Assembly (NCBI GenBank): GCA_963793305.1
Contig: CAWBZV010000023.1
Coordinates: 1-52,450 of the forward strand
Source: an uncultured Gemmatimonadales bacterium
Lineage (GTDB): Bacteria > Gemmatimonadota > Gemmatimonadetes > Gemmatimonadales > Gemmatimonadaceae
Direction: 5' to 3'
DNA: 52,450 nucleotides
A program made the translations under genes and the position numbers. The notes below the pieces were generated by a model, which did no database searches, was not told where the DNA came from, and worked only from the letters and a program-made list of their open reading frames with translations. This document shows positions 1 to 52,450 of this stretch, one piece after another (within the stretch, counting starts at the first letter, position 1; each line of letters opens with the position of its first letter).

Positions 1-365
1 TACCCCAACGCTACCGCGACAAGACCAACACGCTCTGAGCCTATCTGTCTGACCATCGTGCTCAGCGGGATAGCCGTCCCGATCGTCATCGCGATCTGGA
101 CGCTCGCGATGACCACGGTGGCGGCGATGCCGGAGGCGATTACAAGCGTGACCCCGCGCGCAACCTGAAGGGCCAGCCGTTCGGCTGCATACACGTCGGC
201 CAATGCCTCGCCGACGGCCCCGGGATCGCCGAACCGCGCCAGATCACTCTCGGCCATGTCCTCCAGATGGTCGCGGATCTCACGCTCGATCTCACGTCGG
301 CGTCGAGCCCGAGGAATCCTCGCGCGCGATACGACCTGCGCGACAATGTGATCGTGGTCGTCCAC
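1..365 (-). CDS. PadR-associated membrane protein with permease-prefix/HAAS-like N-terminus (runs off window edge)
   Basis: Not in the ORF track. Reading from GTG at 365 gives MDDHDHIVAQVVSRARIPRARRRREIEREIRDHLEDMAESDLARFGDPGAVGEAL (E..DH...A..FGDP pattern), then hydrophobic helices. It lies directly downstream of PadR. Confidence 0.7.
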   Translation of the reverse strand, partial: MDDHDHIVAQVVSRARIPRARRRREIEREIRDHLEDMAESDLARFGDPGAVGEALADVYAAERLALQVARGVTLVIASGIAATVVIASVQIAMTIGTAIPLSTMVRQIGSERVGLVAVALG

Positions 366-691
366 GGTTCATCCCCGGCAAGAATCGTGTTCACCATCTC
401 GGTGAAGACCCGCCACTCGCGTTGGCTGCGCTGCGCGGCGCGGCGGCCCGTCGCCGTGAGGCCGTAGTATTTCCGCTGCTTGCCGTTGGGGCCACGTTGC
501 CATTCGGAGCGCAAGTACCCGCGCTTGTGCAACTGGTGGAGCGCGGGGTAGAGCGTCCCTTCCTTGAAGGCAAAGGCATCCCGGGTTCGGCGGGCCGACT
601 CCTGAATGATCTCGTACCCGTACATGTCGCGCTCGGAGAGGAGGCGGAGGATCAACAGCGCGATGCTGCCTTTCAGTAACTCGCGATCCAT
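140..691 (-). CDS. PadR family transcriptional regulator
   Basis: MDRELLKGSIALLILRLLSERDMYGYEII...EGTLYPALHQL...RKYYGLTATGR. The natural end is probably near 372. Read-through to 140 likely reflects an indel in the G run before TGA. Confidence 0.9.
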   Translation of the reverse strand: MDRELLKGSIALLILRLLSERDMYGYEIIQESARRTRDAFAFKEGTLYPALHQLHKRGYLRSEWQRGPNGKQRKYYGLTATGRRAAQRSQREWRVFTEMVNTILAGDEPWTTTITLSRRSYRARGFLGLDADVRSSVRSATIWRTWPRVIWRGSAIPGPSARHWPTCMQPNGWPFRLRAGSRL

Positions 692-696
692 AGATC

Positions 697-752
697 TACA
701 AAGTAACACAGACTGGACGACGAATCGCCAGAGTATTACTCTATACTTTGTA
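697..752. promoter_or_regulatory. AT-rich divergent promoter with inverted repeats (candidate PadR operator)
   Basis: TACAAAGTA (697-705) pairs with TACTTTGTA (744-752), and AGAGTA-T-TACTCT (730-742) is a palindrome. The site lies between padR and the divergent gene. Confidence 0.5.
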
Positions 753-1271
753 TGCCGATACTTGGTGGATCGCGTGCCGCGCGCGTGGCGCTCGTGTGTG
801 TCGTGACGACGCTGGTCCTCTCCGCCATCCTGGACAATCTCAACCGGACGCTGGTCGAGATGCCGGCGTGGCGGGCGGTCGGGCCGCTCGCCTGGGCGGC
901 GTTCAGCCGGCACGCCGATCTCGGTGTAGGGCGCATTATCTATCCGGTGGCCGGAATCGGTGGCACACTCCTATCGCTCGTTGCCGCCATCGCCTTCCGC
1001 CTGAGTCCAAAGCGACCGCGCTTCGCCGCCATCCCCATCTACGGCTCCGCGTGCGCGAGCCTCGGCGTCATGTTCCTCACCGCCTTTGCCGCGCCCGATC
1101 ATGTTGAGCCTGCCCCGCCTCGGCGAGGATCCGGCTGCGCTGGCGCGGGCGTTCAGCGGCTTCGCGTATTGGGACGCGGTCCGTGCCGTCGTCGGGGCCG
1201 TGGGTGGTTGCGCGGGCGTCTGGGCCCTGATCGCGCTGCTCGTGATCTACGCTGAGCCACGCGCTCAGTAG
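752..1271 (+). CDS. DUF1772/anthrone-oxygenase-like membrane protein, frameshifted near 1095
   Basis: The 752 frame (EMPAWRAVGPLAWAAFSRHADL...) continues in the 1086 frame (PIMLSL...FAYWDAVRAV), giving four hydrophobic helices. Confidence 0.6.
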
Positions 1272-1381
1272 GCAGAGCCCCCGGTGACCGTAGCGGCGTC
1301 GGCGCGTGGGCTCAACGCACCGCCGCGTCGCGATCATGCGCGAGACATTGCCGATGCGTGCGCTACGGCGCTGCTACCGAA

Positions 1382-1813
1382 TGGGCGAGAAGGATATTTC
1401 CTAATGGGAACGTCATCGACCGACCTCGAAGCGACTACTCATCTGGTTCAGCGTTGTTTCAGTACTGCTCGTGCTGTGGGGTGCGGTATTCGCCTTCTTC
1501 GGCCTTGGCGTCCTGCCCGTTGATCGGCACGTGCTGCTTCCGTGGGAGAGTGCCCTCTACGGTGCGATCATGATGGGTTGGGGGGCAACCCTCCTGCTGA
1601 TCGGCCGCGTTGCGCTCCGGCGAAACGATCTCGAACTGACGAAACCCCTGCTGTTCGGGATCTCCGTGTGGTTGCTCGTCGAGGCAGCATTCTCTGCTCG
1701 CTTTGGCGTCTGGTTCAACGTCGGGGTCGATTTCGCCGTGCTGGTGTTGTTTAGCGTTCCATTAGTCGCCAGCATGCGCGCATCGCGGAATGCAGGGGAC
1801 GTGTGAACCGCGG
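1382..1813 (+). repeat. Diverged direct duplicate of 12532-12962
   Basis: Both copies begin TGGGCGAGAAGGATATTTCCTAATGGGA, encode nearly the same protein and end GTGAACC(C)GCGG. Confidence 0.9.
1423..1806 (+). CDS. Four-helix membrane protein, paralog of 12568-12954, start codon lost
   Basis: TSKRLLIWFSVVSVLLVLWGAVFAFFGLGVLPVDRHVLLPWESALYGAIMMGWG... The ATG of the paralog is CCG here. Confidence 0.7.
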   Translation, partial: TSKRLLIWFSVVSVLLVLWGAVFAFFGLGVLPVDRHVLLPWESALYGAIMMGWGATLLLIGRVALRRNDLELTKPLLFGISVWLLVEAAFSARFGVWFNVGVDFAVLVLFSVPLVASMRASRNAGDV

Positions 1814-1996
1814 TTTCTCAGGGTGTATCCGGTGCTAAAAAGCGGAACACGGGCGTTGTCATCGAGTCGGTGGCGATCGCTTCCGTGCGACTCGTGACTT
1901 CGAGCTTCGTGAACAAGTGCGTCACGTGAATCTTGACCGTGCCGTCACTGATCCCGAGCGCGTCGGCGATATGTGAACTGTCGGCTTTCAGACGAA

Positions 1997-2458
1997 TCAG
2001 GCGTCGGGCGAATCAGCTGTCGCGCGAGCGCGGCTTCCGGCGGAGCGAATCCGGCTCCACATCGTCGCGAAGAACAGCACCAGGCCGATGATCTGCGCCA
2101 GACCAGCTGATAGAATGGCGACGCGAAGCGACAGTGCGTTACTGCCACTGGCGCGCATCCATTCGCCGGTTGCCCGGGCGGCGGTGCCCGCGGTGATCAG
2201 CCAGTAGGCGATCTCCGCAATCAACGGCCGATACGCAATGTCGTCCGACCTGGGTCGTGGGAACATCCACAGGGCCACGCCCAGGATCATCATCATGACG
2301 AAACCGACCAGGAGGAGATGCGTGTGGGCACTCACGCCGTACGCGCTGGGGGCGCGTCCTAGGAGCTCGCGCTCGGCGAGCATCCAGCCACCGAGGATGA
2401 TGCCGAGCACTAAGAACACGATCGCAGTCTTGATATAGCGGCGGACGAGGTCGTTCAT
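1997..2458 (-). CDS. Short heme-copper oxidase subunit I-like membrane protein
   Basis: Four TM segments with SAHTHLLLVGFVMMMILGVALWMFPR (HxH motif). Confidence 0.7.
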   Translation of the reverse strand: MNDLVRRYIKTAIVFLVLGIILGGWMLAERELLGRAPSAYGVSAHTHLLLVGFVMMMILGVALWMFPRPRSDDIAYRPLIAEIAYWLITAGTAARATGEWMRASGSNALSLRVAILSAGLAQIIGLVLFFATMWSRIRSAGSRARATADSPDA

Positions 2459-2476
2459 GCGGCGATCATGCCGTTA

Positions 2477-2926
2477 TCAGTGTGGCCGCACAATGGGTAG
2501 CACCGTGTGGCTCGCCGAGGCAACCGCGAGAGGTCGGCGGCTGAGTATCGTCCACATATTATACACGAACGCGTACGCGCCCAGGGCGGAGAGTGCGCCG
2601 CCAGTGGCCAGCACTGGGTTGGCGGGCGAACCGAAGTGTGGACGGAGCACGAACCCAACGACCATCAGCGCCAATCCGGCGTTCGAAAAATACCAGTGTG
2701 ATCCGGCCAGTCGCCGATGGCGGATCGGGCGGCCGACGAATCGGGGAATGACGTGATACGCGACGCCGTAGATCATCATCGTCACGAACCCAAGGAGGTT
2801 CATGTGGACGTGCGCCGGATAGTACACGCCCCACGCTGGGTGCGCGGCCATAGCGACGCCCAGTGTGACGCCTAAGGCCAGCCAGACGAGGCTGGCCTTG
2901 AGGAAGGCTGAGACGAACCAGTCCAT
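2477..2926 (-). CDS. Short heme-copper oxidase subunit I-like membrane protein (paralog of 1997-2458)
   Basis: MDWFVSAFLKASLVWL...PAHVHMNLLGFVTMMIYGVAYHVIPRF. Confidence 0.7.
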   Translation of the reverse strand: MDWFVSAFLKASLVWLALGVTLGVAMAAHPAWGVYYPAHVHMNLLGFVTMMIYGVAYHVIPRFVGRPIRHRRLAGSHWYFSNAGLALMVVGFVLRPHFGSPANPVLATGGALSALGAYAFVYNMWTILSRRPLAVASASHTVLPIVRPH

Positions 2927-2934
2927 CGTCGGCG

Positions 2935-3276
2935 TTATTGGACGGTCAAGTGACCGTGCATGCCGAGCGCGGCGTGAGGGTCGCATTGGAAGTAGTAGAT
3001 GCCGGGGGTGAGGTTGACCGGCAGATCAAAGGTCTGTCCTGGCAGCTGCAGCGGCGTGCTTGGTGCTGGGAGGCCGCTCTTACCGGTGTTCGAGTCCGGC
3101 AAGAAGTCAACGTTGTGGACGCCCGGAGAGAGGACGAATCGCACGTCGTCGCCGCGATGCGCCGTGACGGTGTTTGGCTTGAAATAGTTCCCATTGGCAT
3201 CCGAAATCATGAGGACCGTGTCGATGACGCCAGTTGGCGCAGCGGCCGCCGCCGCGGGCGGCGACGCCGACGAAGT
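2935..3276 (-). CDS. Plastocyanin/azurin-family blue copper protein, N-terminus missing
   Basis: Type-1 Cu ligands in GVHNVDF and YFQCDPHAALGM. It has no start codon or signal peptide of its own and abuts a Crp fragment. Confidence 0.85.
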   Translation of the reverse strand, partial: TSSASPPAAAAAAPTGVIDTVLMISDANGNYFKPNTVTAHRGDDVRFVLSPGVHNVDFLPDSNTGKSGLPAPSTPLQLPGQTFDLPVNLTPGIYYFQCDPHAALGMHGHLTVQ

Positions 3277-3507
3277 CCTGGGCCCTCGATGTGCAGCACT
3301 TGGTCCTTGCCGTCCGGGCTCGTCCGAAAGATCCGCACGCGGCCGGTCTCGACGATGTAGAGTCCGCGGCAGTCCCTGGCCAGCGGCGAACAGCAGGTGA
3401 TTTGCGCCGACCGTGCGTGGGACGCATCGCTCCGCCAGGCGTGCGAGCGCTTTTGTATCGAGCTCGGCAAAGATCGGGATTCGGCGGAGCAGATCGATGG
3501 GGGGCAT
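3277..3507 (-). pseudogene. Crp/Fnr regulator N-terminal fragment (frameshifted and truncated)
   Basis: MPPIDLLRRIPIFAELDTKALARLA...LFAAG, then DCRGLYIVETGRVRIFRTSPDGKDQVLHIEGPG in another frame. No HTH follows. Confidence 0.8.
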
Positions 3508-3508
3508 G

Positions 3509-4549
3509 TCAATGCGACATGTGGGCGTACATCGTCGGCGTGCCGACCTGAATGATGCCGACCGCGCCCTTTTCCGCGTCGGCGAAGCTGTGCGTGACGA
3601 ATGGATACAGGCCCTCGCCACTGGCGTCGCGGTCGAACACGGTCTCGAAGACCGCACCACCGCCTGGCGGGACCGCGTAGGTCTGCACGTCCGTCAGCGC
3701 GTGCGATGGATCGCCGTCGGGGTACACGCGGTCGAAGATGGCGCCAACGATGTGGAAGTCGCTCGTGGCGTTCGGTCCGGCGTTCACGACAAACAACCGG
3801 ACTCGATCGCCGACATGGACCTGGAGCGGGTTGTCCTTGTACTGGAACGCGCGGCCGTTGAAGACGACGTAACTGGCGTTCTTCGCCATCGCGGACTGCC
3901 AATCGGGCTGCATCGGGACGGCGTTCGCTAGCGATGGCGTCGACGTCCCGGGTTTGGCGTAGTACTCGCTTTCGACGAGCACGAACTCCTTGTCCGCCGC
4001 GGTCGGCCAGCCATCGCGGGGGTCGACGATGATCGGGAGATACATACCCTGCATGATGTGCATCAGGACCGGCGGGGTGCCGCAGTGCACCATGAACGCG
4101 CCGGCATCGCGCGCCGTGAACGTGAAGGCGACGGAGTCGTGCGGCATGATCATGCGATAGGCAACGTTCGCGGGAATCCGGGCGGCGTGGAAGTCGATCG
4201 AGTGGGGCATTGGCGACTCGTTCACGACCGTGATTCGCACTTCGTCGCCGACGCGAACACGAAGCACCGGGCCCGGGACCGTGCCACCGAATGTCCAGGC
4301 GTGATACGTGACGCCGGACGCGATCTCGATCGTGGCGTCCTTGATGGGGATGCGAAATGCTTTGACGTGTGCGTCCGATGCTCTCACGAGGCGAGCATCG
4401 AATGTGGGGGAGGTCGACCGTTGCACGCGGTCGAAGTCCACGGATTCGATCGGATCGCCGCGGCGCGCGGCGCCCAGAATCGAGACGACGCCGACGCCGA
4501 GCGCGCCGACGAGTCCAAGGGAGATGAGTTTGTGAGTAGGTGTACGCAT
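3509..4549 (-). CDS. nirK: Copper-containing nitrite reductase / two-domain multicopper oxidase
   Basis: Motifs PHSIDFHAA, VHCGTPPVLMHIMQGM, SDFHIVG and YPFVTHSF are present, including the catalytic Asp and His positions. There is an N-terminal hydrophobic export segment. Confidence 0.85.
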   Translation of the reverse strand: MRTPTHKLISLGLVGALGVGVVSILGAARRGDPIESVDFDRVQRSTSPTFDARLVRASDAHVKAFRIPIKDATIEIASGVTYHAWTFGGTVPGPVLRVRVGDEVRITVVNESPMPHSIDFHAARIPANVAYRMIMPHDSVAFTFTARDAGAFMVHCGTPPVLMHIMQGMYLPIIVDPRDGWPTAADKEFVLVESEYYAKPGTSTPSLANAVPMQPDWQSAMAKNASYVVFNGRAFQYKDNPLQVHVGDRVRLFVVNAGPNATSDFHIVGAIFDRVYPDGDPSHALTDVQTYAVPPGGGAVFETVFDRDASGEGLYPFVTHSFADAEKGAVGIIQVGTPTMYAHMSH

Positions 4550-4584
4550 GGGTAGAACCATGGGCCCGACCGCTCGGGTGCGGC

Positions 4585-4624
4585 GTCGGGGCTTCCGGCA
4601 CTCCCTTGTCAGGGTATCCCTGAC
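4585..4624. promoter_or_regulatory. Tandem 17-bp operator boxes upstream of nirK
   Basis: GTCGGGG-CTT-CCGGCAC (4585) and a perfect GTCAGGG-TAT-CCCTGAC (4608). Confidence 0.75.
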
Positions 4625-4695
4625 GCTGACGCGGGGGCTCTTCCTGGGACGATGGGCTGGAGGGGGGCGCCGCTCGTCGGGCGAGAATCGCCGAC

Positions 4696-4902
4696 ATGCG
4701 CATCGTCACGCGCCTCGACGTGAAGGTGATCATCGGCGAGGGGGACAACGCGGCCCTTTTCACGGAGATGGAGACGACCGCGCCGGCGCCGGCCGTCACG
4801 GTCGTCGCGGAGTGGCACCAGATCCGCAATGGGAAGATCGCGCGTGCGCAGTCGGCGTTCGACGGCCGTCCGTTCGCAGCGATGTTCTCGGCGAAACCGT
4901 AA
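4696..4902 (+). pseudogene. SnoaL/NTF2-like protein C-terminal fragment
   Basis: DVKVIIGEGDNAALF...VAEWHQIRNGKIARAQSAFDGRPF. At 68 aa the N-terminal helix appears to be absent. Confidence 0.55.
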
Positions 4903-5037
4903 GGGAGCGCTCAGTCGGGTTACGGTCAAAGGGGTCCGTCGAAAGGAATCCTTGACGGGGCGAGTCACGGCCGTCGGTCCCCGACCCGGTCGTATTGCCG
5001 GTGTTGGGGGCCGCGAGTGTAGAAGGCCCTCGCGGCC

Positions 5038-5082
5038 GTCGGTGAATCCCTGACAGACCTGGCCCCCGAGCTGGCGTAGCGT
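5038..5082 (+). promoter_or_regulatory. Operator box plus -10-like hexamer
   Basis: GTCGGTG-AAT-CCCTGAC (5038-5054), then TAGCGT (5077-5082) 22 nt later. Confidence 0.65.
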
Positions 5083-5091
5083 CTGCCCACT

Positions 5092-6069
5092 ATGAAACGG
5101 CATCTGGTGGTGATCGGCTTGGGGCTCGCGGCCGTCGTATTGGTGGCAGCGACGGCGTTGTGGGCGGTGTATGCTCACGACCTGAGGCTCGCGCGTGAGC
5201 GCCTTGCCGGCCGTAGTCAGGTGGTCGCGACGTCGCTCGGCACGGTGGAGTACGCCGTGGTGGGTACGGGCGAGCCGATACTCGCTGTCCACGGCGCGAG
5301 CGGCGGCTTTGATCAGGGCATCGATCTGACCGGCGCGATGGCCGAACAGGGCTATCGGATTATCGCTCCTTCCCGCTTCGGCTACCTTCGCTCGACGATG
5401 CCCGCCGGAGCGACGACCGCCATGCAGGCCGATGCTTACGCCCAACTGCTCGACCGCCTCGGCATTGACGAGGTCTTCGTGGTCGGCATCTCGGCGGGTG
5501 CGTGGTCGTCCATCCAGTTCGCGATCCGATATCCGCAACGGTGCCGGGCGCTCGTGCTCCTCGTCCCGGCGAACTACCTACCGCCGGGGACGTTTATCCA
5601 CGGGGGCGCCGTCGCGAGAGCGATCTTGAGTTCCGATTTCGTTGCCTGGGCAGCGCTCAAACTGATGCCGCTCGCGTCAGGTGGACTGACGCGGACCTTG
5701 CTCGGCACGGACGATGCCGTTGTGCGTTCAGCAGATCCCAGCGAGAGGACCCGAATCCGGGAAGTGCTCGACCATCTGCTGCCGATACAACCGCGCGTCG
5801 CGGGGACGGATTTTGACGTTCGGACCGCCGCCGCGCGCGAGCCCTATGCCATCCAACGCATCGTCTGTCCTGTCCTGACGATCAGTGCCGACGACGATCG
5901 ATTTCAGACGAACGACCGAGCGAGGTACATTGCGGCCACCGTCCCTGACGGTCGCGATATCGTGTTTCCGACTGGCGGTCATGCGTTGGTCGGCAACTAC
6001 GCCGCGGCCTTGGTGGACGTTAGGACCTTCCTCCAGGGTGTGCAGACGGCGCGGGATCATGCTCCCTGA
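5092..6069 (+). CDS. Membrane-anchored alpha/beta hydrolase
   Basis: N-terminal TM, HGASGG oxyanion region, GISAG nucleophile elbow and GGHAL catalytic His. Confidence 0.9.
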   Translation: MKRHLVVIGLGLAAVVLVAATALWAVYAHDLRLARERLAGRSQVVATSLGTVEYAVVGTGEPILAVHGASGGFDQGIDLTGAMAEQGYRIIAPSRFGYLRSTMPAGATTAMQADAYAQLLDRLGIDEVFVVGISAGAWSSIQFAIRYPQRCRALVLLVPANYLPPGTFIHGGAVARAILSSDFVAWAALKLMPLASGGLTRTLLGTDDAVVRSADPSERTRIREVLDHLLPIQPRVAGTDFDVRTAAAREPYAIQRIVCPVLTISADDDRFQTNDRARYIAATVPDGRDIVFPTGGHALVGNYAAALVDVRTFLQGVQTARDHAP

Positions 6070-6276
6070 GCGCTGGTCCCAGGACATGGTGACGATCTAT
6101 CAGCGCTCGCCTGGCGTTCGGTCGCGCCGTGGCTGGCGTCAACGAGTTCAGGTCGATGCGGCATTGATTCATGGACACGCCGCCGTTGTCTGCTGCGCTG
6201 CGAGTGGGACGCCCTGAGTAAGCTGGCGAATTCGCCGCCCAACGGGCGTGTCACGGCAGGCCGTTCCGCCAGGGAA

Positions 6277-7089
6277 TCACGCCCCGATCGCAGGTTGCTG
6301 GTCGACACCCCAGCGTCGAGCTAGCGTACGCGGGCCCCATACGGCGATGACGATTGCGGCCGCACATGCAGTGATCAGGCCGGTGATACGCGGGTCGTAG
6401 TAGGAACCGTAGATCGGGAACAGCATCCAACTGAGGTTCTGCATCGCGTGGCACAGCGTGACGGCGAAGACGCTTTTGCCCGTGTTGTTGTACAGCCAGA
6501 CGAGCAGAACCCGTGCCGCTACCGTGCCAACACACCACCAGGCGATCCATGTCGGAGGCCGGCGAGCTTCCAGCAGCGGTATGATGTGAAACCCGGCCCA
6601 CGCCAACCCCAAGAGCATGCTCGCGCCGAGCGCGTTCCATCCAGCTTGCATCGCATCGATGGCGTATCCGGACCATCCGAGCTCCTCACCCAGGGCACCT
6701 ACGAAGAAGACCAGCAACAGGGCCAGGGCCGTCAGCACCGTAAATCGCGGGGCGGGAATCGGCACCCCCGTCAGGCGCATCAGCCCGTAGGAGCACGCCA
6801 TGACGCCGGGCCCCAAGAGGATGATCGGCGCATACCAGACCATTCCTCTGATGCGCTGGTAATCGAAGGATCTTTTCAGCAGGGCAATCATGCCTGCCGT
6901 CTTGCTCTCTCCATATACGAGAATCAGCGCCGCTGCGGCTGGACACAGGAAACTGAGCGCGCTCACCGGGAGGCCAGGTAGTAGCTGACGCGCCGTCGAG
7001 GCGCCGGCCAACCAGAACGGAATACAGAGGGCAATAACGATTAAGAAGAATGTCTGAGGCGATCTGGTGCGCGGCGGAACTACGGACAT
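6277..7089 (-). CDS. CPBP (CAAX/Abi) intramembrane metalloprotease
   Basis: LGEELGWSGY, WAGFH and CHAMQN motifs in a multi-TM protein. The start at 7089 overlaps the upstream stop. Confidence 0.88.
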   Translation of the reverse strand: MSVVPPRTRSPQTFFLIVIALCIPFWLAGASTARQLLPGLPVSALSFLCPAAAALILVYGESKTAGMIALLKRSFDYQRIRGMVWYAPIILLGPGVMACSYGLMRLTGVPIPAPRFTVLTALALLLVFFVGALGEELGWSGYAIDAMQAGWNALGASMLLGLAWAGFHIIPLLEARRPPTWIAWWCVGTVAARVLLVWLYNNTGKSVFAVTLCHAMQNLSWMLFPIYGSYYDPRITGLITACAAAIVIAVWGPRTLARRWGVDQQPAIGA

Positions 7090-8060
7090 CCGGTCCTCTG
7101 TTCGGACGGCATCGTGCGATCGCTTGCTCGGACCTCGATCGCAGCCCACAACGTGTCCAGTGTGGCGGTTGGCACTGACGTGCCGTGCACGACGCGGCCC
7201 ACTTCTCGGGCGAGCGCTTGCATCTCGACAGGCGCCGATGCGACGTGACCGCCGAACGCACATTCGGCCAACGGCTGCGAGAAATATCGGCGCCAGTACC
7301 ACACCGCGACCTGCGCCGGCGCCCACGCGAATATCGCGCGCAGATTGATCGGTGGCGCCCCGCTCCCGCCGATGACGAGCGCCCGAAACCCCTCGCGTAC
7401 GCCTCGGACCAAGCCAGCGATGGCACGTCGATCCGCCGCCAGCGTCGCCGTGTTGCCGCCGACGAGATACACGCTCCCGGCCACGGCGGTCACGAACACG
7501 GCGTGCGCGTTGAGCCACGCGTCCATGTGTGACTCCGTTCTTACCGGGAACCCGGCGCGGCGAAGCGCTCGCGTCAGCGTGCGGAGCCGGGGCGTTCGAC
7601 GCCCACTGGGTTCGCCGATGGTTGTCGGTTGCTGCGGGATCAGCACGTAGCGCACGACCGATCCAACGCGTACCCCGCCGGCGCCCGGGAAGCCGAGCAC
7701 GACCCGCTCGGCTCCGACCGCATCGAGTAGCGCGCCGGAGCCGCCGGCATGGTTGTGCATGAACATCACCATCGGCACGCGTCGCGCCGCCGCGATCACT
7801 GGGAGCACGGCGTCGACTTGTTCGCGCCGGACCGCGACTACGATGAGGTCGAACACGTCATCCGGCTCGAGTGAGGCGGTCACGTCGACGCGCGCATATG
7901 TGCGCCGCCCGGTCAGCGCCTCCTCGAGGACGACGCCCTGTACCCGCAGCGCAGCGAGACGTTCGCCGCGCGCGAGCACCGTCACATAGTGCCCGGCCTC
8001 GTGGAGTCGCGCGGCATACAGCGAGCCCTGCACGCCGCCGCCGTACACGAGGATACGCAT
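7080..8060 (-). CDS. Ketopantoate reductase (PanE/ApbA) family protein
   Basis: MRILVYGGGVQGSLYAARL Rossmann start, plus DLIVVAVR and VLGFPGAGG. Confidence 0.85.
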   Translation of the reverse strand: MRILVYGGGVQGSLYAARLHEAGHYVTVLARGERLAALRVQGVVLEEALTGRRTYARVDVTASLEPDDVFDLIVVAVRREQVDAVLPVIAAARRVPMVMFMHNHAGGSGALLDAVGAERVVLGFPGAGGVRVGSVVRYVLIPQQPTTIGEPSGRRTPRLRTLTRALRRAGFPVRTESHMDAWLNAHAVFVTAVAGSVYLVGGNTATLAADRRAIAGLVRGVREGFRALVIGGSGAPPINLRAIFAWAPAQVAVWYWRRYFSQPLAECAFGGHVASAPVEMQALAREVGRVVHGTSVPTATLDTLWAAIEVRASDRTMPSEQRTGCP

Positions 8061-8094
8061 GCCATTTCGCTGCGCTGGCCTGCTATCCTTGCCG

Positions 8095-8565
8095 CTACGC
8101 CCACGACGCGAGAATACGCGACACGAGCGTCGGCCGAGGCGATACCGTCGTGCCGAGGTCGTCTGCGACCGACACGCCACGCACACCGACGACCGATGCC
8201 GCGGCAGCGGCGGCCCTGTCGCGCTCGGCCGCGCTCGCAAACGGGCCGAGGAGCGTTACGACGCCCTCTTCGGCGCGGACGCGCACGTCGCGCTTGACGT
8301 TATTCAGTACGGCCAAGACAAGCGCGGTGTCGGTTGGACCCCCTTCGAATGTCCGGCGCGTGCGCATGCGTTGCGTCATCCCGCGGATGCCCGACACACC
8401 CCACACCGCCTGCTCGACCGCCGTCAGCTCGGCGGGAGTGTCGACGATGCCGGTCAGCGATACGATGCCTGATTCCACCCGCGCACTGACGCTCTGAATG
8501 CCGGCACCGAGCTCACGGCATACGGCCACCAGCACCTGTTCGTGTAGCCTGCGATCATCGGACAC
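8095..8565 (-). CDS. BON domain protein (two BON domains)
   Basis: GTG start after GGAGGAG. Contains VESGIVSLTGIV and AEEGVVTLLG...VVGVRGV. Paralog of 46145-46621. Confidence 0.85.
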   Translation of the reverse strand: MSDDRRLHEQVLVAVCRELGAGIQSVSARVESGIVSLTGIVDTPAELTAVEQAVWGVSGIRGMTQRMRTRRTFEGGPTDTALVLAVLNNVKRDVRVRAEEGVVTLLGPFASAAERDRAAAAAASVVGVRGVSVADDLGTTVSPRPTLVSRILASWA

Positions 8566-8593
8566 GGTCTCCTCCAGTACGATTGACATCCAG

Positions 8594-8684
8594 AGTATCG
8601 TTCGGGCCGCGTCCGGAGTCTGTCGGGTGAAAGCTGCGAGGGTGTCGGGGAGTCCCTTACACGGCGTGTCGGGCGTTCTGGCGT
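8594..8684 (-). promoter_or_regulatory. Three operator boxes plus -10-like GATACT
   Basis: Boxes at 8622 (GTCGGGT-GAA-AGCTGCG), 8644 (GTCGGGG-AGT-CCCTTAC) and 8668 (degenerate). GATACT lies on the minus strand at 8599-8594. Confidence 0.65.
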
Positions 8685-8772
8685 TCGTGGAGCACGCGGC
8701 GCACCAGCCTGGACGCGAATTCGGGATGTCCGCTGTGCGCAGTCGAGACGCGAACACCCTGACGCGCGCGCC

Positions 8773-9225
8773 TCAGCCTACCGGCGTGCGTGGCACGCTG
8801 GACGGACGCGAGCGCGAAAGGCGGATTCGCCCGCGGGGATTCGCGCAGAGGAATGGTGCGGCGACGACGACGATCACGAGGGTGGGATAGAACCACGCGA
8901 CGGTGATGTCGAAACCCAGAATCCCATCTGCCCACTGCGGGCCTGCGACGAACCGGGCCACGAGGCTTGCGAACACGAGCGACAGCGAGCACCACGTGGC
9001 GCTCAGCACGACGCGGGCGCTTCGGTCCAACGCAGGTGCTTCGCGGATCGATGCGTGGACGATCGTCAGGATGAGCGCCGCGCCAATCGCGGCTGACGCG
9101 ATTCCACCCCACGGCTCTCTGAAGAGGGGCGTGAGCACCAGGGTCCGGATCATCCCGGTCACGATGATCGCGGCCATCAAACCGAACCAGACTCCCAGCA
9201 CAACGGCGGGGCGGACAAAGCGCAT
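8773..9225 (-). CDS. Hypothetical four-helix membrane protein
   Basis: MRFVRPAVVLGVWFGLMAAIIVTGMIRTLVLTPLF...; four hydrophobic segments. Confidence 0.6.
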   Translation of the reverse strand: MRFVRPAVVLGVWFGLMAAIIVTGMIRTLVLTPLFREPWGGIASAAIGAALILTIVHASIREAPALDRSARVVLSATWCSLSLVFASLVARFVAGPQWADGILGFDITVAWFYPTLVIVVVAAPFLCANPRGRIRLSRSRPSSVPRTPVG

Positions 9226-9260
9226 ATGCCGATGACTAGGATGAACCAGAGCCCACGGGT

Positions 9261-9299
9261 GTCGGGGAATGTCCGACGGCGGTCGAGCAATCGCCCGAC
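9261..9299. promoter_or_regulatory. Tandem operator boxes, near-identical to 24882-24920
   Basis: GTCGGGG-AAT-GTCCGAC (9261) and TCGAGCA-ATC-GCCCGAC (9283). Confidence 0.7.
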
Positions 9300-9473
9300 A
9301 CGCACACACACGCATCGCGGCGCCGCTGGCCGGCTGACCGCGTTCTTGAACAGTCTGTGCGTCTGGGCGCTGGGCCAGCCTCAGGGCCTACAGTGCCAAT
9401 CGATCCTACGTGGGTCTGCTCGACGAGATCGGACTCGACGCATCGCGGCGAATGACGAGCGATGCGCGAGTTC

Positions 9474-9713
9474 TCACGGGTGACTCTTCTCAGCCTCGCG
9501 GATCAGTCGCCAGAGCGGCGTTCTTAATCCCCGGGCGACGCGCGCGACGATATCGAGTCGACTGCTCCCGGCGCCGCGCTCCACGTTGCGTATGGTGTTC
9601 GCGCTGACACGGCAACGCGTGCCCAGCTCGCGCCAGGAGAAGCCCATCGCGCGACGTCGACGGGCCACGGCCACTCCGAAAGAAACGGTCAACGGATCCG
9701 AGGTCGCCCGCAC
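9474..9713 (-). CDS. XRE-family helix-turn-helix protein
   Basis: FGVAVARRRRAMGFSWRELGTRCRVSANTIRNVERGAGSSRLDIVARVARGL. The start is uncertain. Confidence 0.75.
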   Translation of the reverse strand: MRATSDPLTVSFGVAVARRRRAMGFSWRELGTRCRVSANTIRNVERGAGSSRLDIVARVARGLRTPLWRLIREAEKSHP

Positions 9714-10024
9714 GGGCCGTTGTCGAGGTGGTTCATGACATGAGATGCGAAAAAAGACACTGTGGGCCGTCACCGTATGGGATCCGGTCGAGACTCTTCT
9801 TCGTCCGGGTAATAAGACGCGGGACGAGCGCGATCTGCGTACGGAGCACATTCGCCTCATGGCGTTGACTCTCTCAGGTCCGCCCCCAACGCGACATATG
9901 TGGCCCAGACGACGAACGAGCAACTGCTGCGGCAGGCCGCGTTGCCGGAGACGAGGCGATTCGACGGCGCGACGCATTACATGCCGGGCGAGCGTTGATC
10001 ACAGTTATGGCATCTGCCGTCGGG

Positions 10025-10570
10025 TCACGGGCGAGACTCTGCGCGGTGGTCGCATCGTTGAAACGCTAGGAACTGGTGGACCGCCGCGATCGCGTCCGGA
10101 TCGTGCGTCGTGATCCGCAGCGAGCCGCCTCTTGGCAGGTTGGTCATCGTGTACGTGATCATGGCGCGCTTGGCGGCCATGGTCGCGGTGCCGGGAACGT
10201 TCCGCATATGCACGAACATGGGTGTCGAGAAGTCGCCCGTACCGAAAGCGCGCGCGATCATCCGCAGATGGTGTCGGATCATGGCAACACCGGCCGAGTC
10301 GGCGATGTTGCGCTCGAGCTCGATGCGGCCTCCGTGAGGCAGGTCGGTGAAGTGGTGCGTCGAGGTGTACTGATCGACGCCCATTGCCTGGGCGCCGCGC
10401 GCCTGCATCGCGTGATATGCGCTGTCGCGACCATCGGTCGTGTCGTGCATGTTGTGCATGTCGCACTCCTGCGCCCGCAATGGTACGAGGGCTACGATTT
10501 GGAGCAGTGCGAGTGCGCTGAGTCGGCGCGCTTGGACAACGGGCGATAAATTCCATACATCGATTCGCAT
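10025..10570 (-). CDS. Secreted His/Met-rich conserved hypothetical protein
   Basis: Signal-like LSALALLQIVALVPLRAQ, then MHNMH, STHHF, IRHHL, FVHM, VHQFLAFQRCDH. Confidence 0.7.
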   Translation of the reverse strand: MRIDVWNLSPVVQARRLSALALLQIVALVPLRAQECDMHNMHDTTDGRDSAYHAMQARGAQAMGVDQYTSTHHFTDLPHGGRIELERNIADSAGVAMIRHHLRMIARAFGTGDFSTPMFVHMRNVPGTATMAAKRAMITYTMTNLPRGGSLRITTHDPDAIAAVHQFLAFQRCDHRAESRP

Positions 10571-10626
10571 CCGATTCTCCCGAGATCAGGATGCGATCAG
10601 TGTAGGCTTTCGTGCATGAGCGGCGC

Positions 10627-10642
10627 TGGGACCAAAGTCTCA
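10627..10642. promoter_or_regulatory. CRP-type site between divergent genes
   Basis: TGGGA-CCAAAG-TCTCA, two mismatches to TGTGA-N6-TCACA, just upstream of the Crp/Fnr gene. Confidence 0.5.
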
Positions 10643-10653
10643 TTTGAGGTGCC

Positions 10654-11361
10654 TTGATCAGCCTGGACGCACTTCCTCGGGTTCCGTTCCTCGACCAGCT
10701 GTCGCTTGTGGCACGGCGCGCGCTGGCGGCTCGTGCCTCGGTATGGCAGTTCCGCACTGGTGAAGTGCTCTGGACCGCCGGCAGCCCGATCGATCGCATG
10801 CTCGTTGTGATCGAGGGTGAGGTGCGCGTGATCCGGGAGTCGGGTGGGCGTCAGCATGTGCTGCACACCGAGGGTCCGGGTGGGACCTTGGGTGAGGTGC
10901 CGTTCTACAGCGGCGGATTGGCGCCGGCGACCGCTATCGCCACCGTGGCGACGCAGTGTCTGATATTGTCGCGCGAGGCGATCGAGGCGGCGATCGTGGC
11001 CGACCCCGCGGTGGCGTGGGTGCTGCTCGACCGCCTGGCATCGCGTGTACGGGGACTGGTGGAGCGAGTCGATCGATTGGCGTTGCAGAGCGCCACGACC
11101 CGGCTGATCGGGCTCTTGCTCGCCAAAGTTCCGCGAACGACGATCGGTGGCGACGCCGAGGTGAGCCTTGGCATGTCGCAGGAAGCGCTGGCTGCGGAGC
11201 TCGGGACTGTGCGCGAGGTTGTGGTACGTGCGCTCCGATCGTTGCGAGAGGGCGGACTGATCGCTAGCGCCGGCCGCGGGCGCGTTCACATCGAGGATGT
11301 TGCTGCGCTCCGCCGAATGATGGCCGATGCTGACTCGGCGGCAGCAGACGATCCGGTATGA
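10654..11361 (+). CDS. Crp/Fnr family transcriptional regulator
   Basis: cNMP-type domain (VVIEGEVRV...GTLGEVPF) and HTH SQEALAAELGTVREVVVRAL. There is no FNR Cys cluster. Confidence 0.92.
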   Translation: MISLDALPRVPFLDQLSLVARRALAARASVWQFRTGEVLWTAGSPIDRMLVVIEGEVRVIRESGGRQHVLHTEGPGGTLGEVPFYSGGLAPATAIATVATQCLILSREAIEAAIVADPAVAWVLLDRLASRVRGLVERVDRLALQSATTRLIGLLLAKVPRTTIGGDAEVSLGMSQEALAAELGTVREVVVRALRSLREGGLIASAGRGRVHIEDVAALRRMMADADSAAADDPV

Positions 11362-12137
11362 CCGGCTCGTCATCGCGACGGGCGCCGAGCCGGCGAGGCC
11401 GCGGATCGCGGGATTGGATCTGCCGGGCGTGTTTGTGCTCCACACGATGGATGACAGCTGCCGGGTACACGAGTTCCTCACCGAGCACGAGCCGCGGTCG
11501 GCGGTGATCGTCGGCGCGGGATACATCGGGGTCGAGATGGCGGACGCACTGACGCACCGCGGCCTCGACGTGACGCTCGTGAGTCGTCAGGGCTCGGTAT
11601 TGCCAACGATCGATGCGGAGCTCGGCCGCGTGCTCGAAGACGAGCTGCGCGCGCGCGGTGTGCGCGTGGTGACGGGCGTCAATGTCGCGGCAGTTCGCCG
11701 GATCGGTGGGCACGCAGGTCGTGAAGGTATTCGACCTGGCGGCCGCCCGGACGGGACTGCGGGACGACGAGGCGCGAAAGGCCGGGCTCGACGCGGTGAC
11801 GGTCGAGTCGGTCGTGTGGGATCACAAGGCGTACTACCCGGGCGTGCGCGGGCCGCGGATCCGGGTGACCGGTGATCGGGCGACCGGACGATCGCTCGGC
11901 GCGCAGATCGTCGGGGACTGGCGGTCGGAGGTGGCGAAGCGGATCGAGGTCTTCGCGGCTGCGTTCAATCACCGAATGCCGGTCGACGAGCTGAGCGACT
12001 TGGATGTGAGTTGCACGCCGCCGACGGGCAGCCCGTCGGACGCCGTGCAAATGGCAGCACAGGCCTGGGCGGTGTCGGTCGGCGGCGTCCGGCGCACCGT
12101 TCACACGCAGGATCTTCCCGCGAACCAGAGAGCGTGA
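11345..12137 (+). pseudogene. CoA-disulfide reductase/NADH peroxidase remnant
   Basis: YDRLVIATGA and IVGAGYIGVEMA, then directly (other frame) the dimerisation domain GTQVVKVFDL...HKAYYPG. The N-terminus and the middle FAD segment are missing. Confidence 0.8.
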
Positions 12138-12140
12138 GTC

Positions 12141-12554
12141 ATGGCCAAACAGGAATCCCATCCGCACCGGTCGGTGGATCACTTCGTGTTCTTGATTACG
12201 TGCGGGTTCCTCGCGCCGCCGTTTATCGCGTGGCTCGTGATGTCGAGTCGCGCGACCGGGGACGAGACGGCGTTTACGCTATTCGCGCCGTTTGCGGCGT
12301 CGATCGTGTTGATCATCGCGCTGCTGCTCATCGAGTGGGTCGAGAAGCGTGTGGCTGGCTCACGTCCGGGGTGGCCGGCAGCGTTGTATGCGTTACCGGT
12401 CGCGACGATCGCATCGGGGCTGTCGTTTGCGGTCATCGATCCGGGTCACCATTGGTGGCGGGACGGGCTCGCCGGCCTCGCGTGGGGGACGGCGGCGGCG
12501 GTGATCGGGTGGCGGCGCTGGCGTCAACGAGTGGGCGAGAAGGATATTTCCTAA
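12141..12554 (+). CDS. Hypothetical membrane protein
   Basis: Four hydrophobic segments, tightly spaced with its neighbours. Confidence 0.55.
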   Translation: MAKQESHPHRSVDHFVFLITCGFLAPPFIAWLVMSSRATGDETAFTLFAPFAASIVLIIALLLIEWVEKRVAGSRPGWPAALYALPVATIASGLSFAVIDPGHHWWRDGLAGLAWGTAAAVIGWRRWRQRVGEKDIS

Positions 12555-12567
12555 TGGGAGCGCCATC

Positions 12568-12954
12568 ATGAGCTCGAAGCGACTCATCACGTGGTTCAGC
12601 GTCGTTTCAGCACTACTCGTGTTGTGGGGTGCGGTATTCGCGTTCTTCGGCCTTGGAGTCCTGCCAGTCGATCGGAACGTGCTGCTCCCGTGGGAGAGTG
12701 CGCTGTACGGCGCGATCATGATGGGTTGGGGAACAACCCTGTTGCTGATCGGCCGGGTTGCACTCCGGCACGACAATCCTGAACTGACGAGACCCCTGCT
12801 GGTCGGGATCGCGCTATGGTTGCTCGTCGAGGCGGGATTCTCCGCGCGGTTCGGCGTGTGGTTCAACGTCGGCGTCGATTTCGCCGTGCTGCTGCTGTTC
12901 AGCGTGCCGTTGATGGCGAGTCTCCGAGCATCCCGGAACGCACGAGACCCGTGA
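12568..12954 (+). CDS. Four-helix membrane protein (intact paralog of 1423-1806)
   Basis: ATG after GGGAG. Differences from the other copy are largely synonymous or conservative, which supports coding status. Confidence 0.8.
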   Translation: MSSKRLITWFSVVSALLVLWGAVFAFFGLGVLPVDRNVLLPWESALYGAIMMGWGTTLLLIGRVALRHDNPELTRPLLVGIALWLLVEAGFSARFGVWFNVGVDFAVLLLFSVPLMASLRASRNARDP

Positions 12955-13049
12955 ACCCGCGGCTTCATGGCGGTTGACGCGCATCTAATGTGGACGTACG
13001 CCCCGCCGGCGTCGGGAGGGCGGAGCCATCGTCACCCGCCGGCAATCGG

Positions 13050-14006
13050 TCACGAGCTCCCGATGAGCACGCCGGTCGCGAACACGAGCGCACCACCCAG
13101 GCCAACCTGCAACGCGGCTGACAGCGGCGGCGTGTCCATGAATCGATGACGAATCCACGTGATCGCTCCCAACTCACCGACCACGATGACAACCGCGGCC
13201 GTCATGGCGAGCCGGAACTCGGGGATGAGAAACGGCAACGTATGGCCGATACCGCCGAGCGCCGTCATGAGGCCGCAGATGAGTCCACGGGCCCACGGGT
13301 GTCCGCGGCCGGTGAGACTCCCATCATCGGATAGCGCCTCGGCGAATCCCATACTGATGCCGGCGCCGACCGAGGCGGCGAGTCCGACCAGGAAGGCGTC
13401 GTAACTCCGGTGCGTCGCGAAAGCGGCCGCGAACACCGGCGCCAGCGTGGAGACGGAGCCATCCATCAATCCGGCGAGCCCGGGCTGGACGACCTGCAGC
13501 ACGAAGAGCCGCCGCTTCGCCTCTTCTTCCTGGCGCTTGACGTCGGGTTTTAGCTTCTCTTGCTCCAGCGCTTCGGCACGCGCCTCGTGCGAGCGCTCCT
13601 CCTGAGCCAGGTCGTCGAGGAGCCGGCGCAGGCTCGGGTCCTGCGTGCGCGCGGCGGCGCGCTCGTAGAACCGCCGGCTTTCGACCTCCATCGTACTGGC
13701 TTGCTTCCGTACCGCGTCCAGCCCGAGCGGTTGCACGAGCCAGGTCGGGCGCCGATGCACGAACCCGCGTACGTCCTGCCGCCGGATCAGCGGGATGTGA
13801 TCGCCGAAGCGCTGCCGATACAGATCGAGCAGCCGCGCGCGGTGCGTGGACTCCTCGGTCTTCATGCCATCGAACACGGCCGCAGACGCGGGAAACTGGG
13901 CCCGCAGCCCGTCGGCGTAGTCGGCATAGATGCGCTCGTCCTCCTCCTCGAGCGAGATCGCGAGCGCCAGCACTTCCTTTTCGGTCAAGCTCTGGAATGC
14001 GCGCAT
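13050..14006 (-). CDS. mbfA: Rubrerythrin-VIT1/CCC1 fusion, iron exporter
   Basis: N-terminal ferritin-like EEED...EESTH...EERSH, then [17 protein letters not shown] and [16 protein letters not shown]. Confidence 0.92.
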
Positions 14007-14084
14007 TGGGTCACCAAATGGTTGCGATCGCCATCTCGGATTCTCGTCGTGTCATGAATCTGCTGCTTCGATCGCTCAATACGA

Positions 14085-14519
14085 GTGATGCGGCATGCTC
14101 TGAGGTATTGGGCGCCGGTCGTGGCACTGATCGGGCTTGCCAACGGCGCCTTTCTCTGGTGGGCGTCGATGGATGACGAGGTCTGGAAGGTCCGTCATAC
14201 GATCGGTGTGGTGATCATGCTGCCGTCCCTCGTACTGTGGGCCCTCGCTCGGCATCAGCTCGGGGCGTCGTTCACCGGGCGACCGAAGGCCAGAGCGCTC
14301 GTCACACACGGTCTCTATTCGAAGATCCGGCACCCAATCTACGTATTCGGTGAGCTGCTCAACGTTGGCCTGTTCGTGTTCTTCGGGAAGCCATGCCTCT
14401 TCCTGGTTTTTCCGATCACGATCGTCGTACAAGTGCTCCGAGCCCGGATGGAGTCCCGGGTGCTGGAGGCAACGTTTGGCGACGACTATCGCGCCTACCG
14501 GGCCCGCACTTGGTTCTAG
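14085..14519 (+). CDS. Isoprenylcysteine carboxylmethyltransferase/PEMT family protein
   Basis: LVTHGLYSKIRHPIY and ESRVLEATFGDDYRAYRART. Confidence 0.85.
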   Translation: MMRHALRYWAPVVALIGLANGAFLWWASMDDEVWKVRHTIGVVIMLPSLVLWALARHQLGASFTGRPKARALVTHGLYSKIRHPIYVFGELLNVGLFVFFGKPCLFLVFPITIVVQVLRARMESRVLEATFGDDYRAYRARTWF

Positions 14520-14568
14520 CGTTCCTCGATAACACTTACGGGACCGACCTGTTACTCCTGAAATCCCT

Positions 14569-15133
14569 ATGAAACCGAATTCGGATCGCGTGAAAACCGT
14601 CATGGCGACGCTTCTCGGATCAGTCGTCATAGGAGCGCTCCTGGCCCTCGTCGTCATCGCCGAGGGCATTCTGCCGGCCAACGCAGAATGCGAAGCCTGG
14701 AGCACTCGAGACGTGGGCAGCGAAGACATCCCTCCATGCGACGCTGGCGCACGCAACGCGCACGCTGTACGGTCCCGTCGCTCCCACTGATTCGATGCTC
14801 ACGGATGGCGTGCGGCTATACCACACGAATTGCGCCGCATGTCACGGTGCCGCTGACGGCAGACCATCGGCGGTCGCGCGGGGCCTGTACCAGAAGCCGC
14901 CGCAATTCGCCAAGGACGATGTCACTGACGATCCGGTCGAGGTGACGTACTGGAAGATCACCCACGGCATTCGGTTTACCGGAATGCCTTCGTTCAGCAC
15001 CACGTTGTCGTCCGACCAGCGCTGGGCGATCGCGTCCTTCTTGCGACACCAGGATTCGCTGCCGCCCACTGCGGCCGCGGCGTGGAAAGCGCTCCCCAGC
15101 GCGGCTGACACCGGTACGACGACGCAGCGCTAA
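14569..15133 (+). CDS. Membrane-anchored class I cytochrome c, frameshifted
   Basis: TM anchor to GILPANA in one frame. NCAACHG, GIRFTGMPSF and QRWAIASFL lie in another frame. Confidence 0.8.
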
Positions 15134-15176
15134 TGGTTGTGTCATAAATTCGCCGCGTCAACCGCTCAATACAGCG

Positions 15177-15542
15177 GTGACGTCAAAGCGCATCTCCCAA
15201 GGTCGTGGTCGATCCGCGACACAAGCGTGGGCTACGCGAGGCGGGACGCTACGCGATGTCCAACGCCGGCGGATGGCGATCCTGATGGAGTTGCGTGCCG
15301 GCCGTTCGCCGAAGGCGATCGCGAGGCGTTTCGGTCTCGACATCCACACCGTGTACAATGTCCGCGCGTACGGCCTGCTCCCCCGGGCCTGGACGTTCTG
15401 GCGCGTCGGTGCCACGGTGCACTGCGACGACGGCAGCGGCGAGCTCGTGAGGTGGAAGACAGCCGATGCTCGGGCGGCACGCGTTGGCCGCCGTCGCCTT
15501 CGAGCGGGCGTGAACACGGCCGTCCGTTCAGCGGCTCGGTGA
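15177..15542 (+). CDS. Possible small HTH protein
   Basis: LRAGRSPKAIARRFGLDIHTVYNV resembles a helix-turn-helix. The rest is unrecognised. Confidence 0.35.
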   Translation: MTSKRISQGRGRSATQAWATRGGTLRDVQRRRMAILMELRAGRSPKAIARRFGLDIHTVYNVRAYGLLPRAWTFWRVGATVHCDDGSGELVRWKTADARAARVGRRRLRAGVNTAVRSAAR

Positions 15543-16214
15543 ATCCTCGGCTGACATCGAGATACGATACGATCCATCGGCCTCCAGTACTCCACTGGTG
15601 TGTACGATCGCACCGCGCCGGACAAACACCGCATGTTCACCGATGCGAATGGATACGGCAGGAAGATCCGCCGGCGTCGGCAACTCAATGTCGTACGTCA
15701 CGCCCGTCGTGCGTGTGTCAACGACGATCGTGCCATGCCCGACCGTATACGTCGAGCCGTCGGCGTTTGCCGTGACGGCGACGCGTGTGCCCGCGGTGGG
15801 GCGAATGCGCAGCACGCCGCCTGGTTGGGCGGTGCGGAAGATGAGGTCGACATGCCCGTCAGGGACGATCGCGACGCCCCGCGGAGCGACCGGCGCACGG
15901 GCGACGGATGGCGCTGTCGACTGCACGACCCGGGCGGGCGCTGGCTGAGCGGCTTGGCGCGCGCCGATCACACGGGCGACGAATTGCCGCACGGCCGGCA
16001 GTGCCGCCGCCGCGACGGCCGCGCCGAGGCCCAGGATGATCGCCCCACGCCGAACCGCAGTCGTGATGGCTCTCGCGGAGGGGCTGGCGCCAAGTGCTAA
16101 TCCACCGGCCCGGCGCTGGATCGACGCGAAGTCCAGCGGTGGTGTCGCGTGGTCGAGGAGGCGAAGAAGAGCGGCAACCTCGCGGTCGGCGAGATCCGCG
16201 TCAGTCGAATGCAT
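15528..16214 (-). CDS. Putative single-pass anti-sigma factor
   Basis: ATG after AGGAG at the ECF sigma 3' end. One TM (AIILGLGAAVAAAAL), a Pro/Ala linker and a beta-rich C-domain. Confidence 0.6.
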   Translation of the reverse strand: MHSTDADLADREVAALLRLLDHATPPLDFASIQRRAGGLALGASPSARAITTAVRRGAIILGLGAAVAAAALPAVRQFVARVIGARQAAQPAPARVVQSTAPSVARAPVAPRGVAIVPDGHVDLIFRTAQPGGVLRIRPTAGTRVAVTANADGSTYTVGHGTIVVDTRTTGVTYDIELPTPADLPAVSIRIGEHAVFVRRGAIVHTSGVLEADGSYRISMSAEDSPSR

Positions 16215-16738
16215 GGCGCAACTCCTGTCGGTGACTCGGCGCCGACGGCCTGACGGAAGACTCGCGTTGCACGGACGAGCAGAGTGCCCACGCTTCCCTC
16301 GGCGACATTTACCGCGCGGGCCAACTCGCGGTAGCTATAACCCTCGTGACGGAGGAGCAGCAACATGCGATCGCGCTCGGGCAACGCGTCGAGTGCGGCC
16401 CGGACCCGAGATCGTGCCTCATGTACCATCACGCTGGCGTCGGCGGCCGGTGGCTCATTCACCTGTGCGGCGTCGGCGGCGTACTGCACCACCAGCTCCT
16501 CGCGTCGGCGCGCCTGCCGCTGGTGATCGCGAACGAGATTCGTAGAGACGGTCGCCAACCAGGCACGAGGATCATCGGGCAAAGCCCCGCGTCGGTAAAG
16601 CCGCGCGAACGTATCCTGCGCCAGGTCCTTGGCCAACTCCGGATCGCCGGTCAAGCGATCCAGGTAGCGGAACAGCGATGCGAACTGCGCGTGATAGAGC
16701 GCCGCTACGGCGTCGGAAAACGGGTCTGCGTCGGGCAT
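16097..16738 (-). CDS. ECF sigma-70 factor
   Basis: AKDLAQDTF, RAWLATVSTNL and LRHEGYSYRELARAVNVAEGSVGTLLVRA. The C-tail overlaps the next gene. Confidence 0.92.
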   Translation of the reverse strand: MPDADPFSDAVAALYHAQFASLFRYLDRLTGDPELAKDLAQDTFARLYRRGALPDDPRAWLATVSTNLVRDHQRQARRREELVVQYAADAAQVNEPPAADASVMVHEARSRVRAALDALPERDRMLLLLRHEGYSYRELARAVNVAEGSVGTLLVRATRVFRQAVGAESPTGVAPCIRLTRISPTARLPLFFASSTTRHHRWTSRRSSAGPVD

Positions 16739-16792
16739 CTCAAAGAAAGGAACGGCCGAGCGGTCAATGCTGTGACAGGCGCTGAGGCACGG

Positions 16793-19240
16793 TCAGTACG
16801 CCCAGCTCAGTCCCACGAGCACGGTCCGGGGCATGAGCGTCACGCTGCGGAGCGAGCCGCCGGGACTCGCGGGGACTTCCCCAACCAGGTTCGCATGATT
16901 GAAGATGTTGGCGAGTGTGACGAACGTGGACAGGCGGCCGCGGGCCGGTCCCGTCTGCCACTGGTGAGTGAGTTGTAGATCAGCGCGGAGATACGGTGGC
17001 AGCCGCGCCGCTACGGCCCACAACGTCGCGAGATCGTGGTCGATCTCCCCCGGTCCGGTGACGGGAGCGTCGTCGTCTCGTCCGAGGATCGTTCCGTCCA
17101 GTCCCGGCGCGCGCTGCCCAAATCCTGCCCAGCCCGCGAGACGGACTTGTGTCAGGCGATCCACCGAAATGCCCAGGGCGGCCGATCCCGCCTGACCGAG
17201 CTCCGAGGTCGCGTGATAGCTTACGCCGCCGGCCGATTCGATCGTGCGCCCCACGCCGTAACCGGCTTGCCACCTGAGACGGCCATGCGCGCCGTTCACC
17301 TGCGCGGCAAGTCCGTCGATGTGCGCCGACGCCCGCACAAAGCCCGTGGCGGCGAACAGCGAGCGTTGCAGGGGGTCGGCGGCGGCCAGCCCAGAGAGCG
17401 CCCGGGCGTAGCCATCGAACGAGAGGCGGGTTGTGGTGCCGAGCTGGGCGACGATGCCTGCGGTCCCCACATCGCTCTGCGCGAGCGGCACACCGCCGGT
17501 ACCGGCGACGACGGGCAATTCTACGCCGATCTCGGCCCCGAGCGGCGACTCCGAGTTGCGCAGCGATTGCACCGCTTGATGCGTGCGTGCGTATCCGACC
17601 GTCGCCATGAGGCCCGGCAGCAGGCGCAACTCACCATCGACTCTCGGCTCGAGACGAGCCGTCAGTCCGAGTATTGCCATGCCGCGCACGCCGGTCGTGA
17701 TCCGCCACGTGCCGTCGGCCGGCCCCCAATGACGCTCGGCGAACGCCAATGCGATCGCCGGGGTGCCTCCGAGTCCGAGCGGCGACCGGCGTAGGTCGGT
17801 CGTAAGTCCCAGGGAACGCGCCCCGGGGACCACTGCATCCAACACCCGGTAACTGCTGCTGAGTACATCGAGCGACGCGCCCACTCGTACCAAAGCCCAA
17901 GTCAACTGTGTGGCGAGCTCCGCCTGGCTCACGCCGTCACCGAGACTGTGTCGTGTGCTGTCAGCCGCCGCAGGAACGGTCGCGCTGAACCGGGCGGCCG
18001 ACACATGGGATTCCAGCTGGACCTGAGCGCCGAGGCGCTGGGTCCACACGAGACCAAGCGTGCCGGTGCCCCACGATATGTCGCTTGACGACGGCGCATC
18101 AGACGAAGGTCCATCCTTGTAAGGCGAGGCGCGATCGGCGCTCGCGAGCACGACGAATCGCACGGTTGTGGCACCGGTGGTCATTTCGGCTGCTGCCACC
18201 CCGTCGTTCCAGTGGTCGCGCAGTGGTCCCGCATCGTTCGCTAGCAGATCGTCGTTGCTGTGGCGAACCGCGATCCGGAACCCTCCCGTGGCAACGCCCA
18301 GCGCAAGCGGATGGGCCCACGTTGCCCGCGTCGCGGCCGGACCGAGAGACGCGGCACCCGTCGAGCCGAGCACAGGCGGTGCGCGGGTCTCGACATCCAC
18401 GACGCCACCCAGTCGGTCGCCAAGGTTCGCGGGGATGGCGCCATCGTGGACGGTGACGCTGCCGATGGCATCGGGGGTGATCGCACTGAGGGTTCCACTG
18501 CCGTGCACGGGACTCCACACCGGGAGGCCATCGAGTCGTACCAGGAGTTGGTCTGATGTACCTCCGCGGTCCATCAATGCCCCCGGCCAGTCGGGGCGTA
18601 GGGCGAGATGTGGATCCGCACTCAGCGTGCGCATGATGTCCGGCTCTCCGGTCGACGCGAGTGAGAGTCCGGGGTCGCTGTGCCACGACCACGTATCGCC
18701 ATTCTCCCAGTCGCCGCCGAACGACGTCGGGTGGGCGGCCATCGGCGATCCACGCACGTGGATCGAGTCGAGGACGGCCATCTGCGGTGATAACGCGATG
18801 TCGACACGGAGCAAGCCGCGCGCGGGTACCGTCACCAGGACCGACATCGTGTCGTACCCGGCGCGCGTCACCTGCATCATTAGAGTGCCAGGCGAGACAC
18901 CCGTGAGTCTGTAGGCACCGGTGCTGTCCGAGCACACGGCGGTGCCCAGTTCGGTCAGATCCACGCGCGCGCCGGGGACCGCCGTGCCAAAAACGCTGTT
19001 CCGCACGACCCCGGTAATCGTCGCCCCCTCTGTCGTGTCCCGAGTCAACATCTCCGCGGGACCCGGCTGGAACCATTGCTGGCAATCGCTCGACGGATTG
19101 GGCGCCGCGAATACCGACTGAGCCGCGAGGATGAGGGACGCCCCGGATGCGGTTGCGAGCACGACGACACGGAGGCGGCCGCGCGAACGGGCGCCTGTCA
19201 CAAACCGGCCGCCCGAACGTTCCCTATTGGAATGATGCAC
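16793..19240 (-). CDS. TonB-dependent receptor with carboxypeptidase-regulatory-like N-domain
   Basis: ITGVVR...VPGARV...SDSTGAYRL, a plug region (RGGTSDQLLVRLDG, GDRLGGVVDV) and C-terminal NIFN...PRTVLVGLSWAY. The start is uncertain. Confidence 0.85.
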   Translation of the reverse strand: MHHSNRERSGGRFVTGARSRGRLRVVVLATASGASLILAAQSVFAAPNPSSDCQQWFQPGPAEMLTRDTTEGATITGVVRNSVFGTAVPGARVDLTELGTAVCSDSTGAYRLTGVSPGTLMMQVTRAGYDTMSVLVTVPARGLLRVDIALSPQMAVLDSIHVRGSPMAAHPTSFGGDWENGDTWSWHSDPGLSLASTGEPDIMRTLSADPHLALRPDWPGALMDRGGTSDQLLVRLDGLPVWSPVHGSGTLSAITPDAIGSVTVHDGAIPANLGDRLGGVVDVETRAPPVLGSTGAASLGPAATRATWAHPLALGVATGGFRIAVRHSNDDLLANDAGPLRDHWNDGVAAAEMTTGATTVRFVVLASADRASPYKDGPSSDAPSSSDISWGTGTLGLVWTQRLGAQVQLESHVSAARFSATVPAAADSTRHSLGDGVSQAELATQLTWALVRVGASLDVLSSSYRVLDAVVPGARSLGLTTDLRRSPLGLGGTPAIALAFAERHWGPADGTWRITTGVRGMAILGLTARLEPRVDGELRLLPGLMATVGYARTHQAVQSLRNSESPLGAEIGVELPVVAGTGGVPLAQSDVGTAGIVAQLGTTTRLSFDGYARALSGLAAADPLQRSLFAATGFVRASAHIDGLAAQVNGAHGRLRWQAGYGVGRTIESAGGVSYHATSELGQAGSAALGISVDRLTQVRLAGWAGFGQRAPGLDGTILGRDDDAPVTGPGEIDHDLATLWAVAARLPPYLRADLQLTHQWQTGPARGRLSTFVTLANIFNHANLVGEVPASPGGSLRSVTLMPRTVLVGLSWAY

Positions 19241-20029
19241 GCTGCGCTCGTCGTCTCAGTCATGGCCGGCAGCTTTCGGGGGACACAGCGTCCCATGGAT
19301 GCTGCGATGCTCCAGGTGTCGGCCGCAACTGCCGCGGACACGATTCCCCCGTCGTCGATTGTCGCGGGCCCGGATACCGAGCCCAACGGAACCTGCGATT
19401 CGTCCGAGGGTACGTCGTCGCCATGCCCGCAAGCCGACGCCGCCGCTCTGCCGCTCGATAGACTAATCGTCCTGGCCGGTCCTCGTGCCTCGGTGTCCGG
19501 ATTCAAGCCGTACGGTGCGTTTGTATCTGACACGGCCCCGCCCCGATCAAAACGACCGCGAGCCATTGAGTATAGCGATTGGTACTACCGGCGTTTGACC
19601 ATGCACCGCATCGCCAGCTACGCCGAGCTCCCGCTGTTCGCCGGCGAGTACGTCCTGGGCGAGCGCTTGTTGCATTACACGCGGTACGAGCGCGCGCCGT
19701 CGGGTCTCAAGACCGCACACGTTCTCGTCGCAGGCGGCCTGGGCACGCTGTTCGCGTTTAACACCGTGACGGGTGGGTGGAATTTGTGGGAGTCGCGCAA
19801 AGACCCCGCCGGCCGCACCCGACGCATACTCCACACAGTGCTGATGCTGGCGGCCGACGCAGGGTTTTTCGCGACGGCGGCGGCAGCCAACGGTGGTGGC
19901 GATCACCACGACCGGCTGGCCAACCAGCCGTACAGGCCGCCGAACGACCAGCTGCACCAGTCGCTCGCCGAGGCGTCGATGGGAATTGGGTTGGCGGGCA
20001 CGGTAATGATGTGGGCGTGGAGGAACTGA
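19232..20029 (+). CDS. Membrane protein with four TM-associated histidines (cytochrome b-like candidate)
   Basis: MHRIASY, AHVLVAG, LHTVLML and LHQSLAE each start a hydrophobic helix. The start is uncertain. Confidence 0.6.
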   Translation: MMHAALVVSVMAGSFRGTQRPMDAAMLQVSAATAADTIPPSSIVAGPDTEPNGTCDSSEGTSSPCPQADAAALPLDRLIVLAGPRASVSGFKPYGAFVSDTAPPRSKRPRAIEYSDWYYRRLTMHRIASYAELPLFAGEYVLGERLLHYTRYERAPSGLKTAHVLVAGGLGTLFAFNTVTGGWNLWESRKDPAGRTRRILHTVLMLAADAGFFATAAAANGGGDHHDRLANQPYRPPNDQLHQSLAEASMGIGLAGTVMMWAWRN

Positions 20030-20539
20030 GTGCATAGCGCCATCCATGCCCTGGCGCATCTGCTGGCGCCGTGGCAGTCGTTGTACAGCAACTCCAAGGT
20101 CGTCTCGGATGCCGTCACCTACACGCACCTCGCGGGATTGTTGTTTGGCGGCGGATTTGCCGTGGCCGCCGATCGCGCCGCGCTGCGGTTGAGTCGTGGC
20201 GCTCCGGAGAACCGGCGTCAGTTGTTGGCCGATCTCGCGGCGGTCCACCGTCCAGTGCTGTTCGGCCTCACGATCATGGCGGTGAGCGGCGTCCTGCTGT
20301 TCACGGCGGACGTGGAGACGTTCGCGCTGTCGCCCGTGTTCTGGAGCAAGGCGACCCTTGTGGCGCTGCTTATGGGCAACGGCTATCGTCTGATGCGAAC
20401 CGAGGCAGCGCTCCGGGCGCGCGACGACTCCGAGAATGGCGAGCGTCTCTGGCGTCGATTGCGGGGTACAGCCATTACCAGCATGGCGCTGTGGGCGGCG
20501 GTGGTCCTCGCCGGCACGGTGCTGAACAGTATCAGTTGA
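20030..20539 (+). CDS. Four-helix membrane protein (DUF6644/CopD-like)
   Basis: YTHLAGLLFGGG...D, VSGVLLF and FWSKATLVALL. It abuts the upstream stop. Confidence 0.65.
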   Translation: MHSAIHALAHLLAPWQSLYSNSKVVSDAVTYTHLAGLLFGGGFAVAADRAALRLSRGAPENRRQLLADLAAVHRPVLFGLTIMAVSGVLLFTADVETFALSPVFWSKATLVALLMGNGYRLMRTEAALRARDDSENGERLWRRLRGTAITSMALWAAVVLAGTVLNSIS

Positions 20540-20548
20540 GGAGATGAG

Positions 20549-21022
20549 ATGGAGCCGAGGTCCACATGCGCGCGGTGCATTTTGCGCGATCGGCGCGGTT
20601 TCCTACGTGAAGCAGTAGGTGCGGTGATCGCGGCTGTCGCTCTTCCAGTGAGCGTGCTCTCGGCGCGCGAGCGCGGGATCGACGGCCCGCGCTACCCAGT
20701 GCCCGCAACTGACGGCGTGCACATCGACCGCGACAACCAGGTGATTCTCGTTCGGTGGCAGAGCGCGGTGTATGCGTTCAACCTGTCGTGCCCTCACCAG
20801 AACACCGCGCTGCGTTGGGATGGGGCGGACGGGCGATTTCAGTGCCCGAAGCATCACTCCAAGTATCAGCCGGACGGGACGTTCATTGAGGGACGGGCGA
20901 CGCGCAACATGGACCGCTTCACTGTCCAGCGCGACGCCGACATAATCGTCGTGGATGTCGACGCCATGCACAAGAGCGACGAAGATCAGCCGACCTGGGC
21001 GTCCGCCGTCGTACGTCTGTAG
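20549..21022 (+). CDS. Rieske 2Fe-2S protein with Tat-like signal
   Basis: RRGFLR leader, with SCPHQ and QCPKHHS boxes. Confidence 0.9.
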   Translation: MEPRSTCARCILRDRRGFLREAVGAVIAAVALPVSVLSARERGIDGPRYPVPATDGVHIDRDNQVILVRWQSAVYAFNLSCPHQNTALRWDGADGRFQCPKHHSKYQPDGTFIEGRATRNMDRFTVQRDADIIVVDVDAMHKSDEDQPTWASAVVRL

Positions 21023-21058
21023 ACACTTCCTGGAGGAGCCACGACCAAACACGTCTTC

Positions 21059-21749
21059 GTGTATATGGTACTCTGGGCGGGACGAGCGACCGCTCAGGAC
21101 TCGACCTCAGGGCCGGTCTGGCGGAGATGCCGCGATCGGCGGCGCGTTCTTCGCCGCCGCGGCCGCCGTATCGCCATTCGATACTCGGCTCGCGGTGGCA
21201 TCTCAGCACGCGTCTTTGCAGCGGAGCACCTTCTTGCGCAATGGTGCGAACGGGTTCGACGCGGTGGGCGTGCCCGGCACGTTCGTCTTGGCGTTGGGGT
21301 TCTACGCCGGCGGGTGGTTAGCTCACGATCGCGGCATCGCCACCCTGGGCCTGCACGGCGGGGAGGCACTGGCAGCGAGCACCGTGGTGACGGAGCTCCT
21401 GGGTGGTGTCACCGGACGGGCGCGACCCTCGGTGGACATCCACCACTCGGGCACGTTCCAGTTCGCCGAAGGCTTCCGATCAGACGCCCACTCGTCGTTC
21501 CCATCCGAGCACGCGACCGCGGGGTTCGCGATGGCCTCGGTGTTGGCCGCCGAGTCGTCGCGCCGCTGGCCTCACGCATCGCGCTGGATCACGCCGCTCG
21601 CGTACACTGTCGCATCACTCGTCGGCGTGGCCCGCGTCTATAAGAACGAACACTGGGTGAGCAATGTGTTGGTTGGCGCTGGGATCGGGACGGCGACTGG
21701 CCTCGTCGCGGTCCAGTATCGTCCGGATCAGATACTGCTACCGCGGTGA
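21059..21749 (+). CDS. PAP2 phosphatase family protein (5' frameshift, degenerate motifs)
   Basis: GRARP, SFPSEHA and ARVYKNEHWVSNV. The signal-like N-terminus is in a different frame. Confidence 0.8.
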
Positions 21750-21762
21750 TGAGCGCGCCGGT

Positions 21763-23608
21763 ATGACGACGGGCCCGTCTTTTCGCGGTTGGCTCATCGT
21801 TGCCGGGGTTCCGCTCACCGTCATCGTGTGCCTCGCGGTCGGCGGAGCTCTCCATCTGTCGGGCAATGAGCGCATCGCGTACTGGGTGTGGGAGCTCGGG
21901 CTCGTCGCGACCGGGCTACCGATTGTATTGCGAACGGCGCGCGGCGTGGTGGCTGGGCGGTTCGCGGCCGACGTCGTGGCGGCGCTATCGATTGGTACGG
22001 CGCTCATTCTATCGCAGCCGTTTGCCGGCTTGGTCATCGTGCTCATGCAGAGTGGCGGTGAAGCCCTTGAGCGCTACGCGGCCGGCCGCGCATCGGCCGC
22101 GGTACGCGCGCTAGAAGAGGCGGCGCCGCGCTGGGCGCACCGCATCACCGAGCGCGGTGTTGAAGAGGTGCCCGCCGAGTCCATAGCGGTGGGCGACATG
22201 CTCCTCGTACGACCGGGTGACCTCGTCCCCTGCAATGCGGTGGTGGTTGAAGGCCGCTCGCACGTCGACACATCGAGGCTCACCGGCGAGCCGATGCCGG
22301 TCCGTACTGAGTCAGGCGTGCGGCTCCTGAGCGGAAGCGCCAACGGCGAAGGTCCGCTGACCGTGCGCACGACGGCGATCTCCCGCGAGAGCCAGTACGC
22401 GCGGATTGTCGATCTCGTCCGATCGGCGCAAGCGAGCAAAGCGCCGCTGCAGCGGCTGGCGGACCGGTACGCCGTCTGGTTCACACCGCTTACCCTCGTC
22501 GTCTGCGCCATCGCGTATCTCGTCTCGGGCGATCCGGTCCGCGTGTTGGCCGTTCTGGTCGTCGCCACGCCATGCCCGCTGATTCTTGCCGCCCCGGTCG
22601 CGATCATCGGCGGCATCAATCGCGCGGCGCGCCGGCAGATCATCGTGCGTCATGGCGGGGCGCTGGAACAACTGGCCGGCGTGACGGTCGCAGTCTTCGA
22701 CAAGACCGGCACGTTGACGATCGGGCAGCCCCGCGTCCGTCGGATCGTACCGGCGGCGGGATGCGATGCGGCGAGCGTATTGCGGAGTGCCGCGGCCGTG
22801 GAGCACGGGTCGGGCCACTTGCTCGCGCGTACGGTCGGGGAGGCGGCGAGATGCGCAGACGCTGTCGGTTCCGCACGCCGAGGACGTTGTCGAGGCTCCA
22901 GGCCAAGGTGTGGCGGGAGTGGTCGAGGGACGAACGGTGAGTGTTGGCTCGCGCGCGTTCATCACCGGGCGGTATCCTGACACGCAGGCGGCGTTCGCCA
23001 CGATCGATCCACCAGACAGCGCGCTGCGCGCGTATGTCGCGATCGGGGGGCGCGCGGCCGGCATCATCGAATTCGCCGATGAGATGCGACCGTCAGCGGC
23101 CAATGTCGTCGACGATCTCGATCGCCTCGGTGTGCATCGCGCGATCCTGTTATCTGGCGACCAGGAGCGCTATACGCGGGACGTCGCCGCCGCGGTGGGC
23201 ATCTCCGAGGCGCACGGTGGGCTACTGCCGGCTGACAAGGATCGCATGGTGCGCGAGCTCGGCCGGTCCGGCGAGCGCGTTCTCATGGTAGGCAATGGGA
23301 CGAATGATGCCCCCGCGCTGAGCAGCGCGGCCGTCGGCGTGGCGCTCGCTGGCCACGGCGGCGGCATTACGGCAGAAGCAGCCGATGTGGTGCTCCTCGT
23401 GGATGACGTCACTCGAATCGCTGAAGCGGTGCGGATCGGCCGCGCGACGGTACGCATCGCCAAGGAGAGCATTTGGGCCGGTCTCGGTCTGAGTGGCGTG
23501 GCGATGGTGTGTGCAGTATTCGGCCTGATCCCGCCGACGGTCGGCGCGGTGCTCCAGGAACTGATCGATGTCGCCGTCATTCTCAATGCCCTTCGGGCCA
23601 GTCGCTAG
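21763..23608 (+). CDS. Heavy-metal P1B-type ATPase (P1B-5-like), frameshifted near 22850
   Basis: LTGEP, ATPCPLIL, FDKTGT, LSGD, GNGTNDAPAL and QELID. Confidence 0.9.
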
Positions 23609-23746
23609 ATCATTCGACCTATGTACGTCACGTATGCCGTTACGTCCACGCATGACCCGTGGCAGTGTGGCTAAATCCTCCTCCGGCGCTCAGACTGTGC
23701 TGTACTGATTGTGCCGATGACCTCCGCCGAGCGTGACTGGTGATCA

Positions 23747-23911
23747 ATGGAAAAGATCAACATCGAACATCGAAGTGCCGTTGGACTTGTTTGGCTCTGC
23801 GGGTGGCTCTTCACGATCGGATTCCTGCATGTCACGTTCTGGAGAGGTGTCCTGGCGCTCTTCGTGTGGCCGTACTATCTCGGTGAGGCGCTGCGCCCAT
23901 TACTGCGTTGA
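23747..23911 (+). CDS. 54-aa membrane protein (below ORF-track cutoff)
   Basis: MEKINIEHRSAVGLVWLCGWLFTIGFLHVTFWRGVLALFVWPYYLGEALRPLLR; clean ORF with two hydrophobic segments. Confidence 0.75.
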   Translation: MEKINIEHRSAVGLVWLCGWLFTIGFLHVTFWRGVLALFVWPYYLGEALRPLLR

Positions 23912-24092
23912 TCCGAGATATGCCCAGGCAACTTGAGAGGGGGAAGGTCCTGAACCGCCCTGACGTCACTTCGACCCGTTGGCACTTCGCGTTCGACGTC
24001 GCGCCTGGCGAGCTTCTGGAGTGCGAGAGAGAGGTACTCGCCCTCGCGGAGGCGCTTCGCACGTTGGGATCTCCCCCGAGGCGCGGCACCCT

Positions 24093-24398
24093 ATGATCGA
24101 CTTGCGCGTGGTCGAGGGAGGCGTGCGAATTAAGATTCGCGTGCAGCCGAGGGCGCGGCGGAGCGCGATAGATGGCGTGCACGGGGATGCGCTCAAGGTG
24201 CGTGTCGCCGCACCGCCGGTCGACGGCAAAGCCAACGCCGCCGTTGTTGCTGTTCTGGCCCGGGAGCTCGGCGTCGCGCGCAGCGCGGTATCGATCACCC
24301 TGGGCGAGGGGTCGCGCGACAAGGTCGTCGCGATCCAGGGCGTTTCGGTTGAGCAGGTGCGGCGGGCGCTCGATCGAGCGGTCGCAACTGCCGAATGA
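24093..24398 (+). CDS. DUF167/YggU family protein
   Basis: RVQPRARRSAI, LKVRVAAPPVDGKAN and GEGSRDK. Confidence 0.9.
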   Translation: MIDLRVVEGGVRIKIRVQPRARRSAIDGVHGDALKVRVAAPPVDGKANAAVVAVLARELGVARSAVSITLGEGSRDKVVAIQGVSVEQVRRALDRAVATAE

Positions 24399-24410
24399 CG
24401 TGGTTGGGAT

Positions 24411-24450
24411 ATCAGGATTTCTCTGACAGAAGTGTCAGGGATTCCCTAAC
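24411..24450. promoter_or_regulatory. Tandem operator boxes
   Basis: ATCAGGA-TTT-CTCTGAC (24411) and GTCAGGG-ATT-CCCTAAC (24434). Confidence 0.7.
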
Positions 24451-24481
24451 ACCGAGTCACACAAAGGCCCGTTGCTTTCCC

Positions 24482-24600
24482 GGTGGCGTCGAGCGAGGCG
24501 AACGTGGCGTGTCGATTCCCACTCTCCACCAAATCGCGCAGGGCCTCGGCGTGTCACTGGGCGAGTTGCTCACTGAAGTGGAATCGCCGTCCCAGCCCGA
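24482..24600 (+). pseudogene. XRE HTH C-terminal fragment
   Basis: GGVERGERGVSIPTLHQIAQGLGVSLGELL, with the first helices missing. Confidence 0.65.
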
Positions 24601-24881
24601 CGTGGATGGTCGTTCCGACAGCCCGGTCTTGTCGACCAGTCGGGACATCCCTTCGCGTCGCGCGACGAACAGAGTCGACGCTTGGTCAGTGGTTTAGTGC
24701 TGGCGAACGACGCGTTGTTGCGTCGACTGGACCAATATCCGACAGGGGTCTAATTGGCTGACTCCAGGAGGAGGCGTTCTGGGGATTCGCCGACCGACAC
24801 GGTGCGCGGTCGCGACGATACTAATAGTGCGATGAGATACGGGTTGCCACGAACGCCGGCGCGCCAGCCCGTTTCCTGTCC

Positions 24882-24948
24882 GTCGGGGAATGTCGGACGG
24901 CGAGCGAGCGATCGCCCGACACCCGCGCAGGTACATCGTGGCTAGCTT
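24882..24948 (+). promoter_or_regulatory. Tandem operator boxes plus -10-like TAGCTT
   Basis: GTCGGGG-AAT-GTCGGAC (24882), GCGAGCG-ATC-GCCCGAC (24904) and TAGCTT at 24943. Confidence 0.7.
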
Positions 24949-24978
24949 GCCCGTACATCAAGCCACGAGGGGCAGCCA

Positions 24979-25434
24979 ATGCGGAATGACCGGGAGATCT
25001 ATGGTGACGTCGTCGCCGCGCTCGAGCGCGAGCTGGGCACGACGCAACGCACGGTCGGTGTGACGATCGCCAATGGAGTGATAACTGTGACGGGGTACGT
25101 CCCGTCCGTCAGTCAGAAGATGGCGGCCGAACGCGCGATCGCTGCCGTGCATGGCGTGCGGGCGATTGCCGGAGGGCTGCACGTGATGGGTGAGGCTACG
25201 CGGCCACTCAGCGACACGACGATTGCGCACGCTATTGTGGCCGCGTTACCGGCCGAGGTCGCGGGCAAGCCGCTCCACGTGACCATCCGGATCGAGGATG
25301 GCTGGGTAACGCTTGACGGCACGGTTCCCTCGGCGCGCGCGAATGACGCGGTCGAGCGTGCGCTCGAGTGCGTGAGCGGAGTGCGAGGCGTTACGAGTGA
25401 GGTCCGGATCGCAGAGGCCGGAATCCTCGTATGA
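24979..25434 (+). CDS. BON domain protein (two BON domains)
   Basis: NGVITVTGYV...VHGVRAI and EDGWVTLDGTV...VSGVRGVTSEV. Confidence 0.88.
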   Translation: MRNDREIYGDVVAALERELGTTQRTVGVTIANGVITVTGYVPSVSQKMAAERAIAAVHGVRAIAGGLHVMGEATRPLSDTTIAHAIVAALPAEVAGKPLHVTIRIEDGWVTLDGTVPSARANDAVERALECVSGVRGVTSEVRIAEAGILV

Positions 25435-25480
25435 GGCGCGGGACATGGAGTCGTCTCATTGCCGCAGCGGACCGCCACCA

Positions 25481-26107
25481 ATGACCATGCCTACGAATGT
25501 TCGGGCGCCGAACGCCGGCGGGGATCTTATCGACGTCATCTACCGGCGGCGTTCGGTTCGGGCGTACAAGACGCATCCGATTGACGAGGGTCAGGTGCGG
25601 GCGCTGCTCAATGCCGCGGTGCGCGCGCCGACGGCCATGGACGAAGAACCGTGGCGGTTCATCGTCGTGCAGAATCGGGCGGCGCTCGCGCGACTCTCCG
25701 ATCGGGCGAAAGCGATGGCCCGCGCCGAGGCAGAGAGACACGGCAACGTGCTGAAACGGCCCGGTTCTCCTGGCGACGGCATCGCCTCGCCGTTCGCCGA
25801 CCCGGCGTTCAATATCTTCTATGATGCGGGTACGCTGGTGGTCATCGGCGCGAATCCGACCGGCGAGTTCGTGGCCGCGGACTGTTGGTTGGCGGCCGAG
25901 AACTTGATGCTGGCGGCGTGCGCGGAGGGGTTTGGTACGTGTTGCATTGGACTGGCGCTCACCGTGCTCAATGGGCCAGAAACGAAGGTGGAGCTCGGCA
26001 TCCCTGCGGACATTCATGCGTTCGCGGCGATCATCATCGGCGTTCCGCTCGAGGACGCGCCGCCGACTCAACGCAAGCCGGCCGTCATGGTGAGCTGGAT
26101 ACGCTGA
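25481..26107 (+). CDS. Nitroreductase family protein
   Basis: RRRSVRAY, APTAMDEEPWRFIVV and AAENLMLAACAEGFGTC. Confidence 0.92.
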   Translation: MTMPTNVRAPNAGGDLIDVIYRRRSVRAYKTHPIDEGQVRALLNAAVRAPTAMDEEPWRFIVVQNRAALARLSDRAKAMARAEAERHGNVLKRPGSPGDGIASPFADPAFNIFYDAGTLVVIGANPTGEFVAADCWLAAENLMLAACAEGFGTCCIGLALTVLNGPETKVELGIPADIHAFAAIIIGVPLEDAPPTQRKPAVMVSWIR

Positions 26108-26126
26108 CCATCGGGGAGAAGCCGCA

Positions 26127-27074
26127 GTGAAGCGCTCCGCCCAGTTGTCGATCGCGGTGTCGCATCCCGACAAGGTCTTCTGGCCCGCTGAGGGCTACAC
26201 GAAGCTGGACCTAGTCGAGTACTACCAGGCGATCTTCTCAAAGCTGTCCCCGTACGTGAAGGACCGCGTGTTGGCGATGGAGCGTTGCCCCGATGGCATG
26301 GGCGGCGAATGCTTCTTTCAGAAGCAGGTACCGAAGGACATGCCGCCCGGCACGCCGACCAAGCGGATCGCTCATGAGACCGAGGCGGGCGCATTCACTG
26401 ACTATGTCGTCGGCGGCTCCTTGCTGACGCAGCTTACGCTGGCCAACATGGGCTGCATCGCCGTGCACGTCATGGCGGGTCGGGCGAGTGCACCGCGGCA
26501 GCCGGACTGGGTGTGCTTCGATATCGATCCTCCGTCGGGGCAGTTTGCGGATGCCGCTCGCGCGGGGTTGCACGTCAAGGCGATCCTGGACGCTCTCGAC
26601 CTGGTGTCATATGCCAAGACGTCGGGCAGCCGCGGGATGCATATCCTCGCGCCGCTACGGCGGGGGCCGGACGCGAGCGATGTGCTGGCGTTCGCCGAAG
26701 CGGTCGGTGCCCGGGTGGCGGCCGCGCATCCGGATGAATTGACGGTCGAGCATTCGCTCGCCGCGCGAGGTGGCCGCGTCTACCTCGATCCGTTTCGGAA
26801 CGCGTTTGGGCAGACGGTCGTGGCGCCCTATTCCGTGCGGCACCGCGAGAAGGCGCCCATCTCGACCCCGTTGCACTGGTCAGAGGTCAAGGCCGCACTT
26901 GTCCCATCCGACTTCAACATCGGGAATTTTGCGCAGCGGTTGGCGCGCCCCGACCCGTGGAGCGGTTTCTTCGCCCATCGGCAGTCGCTGACCAAGGCTT
27001 CCCGATTGCTCGGCAGGCTAAAGGCGAGCTCAGGTCGCGACTCCGATCCGGCTACAAGTTCTTGCAATTCTTGA
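26127..27074 (+). CDS. Stand-alone LigD primase-polymerase domain protein
   Basis: SHPDKVFWP, TKLDLVEYY, FDIDP, KTSGSRGMH and VAPYSVR. Confidence 0.92.
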   Translation: MKRSAQLSIAVSHPDKVFWPAEGYTKLDLVEYYQAIFSKLSPYVKDRVLAMERCPDGMGGECFFQKQVPKDMPPGTPTKRIAHETEAGAFTDYVVGGSLLTQLTLANMGCIAVHVMAGRASAPRQPDWVCFDIDPPSGQFADAARAGLHVKAILDALDLVSYAKTSGSRGMHILAPLRRGPDASDVLAFAEAVGARVAAAHPDELTVEHSLAARGGRVYLDPFRNAFGQTVVAPYSVRHREKAPISTPLHWSEVKAALVPSDFNIGNFAQRLARPDPWSGFFAHRQSLTKASRLLGRLKASSGRDSDPATSSCNS

Positions 27075-27440
27075 AGACCTTCTGGCCGAACCGCCGGTCC
27101 CGCGTCCACCGGCGTTTGCCGCGCTGCCATGCATGGGCGAAGCAGCGATGATGAGAGTCCTCGTGTGTGTGTACGGTCTCCGCTCGCGTGCGCTGCATGA
27201 GGCCGTACCATTCCCACCGCCACGAGCCAACCGCCGTATCCACTCGATGCGGACCGCCGGTGGCGCGTCCCCGATTGCGGAGAAGTCGTTCTATGTCTGG
27301 AGTTACGCCAAGCGCGGTTTCTGCGAAACAGACAATACGCCTATGCTACTGAATACATTCGAGTACATCGTGCGCCACACATTGCTAGAGTGCTGGCGAC
27401 AACTGTGCGATCGATCGCCGACGAATACTGGTGACGCTTC

Positions 27441-28766
27441 ATGAACTACGTTGTTGTGCCTGTTCATGGGACATGGGGTAAGAAAGCCGCATGGATGGAG
27501 TCATCGTCCAGGTTCCGCACTGACCTCAAAGACCTTCTGGGTGAGCCGACGGTGCGCCCGTTCCGTTGGAGTGGCGGCAACAGCGTGAGGGCACGCGCGC
27601 GGGCCGCCGAGGAACTCCACGAGCATTTGCAAGCCCTCGTTGCCGAATTTCCAGATGCGCGGCTGGCGGTTGTAGCACACAGTCACGGCGGTAACGTCGC
27701 GCTCCATGCACTGCGAGACGAGGTGCTCGCTCGCAAAGTGTTTGGAGTTGCCTGCCTTGGTACACCGTTTCTCAATGTCCGCGAGCGTACCCTGTCCGCC
27801 CGGCCTATGGCTCAACTCCGCTTGGGAGCGAAGGCCGCGGTGTTCCTGCTGATTTGGATTTGTCTTTTGCTGGTCATGGGGAACGTGGGCGTACGGACCA
27901 TGGTCGGACCAGCAATTTGGTCTAAGGTGGTGTTACCCTTTTCGATTGGCCCCGCCTGGGCGTTGACTGTCGCTCTCGTTGCCGTTCTCTGGTCAAAGAC
28001 CAAGAGCCTGGCGGAACAAGTTCGGTTGGCGTCTCAGCTCCCGGCGTCGATTCGTTTTCAACTTCTCATTCTGTGCACAGAAGGCGATGAAGCATCCGGT
28101 GTGCTCGGTTTCACGCAAGCTGGCGGCTGGCTGATCACAGCTACTTGGCAGCGTTGGGGCAACTGCTTCGGCCAATTTCGAGAGCGTTGGCGGGCAATGT
28201 TGGAGAAAGAAAGGTTGGGACAACAGTGGTTGCGTGTGCGGCACAAAGATTCGGGCCCTACGCTATTTGGCTTCGGAAGCGTAGTCGTGTCAACGGTCCT
28301 GTTGGCCATGGCGATCGGACCGTTGCACTTACACGGATCTTCCTGGTTGGCGCTGCTGGCCTTTTGCCCAATGCTGCTATTGTGGTTGCCGGAAGTGCTA
28401 CAAGCAGTTCTTGGCGCCATGGCCTTACCTCCCTTCGTGGTTGGCAGTCTTTGTTATTGGGGGTTCGGAATTGCCGTCGTCTGCTCAGCGCTCCATTTGG
28501 ATGTTAGCGCGACCCCAACGCCGCTGGGCGACTGGGTTGTCTGTCAGCTTGGCTCCCTCGACTCCGCCGCTGAACCCGGAGACAAGGAGTCCAGCGCGAA
28601 TCTCTCGATGGGAGTGCGGGCCACCGATGGCGGCGTAGCCCACACGACTTACTCGTCTGCGCCGTCTCGGCACTCAATGCTTCACGAGAATCCTGCTGCC
28701 ATATCCCGGGTATGTCGTTGGCTTTCCGGAGATACTTTGGCAAGTGAGCACGTGGCACCTGACTGA
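27441..28766 (+). CDS. Alpha/beta-hydrolase-like protein with inserted TM segments
   Basis: VHGTW, FRWSGGNS, VAHSHGGN, CLGTPF and a late RHS. It is visibly less GC-rich than its flanks. Confidence 0.75.
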   Translation: MNYVVVPVHGTWGKKAAWMESSSRFRTDLKDLLGEPTVRPFRWSGGNSVRARARAAEELHEHLQALVAEFPDARLAVVAHSHGGNVALHALRDEVLARKVFGVACLGTPFLNVRERTLSARPMAQLRLGAKAAVFLLIWICLLLVMGNVGVRTMVGPAIWSKVVLPFSIGPAWALTVALVAVLWSKTKSLAEQVRLASQLPASIRFQLLILCTEGDEASGVLGFTQAGGWLITATWQRWGNCFGQFRERWRAMLEKERLGQQWLRVRHKDSGPTLFGFGSVVVSTVLLAMAIGPLHLHGSSWLALLAFCPMLLLWLPEVLQAVLGAMALPPFVVGSLCYWGFGIAVVCSALHLDVSATPTPLGDWVVCQLGSLDSAAEPGDKESSANLSMGVRATDGGVAHTTYSSAPSRHSMLHENPAAISRVCRWLSGDTLASEHVAPD

Positions 28767-28947
28767 GGACGAGCGAGCGTACGCCCCCCCCTCGGAGTTC
28801 TCACGTCGACAAGGTGAAATTCTTGCACTTAGAATTTCTTACAAAGCGGAACTGAGGCCGCACTATTAGGGAGTATCTTCCCGATTAGTCGATGGCTGAA
28901 CCGTCGTCGATGCGGCGTCATGGAGCTCGATCGCGCGATGTCTTGGA

Positions 28948-29014
28948 GTCGGGCGGTACCTTGCGTCCCGTCGGCGGTTACCCGACACCGTATCGCGAGT
29001 CGAGTGGCGATCGT
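28948..29014 (+). promoter_or_regulatory. Tandem operator boxes plus -10-like GATCGT
   Basis: GTCGGGC-GGT-ACCTTGC (28948), GTCGGCG-GTT-ACCCGAC (28970) and GATCGT at 29009. Confidence 0.6.
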
Positions 29015-29065
29015 TCGCTCAGAATCTAGCTGGCGCCTCCTCCTTCGTCTTCGCGAGAGACCATC

Positions 29066-29329
29066 ATGACCAATCCCGTGAACCAGCAGACCCCGGTCAC
29101 CGAGGAACACCATGTATCCGGCGACCAACTCCTGGCGAAGGTCAAGAGCGTGATCCACGAAGGCAATGTCCGGCGGATCATCATCAAGAACGACGCTGGG
29201 CACACGATCATGGAGGTTCCGCTCACGATCGGCGTCGTGAGCGCCGTCCTAGTCCCGCTGTGGGTCGCCATTGGTGCAATCGCCGCGTTGGCGGCGCATT
29301 ACTCGGTCGTGGTCGAGCGGAACGCGTAG
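29066..29329 (+). CDS. DUF4342 domain protein
   Basis: KVKSVIHEGNVRRIIIK...EVPLTIG. Confidence 0.88.
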   Translation: MTNPVNQQTPVTEEHHVSGDQLLAKVKSVIHEGNVRRIIIKNDAGHTIMEVPLTIGVVSAVLVPLWVAIGAIAALAAHYSVVVERNA

Positions 29330-29530
29330 CGCGCGTGCTGGTTGTGGCACTTCGTCATGCGAACGCTCCGCGGAGCTGACTTCGCTGAGGGTAGGCGCCG
29401 CCTGGCGCTCCTGGGGTTGCTTACGCTCGTGCACCGTGCGCGGTCGAGCGTCGAGTTCAGACCGTGACCGGCCAGCGGGACCCGCGAGGGGACGCCTGCT
29501 CCCGCGATTGTTCTGCTCGAGGGAGATTTT

Positions 29531-29686
29531 ATGGTGAGCCATCCGTCGCTCGAGCTGCTGATTGCGTTAGGCTGGATTGCGCTGGTGGCGCTGGCCAGCC
29601 GACCGCTGGTCGAGCTGGACGAGTCGGGCCACCAGGCGGCGCGCCCGGGACGCTCAGTCGTCGATCTCCCGACACGGCGTCCGTGA
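29531..29686 (+). CDS. Possible 51-aa single-TM protein
   Basis: GAGGGAG RBS, then MVSHPSLELLIALGWIALVALASRP... Confidence 0.4.
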   Translation: MVSHPSLELLIALGWIALVALASRPLVELDESGHQAARPGRSVVDLPTRRP

Positions 29687-29723
29687 TTCTGCTCTGTGGC
29701 TAACACCGTTTCGTCGATATTAT
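29657..29723 (+). promoter_or_regulatory. Operator box pair plus TATTAT
   Basis: GTCGTCG-ATC-TCCCGAC (29657), a weak box at 29679 and TATTAT at 29718. Confidence 0.5.
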
Positions 29724-29808
29724 CCAGTCCATGAACCGAAGACCGTCACGTCACGGCGCGATGCCGACCGCGACCTGACGCTCCCCTCCTCATAGCCTCG
29801 ACCTCACG

Positions 29809-30091
29809 ATGCCAAAATATGTGATTGAACGGACCATCCCGGGCGCCGGCAAACTCTCCGATAAGGACATTCACGACGTCTCGGCCAAATCGAACAGCGT
29901 CCTCCGTGGAGATGCAGACCGAAGGTGAAAACGTGCAATGGGTGGAGAGCTATGTGACGCCCGACAAGTTGTACTGCGTCTACAATGCGCCGAACGAAGC
30001 GGCGGTTCGCGAGCATGCCACGCGCGGTGGGTTCCCGGCCGATCGCGTCTCGGAAGTCAAACGGGTCATCGACCCGACGACCGGCGAGTAG
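29809..30091 (+). CDS. DUF4242 domain protein, frameshifted near 29908
   Basis: MPKYVIERTIPGAGKLS... continues as QWVESYVTPDKLYCVYNAPNEAAVREHA...GFPAD. Confidence 0.85.
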
Positions 30092-30746
30092 GTCGCGGAT
30101 ACCCGACGGTCTGGCCGAACAACGGACGTTGGTGACGGCCGAGGTCCAAGGCGTTGGTGATGCCCGCCCGGTCGCAGTTGTGGAACCAAGCGGCGAGTCC
30201 GGCAGAGGCGGCGAACAGATAGACGTTGGCCGCAATAAGACCGGTGTCGGCGTAGTAGTACGAACGCTGGACGGCGCGATCTCGGAGGCCGGGCTCCTGA
30301 TATCCGGCGCTGTGGGCCAGCTTGTCGATGTCGGCGATGTAGAGGAGTCGTACTGGCGCGCGGTCACCACTCCGGCGTTGGCCCGGTCCAATCGCCAGCG
30401 GACGGAGATCGCCCGCGACGATCGGCATCAGGAGATGACGTGGTGCATAGTAGCGATAGGTTCCGTGGCGCATGACGACGTAGACGTCGATCTCCTGGGA
30501 GTTGCTCGCCGATGCGGCCGTTCTGCCGGTCAGCCCGAACGGTCCTCGTTTTCGGTTGATGCCGCACGCCGCCCAGAGGAGATCCGAGAGCGTCTGTAAC
30601 GGGAGCGGTTCGGCGCTGACCTCGCGAATGGTTCGTCTGAGGCGCAAGGCGCGCGCGACCGTCTTGCTGCGCCGGAACGCGGGCCGGGGCAGGACGATCG
30701 CCTCGAGCTCGCCCTTATGAGTTGAACGAGAAGGGTGGGTAGGCAT
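30066..30746 (-). CDS. SagB/ThcOx-like nitroreductase family protein
   Basis: RRTIRE, LSDLLWAACGINR, RTAASASNSQEIDVYV, DTGLIAANVYL and FGQTVGYP. The start is uncertain. Confidence 0.85.
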   Translation of the reverse strand: MPTHPSRSTHKGELEAIVLPRPAFRRSKTVARALRLRRTIREVSAEPLPLQTLSDLLWAACGINRKRGPFGLTGRTAASASNSQEIDVYVVMRHGTYRYYAPRHLLMPIVAGDLRPLAIGPGQRRSGDRAPVRLLYIADIDKLAHSAGYQEPGLRDRAVQRSYYYADTGLIAANVYLFAASAGLAAWFHNCDRAGITNALDLGRHQRPLFGQTVGYPRPTRRSSGR

Positions 30747-31365
30747 CGGTCAGGAGTAACAGATACGCCTCGACGCGCAGATGCCAGCGGAGCATGCTCA
30801 CGCCGAAGGCGTACAGGCCGTTGGGAAATCGACCCGTGACGAGGATCGCGAACCAGGCGAGAATCGTCGTGAATGCCCACGCAATGCCGAGGAGCCAGAG
30901 GACAACGAGCTGCGGGATGGCGAGGACGATCCGAAATCCGACCACGATGCGATCGCGCGGCGTGTCGGGACCGATCAGATCGAGCGTCACTGGGTACGGC
31001 GCATCGCCGAATGGTGGATACTCATCGCGGAGGAGAGCGAGATAGGCCATCGCGCGGGCGCGCCAGCGGAGGTAAAACGCGGCGAGATCCCAGAGGCCCT
31101 GTGGTGCGCGACCCGAGAAGACGATCGCGAACCAGGCGATGATCGCTGCCATGGCGGCGACGGCGCCGAGTAGCCCGCCGCCGGCCGTCCACGTGACGTG
31201 GTCGTGCCCAGCACGCGGACGCGTCGTCCACGAGAGGACAGCGGCGGCCGGACCGCCCACGAGGATCAGATGTGGGAGACCGAGAAACAGGCGGAACGCC
31301 GTCGTGAGGCGATTGCGGTTGTCGATGGCTGGTGCGACCTCGACCTGGACCGGATACGGTGACAT
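30715..31365 (-). CDS. DUF4389 domain protein
   Basis: Two internal repeats, R..L..P....L ... WFAI...GR.P ... AY..LL.D.YPPF. Confidence 0.88.
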   Translation of the reverse strand: MSPYPVQVEVAPAIDNRNRLTTAFRLFLGLPHLILVGGPAAAVLSWTTRPRAGHDHVTWTAGGGLLGAVAAMAAIIAWFAIVFSGRAPQGLWDLAAFYLRWRARAMAYLALLRDEYPPFGDAPYPVTLDLIGPDTPRDRIVVGFRIVLAIPQLVVLWLLGIAWAFTTILAWFAILVTGRFPNGLYAFGVSMLRWHLRVEAYLLLLTDAYPPFSFNS

Positions 31366-31369
31366 CGGA

Positions 31370-31858
31370 TCATGCTCCCTGGGCAGGCACGGGCGGAGCG
31401 ACGGTCACGGCGAATGCTTCAATCTGCGATCGGAAGGCGCCCGACGCGATATCTCGATCCGTCACCGCGAGGCTGGCGCGCGGCGGTTTGCCGGCGAGGG
31501 CCTGCATCTGCGCGAAGACCGTGTCGCTGCCGTGGCCGCCCATGGTGCAGAAGAACGCGATGTCGCCCAGGCGATCGCGGTTGCCCATGAGGTACGCGCG
31601 CACTGGAGATGATAGCGCCGCTGCCCAGATGGGGGAGCCCACGAGTACAAGATCATAGGGCGACGGATCCTTGGACGGCGCGATCATCGAGGGAATCTGC
31701 TGGACTGCTTCGCGCGCCGAGCGAAGGTAGCCGATGATCCCCCGGCGGCTGCGGGGCTCGGTGATCTCGGCGACGTTGGCGTGCAGCGCCGCCGCGAGCG
31801 CGTGCGCGACCGTGCGCGTATGTCCCGTGCGCGAGTAGTACACGACGAGTGTTTTCAT
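31370..31858 (-). CDS. Flavodoxin family protein
   Basis: VVYYSRTGHT, VGSPIW and FFCTMGG. Confidence 0.9.
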   Translation of the reverse strand: MKTLVVYYSRTGHTRTVAHALAAALHANVAEITEPRSRRGIIGYLRSAREAVQQIPSMIAPSKDPSPYDLVLVGSPIWAAALSSPVRAYLMGNRDRLGDIAFFCTMGGHGSDTVFAQMQALAGKPPRASLAVTDRDIASGAFRSQIEAFAVTVAPPVPAQGA

Positions 31859-31893
31859 GGGCGGATAGGTACGATTGGCGGTCGCGATGCGGT

Positions 31894-32027
31894 GTCAGGG
31901 AGATCGTGCGTGATGTGAGGTACATCCCGACAACCGTGGTACCTGTCGGCTTTTCCCGTACGGCGAGTCGGATATTCTCCTCCTGTGAACCCCTGACGGT
32001 AGCGATAGCTTGGCGTGGTCGTAGCGT
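31894..32027. promoter_or_regulatory. Divergent promoter with four operator boxes
   Basis: Boxes at 31894, 31915 (GTGAGGT-ACA-TCCCGAC), 31945 (GTCGGCT-TTT-CCCGTAC) and 31981 (TCCTGTG-AAC-CCCTGAC). TAGCGT at 32022. Confidence 0.65.
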
Positions 32028-32050
32028 TCCCTCTTAGCCGGTAGGGTCGC

Positions 32051-32893
32051 ATGCGCACATACCACCGCGCTCTCGTGCTCAGTCTGCTCGTGACAGCCTG
32101 TGAGTCGAAGCAAACGCCTCCAGCGTCGTCAGCCCAGCCATCGTCCGTCTCCATCGAGGCCAGCGACTATGCGTTCGAGGCCCCGGCGCAGATTCCCGCT
32201 GGCGTCACGACGTTCCATCTCGTCAACCATGGGCCGGGGTTGCATCACGCGCTGTTCGTGCGCTTAGACAGTGGCAAGACAGTCTCCGATTTGATTGCGT
32301 CCCTCAAAGCACAGAACGCCGCGCCGGCGTGGGCGACCTACATTGGTGGTCCGAACGTGCCGGATCCGGGCAAGGAGTCGGCCGCGACGCTCGACATCGC
32401 GCCCGGCAACTACGCCATTCTCTGTATCCTCGACATGCCCGGCGGCGTGCCGCATTACATGCGCGGCATGTACCGCGCGCTGACCGTGACGCCGGCGCCG
32501 GCGACGGCCGACGGCACGCCGAAGGCCGTCGCACCGGCTGCGGACAACTCGATCAGACTGAGCGACTTCGTCTTCGCGCTTGCCAAACCGATTACGGCCG
32601 GCCCACACACGTTCGAGGTCGTGACTGCCCCCGGTCAGCCGCACGAGGTGCTGGTCGTGCAACTCAATGTTGGCAAGACGGCGCAGGATTACCTCGAGTG
32701 GGCCCGGACGTTGAAGGGTCCGGCGCCCGGGCATGCCGTGGGGGGCACGGCTGCCGCGGCTTCCGGCGTCTTGCAATCGTTTACCGCAACGTTCACACCG
32801 GGTGACTACGCGCTCCTCTGCCTCATCCCGGATGTGAAGAACGGGAAGCCGCACTTCATGGAAGGAATGGTGCAAACCATCACCGTGAACTGA
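32051..32893 (+). CDS. Lipoprotein with two cupredoxin-like domains
   Basis: Lipobox LVTAC, then H...CILDMPGGVPHYMRGM and H...CLIPDVKNGKPHFMEGM. Confidence 0.8.
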   Translation: MRTYHRALVLSLLVTACESKQTPPASSAQPSSVSIEASDYAFEAPAQIPAGVTTFHLVNHGPGLHHALFVRLDSGKTVSDLIASLKAQNAAPAWATYIGGPNVPDPGKESAATLDIAPGNYAILCILDMPGGVPHYMRGMYRALTVTPAPATADGTPKAVAPAADNSIRLSDFVFALAKPITAGPHTFEVVTAPGQPHEVLVVQLNVGKTAQDYLEWARTLKGPAPGHAVGGTAAAASGVLQSFTATFTPGDYALLCLIPDVKNGKPHFMEGMVQTITVN

Positions 32894-33026
32894 CGACAGC
32901 ACGCGGTGAGCTACGCATTGGTCGGTTGGCTGCGCTTCCTGCGGTCGGCGAGTCGTGTCGGCGCGTTAGCGTCGTGCGGCCAGCGTGGTCGCATCGTGAT
33001 CGCTTCCCAACCGATCGTTCGCGCGC

Positions 33027-33093
33027 CGCGCCGTTTACCCGACGCCGCGTGAGGGCGCCCCTGACACCGCTGTCGCTGGTTTGGCTCCATCAT
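33027..33093 (+). promoter_or_regulatory. Tandem operator boxes plus -10-like CATCAT
   Basis: CGCGCCG-TTT-ACCCGAC (33027), GTGAGGG-CGC-CCCTGAC (33049) and CATCAT at 33088. Confidence 0.7.
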
Positions 33094-33118
33094 CGGATTG
33101 GACTTTCCAGGAGGCGTT

Positions 33119-33781
33119 ATGTCCATCAAGACCGATGTCGAGCTGGAGCGGGATGTGCTGGCCGAGCTCCGTTGGGAGCCGAGCGTGACAGAGAAAGGGA
33201 TTGGCGTCAAGGTGAAGGAGGGCGTGGTGACGCTGCGTGGGACAGTGCCGAGCTTCGCCGAGAAGCATGGCGCGCTGATGGCCGCCGAGCGCGTGAAGGG
33301 TGTACGGGCAGTTGCCCAGGAGCTAGAGATCGCGCTCAACAAGGAAAATGAGCGGGCCGACCAGCTGCTCGCGCAGGCGGCCTCGACCGCGATCGAGTGG
33401 AACACCTACGTGCCGCGTGGTCAGGTGACCGTCGTCGTCGAGAAGGGATGGGTGACGCTGAACGGCATGCTGGATCACGAGTATCAGCGCGGCGAAGCCG
33501 AGGGGTCGTTGCGGAGTCTCGTCGGGCTGCGCGGCATTACGAATTTGATCACGGTCAAGCCGCGGGTGGCGACCGCGCAGTCGGTGAAGGGTGAGATCGA
33601 AGCCGCGCTCAAGCGTCACGCCGAGGTCGACTCGAGCCGGATCTCGGTGCAGATCGCCGGTCAGAAGGTCACATTGCGCGGTAGTGTGCCGTCGTGGCCC
33701 GAGCGGCGCGAAGCGGAGCGTGCGGCCTGGTCAGCACCGGGCATCCTCGAAGTCGAGGATCTCATTACGGTGACCGGTTGA
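33119..33781 (+). CDS. OsmY-like protein with three BON domains
   Basis: AGGAGG RBS; ELRWEPSV, GVVTLRGTV, GWVTLNG and AAWSAPG. Confidence 0.93.
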   Translation: MSIKTDVELERDVLAELRWEPSVTEKGIGVKVKEGVVTLRGTVPSFAEKHGALMAAERVKGVRAVAQELEIALNKENERADQLLAQAASTAIEWNTYVPRGQVTVVVEKGWVTLNGMLDHEYQRGEAEGSLRSLVGLRGITNLITVKPRVATAQSVKGEIEAALKRHAEVDSSRISVQIAGQKVTLRGSVPSWPERREAERAAWSAPGILEVEDLITVTG

Positions 33782-33804
33782 CGTCAAGCGTGCGCTCGCG
33801 AGGA

Positions 33805-33860
33805 TCAGCGCTGATATCCGATCGTCTGTCCGAACAGGACGCGCTGATCCTCGCGTAAGT
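33805..33860 (-). pseudogene. 3' remnant of a SagB-like nitroreductase
   Basis: LREDQRVLFGQTIGYQR* matches LGRHQRPLFGQTVGYPR of 30066-30746. Confidence 0.6.
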
Positions 33861-33957
33861 GGTACAGAAGTAAGCCACGTCCGCCGGCCGCGATTGGGCC
33901 ATCAGATTGGTGCGCATCGGCTGATTCCGAGTGGTGTCCAGGGACTCCGCTCACCGT

Positions 33958-33974
33958 GTGGGGCAAAGCCTGAC
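33958..33974. promoter_or_regulatory. Operator box upstream of L,D-transpeptidase operon
   Basis: GTGGGGC-AAA-GCCTGAC, with a weak partner at 33936. Confidence 0.5.
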
Positions 33975-34009
33975 GACGTCCGGTGTGGGGGATCGGATAT
34001 TGAGGTCGT

Positions 34010-35503
34010 ATGAGTCGATTCCTCGCGCTCCTCGTCTTGGCCATACCGTTTGACACCGGCAATCGGCCACTGTGGTTCGATGTGGACGGTCGGCCCAACG
34101 CGGCCGCCCACGCGCTGATTGCGAGCTTGCTCACGATCGATAGTCGCGGCCTCGATCCGACGGACTACGCCGCCGCGCGCTGGCGGGAGGTTGCCGCCAC
34201 ACTGGACTTGGGGCCGCGGAAGAGTGACTCGGTCCTGGCTGAGTTCGACGCGGGGCTTTCGGCGGTGTTCGAGGCTGCGCTCTGCGATCTGCATGCTGGG
34301 CGAGTCGACCCGGGCGATCTGGGCTACCGGCTTCACGGCAAACGACAGGACTGCGACCTGACCACACTCGCGCGCGACGCGCTGGCGACCGGGCACATCG
34401 CGGACGCGTTCGCGCAGGCGGAGCCGCATCTGGCGCAATATCGCCATCTCGAGTCGGCCCTGGCCTTCTATCGCGGGCTCGATCAGGACTCTACCGTCGG
34501 GCCGGTGTTCCTCCCGCGGCACACGATTCACCCCGGCGACTCGATGCCGTCCGCCGAGGTGCTCCGTCGGTGGCTCATCGCGCTCGGCGATCTCCCATTG
34601 GTCGCTCCAACGACCGACCGAATCTATGACGAGGTGCTCGTCCGCGGCGTGCGCACGTTCCAACGGCGGCGCGGACTGGATTCGAGCGGCGTCATCGGAC
34701 CGGAGACCATCGCGGCCCTTCGCGAACCGGCGTCGTGGTACGTGCGGCGACTGGCGCTGGCACTCGAGCGTCTGCGGTGGGTGCCGGACCGCGACACGGC
34801 CCAAGTGATCGTCGTGGACATTCCCGCGTTTCGGCTCTGGGCGCTCGATTCGATCCAATCTGATGCGCCGCCGACGCTGGCGATGAACGCGATTGTCGGC
34901 CAGGCGCTCAAGAAGCAGACACCGGTGCTGGATGAGACCATGCGCGCGGTCGTGTTTCGTCCGTACTGGGACGTCCCGTCGGCGATTGCGCGCCGGGAAA
35001 TTGTTCCGACGCTTCGCCGAAACCCGCACTATCTGGATGAGAACGACATGGAGCTCGTGCCGAATGTCCCACTCGCCAAGGCGATCGTGGGTCTCGCCTC
35101 CGGCGCGGTTCGGGTTCGGCAGCGACCTGGCCCCGCGAATGCATTGGGGCTCGTCAAGTTCGTATTCCCGAACGATCTCGACATCTACATGCATGGGACA
35201 CCTGCGGCAGAGCTCTTCCAGCGGACGCGGCGCGATTTCAGCCATGGTTGCATTCGCGTGCAGGATCCGGCGAGACTGGCCGAGTACGTGTTACGCGGCA
35301 ACGCCGGATGGACGCGCGATCGCATCGACTCGGCGATGCATGGTGACCAGCCACTCGAGGTCGAGCTGGCCCGGCCGATTCCTGTGTTGATCTTCTACGC
35401 GACGACCGTCGTGTGGCCCGACGGGACCGTGGCGTTCTATCCCGACGTGTACGGCCACGACGCGCGCCTCGATCGGGCGCTCCACGGGAGAACCCATGTT
35501 TAG
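34010..35503 (+). CDS. YcbB/LdtD-like L,D-transpeptidase
   Basis: PG-binding domain (FQRRRGL), PYWDVP, IYMHGTP and FSHGCIRV. Confidence 0.92.
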   Translation: MSRFLALLVLAIPFDTGNRPLWFDVDGRPNAAAHALIASLLTIDSRGLDPTDYAAARWREVAATLDLGPRKSDSVLAEFDAGLSAVFEAALCDLHAGRVDPGDLGYRLHGKRQDCDLTTLARDALATGHIADAFAQAEPHLAQYRHLESALAFYRGLDQDSTVGPVFLPRHTIHPGDSMPSAEVLRRWLIALGDLPLVAPTTDRIYDEVLVRGVRTFQRRRGLDSSGVIGPETIAALREPASWYVRRLALALERLRWVPDRDTAQVIVVDIPAFRLWALDSIQSDAPPTLAMNAIVGQALKKQTPVLDETMRAVVFRPYWDVPSAIARREIVPTLRRNPHYLDENDMELVPNVPLAKAIVGLASGAVRVRQRPGPANALGLVKFVFPNDLDIYMHGTPAAELFQRTRRDFSHGCIRVQDPARLAEYVLRGNAGWTRDRIDSAMHGDQPLEVELARPIPVLIFYATTVVWPDGTVAFYPDVYGHDARLDRALHGRTHV

Positions 35504-36164
35504 GCACAACGTATCCATCAAAGTCGATGGCCTACGCCTCGATGGCCATTTGACGGTTCCGGACAACGTGGCGGGAACGGTGCTGTTCGCGCATGGCAGT
35601 GGGAGCGGTCGCCACTCGACGCGCAATCAACTGGTCGCGGGCGCACTGAATGCCGCGGGGCTCGCGACGCTGCTGTTCGATCTTCTCACGCCGGCGGAGG
35701 AACACCTCGACGCGTCGACCGGGCATCTGCGGTTCGACACGACGCTGCTCGGATTCCGGCTCGGTGCCGCGACGGACTGGTTGCACAACGAGGCGCTCGC
35801 GCCCGACCCGATTGGATACTTCGGCGCAAGCACCGGTGCGGCGGCGGCGATCCGCGCCGCGACCGGCCGGGCGGGTGTCGTGCGTGCGATCGTGTCGCGC
35901 GGTGGTCGACCTGATCTCGCGCAGGACGCGCTCGAAGCGTTGCAGACGCCAACGCTGTTGATCGTCGGTGGCGCCGATCGCGCCGTGGTGGAGCGCAACG
36001 CCGAGGCCTTCCATCGCCTGCGCTGCGAGAAAGAGATGGTGATCATTCCCGGAGCGACGCACCTCTTTCCGGAACCTGGCGCGCTCGGCGAGGTGGCCCG
36101 ATTGGCGAGCAGCTGGTTCGCGCGCCATCTCACTGCGGCGCGGGTTCCGGAGGCGGCATGGTGA
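35496..36164 (+). CDS. Dienelactone-hydrolase-like alpha/beta hydrolase
   Basis: LFAHGSGSGRHS, GYFGASTGAAA, VSRGGRPDLA and GATHLF. Confidence 0.9.
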   Translation: MFRHNVSIKVDGLRLDGHLTVPDNVAGTVLFAHGSGSGRHSTRNQLVAGALNAAGLATLLFDLLTPAEEHLDASTGHLRFDTTLLGFRLGAATDWLHNEALAPDPIGYFGASTGAAAAIRAATGRAGVVRAIVSRGGRPDLAQDALEALQTPTLLIVGGADRAVVERNAEAFHRLRCEKEMVIIPGATHLFPEPGALGEVARLASSWFARHLTAARVPEAAW

Positions 36165-36936
36165 CGAGACCCAATGGCCCCGTGGTCATCGCCACACGAG
36201 GCGACCCGAGTTCCGCCGCCGCCGTGCGCGTCGGCGGCACGTTCGCCGCTCACCACCATCGCCCGCTCGCCGTCGTCGCGATCGTGCGACCGGCTGTCTC
36301 GTCCGGCATCTTGTCCGCGGCCTGCGCCGAGACCGTGCACGACGCGGCGTGCCAGGCGATCGCGTCACGCGTGCGGGCGCAACTTGCTGAGACGATTCCG
36401 AGCGTGCGGGCGACGGTCAGCGTCGAGTTGGGTGATCCGGTCGAGGGCATCGTCGATTATGCCGACACCGTCGGCGCCTCATTGATCGTGCTTGGCGTCG
36501 GGCGGCACGAAGCGCTCGACCGTCTGCTGGGGCTCGAGACTGCCGTCAGCGTGATGCGTCGCGCGCACGCGCCCGTGCTGGCTGTGGCCCACGACGCACA
36601 AGTGCAGACGGCGGTTGTGGCGCTGGCGACGGACTTCGGCTCAGCGGCATTCGAGGCCGCTCGCGTCGCCCTCGAGATCGCCATGCCCGACGCGCATGTG
36701 CACCTGTTGCACGTGGCGGCGTCGTGCACGGAGGCGTTGCCACGACTCGAGGCGCTCGCCGAGAGGCTGCCGGTGACCACGCACCTCCATGTCCTGACCG
36801 GCGACCCGGCGCACGCGCTGACCGACTTCTGCGGCGAGAACGGCGTCGAGTTGATCGCGCTCGGCAGTCATGGGGGGCGTAGTCTGGCGGAGCACGTGTT
36901 GTGCACCGCCCATTGCTCGGTGCTGGTCGTGCCGTC

Positions 36937-36946
<10 letters not shown>
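36158..36946 (+). CDS. Universal stress protein (tandem Usp domains)
   Basis: GDP...ASLIVLG...RLLG.ETA, ALATDF and LIALGSHG...CSVLVVP. Confidence 0.88.
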
Positions 36947-39026
<2,080 letters not shown>

Positions 39027-39028
39027 CG

Positions 39029-40267
39029 TCAGAGGCGCGGGGCGGGTGCCGTCTTGGTGCTGCGCTGCTCGGACACGATGACCCGATCATCCGGCTCGAG
39101 CGCGCTCTGAACGATCTCCGTGTTCGTGTCGTCGTCGAGACCGAGGGTGGCCGCCACGCGAACGGGCTGTCCCTGGCGCAGCACCCAGAGGTGGGCCGCC
39201 GAGGCTGGCCCGGTGGACGCTCCGCGGAATCCGCCGGGGACATAGCGTAGTGCCTGATCGGGAACTCGAGGAACGTTCCGGCGGCGGGCCGTCACGATCC
39301 GTGTCGTCGCGGTCATGCCGGGCTTGAGCGCGAGGTCGGCGTTGCTCACGGTCACCACGACGTCGTAGGTCACGACGTTCTGCACTGTCTGGGGCGATTG
39401 ACGGACCTGAGCGACGACGCCGGTGAAGACGCGATCGGGGAACGCCTCGACGGTGAACGTGGCCGTGTCGCCTTCCTTCGTGCCGCCGATGTCGCTCTCG
39501 CTGATGTTCGCGTCGACCTCCATCTTCGTGAGGTCGGTGGCGATCAGGAACATGGTCGGAGTCTGAAAGCTCGCGGCCACGGTCTGGCCCATGGTGACAT
39601 TGCGGGAGACGACGGTGCCGTTGACCGGTGACACGATGTTGGTGTAGCCGAGGTTGATCTGCGCGGCTTCGAGGGCGGCCTGGCGCTGGGCGATGGCGGC
39701 CGAGTCGAGCGCGATCTGTGCTTGGGCCTGGTCGTAGAGGTCTTGCGAGTTGTCGAGTGCATCGCGCGTCACGTAGTCGTGCTGTTGCAGCGCGACATTC
39801 CGCTCGTACGTGATCTTCGCGTAGGACAAATTTGCGCGGTCCTTGATCAGCTGCGCTTTGGTTGTCTCGAGGTTCGCGCGGGCCTGATCGACCGCCGTTT
39901 GGTAGGGGCGTGGGTCGATCTTGGCGCAGATCTGGCCTTTTTTGACGCGCGTGTTGAAATCGCAATACAGCTGCTGGATCACGCCGGAGACGTAGGTCCC
40001 GACGATAATGGTCAGGACCGGATTGACGGTGCCGGTGGCGGTGACTGCCCGGGTGACGTTGCCCTGGGTGACGGCCACGGTCGTATAGCGGACCGTGGGC
40101 GGGCGATGCGTAACCCACCATATGAGCACGGCGCTCACGACGACGATCGGTGGGACGACGGCGAGCCAGCGCCGACGCGCGTGCCGCGTGGGGCGGCGTT
40201 CCGTCGCCGTGGTTGGCGGCGGTGCCGGTGGTGCGACGGTGCGTGGTGGTGTGAGAACGTCTGGCAT
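39029..40267 (-). CDS. macA: MacA-type periplasmic adaptor subunit
   Basis: TM, then ATGTVNP, IVSPVNGTVVSRNV..GQTVAASFQTP and LKPGMTA. Confidence 0.9.
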   Translation of the reverse strand: MPDVLTPPRTVAPPAPPPTTATERRPTRHARRRWLAVVPPIVVVSAVLIWWVTHRPPTVRYTTVAVTQGNVTRAVTATGTVNPVLTIIVGTYVSGVIQQLYCDFNTRVKKGQICAKIDPRPYQTAVDQARANLETTKAQLIKDRANLSYAKITYERNVALQQHDYVTRDALDNSQDLYDQAQAQIALDSAAIAQRQAALEAAQINLGYTNIVSPVNGTVVSRNVTMGQTVAASFQTPTMFLIATDLTKMEVDANISESDIGGTKEGDTATFTVEAFPDRVFTGVVAQVRQSPQTVQNVVTYDVVVTVSNADLALKPGMTATTRIVTARRRNVPRVPDQALRYVPGGFRGASTGPASAAHLWVLRQGQPVRVAATLGLDDDTNTEIVQSALEPDDRVIVSEQRSTKTAPAPRL

Positions 40268-40274
40268 ATCGTGA

Positions 40275-40318
40275 ACGATGGCGCGTGTGCGCGCGGTATC
40301 TGTCGGCGATCCCCTGAC
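40275..40318. promoter_or_regulatory. Operator box in divergent macA / DUF4136-USP promoter
   Basis: GTCGGCG-ATC-CCCTGAC (40302), with CATCGT on the minus strand at 40280-40275. Confidence 0.65.
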
Positions 40319-40374
40319 ACGACGAGAGGGTGTGGCCGACGCTTGCGGCAACGCGCGACCCCCATCATGTGCCC

Positions 40375-40497
40375 ATGTCGATTCTTCTCATTGGACTCAT
40401 GTTCATGGCGGCCGACCTCGTGCTGGGAATGGTTGTCGGCAACGTGCTGCAGCACCACGCGGAACCGGTGCGGATCGTTCGCCGGGGGACCGCATGA
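40375..40497 (+). CDS. 40-aa single-TM protein
   Basis: MSILLIGLMFMAADLVLGMVVGNVLQHHAEPVRIVRRGTA. The stop overlaps the next ATG (ATGA). Confidence 0.55.
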   Translation: MSILLIGLMFMAADLVLGMVVGNVLQHHAEPVRIVRRGTA

Positions 40498-41045
40498 GAC
40501 GGCTCTTCGCTGCCGCAGTGGTGACCGTTGGCGCGTGCGCACCCGGTGTGCACGTGCGGACGTCCACCGCGCCCGACGCTACGTTCACGCGTGATCGCAC
40601 GTTCCGTTTCCTTCCCGTGCCGGCGGTGAATCGCGCAGTGCGTATCGAGATCACTCGGGCGCTCGAGGAGCGTGGCTATCGAGCGGCGAGCCCGACGGCC
40701 GATCTCTCGATCGCCTACTATGTTGGAACGACCTCGCGTTTTTCCGCGCGCTCCGATGATCGGGTCGAGGAGTTCATGGGACTGCCGTGGGGATGGTGGC
40801 CGGAGCGGGAAGTGCTCGTGTCCGACCGCGGCACCGTCATCATCGACATCTTCGATGGCAGTGGCTTGCATCTCGAGTGGCGGGGCACCGGTACGTCCGA
40901 TTTTCCGGACGATCCTGTCGACTCGGCGGCCGCCGTTGGCCGGCTCGCCCACCGGATCATGCACGATTTCCTGGGTTACCCGACCGGGGAGCCCTGGCCA
41001 CGGCCCGTGGCTATATCTTCCTGCACGATATGCCCGCCATTCTGA
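40494..41045 (+). CDS. DUF4136 lipoprotein
   Basis: Lipobox VGAC; ALEERGY, ADLSIAY and GTVIIDIFD...WRG. Confidence 0.85.
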   Translation: MRRLFAAAVVTVGACAPGVHVRTSTAPDATFTRDRTFRFLPVPAVNRAVRIEITRALEERGYRAASPTADLSIAYYVGTTSRFSARSDDRVEEFMGLPWGWWPEREVLVSDRGTVIIDIFDGSGLHLEWRGTGTSDFPDDPVDSAAAVGRLAHRIMHDFLGYPTGEPWPRPVAISSCTICPPF

Positions 41046-41836
41046 TCGCCACCCACGGGGGTGTCGGGGCGGATGGCGCGATCCGTGTTGGATCGCGGCT
41101 CGCCGAACGGTTAGGCGTCGCGGCTCACGCGGTTATCGTGTACGAACCTCCGTCGGTGGTCGACGTTGGCGCGCTGCTACCGTACATGACGATACCGGCC
41201 GAAGAAGAGCGTGTGCGCGGGGCGCTCTTGGACGCGGTGGTCGAGCAACTCAGACGCTGTCAGGTCACGAACGTGACGCCGGCGGTGCGCTCGGGGTTCA
41301 TTGTGTGGGAGACGGTCACGGCCGCGCGGGCCGTCGGTGCTGACCTTATTGTCGCGGGTCTCGGACCTCATGACCTGACCGCGCGTGCGCTCGGCGGCGA
41401 AACGGCGCTGCGCCTGGCGCAAGACGCCAGCACGCCCGTGCTGGCGGTCCCTGCGGACGCCGCTGCGATACCGCGTCGGGCGCTCGTCGCCGTCGATTTC
41501 AGCCCGACCAGTCTGCGTGCGGCACACGTCGTGGCGGGGTGGTTGCGCGCCGGCGACGAGTTGCATCTGGCTCACGTCGCGCCGCCGCCGGCTCAGGACC
41601 GACTCGACGCCCTGCGGCGAGACCTGGCCATCTCCCCTGGGGTGGTGATGAGCACCACCGAGCTCGCCGGTTCACCCGCGAGCGCCCTGCTCGATGACGC
41701 CGGACGTACCGGCGCGGACGTGATTGCGCTCGGCAGCCATGGATATGGCCTGTGGAAGCGACTGCTGCTGGGCAGCGTCGCTTCCAAGGTTATCCGTCTC
41801 GCGACTACGTCCGTCCTTGTCGTGCCGGTGGCATGA
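41030..41836 (+). CDS. Universal stress protein (tandem Usp domains)
   Basis: ADLIVAGLG, LVAVDFS and GSHGYGLWKRLLLGSVA. Confidence 0.9.
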   Translation: MPAILIATHGGVGADGAIRVGSRLAERLGVAAHAVIVYEPPSVVDVGALLPYMTIPAEEERVRGALLDAVVEQLRRCQVTNVTPAVRSGFIVWETVTAARAVGADLIVAGLGPHDLTARALGGETALRLAQDASTPVLAVPADAAAIPRRALVAVDFSPTSLRAAHVVAGWLRAGDELHLAHVAPPPAQDRLDALRRDLAISPGVVMSTTELAGSPASALLDDAGRTGADVIALGSHGYGLWKRLLLGSVASKVIRLATTSVLVVPVA

Positions 41837-41843
41837 GGCCTCG

Positions 41844-43172
41844 TCACAAGGCCGACGGATACGTCTCCGGAATCTCGCCGCGCTCCCAGCGACCCGTCCG
41901 CTCGAGCGGCTCGACCGCGCGCGTGGTGTCGTAGTGCAGGACCGCATTGAACTGGCGCGGCAGCGACGCCACGAAATAGTGGCTCTGCCGCTCTGTTTCG
42001 GGGCGGTAGATCACGCCAATCGCGCGCTCAAGGCGGCGGCGCTCGAGCGCCTTTGCGGCGCCGGTTCCTGAACGCAGATCGAGTGCGAAGGCAGGTAAGC
42101 CCGTCGCGTGGAACAACGCTTCGTAGCTGTCGGGGAGGGCAGGGCGCACGTGCTTCCGTTCGGCGTTCGCGTCCCAATCGGAGGCCGCGGTCACCGTGCC
42201 GGTGTACGTCGTGAAGCCGATCGACCTCGCGCCATTGCCGTAGCGCTGCCGCGCCAGCTGTCCGATGTTCAACTCGCCCAATTCGCCCATCCCGGTGGCC
42301 CTGGCGTCGCCCACGTGAGAGTTGTGCGCCCACACGACGATCTTACCCTTCGTGTGTCCGCGCAGTACCTCCAAGGTCTCGGCCATGTGACCATCGCGGA
42401 GATTCCACGAACCGACGTGGTCGCGCACCATTGTGCGATAATAGGCCTCGGCGTTCTTGACGAGCCGGGCGTTCTGCTCCGCGTAGAAGAGGTCATCCCT
42501 TGCAATGCGGCCGTCGCGCGAGGCATAGACGCCGGCCGAGCGTCGAAGCTCGACCAGCTGTTGCACGACGGCGTTCTCGCACGAGGGGGTGAGTCCCATC
42601 GTCGCCGCGTAGCCGTACTCGGCGGGCTCAGGGCTGGCGTGATCGAAGCAGGCGTACCGCTGCGCCGCGCGCTTGGCCGCCTCTGGGTCGACGACGCGAA
42701 GGTAGGTGAGGACTGCGTCGATCGACGCGTGCAGGCTATAGAGATCAAGCCCATAGAAGCCGACCGGTGTGGCGTGTGGTCGCTCATCATTGTACTCGCG
42801 CAGCCAGCCGACGAAGTCGAGCACGTCCGCGTTCCGCCACATCCATTGCGGGAAGCGGCGAAATCCGCCGAGCGCCTCGGTCGCGTCCCCGTCATCATCG
42901 GCGCCCCGCACGTAGCGGTTGATGCGATAGGCGTCGGGCCAGTCGGCCTCGGCCGCCACGGCGACGAATCCTTTTTCTCGAATCAAGCGCTTCGTGATCT
43001 CAGCGCGGATCCGGTAGAACTCATGCGTGCCGTGCGATGCCTCGCCGATCAGGACGACGCTGGCGTGGGACACGACATTGAGCACGAGGTCGAAGTCGGC
43101 CGCGGTGCCGTGCAACCGCTCGGCGTGGTCGGCGACCGACTGCACCACGCCGCGAATGGTGGTCGCGCTCAT
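41844..43172 (-). CDS. Erythromycin esterase family protein
   Basis: IGEASHGTHEFY, EADWPDA, FYGLDLYS, VWAHNSH and ERAIGVIYRPETE. Confidence 0.92.
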   Translation of the reverse strand: MSATTIRGVVQSVADHAERLHGTAADFDLVLNVVSHASVVLIGEASHGTHEFYRIRAEITKRLIREKGFVAVAAEADWPDAYRINRYVRGADDDGDATEALGGFRRFPQWMWRNADVLDFVGWLREYNDERPHATPVGFYGLDLYSLHASIDAVLTYLRVVDPEAAKRAAQRYACFDHASPEPAEYGYAATMGLTPSCENAVVQQLVELRRSAGVYASRDGRIARDDLFYAEQNARLVKNAEAYYRTMVRDHVGSWNLRDGHMAETLEVLRGHTKGKIVVWAHNSHVGDARATGMGELGELNIGQLARQRYGNGARSIGFTTYTGTVTAASDWDANAERKHVRPALPDSYEALFHATGLPAFALDLRSGTGAAKALERRRLERAIGVIYRPETERQSHYFVASLPRQFNAVLHYDTTRAVEPLERTGRWERGEIPETYPSAL

Positions 43173-43847
43173 GGTGTCATCCTCCTGGCGAGCAACGCGC
43201 GGACCTCGTCGTCGCTGACCTGATCGAAGTATTCGTACCAGGCACCGACGGCGACGAACGGGTCGGGAGCCGCCAGCACGACGACCGAGTCGGCGACCGA
43301 CCGGAGTGACTCCACTGCGTCGGCCGATGCCACGGGCGCGGCGACGACGATGCGTTCGGGCGCGAGCTCGGTCAGCGCGACCACCGCGGCGTACATCGTC
43401 GAGCCGGTCGCCAACCCGTCGTCGACGATGATGACGGTCTTGCCCTTGATGTGCGGGAATGGTCGATCATCCCGGTAGGCGTGCTCGCGTCGGATGATCT
43501 CCTCTTGCTCCTCTTGCACGACCTGTTGGATCTGCGCCGGACGCAGCCCGAGGGTGTCGACGGCTTCGCGGTTCAGCACAATGGCGCCGTCGGAGGCCAA
43601 GGCCCCGAACGCGAATTCTTCGTGGCCCGGCACGCCGAGCTTCCGCACGAGGAAGACGTTGAGCGGTGCGTGCAGTGCGTCGGCGACCGCCGCCGCGACC
43701 GGTACGCCACCGCGCGGGAGGGCGAGCACAATGACATTCTGTGCGGTCCGCGTACTGAGTCAACTTCTGGCCGAGCGCCACACCGGCATCGAATCGATCG
43801 TGCAAGTAGACGCGACGGCCGCTGGATGTGAAGAATGATGTGGTCAT
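43169..43847 (-). CDS. Phosphoribosyltransferase family protein, frameshifted near 43740
   Basis: DRFDAG..L, then LALPRGGVPVA, VRKLGVPGHEE and IVDDGLATGST. Confidence 0.9.
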
Positions 43848-43902
43848 CGTAACCTCTCGGGCTCGTTACCTCGCGACTCCAAGGAACCAACGATCCGACG
43901 TA

Positions 43903-44691
43903 TCATGGTGCCACCAGCACCGAACATGGCGCCTGCTGCAACACTGATTCGACTACGGGACCCAGTCCGGCGTTCGGCCGCGCATGACGGCCGAGCGCGA
44001 TGAGGTCGACGCGCTCCCGGCGGGCGATGTCGACGAGTACGCGCGCGGCGTCGCCCACCGCGACCCGACTCGGGATCGAGGACCCCGGGCGATGCGGAAG
44101 CGCAGCGCGCGTTTGATCGAGCAGCTCGGTGGCCGCGCAGTCGTACGTCCGCCGCCAGACCTGGTAGATGTCCGGGGCCAGTTGAAGCGCGGGCGTCACG
44201 TGAATGAGCTCGGCGTGTCCGTCGGACTCGAGGAGCGAGAGCGCGACCTGATCGGCTTCGATGGTCGATCCGCCGAAATCGGCCGTGAGCATCACCCGTC
44301 CGATCGAGCCGCGCTCGGATGGCGATACGACGAGCACGGAACGACGCGCATACTGCACGATGTCCGCGGCCAGTCGATGATCTCCGGTGCCGAAGCCGAT
44401 CACCACCAGCGCCGCGCCCCACGTCTCGGCGGCGGCGGCAATGGCGGGCCCGATGGCTCCGCGGATCTCGTAGACCGGGATCGTGTCTTCGTTGCCGGCC
44501 ACGAGCGCGAGACGTTCCTTGATCTTCGCGATATCGGATGGCGCCACGGTGACGATGGTGGCTGGCACGCGCCACTGCTTGGCGAGCGCCAGTCCCATTC
44601 GTATCGTCACGATCGCGGCTGGGCCGGCGTTCGTCGCGATCAGCACGCCGGCTCGTCCATCGCATGGTTGCATCTTGTCGTTGGTGCTCAT
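43903..44691 (-). CDS. Universal stress protein
   Basis: GGAGG RBS; VMLTADF and DLIALGRH...CSVLVAP. Confidence 0.85.
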   Translation of the reverse strand: MSTNDKMQPCDGRAGVLIATNAGPAAIVTIRMGLALAKQWRVPATIVTVAPSDIAKIKERLALVAGNEDTIPVYEIRGAIGPAIAAAAETWGAALVVIGFGTGDHRLAADIVQYARRSVLVVSPSERGSIGRVMLTADFGGSTIEADQVALSLLESDGHAELIHVTPALQLAPDIYQVWRRTYDCAATELLDQTRAALPHRPGSSIPSRVAVGDAARVLVDIARRERVDLIALGRHARPNAGLGPVVESVLQQAPCSVLVAP

Positions 44692-44702
44692 TGTCGCCTC
44701 CT

Positions 44703-45629
44703 CTACTCCTTTTCCGTCGCTATCGGCGGTGCGATCAGCACGGAGCACTGTGCTTTCCGCAACACGCCTTCGGCGACGCTGCCGAGCGTCAGTCGATCGA
44801 ACAGGCCGCGACCGTGACTGCCGAGCGCGATCAAGTCGGCCCTATTCGCATTCGCGACTTCGAGGACGACCTTTTGGGTCTCGCCGTGCTCGAGGTGGGT
44901 CACGACTTTCGCGTTCGGTGGGAGCGGGAGCGAGCGAACCAACTCGTCGGCCAACGCCTGCACGCCGGCTTCGTAGACGTGGAACCACGTCGGCGCGCCG
45001 GAACCGCCCATATCCATCCACGGCCACGCATGCACCAGGTGCACCGTGACATCATCAGCGGCGAACGCCAACGCGAGTCTGGCCGCGCGCAGTGAGGCTG
45101 GGCTGAAATCCGTCGCGATGACGATCGAGCGCAGTACCGGTCGGCTCCCGGGCGACGCAGCGAGCACCGGTACTGACGTCCGGTGGAGGACGGCGATCGC
45201 GGGCTCGACGCCGAGCAGGCGGTCGATGGGGTCGTGGCGGCCAATGCCCATCGCGATAATCGTGGCGCCACGCGCCTTGGCTCGGCCGGCGATGCACTCG
45301 GCGGTGAGGCCTTCTTCGATGACCAGCGGGACATTATCGGCGTTGGCCGTACGGCGAAGCTGCGCTTGAACGGCCTCGGTCACGCCCTCCCGGCGTTGCC
45401 GATCGAGGTCGTAGGTACTCGAAGTGTACGCCAGGGCTTCAGAGGTCAGTGGCTCAAGGACCGTCAACGCCTCGATGGGGACCTGGCGCCGTGTGGCGAA
45501 TAGATGAGCAAGTCGTGCGGCCGGGTCGGAGCCGAGACCACCTTGTGTTGCCAACAGGACGCCGTCAGCGAGCGGCAGCTGGCCGGCCGCGACGGGCTTG
45601 GTTGAGATCAGCAGTTCGGCTGCGGGCAT
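44703..45629 (-). CDS. Universal stress protein (tandem Usp domains)
   Basis: IAMGIGRH...RLLG, IVIATDFS and GSHGRGLFDRLTLGSVAE. Confidence 0.9.
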   Translation of the reverse strand: MPAAELLISTKPVAAGQLPLADGVLLATQGGLGSDPAARLAHLFATRRQVPIEALTVLEPLTSEALAYTSSTYDLDRQRREGVTEAVQAQLRRTANADNVPLVIEEGLTAECIAGRAKARGATIIAMGIGRHDPIDRLLGVEPAIAVLHRTSVPVLAASPGSRPVLRSIVIATDFSPASLRAARLALAFAADDVTVHLVHAWPWMDMGGSGAPTWFHVYEAGVQALADELVRSLPLPPNAKVVTHLEHGETQKVVLEVANANRADLIALGSHGRGLFDRLTLGSVAEGVLRKAQCSVLIAPPIATEKE

Positions 45630-45671
45630 CGCGATATCCTCGTCAGAAGGGATTGATCGAGCGTCGACTGC

Positions 45672-45738
45672 AAGGTGCGCGACGCGACGAGGCGGGAGAG
45701 TCGGGCGAAGCCTTGAATCCTGTGAGGGATTACCGGAC
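45672..45738 (-). promoter_or_regulatory. Tandem operator boxes plus -10-like CACCTT
   Basis: GTCGGGC-GAA-GCCTTGA (45700), GTGAGGG-ATT-ACCGGAC (45722) and CACCTT on the minus strand at 45677-45672. Confidence 0.65.
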
Positions 45739-46197
45739 GGGGAGCACGACGAGCTCGCCAACCATTGACGGCAGGTGCGAGGGGATCGCGCACCGAAACG
45801 GGTAGAGCCCTGGTTCTTTGGCGACGTAGGTCGCGTGGGTAACGGACTGACCCGGCAGGCTCACGGCGATATCGGAAAGGACGAACGAGTGCGCGTCGTC
45901 TTCGGGATTGATGAAGGTCAGTGCCAGCGTGTCGCCCGTGTATACCGTGAGCGTGCTGGGCTCGAACGCGTACACTTCCTTGCCGTCGAGGACGCCACCC
46001 GTCGCGAAATCCTTGGCGAGAAACGGGTAGGTCGGCGCGAGCTCTTTGACGAGCAGCGGCACGGTCGTGATCGTGAACTGGCGCGTTCTCGGCGTGTACG
46101 CGCGGCCACAACCGATCACGAGTACGGCGAGCGCGAGCGCTCTTCTAGTTCCAAATCGAGCGAATGCGCGATGCGAGGGGGGAAGGTGCTGGTGCAT
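45730..46197 (-). CDS. Cupredoxin-domain lipoprotein
   Basis: Lipobox VIGC; FEPSTL, DAHSF and FRCAIPSHLPSM. The start is uncertain because it overlaps the BON gene. Confidence 0.8.
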   Translation of the reverse strand: MHQHLPPSHRAFARFGTRRALALAVLVIGCGRAYTPRTRQFTITTVPLLVKELAPTYPFLAKDFATGGVLDGKEVYAFEPSTLTVYTGDTLALTFINPEDDAHSFVLSDIAVSLPGQSVTHATYVAKEPGLYPFRCAIPSHLPSMVGELVVLPVR

Positions 46198-46621
46198 CCA
46201 TGGCATCGTTCAACCATACGCCTCGCACGCCCGGCACGGTAGCGACCGCCGCGCTGATTGCGTCGCGGTCGGTCGACCTGCCGAACACCCCGATGACCGT
46301 CACCTTGCCCTCTTCCACCTGGATGCGGAGCCGTTGGTGACCCTCGCGCGCGAGTAGCGCTAACACGTCGCTGGCGAGCGTCCGATCGGTCGGGCCCTCC
46401 GGGTACGATCGACGCGCGCGCAGGCGCTGGGCGATCGCCTGCACGTTGGGTACGCTCCAGATGGCGCGCTCGACGGCGGTGCGCTGATCGGGCGTATCGA
46501 CGACGCCACTCACCTGAACGATGCCATTCTCGACTTGGGTGTTCACGCTGGCAATGCCGGGTCCGAGCACGCGGCATACGGCGACGGTTACTTGCTCATG
46601 CAGTTGGCGATCGCGCGACAT
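46145..46621 (-). CDS. BON domain protein, paralog of 8095-8565
   Basis: AAGGAGG RBS; MSRDRQLHEQVTVAVCRVLG versus MSDDRRLHEQVLVAVCRELG. Confidence 0.88.
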   Translation of the reverse strand: MSRDRQLHEQVTVAVCRVLGPGIASVNTQVENGIVQVSGVVDTPDQRTAVERAIWSVPNVQAIAQRLRARRSYPEGPTDRTLASDVLALLAREGHQRLRIQVEEGKVTVIGVFGRSTDRDAISAAVATVPGVRGVWLNDAMDAPAPSPLASRIRSIWN

Positions 46622-46648
46622 CGGAACCTCCTTGAGAGATGTGTCTCC

Positions 46649-46825
46649 AGGATGACGCGCGCGGCACTCTCGTGGCGTCGGGTATTGCCTCACGCTGTGT
46701 CGGGAGACTCCCGGTCTCGAGCGGCGATCGGACGGCGCGCGCGCCAGCGCAGGCCCCGCAAGGGAATCCCTGACACACCGTCCGTGTAGCCCCTGACTTC
46801 GATTGCCGCGGCTCCGACCCAAGTT
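46649..46825. promoter_or_regulatory. Divergent promoter with two pairs of operator boxes
   Basis: Boxes at 46677 (GTCGGGT-ATT-GCCTCAC), 46699, 46758 (GCAAGGG-AAT-CCCTGAC) and 46781 (TCCGTGT-AGC-CCCTGAC). CATCCT on the minus strand (46654) and CAAGTT on the plus strand (46820). Confidence 0.7.
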
Positions 46826-46831
46826 TGAGCC

Positions 46832-47368
46832 ATGAGACACGCGCTCGCGGCACTGGGCCTCCTTCTCGCAGCGGCTGGCGTTCGGGGTCAGGATTCGACC
46901 GGGATCCATCCGATGGCTGTGGTCACGACCGGCATCGCGGCGCCGGTAGGGCCGTTGGCCGCCGAGGCGCGGGTCGCGCCGACCATATATGTCGGGCTGG
47001 CGTTTCACGCAGGTCGATCGCGGACGTCGTTCGAGATCGGACAGTCGTTCACGACATTCTCGACCGGTGGCGACCAGCATGCGTCTATCTCCGTTACCGC
47101 CATCACGGTCACGCGCGTCGTCCCGATCGCGTCGAAGCTCGAGACCTATGTGGCCCTCGGCCTGGGTCAGTCTTGGGCCACCGGCTCGGCGGTCGACACG
47201 CGCATTCTGCCGAACGCGTCCCATTTTGGCGTTGCTACGCTGGCGGGAACCGGTCTCCGATACGGTGGTCGCGTTGGGGGACTGCTGGCGATTCAGTACA
47301 TGGGACTCGTGCACAGTGGCTCGGTGCTCCAACTGATTCCCGTGCAGCTGGGCGTCAGCCTCCGCTGA
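46832..47368 (+). CDS. Putative small outer-membrane beta-barrel protein
   Basis: Signal peptide, alternating hydrophobic strands (YVALGLG, AGTGLRY) and the ending PVQLGVSLR. Confidence 0.6.
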   Translation: MRHALAALGLLLAAAGVRGQDSTGIHPMAVVTTGIAAPVGPLAAEARVAPTIYVGLAFHAGRSRTSFEIGQSFTTFSTGGDQHASISVTAITVTRVVPIASKLETYVALGLGQSWATGSAVDTRILPNASHFGVATLAGTGLRYGGRVGGLLAIQYMGLVHSGSVLQLIPVQLGVSLR

Positions 47369-47378
47369 ACCGCCGCAG

Positions 47379-47618
47379 TCAGTGCTGTTCCTCGCGTTCC
47401 CGCTCATCGAGCGTCCGACGGATCGTCGCCAGATCGGCGGTGGGGGACGGCGCGAGTCTCGTCTTCAGCGTGCGCAACAACCGCAAGCTGCGGGCGACGG
47501 CATCGCCCAGCCGATGCAGCAGTTGCCCGCGCGCCGCGACGTTGAGCAGCAGATCGGAGAGTCGCTCGAATTCTTCGGCTGCCACGATTGGTGCGGGTCC
47601 GACCCCGGTGGGCGTCAT
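47379..47618 (-). CDS. Hypothetical helical protein
   Basis: MTPTGVGPAPIVAAEEFERLSDLLL...; preceded by the box-like GTCCGCA-AAA-CCCCTAC (47644). Confidence 0.4.
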   Translation of the reverse strand: MTPTGVGPAPIVAAEEFERLSDLLLNVAARGQLLHRLGDAVARSLRLLRTLKTRLAPSPTADLATIRRTLDEREREEQH

Positions 47619-47656
47619 GCCGCGTTTCGTGGGCGCTGCGCTTGTCCGCAAAACCC

Positions 47657-48142
47657 CTACGCGACGGGAGGGGCGATCAGCACTGAACAATCCGCCGCGC
47701 GGAGCACGGCCTCCGCCACGCTGCCCAGCATCAGGCGATCGACGAAGCCCTTCCCATGGCTACCAAGCGTGACGAGATCCGCGTGATGCGTGACCGCGAT
47801 CGCGCGAATCACCCGGTGGGTCGCTCCGCGCTCGAGGTGAGTCGAGATCAAAGCTTTGGGTGGCAGATCGAGGCATCGAATCAGCTGATCGAATTTCGCC
47901 TGTACGCCGGCCCGGTAGACGTGGCGCCAGACCGGCGCACTGGACCCGCCGAGGTCCATCCAGGGCCACACATGCACGAGGTGCACGGCGGCGTCGTCTG
48001 CGGCGAGCGCCATGGCCAGCTGCGCGGCGTGTTGCGCGGCGGGACTGAAGTCGGTGGCGATCACGATTGACCGCATCGGGGCCACTGCTCTCGGTTGCGC
48101 GGCGAGCACCGGCACGGATGCGCAATGCAGCACGGCGATCGT
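47657..48142 (-). pseudogene. Universal stress protein, 5'-truncated paralog of 44703-45629
   Basis: IAVLHCASVPVLAA...IVIATDFS...WPWMDLGGSSAPVW...GSHGKGFVDRLMLGSVAE. Homology stops near 48142. Confidence 0.85.
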
Positions 48143-48149
48143 CTGTCCC

Positions 48150-48370
48150 GGCCGGAGTCGGCCGAGGCGTGGTGCGACAAATCCGAGGTGCGCCGAGCTG
48201 TCACCGAGCTGCCGCAGGACGAGCAGGAGATCGTCCGTCTGCATCATTTCGAAGGCCTTACGCACAAGCAGATCGCGGAGCGGTTGAAGCTACCAGCGGG
48301 AACAGTGAAGTCACGCTCCTTCAGGGCCCACACGCGCCTCGCCGCGCAGCTCGCCCATCTGCGGCCATGA
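48150..48370 (+). pseudogene. ECF sigma factor region 4 fragment
   Basis: VRRAVTELPQDEQEIVRLHHFEGLTHKQIAERLKLPAGTVKSRSFRA. Region 2 is absent. Confidence 0.8.
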
Positions 48371-49359
48371 ATCGTTGGCCTGCCCCACCACCATGCACGC
48401 CAAATTTGGCGTCCGACGGCCACCGACGAAGACTACCGCCGCTCACCTCACGGGCATGATCACGCTCGATCAAGCAGAGCGCTCGACTTCGAGCGAGTTT
48501 CGCCCCCTGGCACGGTTTCGGAATGTCCCGCTACGTTGAAGAGGGCCCGGAGTAGGCAGGAGATACGTGGGACGTCACTGCGTTTGAGCCAGGACAGTTC
48601 CCCAGGCGGCGCACAGTAGATCAGCAAGCAAGACGTCGCGCCGCTCGTCGTCGCTCGCGTCAATGTCGTCAACTACGCGCGCTACGAGCTCTGCGGCGGA
48701 TACACGGTCAAGGGGCCGACGATTGAATTCCATCATGTCACCCCCACTCGGCCGGTTGGCCTGCTTGCACTACACGCGCCGATCGAGCTGACAGATAGAG
48801 CTGATGCATGCCGGGTCGCTCGCGGCAGCGAGCCGTGGCCCGGGCGTCTGTGTCTGAGATGAGTTCATGATCGGACTACGTCTGGGAGAAGAAAACGGTT
48901 CGCACCGATCTTCACGCAGGTGCCCGCGCTACGGTGTGTAGGGTCGCGGCGAGAATGGCCGCGGAGCTGAAGACAAAGGGACAACTCGCTGAACGTTTGC
49001 AATTCATTTCGATCCTCCATCGCTTCTTGATCGTTCACTCACCGGTTGTGTGATGTGGACGCGATGAATGTGGTTGTCTGTCGCGGCCGCATAACCGAAG
49101 GCCGGTTGCAACACATGACAAATCGTTGCACTTATTCAGTGGACTTAGGCGGCTGCTCGTTCCCGTCCCGCGAGATCGAGAAAGAACTGTTGCAAACTGC
49201 GCGGCTCTCGCTCAAGAATCGCCTCGAGGACAACAGAATTTCCCCCCGGGAAACCGAATTCGTCGTAGTCGGTATACATACGCTTGAGCCCGTCACGCAA
49301 GGGCCCAGCGGGAATCTGTAACTATACCCCCGAAATCATCGAAGGGAGGATCGCACGCT

Positions 49360-49613
49360 TCCACAGCTTGACCAAGGATCGCGTCAGCCTGGCATACTCT
49401 TTCAAGTACTTTCAGGAATACAACGAGCCCATAGAATTACCGGCGGGTTTTGAGCCGACGCGCGTGGGTGTCGAGATTCATAGCGGCAGGGATGCCAATC
49501 ATAGTTTCCGGCAGGCCTTCGTCTGGAAGGCGCAAGGAATGTCGGTGGAAACGGAAGCGAACGGCGATATTCCGGGCAAAGGTGAAGCAGATGTTCAAAC
49601 CGAAACCGAGTAA
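49360..49613 (+). pseudogene. DUF6776-like protein C-terminal fragment
   Basis: YSFKYFQEYNEPIELPAGFEP..V...F.W, upstream of a bactofilin. The 5' part is missing. Confidence 0.65.
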
Positions 49614-50013
49614 GAAGGCAGAAATCGACACGCTGATCGGCGCGAAGACTCGGATCAACGGCGATGTCGAGTTCGTCGGCGGATTTCATCTCGACGGCCA
49701 TATCAACGGCAATGTTAAGAGCGAAGTGGGCAGCGGCGCCACGCTGTCGGTGAGCGAGCAGGGATGCATCGAGGGCTCGGTCGTCGTCACCAATATCGTG
49801 CTGAACGGCATCGTGAAAGGCGATATCGAGGCCGGCGATCGCGTCGAAATGGGTCCGAAAGCGCGCGTTCTCGGCAGTGTTCACTACACGACCATTGAAA
49901 CCGCCGTGGGCGCCCAAATTAATGGGAAATTGATCCATCGAACCGCAGCGGGGCCCGGGTCGGGCGATTCGGCCGGCGCGGCGGCGAACGCAAGTCGCAA
50001 AGAGGGTTCATAG
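49591..50013 (+). CDS. Bactofilin (polymer-forming cytoskeletal protein)
   Basis: [26 protein letters not shown] beta-helix repeats. Confidence 0.92.
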
Positions 50014-50041
50014 CTTTGATTGGCGGCGGGCGACCTGTAGA

Positions 50042-50428
50042 ATGCCGCATGAGCACCACTTCCGAATCGACTCTGTCGCTGATGTCGCGCCGCAGATGCC
50101 GGATGTTCTGATCTTCACCGATGCTGCGGCCGGCAAGGTCGGCGAGCTGATCCGCGAAGAGGCGAACCCGAACCTGAAATTGCGCGTGTTCGTCTCGGGC
50201 GGCGGCTGCTCGGGGTTCCAATACGGCTTCACTTTCGACGAGAAAATCGAAGACGGCGACTTTTGCGTCGAAAAGCAGGGTGTGCAGCTGCTGGTCGATC
50301 CGATGAGCGCGCAATATCTGATGGGCGCGGAGATCGACTACAAAGAGGATCTGCAGGGCGCGCAGTTCGTCATTCGCAATCCCAACGCGAAAACTACCTG
50401 CGGCTGCGGGTCTTCATTCGCGGCTTAG
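50042..50428 (+). CDS. erpA: Iron-sulfur cluster insertion protein ErpA
   Basis: [21 protein letters not shown] and [14 protein letters not shown]. Confidence 0.93.
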
Positions 50429-50437
50429 AAGTTTTAG

Positions 50438-51344
50438 ATGAGCGGCGGTCGAGTCGTGCCCGACGTGCTCGCCGCCGTCGATTTGGGCTCCAACAGCTTC
50501 CACATGGTCGTCGCGCGCTATTCGCACGGCCAGCTCGTCATCCTCGATCGATTGCGCGAAATGGTGCGCTTGGCCGCCGGCTTGGGCGACAGCGGCCGTC
50601 TCGACGATACCGCGACCGAGCGCGCGTTGCGCTGCCTCGAAAGATTCGGCCAGCGCTTGCGCGCGATGCGCGCGGACAGCGTGCGCGTCGTCGGCACCAA
50701 TGCGTTGCGCCGTGCGAAGCGCAAGCGTTGGTTCTTGGAACGCGCCCGCGCCGCGCTCGGCCACCCGATTGAAATCATCTCCGGATTGGAAGAGGCGCGT
50801 CTGATTTACTCCGGCGTCGCACATACGAGTCCCATGAGCCCGGACAAGCGCCTGGTCATCGACATCGGCGGCGGATCGACCGAAATCGTCATCGGCGAGG
50901 GATTTGATCCCCTTTTGCTCGAGAGCCTGTCGGTGGGCTGCGTGGGGTTGAGCTCCAGCTTCTTCGACGACGGCAGAATCTCGGCGAAGCGCTTGGAACG
51001 AGCGCGTACCGCGGTCAGATTGGAGCTCGAGCCAGTGCAAGAAGCCTATCGCAAAATGGGATGGCTGCAGGCGTTCGGCAGTTCCGGCAGCGTACGCGTC
51101 ATCAGCGACGTGCTGCATCGCCTAAACCCTGATTCGCCGCACGTCACGCTGGACAACTTGAACGCCCTCGCGGAGCGCGTCGTCGCCGCGGGCCATGTCG
51201 ATGAGCTCGATTTGCCCGATGTGGACGCGGAGCGCGCGCCGGTGTTTCCAGCGGGATTGGCGATACTGCTGGAAGTGGTTGAGAACTTCAGCATTGATCG
51301 GGTCCGCGTGGCCGAAGGCGCGATGCGCGAGGGACTGCTCTACG
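50438..51344 (+). CDS. ppx: Exopolyphosphatase (Ppx/GppA), truncated at a junction
   Basis: AVDLGSNSFHM, ISGLEEARL, DIGGGSTE and MREGLLY, then unrelated lower-GC sequence. Confidence 0.88.
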
Positions 51345-51654
51345 TGACAGGCCTGACGTTTGCAGAAGCGGTAACTAGAAGAAGAAAGAGTGCCGTAATC
51401 CGCATTCCTTATCCGTGGCTATCCTCGCACAAGGTTTAGTTGGGGAATTTCCAGGAAGCAGCATTCTTTCACTAAACTACAAATATCCCTGGCTTCCGCC
51501 TTCCGGACTTTCCATCCTCCATACCCCTCTACCATAGCTTGATCGCCAACAAAATCGTCCATCGCTTTCAGTAACATCGTAATCTTCATCACCTCCGGCG
51601 CAAGCAAGAAGCAAGCAGGCTACAGCTTCAGCATTTCGAATAAAGCTCTTCAAC

Positions 51655-51985
51655 ATGGGTGGTAAGCTTAAGCCACTCCCCCCGTTTCCCCTTATCGCAT
51701 CGCCGTCCTAACAGCTCACTGACGCAAAATCTATTCTGGCAGAGTCACCTTTTAACAGGCTCAAGTCTCTCTTCTCCAGGAAGAAGAAGACAGCCACCAC
51801 CACCACCGACGCCACAGCCACCAAGACCGAAACCGCTGCCCCTGCTCCATCCAACACAGCCACCGCTGATGCGCCCTCTTCAAGCGATCCTACTGCGCCA
51901 TCTGCTGGTACGACCTTTCATCCTTTCCTAAGCATACTAGAGTCCTGGCTAATACACCGCAGGGGCTGCTCCAGTCACAACTTAA
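51655..51985 (+). CDS. Eukaryotic (fungal-style) three-exon gene encoding a 64-aa Thr/Ala/Pro-rich protein
   Basis: CAAC-ATG-G start. Intron 51662-51742 (GTAAGC...CTAAC/CTGAC...CAG) and intron 51908-51962 (GTACGA...GCTAAT...CAG). The spliced ORF is MGESPFNRLKSLFSRKKKTATTTT...GAAPVTT*. Confidence 0.75.
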
Positions 51986-52450
51986 GATGGTTGAGCTCAA
52001 CCAACACTACGGACGCAGAACCAACGAGACAATATGGTTCACGAGGATAATCTGATGAGATGACGAGATGGACGACATGGCTTTCACTCACTATTCCTGC
52101 TCTATTGCGCAGTCCTAGTTCTAATACTCCCCTGTCATTACTGCATACAACATCACAGCACGATACCCCCTTGCAGCGCGCACCGAGATACCCCCTCTTG
52201 TTCATGCGCACACTCAGGCGCTTTTACGCAGATACCCCAGCTTCGTTGTAATGGCAAAAACAGCTTCTTTCGATAGTGATTAGGAATTCAGGCTGTCACT
52301 ATTAAATTGCAACTCCAGACTTTTTCATAGGCCACCTAAGTTGACATAACAGCCCCATTCCAAACCCAGTTCCTGCGTAGCCTGCGTTGACCTTTTCCCG
52401 ACTGCGAACGTATCAAGATATCGACCCCTAAATCCTCAGCAATACGTGGC

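Follow-up and report, generated by a model that had tools for sequence, protein, structure and literature searches.

One of the closest described systems is the DevR/DosR regulon of Mycobacterium tuberculosis. The DevR box is composed of half-sites G4G5G6A7C8T9 and occurs in tandem, one conserved box with a weaker neighbour in helical phase, with centres at -42.5 and -63.5 (PMC3177182). The boxes described here share this tandem, phased arrangement, and their candidate regulator is likewise a NarL/LuxR-type response regulator, predicted to control its own gene, adjoined by a USP gene and a GAF-containing kinase. USPs, nitroreductases and a P-type ATPase are common to both gene sets, which also share a phosphofructokinase / PRTase plus erythromycin-esterase-like / USP set, as in Rv2028c-Rv2030c (PMC4410610). 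In the OsdR/OsdK system of Streptomyces coelicolor, the LuxR-type regulator has numerous sites, clustered near its own gene and also lying upstream of USP and stress genes. Its 16-nt consensus, AGGGCCGATCGGCCCT, conforms to the DevR box, and its regulon, like the one proposed here, was predicted from a motif upstream of orthologues (PMC5069765). Finally, the lxa (low-oxygen-activated) locus of Burkholderia cenocepacia is a comparable USP-rich island of about 50 genes, in which a single motif recurs at 17 intergenic positions and the regulators are encoded within the island (PMC3721108).

The window (52,450 nucleotides) is an entire contig, C23, of a 5.7-Mb soil Gemmatimonadaceae MAG (G000). 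A preliminary description had reported a recurrent 17-bp palindrome with a perfect copy at 4608. This copy, GTCAGGGTATCCCTGAC, is found once (4608-4624) and in none of 100 shuffles. With up to 2 mismatches the window contains 10 matches, a number reached by none of 100 shuffles, which average 1.74 and have at most 5; the match at 14841, inside a cytochrome c gene, is probably due to chance. A weight matrix refined on intergenic matches yields a 19-bp palindrome, tGTCRGGGAWTCCCYGACa. This matrix was used to score the 25 single positions listed previously, of which 17 score 9.3 to 23.0 bits (4608, 5038, 8644, 9261, 24411, 24434, 24882, 24904, 28970, 29657, 33049, 33958, 40302, 45722, 46677, 46758 and 47644). 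Five others are weak (4.5 to 7.0 bits) but occupy the phased 22/23-bp partner spot (4585, 9283, 28948, 45700 and 46699), while the boxes claimed at 8622 (-3.7 bits), 33027 (-4.2 bits) and 46781 (0.3 bits) do not score. The range 31894-31997, also indicated, does include three boxes. Gene identities in the window come from Pfam, and gene calls and start codons from a simple custom caller; with the box-gene distances they leave the earlier gene assignments essentially intact. The exception is "nirK", which is a NirK-like two-domain multicopper oxidase gene scoring under the TIGR02376 cut-off. The features are as follows.

3509-4549, minus strand: NirK-like two-domain multicopper oxidase, predicted target (Pfam; TIGR02376 192 bits, cut-off 296)
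4585-4601: weak phased partner of the 4608 box, 6.8 bits
4608-4624: strongest box, perfect palindrome, 23.0 bits, flanked by the NirK-like oxidase gene, whose start is 67 bp from the box centre, and a small ORF, 4696-4902 (80 bp)
5038-5054: box, 20.9 bits, 46 bp before the ATG of an alpha/beta hydrolase gene, 5092-6069
8644-8660: box, 19.6 bits, 87 bp before a BON gene, 8095-8565 (minus strand)
9261-9277 and 9283-9299: box (19.5 bits) and weak phased box (4.5 bits), 44 bp before a hypothetical gene, 8773-9225 (minus strand)
10654-11361, plus strand: Crp/Fnr-family regulator (Pfam cNMP_binding and HTH_Crp_2)
24411-24450: two boxes in tandem at a spacing of 23 bp, 24411 scoring 15.5 bits and 24434 scoring 21.6 bits; downstream only a short ORF, 24395-24697, with an XRE-type HTH remnant
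24882-24920: two boxes in tandem at a spacing of 22 bp, 24882 scoring 17.3 bits and 24904 scoring 9.3 bits, followed on one strand by BON (24979-25434), nitroreductase (25481-26107) and LigD primase-polymerase (26127-27074) genes, a putative operon because they are adjacent
28948-28986: two boxes at a spacing of 22 bp, 28948 scoring 7.0 bits and 28970 scoring 16.3 bits, the latter centred 88 bp before a DUF4342 gene, 29066-29329
29657-29673: weak box, 10.3 bits, upstream of a SCO4226-like (DUF4242) gene, 29906-30091; assignment uncertain
31915-31983: boxes 31915 (11.5 bits), 31945 (13.6 bits) and 31967 (6.8 bits), flanked by a flavodoxin gene, 31370-31858 (minus strand), and a hypothetical gene, 32051-32893 (plus strand)
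33049-33065: box of moderate score, 9.8 bits, roughly 62 bp upstream of a triple-BON gene, 33119-33781
33958-33974: box, 14.8 bits, 44 bp before an L,D-transpeptidase gene, 34010-35503, followed on the same strand by hydrolase (35496-36164) and USP (36158-36946) genes
40302-40318: box, 19.6 bits, 43 bp before a MacA/HlyD gene, 39029-40267 (minus strand), followed by MacB pieces 38415-39026, 37631-37942 and 36937-37623; also 238 bp before a DUF4136 gene, 40548-41045, and a USP gene, 41030-41836
45700-45738: two boxes at a spacing of 22 bp, 45700 scoring 5.1 bits and 45722 scoring 16.2 bits, the latter centred 101 bp before a minus-strand run of USP (44703-45629), USP (43903-44691), PRTase (43169-43729) and erythromycin-esterase-like (41844-43172) genes
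46677-46715: two boxes, 46677 scoring 16.6 bits and 46699 scoring 4.6 bits, the former centred 64 bp before a BON gene, 46145-46621 (minus strand), then a cupredoxin gene, 45730-46119
46758-46774: box, 18.8 bits, 66 bp before a hypothetical gene, 46832-47368 (plus strand)
47644-47660: box, 14.5 bits, 67 bp before a short ATP-synt_D-like ORF, 47379-47585 (minus strand), and immediately downstream of a USP gene, 47657-48265 (minus strand)

Intergenic DNA is enriched in the motif. Genome-wide, 30 intergenic matches reach at least 16 bits against a mean of 2.3 (maximum 5) in first-order Markov simulations, and 16 reach at least 18 bits against 0.4, although these counts are somewhat inflated because the matrix was trained on those same matches; fixed-pattern counts and scans of other genomes are free of this circularity. 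Coding DNA represents 86% of the genome but includes only 22 matches of at least 16 bits. Several high-scoring "coding" matches on contig C10 resemble over-extended starts. Among the 30 strong intergenic sites, partner boxes (at least 5 bits) are observed 9 times at exactly 22 or 23 bp on either side, and never at the 32 other offsets between 12 and 45 (0.045 expected per offset). Over 45 site-gene pairs, the box centre is mostly located 43-101 bp upstream of the start codon, the distances grouping around 44, 65 and 88 bp. The genes downstream encode USP, BON, nitroreductase, NirK-like, flavodoxin, L,D-transpeptidase, MacA and PRTase/erythromycin-esterase proteins. The 19-bp palindrome is therefore a real, intergenic, phased DNA motif, and literature searches found no publication describing it.

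Alternatively, the palindrome might bind no protein and be a REP/MITE-like dispersed repeat, a terminator or an RNA hairpin instead; a perfect copy could fold into a 7-bp stem with a 3-nt loop. However, most boxes retain only 3 to 5 of the 7 possible stem pairs even though each half fits the consensus, information content outside the 19 bp is zero with flanks that are not conserved, and the boxes lie before genes rather than after them. A T-run follows the box on either strand in 0 of 18 window boxes, no box coincides with a terminator-like site, and there are no Rfam matches. Such an origin is thus extremely improbable.

The sites are clustered: C23 and a paralogous part of C10 together account for 21 of the 30 strong intergenic sites. 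Matches of at least 16 bits number 11 on C10 (69-136 kb), 10 on C23 and 2 at C3:567 kb, in agreement with binned counts; the C3 pair (567080/567103) is paralogous to the 24411/24434 boxes. Between paralogous promoters of C23 and C10 or C3 (a paralogue was found for 11 of 14 sites), boxes are identical at 186 of 217 positions (86%) and flanks at 1084 of 1575 (69%).

The preliminary description had proposed a single factor, possibly of NarL/FixJ type and encoded elsewhere. This fits a single REC+GerE (NarL/LuxR-type) response regulator encoded outside the window, at C10:94080-94742, the pairing being deduced from genome context (guilt by association). The gene is preceded by a 17.5-bit site at -69, and its orthologues in two congeners (89% and 86% identity) by strong sites at -69/-113 and at -53/-93/-116; when six upstream regions are aligned, the box is conserved and the flanks have diverged. 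At 37 Gemmatimonadota orthologue loci there are 43 matches of at least 13 bits against 2 for a control matrix, compared with 6 against 3 at 22 loci from other phyla. A site of at least 13 bits occurs within 300 bp upstream in 17 of 33 evaluable Gemmatimonadota orthologue operons; no site of at least 10 bits was found upstream in 13 of the 33. The recognition helix, KTVDTYKQR, is invariant among Gemmatimonadaceae orthologues. In this genus the adjoining kinase is a PAS-GAF-PAS-GAF histidine kinase with HisKA, split over two frames in this assembly and intact in relatives G005 and G003; no HisKA_3 kinase was found near the regulator in G000. NarL-type regulators are not usually partnered by a HisKA kinase in place of a HisKA_3 one. 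Another locus (L050) shows the order USP, box, HisKA_3 kinase, regulator, PAS kinase. Taken together, these observations make it roughly 65% probable that the palindrome is the operator of this response regulator, a predicted activator of a stress, low-oxygen or dormancy-type regulon.

Relatives also carry site clusters. Nine of 18 pattern matches in G005 are on the regulator's contig and 3 of 10 in G003 lie within 10 kb of the regulator, and the targets in both belong to the same families (USP, BON, cytochrome c, flavodoxin, DUF4136, L,D-transpeptidase and P-type ATPase). A crude whole-genome pattern count is not correlated with the presence of the regulator among 31 relatives: the fixed-pattern excess over a reversed control averages 2.8 in 14 relatives with an orthologue (at least 53% identity) and 2.9 in 16 without. 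Many of these matches, GC-rich at the centre, probably fall in coding DNA.

Could another protein read the boxes? A Crp-like gene is present in both islands (10654-11361 in the window; C10 and C5 carry paralogues), and the lxa low-oxygen island couples USP genes to Anr-related regulators and a TGA-N6-TCA motif (PMC3721108). However, no box of at least 9 bits precedes the window's Crp-like gene, and homologues (E<=1e-20) occur in only 12 of 31 relatives. G011 (100% complete) and G006 (95% complete) have none yet carry boxes beside the response regulator, while in G005 and G003 the Crp-like gene is on another contig or 1.3 Mb from the box cluster. Moreover, a 17-19 bp box with a single central base is not a 5-N4/6-5 site. 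An island-encoded Crp/Fnr-family reader is therefore very improbable. It is somewhat less improbable, but still quite unlikely, that the boxes are the operator of another regulator (e.g. PadR, XRE or a factor encoded elsewhere) of which the response regulator is merely one target. Autoregulation-like placement cannot separate binding to its own promoter from regulon membership, and PadR genes are found both at 140-691 of the window and in the G003 region, the latter with a 13.2-bit box 158 bp upstream. Against this, no PadR or XRE gene occurs in the box-dense part of G005 C63 or among the annotated called genes of C10 from 62 to 145 kb. The response regulator is the only regulator gene common to all three annotated site clusters (G000 C10, G005 C63 and G003), and the boxes accompany its orthologues into other genera and orders.

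If the response regulator is the reader, its phosphorylated dimer would bind each box, with a second dimer binding cooperatively at the phased neighbour. The promoter-proximal box, centred near -42, would replace the -35 element, giving class II activation as for DevR. The signal would arrive via the adjacent PAS-GAF-PAS-GAF kinase or, in other genera, via a HisKA_3 kinase co-transcribed with the regulator. As C23 has no copy of the regulator gene, the window boxes would be served in trans. In promoters inspected by eye, the box is followed after 18-22 nt by a -10-like hexamer. Counted from the box centre, the starts of TANNNT hexamers peak at +31 and +53, a signal of 3 and 4 occurrences respectively. 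A -10-like TAGCGT 21 nt after the 5038 box and no visible Shine-Dalgarno sequence suggest that the alpha/beta hydrolase mRNA is leaderless, as does TATTGA 22 nt after the 33958 box for the L,D-transpeptidase mRNA. Box-bearing intergenic regions in 39000-48500 yielded no -35/-10 pair of the sigma-70 type, suggesting factor-dependent promoters. This argues against the regulator being a repressor released under stress, as do the position of the box upstream of the -10-like hexamer, without overlap, and the tandem upstream boxes, which fit the DevR activator layout at -42.5/-63.5 (PMC3177182). A box covering the -35 region can also block RNA polymerase, but we consider repression unlikely.

Several features distinguish the proposed activator from DevR. 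A PDB search gives 121 bits for DevR against 132 for VraR and 122 for NarL, so that DevR is no closer. The DevR residues K179, K182 and N183, which we take to be its DNA contacts, align to K, D and T here (DevR chain 3c3w). The GGGA...TCCC arms are 1 base apart instead of 6, with GTC/GAC outside them, and tandem spacing is 22-23 bp instead of 21 bp. Since the operator is spaced differently and only one of the three DNA-contact residues is the same, the regulator would be an analogue rather than a DosR orthologue. The kinase carries HisKA, not HisKA_3, in this genus, and the phylum is Gemmatimonadota. The motif was earlier said to be distinct from FNR, CRP and DosR boxes, and it does differ from the DevR box (PMC3177182), from the OsdR consensus (PMC5069765) and from the Anr/Fnr-like TGA-N6-TCA (PMC3721108). 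With OsdR only the AGGG/CCCT arms are in common, and they are 5 bp closer here (PMC5069765). The lxa motif is attributed to CRP-family regulators (PMC3721108), whereas the 17-19-bp palindrome is attributed here to a LuxR-type response regulator, which, in a phylum that has hardly been studied, is probably the equivalent of the tuberculosis dormancy switch.

The exact palindrome GTCRGGG-N3-CCCYGAC, which the preliminary description had proposed as the recurrent mark of a candidate regulon, is present only once in the window, at 4608. The recurrence itself is borne out when mismatches are allowed: ten matches are found at no more than two mismatches against 1.74 expected, and none of 100 shuffles reaches ten. 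A palindromic weight matrix was derived from the window's ten best sites and underwent three rounds of refinement on genome-wide intergenic matches, with genes called by our own codon-bias caller (5,238 genes, 86% of the genome coding). Among the 25 single positions originally listed, 17 score 9.3-23.0 bits, five are weak (4.5-7.0 bits) and lie at the spacing of a phased partner, and three have no score. Across the genome, 30 intergenic matches reach at least 16 bits and 16 reach at least 18 bits, compared with 2.3 (maximum 5) and 0.4, respectively, in ten first-order Markov simulations of intergenic DNA. Coding DNA, although 6.4 times larger, contains 22 matches of at least 16 bits, and some of those on C10, another contig of the same assembly, sit in apparently over-extended gene starts of our caller. 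These genome-wide matrix counts are to some extent circular, the matrix having been trained on the same matches; this does not apply to the fixed-pattern test or to scans of other genomes.

The logo reads t-GTCRGGGAWTCCCYGAC-a, a 19-bp palindrome hereafter called the box and numbered by its 17-bp core. The most constrained positions are T2/A16 (2.0 bits), followed by A8/T10, G5/C13 and G1/C17. Information content does not exceed 0.09 bits at any position beyond the 19 bp, indicating that the box is not part of a longer repeat. Boxes are frequently in tandem. Partners of at least 5 bits are observed nine times at exactly 22 or 23 bp on either side of the 30 strong intergenic sites (where both members are strong, the pair counts twice), and never at the 32 remaining offsets between 12 and 45; the expectation is 0.045 per offset. 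Matches of at least 16 bits are concentrated on C10 (11, between 69 and 136 kb), on C23, the window contig (10), and at C3:567080/567103 on a third contig (2), a distribution with which 20-kb bins agree. Between paralogous promoters of C23 and C10 or C3, the 19-bp boxes are identical at 186 of 217 positions and the flanks at 1084 of 1575 (11 pairs; three of 14 sites are without a paralogue).

The centre of the box mostly lies 43-101 bp before a start codon (45 site-gene pairs); the distances cluster near 44, 65 and 88, about 22 bp from one cluster to the next. This placement and the information-free flanks argue against a dispersed repeat of REP or MITE type. A palindrome of this kind might also correspond to an intrinsic terminator or a structured RNA. 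None of 18 window boxes is followed by a T-run, most keep only 3-5 of the seven possible stem pairs and Rfam gives no match at gathering thresholds, which together make an RNA hairpin or terminator unlikely. A sigma-70 and terminator scan of 39000-48500 returned two promoter-like and two terminator-like sites, none of them at a box.

In the six promoters with the shortest distances (5038, 9261, 33958, 40302, C10:120387 and C10:125754), a -10-like hexamer read by eye begins 18-22 nt past the box (TAGCGT, TAGTCA, TATTGA, CATCGT, TATTGA and TATACG, respectively) and ends 6-9 nt before the ATG, and no Shine-Dalgarno sequence is visible by eye. Judged from sequence, these six look like promoters of leaderless mRNAs with the box centred near -42. 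Counted from the box centre, TANNNT starts are most frequent at +31 (three occurrences) and +53 (four occurrences), a weak signal that is consistent with the reading by eye. Compared with the DevR layout, the 22-23 bp tandem spacing is clear, and the position of the boxes relative to transcription start is a prediction from the -10-like hexamers and start codons.

Predicted targets (genes preceded by boxes) and the two candidate readers
Window: NirK-like multicopper oxidase gene
Window: alpha/beta hydrolase gene
Window: all four BON genes, one of them heading a run with nitroreductase and LigD primase-polymerase
Window: DUF4342 gene
Window: flavodoxin operon
Window: hypothetical genes
Window: L,D-transpeptidase-hydrolase-USP run
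Window: MacA-MacB
Window: USP-USP-PRTase-erythromycin-esterase-like run
Window, 10654-11361, plus strand: Crp/Fnr-family regulator gene (rival reader)
C10: intact paralogues of window targets
C10: cytochrome c genes and a multihaem cytochrome operon
C10: malic enzyme gene
C10: more USP genes
C10: phosphofructokinase-PRTase-esterase run
C10:94080-94742, minus strand: REC+GerE response regulator gene, 220 aa (candidate reader)

The assembly comprises 5.72 Mb in 26 contigs with 65% G+C, and the window is the entire 52,450-bp contig. The nearest public records for one of its proteins are Gemmatimonadaceae or Gemmatimonadales MAGs, so the source is taken to be a soil Gemmatimonadaceae MAG. The contig is a rearranged mosaic with 72-91% nucleotide identity to parts of C10 (104-139 kb), C3 (547-567 kb) and C5. 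Several genes intact on C10 are broken here, namely MacB (36937-39026), a P-type ATPase (21763-23608) and COX1 fragments (1997-2926). The contig may be a second copy of the island that is decaying within one cell, or else it belongs to a co-binned relative and contains assembly frameshifts (the contamination estimate is 5.07%); the reading of the box is independent of this origin. The NirK-like gene is closely followed on its strand, at 1997-3210, by two short COX1-like ORFs of 153 and 149 aa together with a gene for a plastocyanin/azurin-like copper protein; these may be the remnant of a copper-dependent respiratory module. Another ORF of 441 aa (27441-28766), with weak alpha/beta-hydrolase matches and atypical codon usage, lies in a 2-kb stretch without called genes and may be foreign DNA.

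The LigD primase-polymerase of the window is encoded behind a tandem box, after the BON and nitroreductase genes (24979-27074). In G005, a relative with an orthologue of the C10 regulator, a gene for a LigD-type ATP-dependent ligase (L096:5339-6259) is immediately preceded by a box of 19.4 bits. Non-homologous end joining may be part of the predicted regulon. The PRTase and erythromycin-esterase-like genes are adjacent and beside USP genes both at 41844-45629 (minus strand) and at C10:110328-114130, where they also neighbour phosphofructokinase. Behind the strong tandem boxes 24411/24434 lies an ORF (24395-24697) without a Pfam match, one stretch of which by eye resembles the second half of an XRE-type helix-turn-helix. 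Homology of this region to its C3 copy ends at 24470, and the boxes could drive a remnant gene or a small RNA.

A response regulator of NarL/FixJ type, encoded elsewhere, had been put forward as a possible reader of the box, and C10 supplies a candidate. It carries Response_reg (1.1e-28) and GerE (3.6e-16) Pfam domains, faces a USP gene and a kinase gene, and has a 17.5-bit box at -69. Its PDB matches are VraR, NarL and DevR, at E 1e-34 to 1e-37 and over full or nearly full length (query residues 6-217, 7-201 and 6-213). In the receiver alignment 'DVIVLDLDMPDGDG' stands opposite 'DVAVLDVRLPDGNG' of DevR, and the aspartate of its LD is presumably the phospho-acceptor. None of the named equivalogs (NarL, UvrY/GacA, MctR, EvgA, FixJ and others) is reached, the best NCBIfam score being at most 166 bits against cut-offs of 242-343. 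The protein is therefore an unnamed member of the NarL/FixJ family.

Homologues were searched in one genome per species, yielding 60 loci. At 37 Gemmatimonadota loci (53-89% identity) there are 43 matches of at least 13 bits against two for a complemented control matrix; one extra Gemmatimonadaceae locus with a partial gene has a single match, and 22 loci of other phyla have six against three for the control. The locus of G012 (L028), a relative included in the tallies of the fixed pattern, orthologue, Crp-like gene and looser pattern, was scanned without a box match, and none of the positive results depends on this genome. Operon starts were defined by chaining same-strand genes at the 35 Gemmatimonadota loci whose end does not truncate the match; 33 of these were evaluable. 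A box lies within 300 bp upstream of the start in 17 of the 33 at 13 bits or more and in 20 at 10 bits or more, for a chance expectation of about 0.004 per 300 bp estimated from Markov simulations. The congener orthologues have boxes at -69/-113 (89% identity) and at -53/-93/-116 (86% identity). In an alignment of six upstream regions the TGTCRGG...CCTGACA box is aligned in five while the flanks diverge; the sixth (L037) aligns only the CCCGACA half. L050 is arranged as USP, box, HisKA_3 kinase, regulator and PAS-HisKA kinase.

The genes behind the boxes of G005 and of G003, a second relative with the regulator, encode USP, BON, cytochrome c, flavodoxin, DUF4136, L,D-transpeptidase, P-type ATPase and LigD ligase proteins and the regulator itself. 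Nine of the 18 fixed-pattern matches in G005 are on the 42-kb contig of the regulator, and three of the ten in G003 are within 10 kb of it. Among the genes annotated in three box clusters (C10, contig C63 of G005, and G003), it is the only DNA-binding regulator that all three have in common. All Gemmatimonadaceae orthologues share its recognition helix, KTVDTYKQR; of the homologues in other phyla, only that of Pectinatus has it too. In a subgroup with KTVETYKQR, upstream regions read by eye contain a pre-operon box of 18 bp, similar to GTCGGGA-GTTT-CCCCTAC, with one extra central base (about 2700-2760 in L052, L055 and L064; about 2780-2800 in L059). This form is seen at all four of the KTVETYKQR loci with a visible palindrome; L062 has none and L063 falls outside the comparison. 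L052, L055 and L064 also have a second half-box, GTAGGG, with its start 24 bp after the first. A de novo palindrome listing of the subgroup gave nothing informative. As far as these few sequences go, the helix substitution and the 18-bp box may reflect co-variation of regulator and operator spacing.

C23 encodes regulators of its own: a PadR protein, an XRE-type protein, the Crp/Fnr-family regulator and an ECF sigma factor. None of their genes has a box of at least 9 bits directly upstream, and a 10.9-bit match lies inside the PadR gene. The Crp-like protein is the rival candidate. Homologues of it are found in only 12 of 31 relatives, its gene is far from the box cluster in G005 and G003, and two relatives without a homologue at E<=1e-20 (G011 and G006) nevertheless have boxes beside the response regulator. 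The box is also not of the FNR or CRP type, as initially stated: it has a single central base and GTC-N11-GAC arms rather than being an even-length palindrome of 5-bp arms with an N4 or N6 spacer, and the available text of PMC3721108 gives TGA-N6-TCA as the core of CRP/FNR-type sites.

Whole-genome counts of the fixed pattern speak against the C10 regulator as the reader, since the mean excess over a reversed control is 2.8 in relatives with an orthologue (the source genome left out) and 2.9 in those without (31 relatives). Many of these matches are GC-rich at the centre, where the logo has AWT. The less strict pattern GTCRGSSAWTSSCYGAC, searched in 121 genomes of the order, occurs 24 times in the source genome against none for the control; in other genomes it mostly returns GTCGGCGATTCGCCGAC-like strings that resemble coding DNA and is too noisy for calls of presence or absence. 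Such counts are regarded as uninformative rather than refuting.

With the C10 regulator as reader, a phosphorylated dimer would bind the 19-bp box and a second dimer would bind cooperatively two helical turns away. The proximal box near -42 would stand for the -35 element and recruit RNA polymerase, the predicted effect being activation. The regulator would boost expression of its own gene and of the USP-kinase unit beside it and would serve the C23 boxes in trans. The adjacent kinase (C10:95706-98106, equivalent to L003:5706-8106) is PAS-GAF/GAF-HisKA-HATPase over two overlapping frames, while G005 and G003 have a single PAS-GAF-PAS-GAF-HisKA-HATPase ORF of about 800 aa; the split is either a frameshift mutation or an assembly indel. 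A PDB search with its PAS-GAF sensor part found a chance-level plant match only and no haem GAF of DevS/DosT type. The PAS/GAF domains and the gene content (NirK-like oxidase, cytochromes, nitroreductases, USPs, BON proteins, glycolytic enzymes and non-homologous end joining) suggest low oxygen, redox stress or growth arrest as possible signals.

The Gemmatimonadota are abundant in soil and scarcely cultivated. Literature searches on their regulons and binding motifs, on stress or anoxia transcriptomics of Gemmatimonas and on the half-site strings found neither the box nor the regulator described, nor any transcription-factor motif for the phylum (subscription journals being thinly covered). 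A transcriptome of G. phototrophica reports one USP up at 10% O2, and the available text describes no motif or regulator (PMC11406998). We rate the system as a probable tandem-box regulon under a two-component regulator of LuxR type, new in its operator and belonging to an unstudied phylum; the result is solid, useful and not very surprising. The box, its candidate regulator and about 30 predicted promoters form a concrete and testable regulon model. It would cover a stress, low-oxygen or dormancy programme including the NirK-like oxidase, respiratory cytochromes, the end-joining polymerase and cell-wall remodelling.

The nearest known system is DevR/DosR, from which the operator differs. The box was said at the outset not to be a DosR box, and it indeed lacks the GGGACT half-sites of the 18-20-bp DevR palindrome as given in the available text of PMC3177182. 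GGGAC-N4-GTCCC has four copies in the whole genome, one of them intergenic. The GGGA/TCCC arms are 5 bp nearer in the box than in either the Dev box or AGGGCCGATCGGCCCT, the consensus for OsdR (available text of PMC5069765). The regulator is about equally near VraR, NarL and DevR in the PDB search. Its helix reads AKTVDTY opposite EKTVKNY of DevR (chain 3c3w), so that two of the three residues which we take to be DNA contacts of DevR (K179, K182 and N183) differ. These differing contacts and the closer arms indicate that the regulator is not a DosR orthologue.

The DosR regulon includes USPs, nitroreductases and a P-type ATPase. Pfam identifies these on the window and C10, together with the PFK/PRTase-esterase genes. 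In M. tuberculosis the DosR-controlled Rv2028c-Rv2030c encode a USP, a PFK and a fused PRTase and erythromycin-esterase-like protein, whereas the last two are separate adjacent genes here (available text of PMC4410610). Tandem phased boxes are another shared feature, those of DevR being placed at -42.5/-63.5 in the available part of PMC3177182, as are apparent autoregulation and the adjoining USP and GAF kinase. By analogy, the system may work like DevR/DosR. The Burkholderia lxa island is a functional analogue, but with an Fnr-type motif, according to the available text of PMC3721108. On this model, a different operator code can govern the gene content of the DosR regulon, which bears on how such regulons evolve and spread among lineages. 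It is possible, at slightly less than even odds, that Gemmatimonadota possess a portable 'dormancy kit' (USPs, BON proteins, nitroreductases, PFK-PRTase-esterase, P-type ATPase, CBS and pyridoxamine-oxidase-like proteins) wired to a non-DosR master response regulator with its own operator code and a DosR-like tandem-box activator architecture. If so, the box would be the first cis-regulatory handle on survival states in this phylum, and the tuberculosis dormancy switch would be one instance of a regulon type repeatedly assembled in soil phyla.
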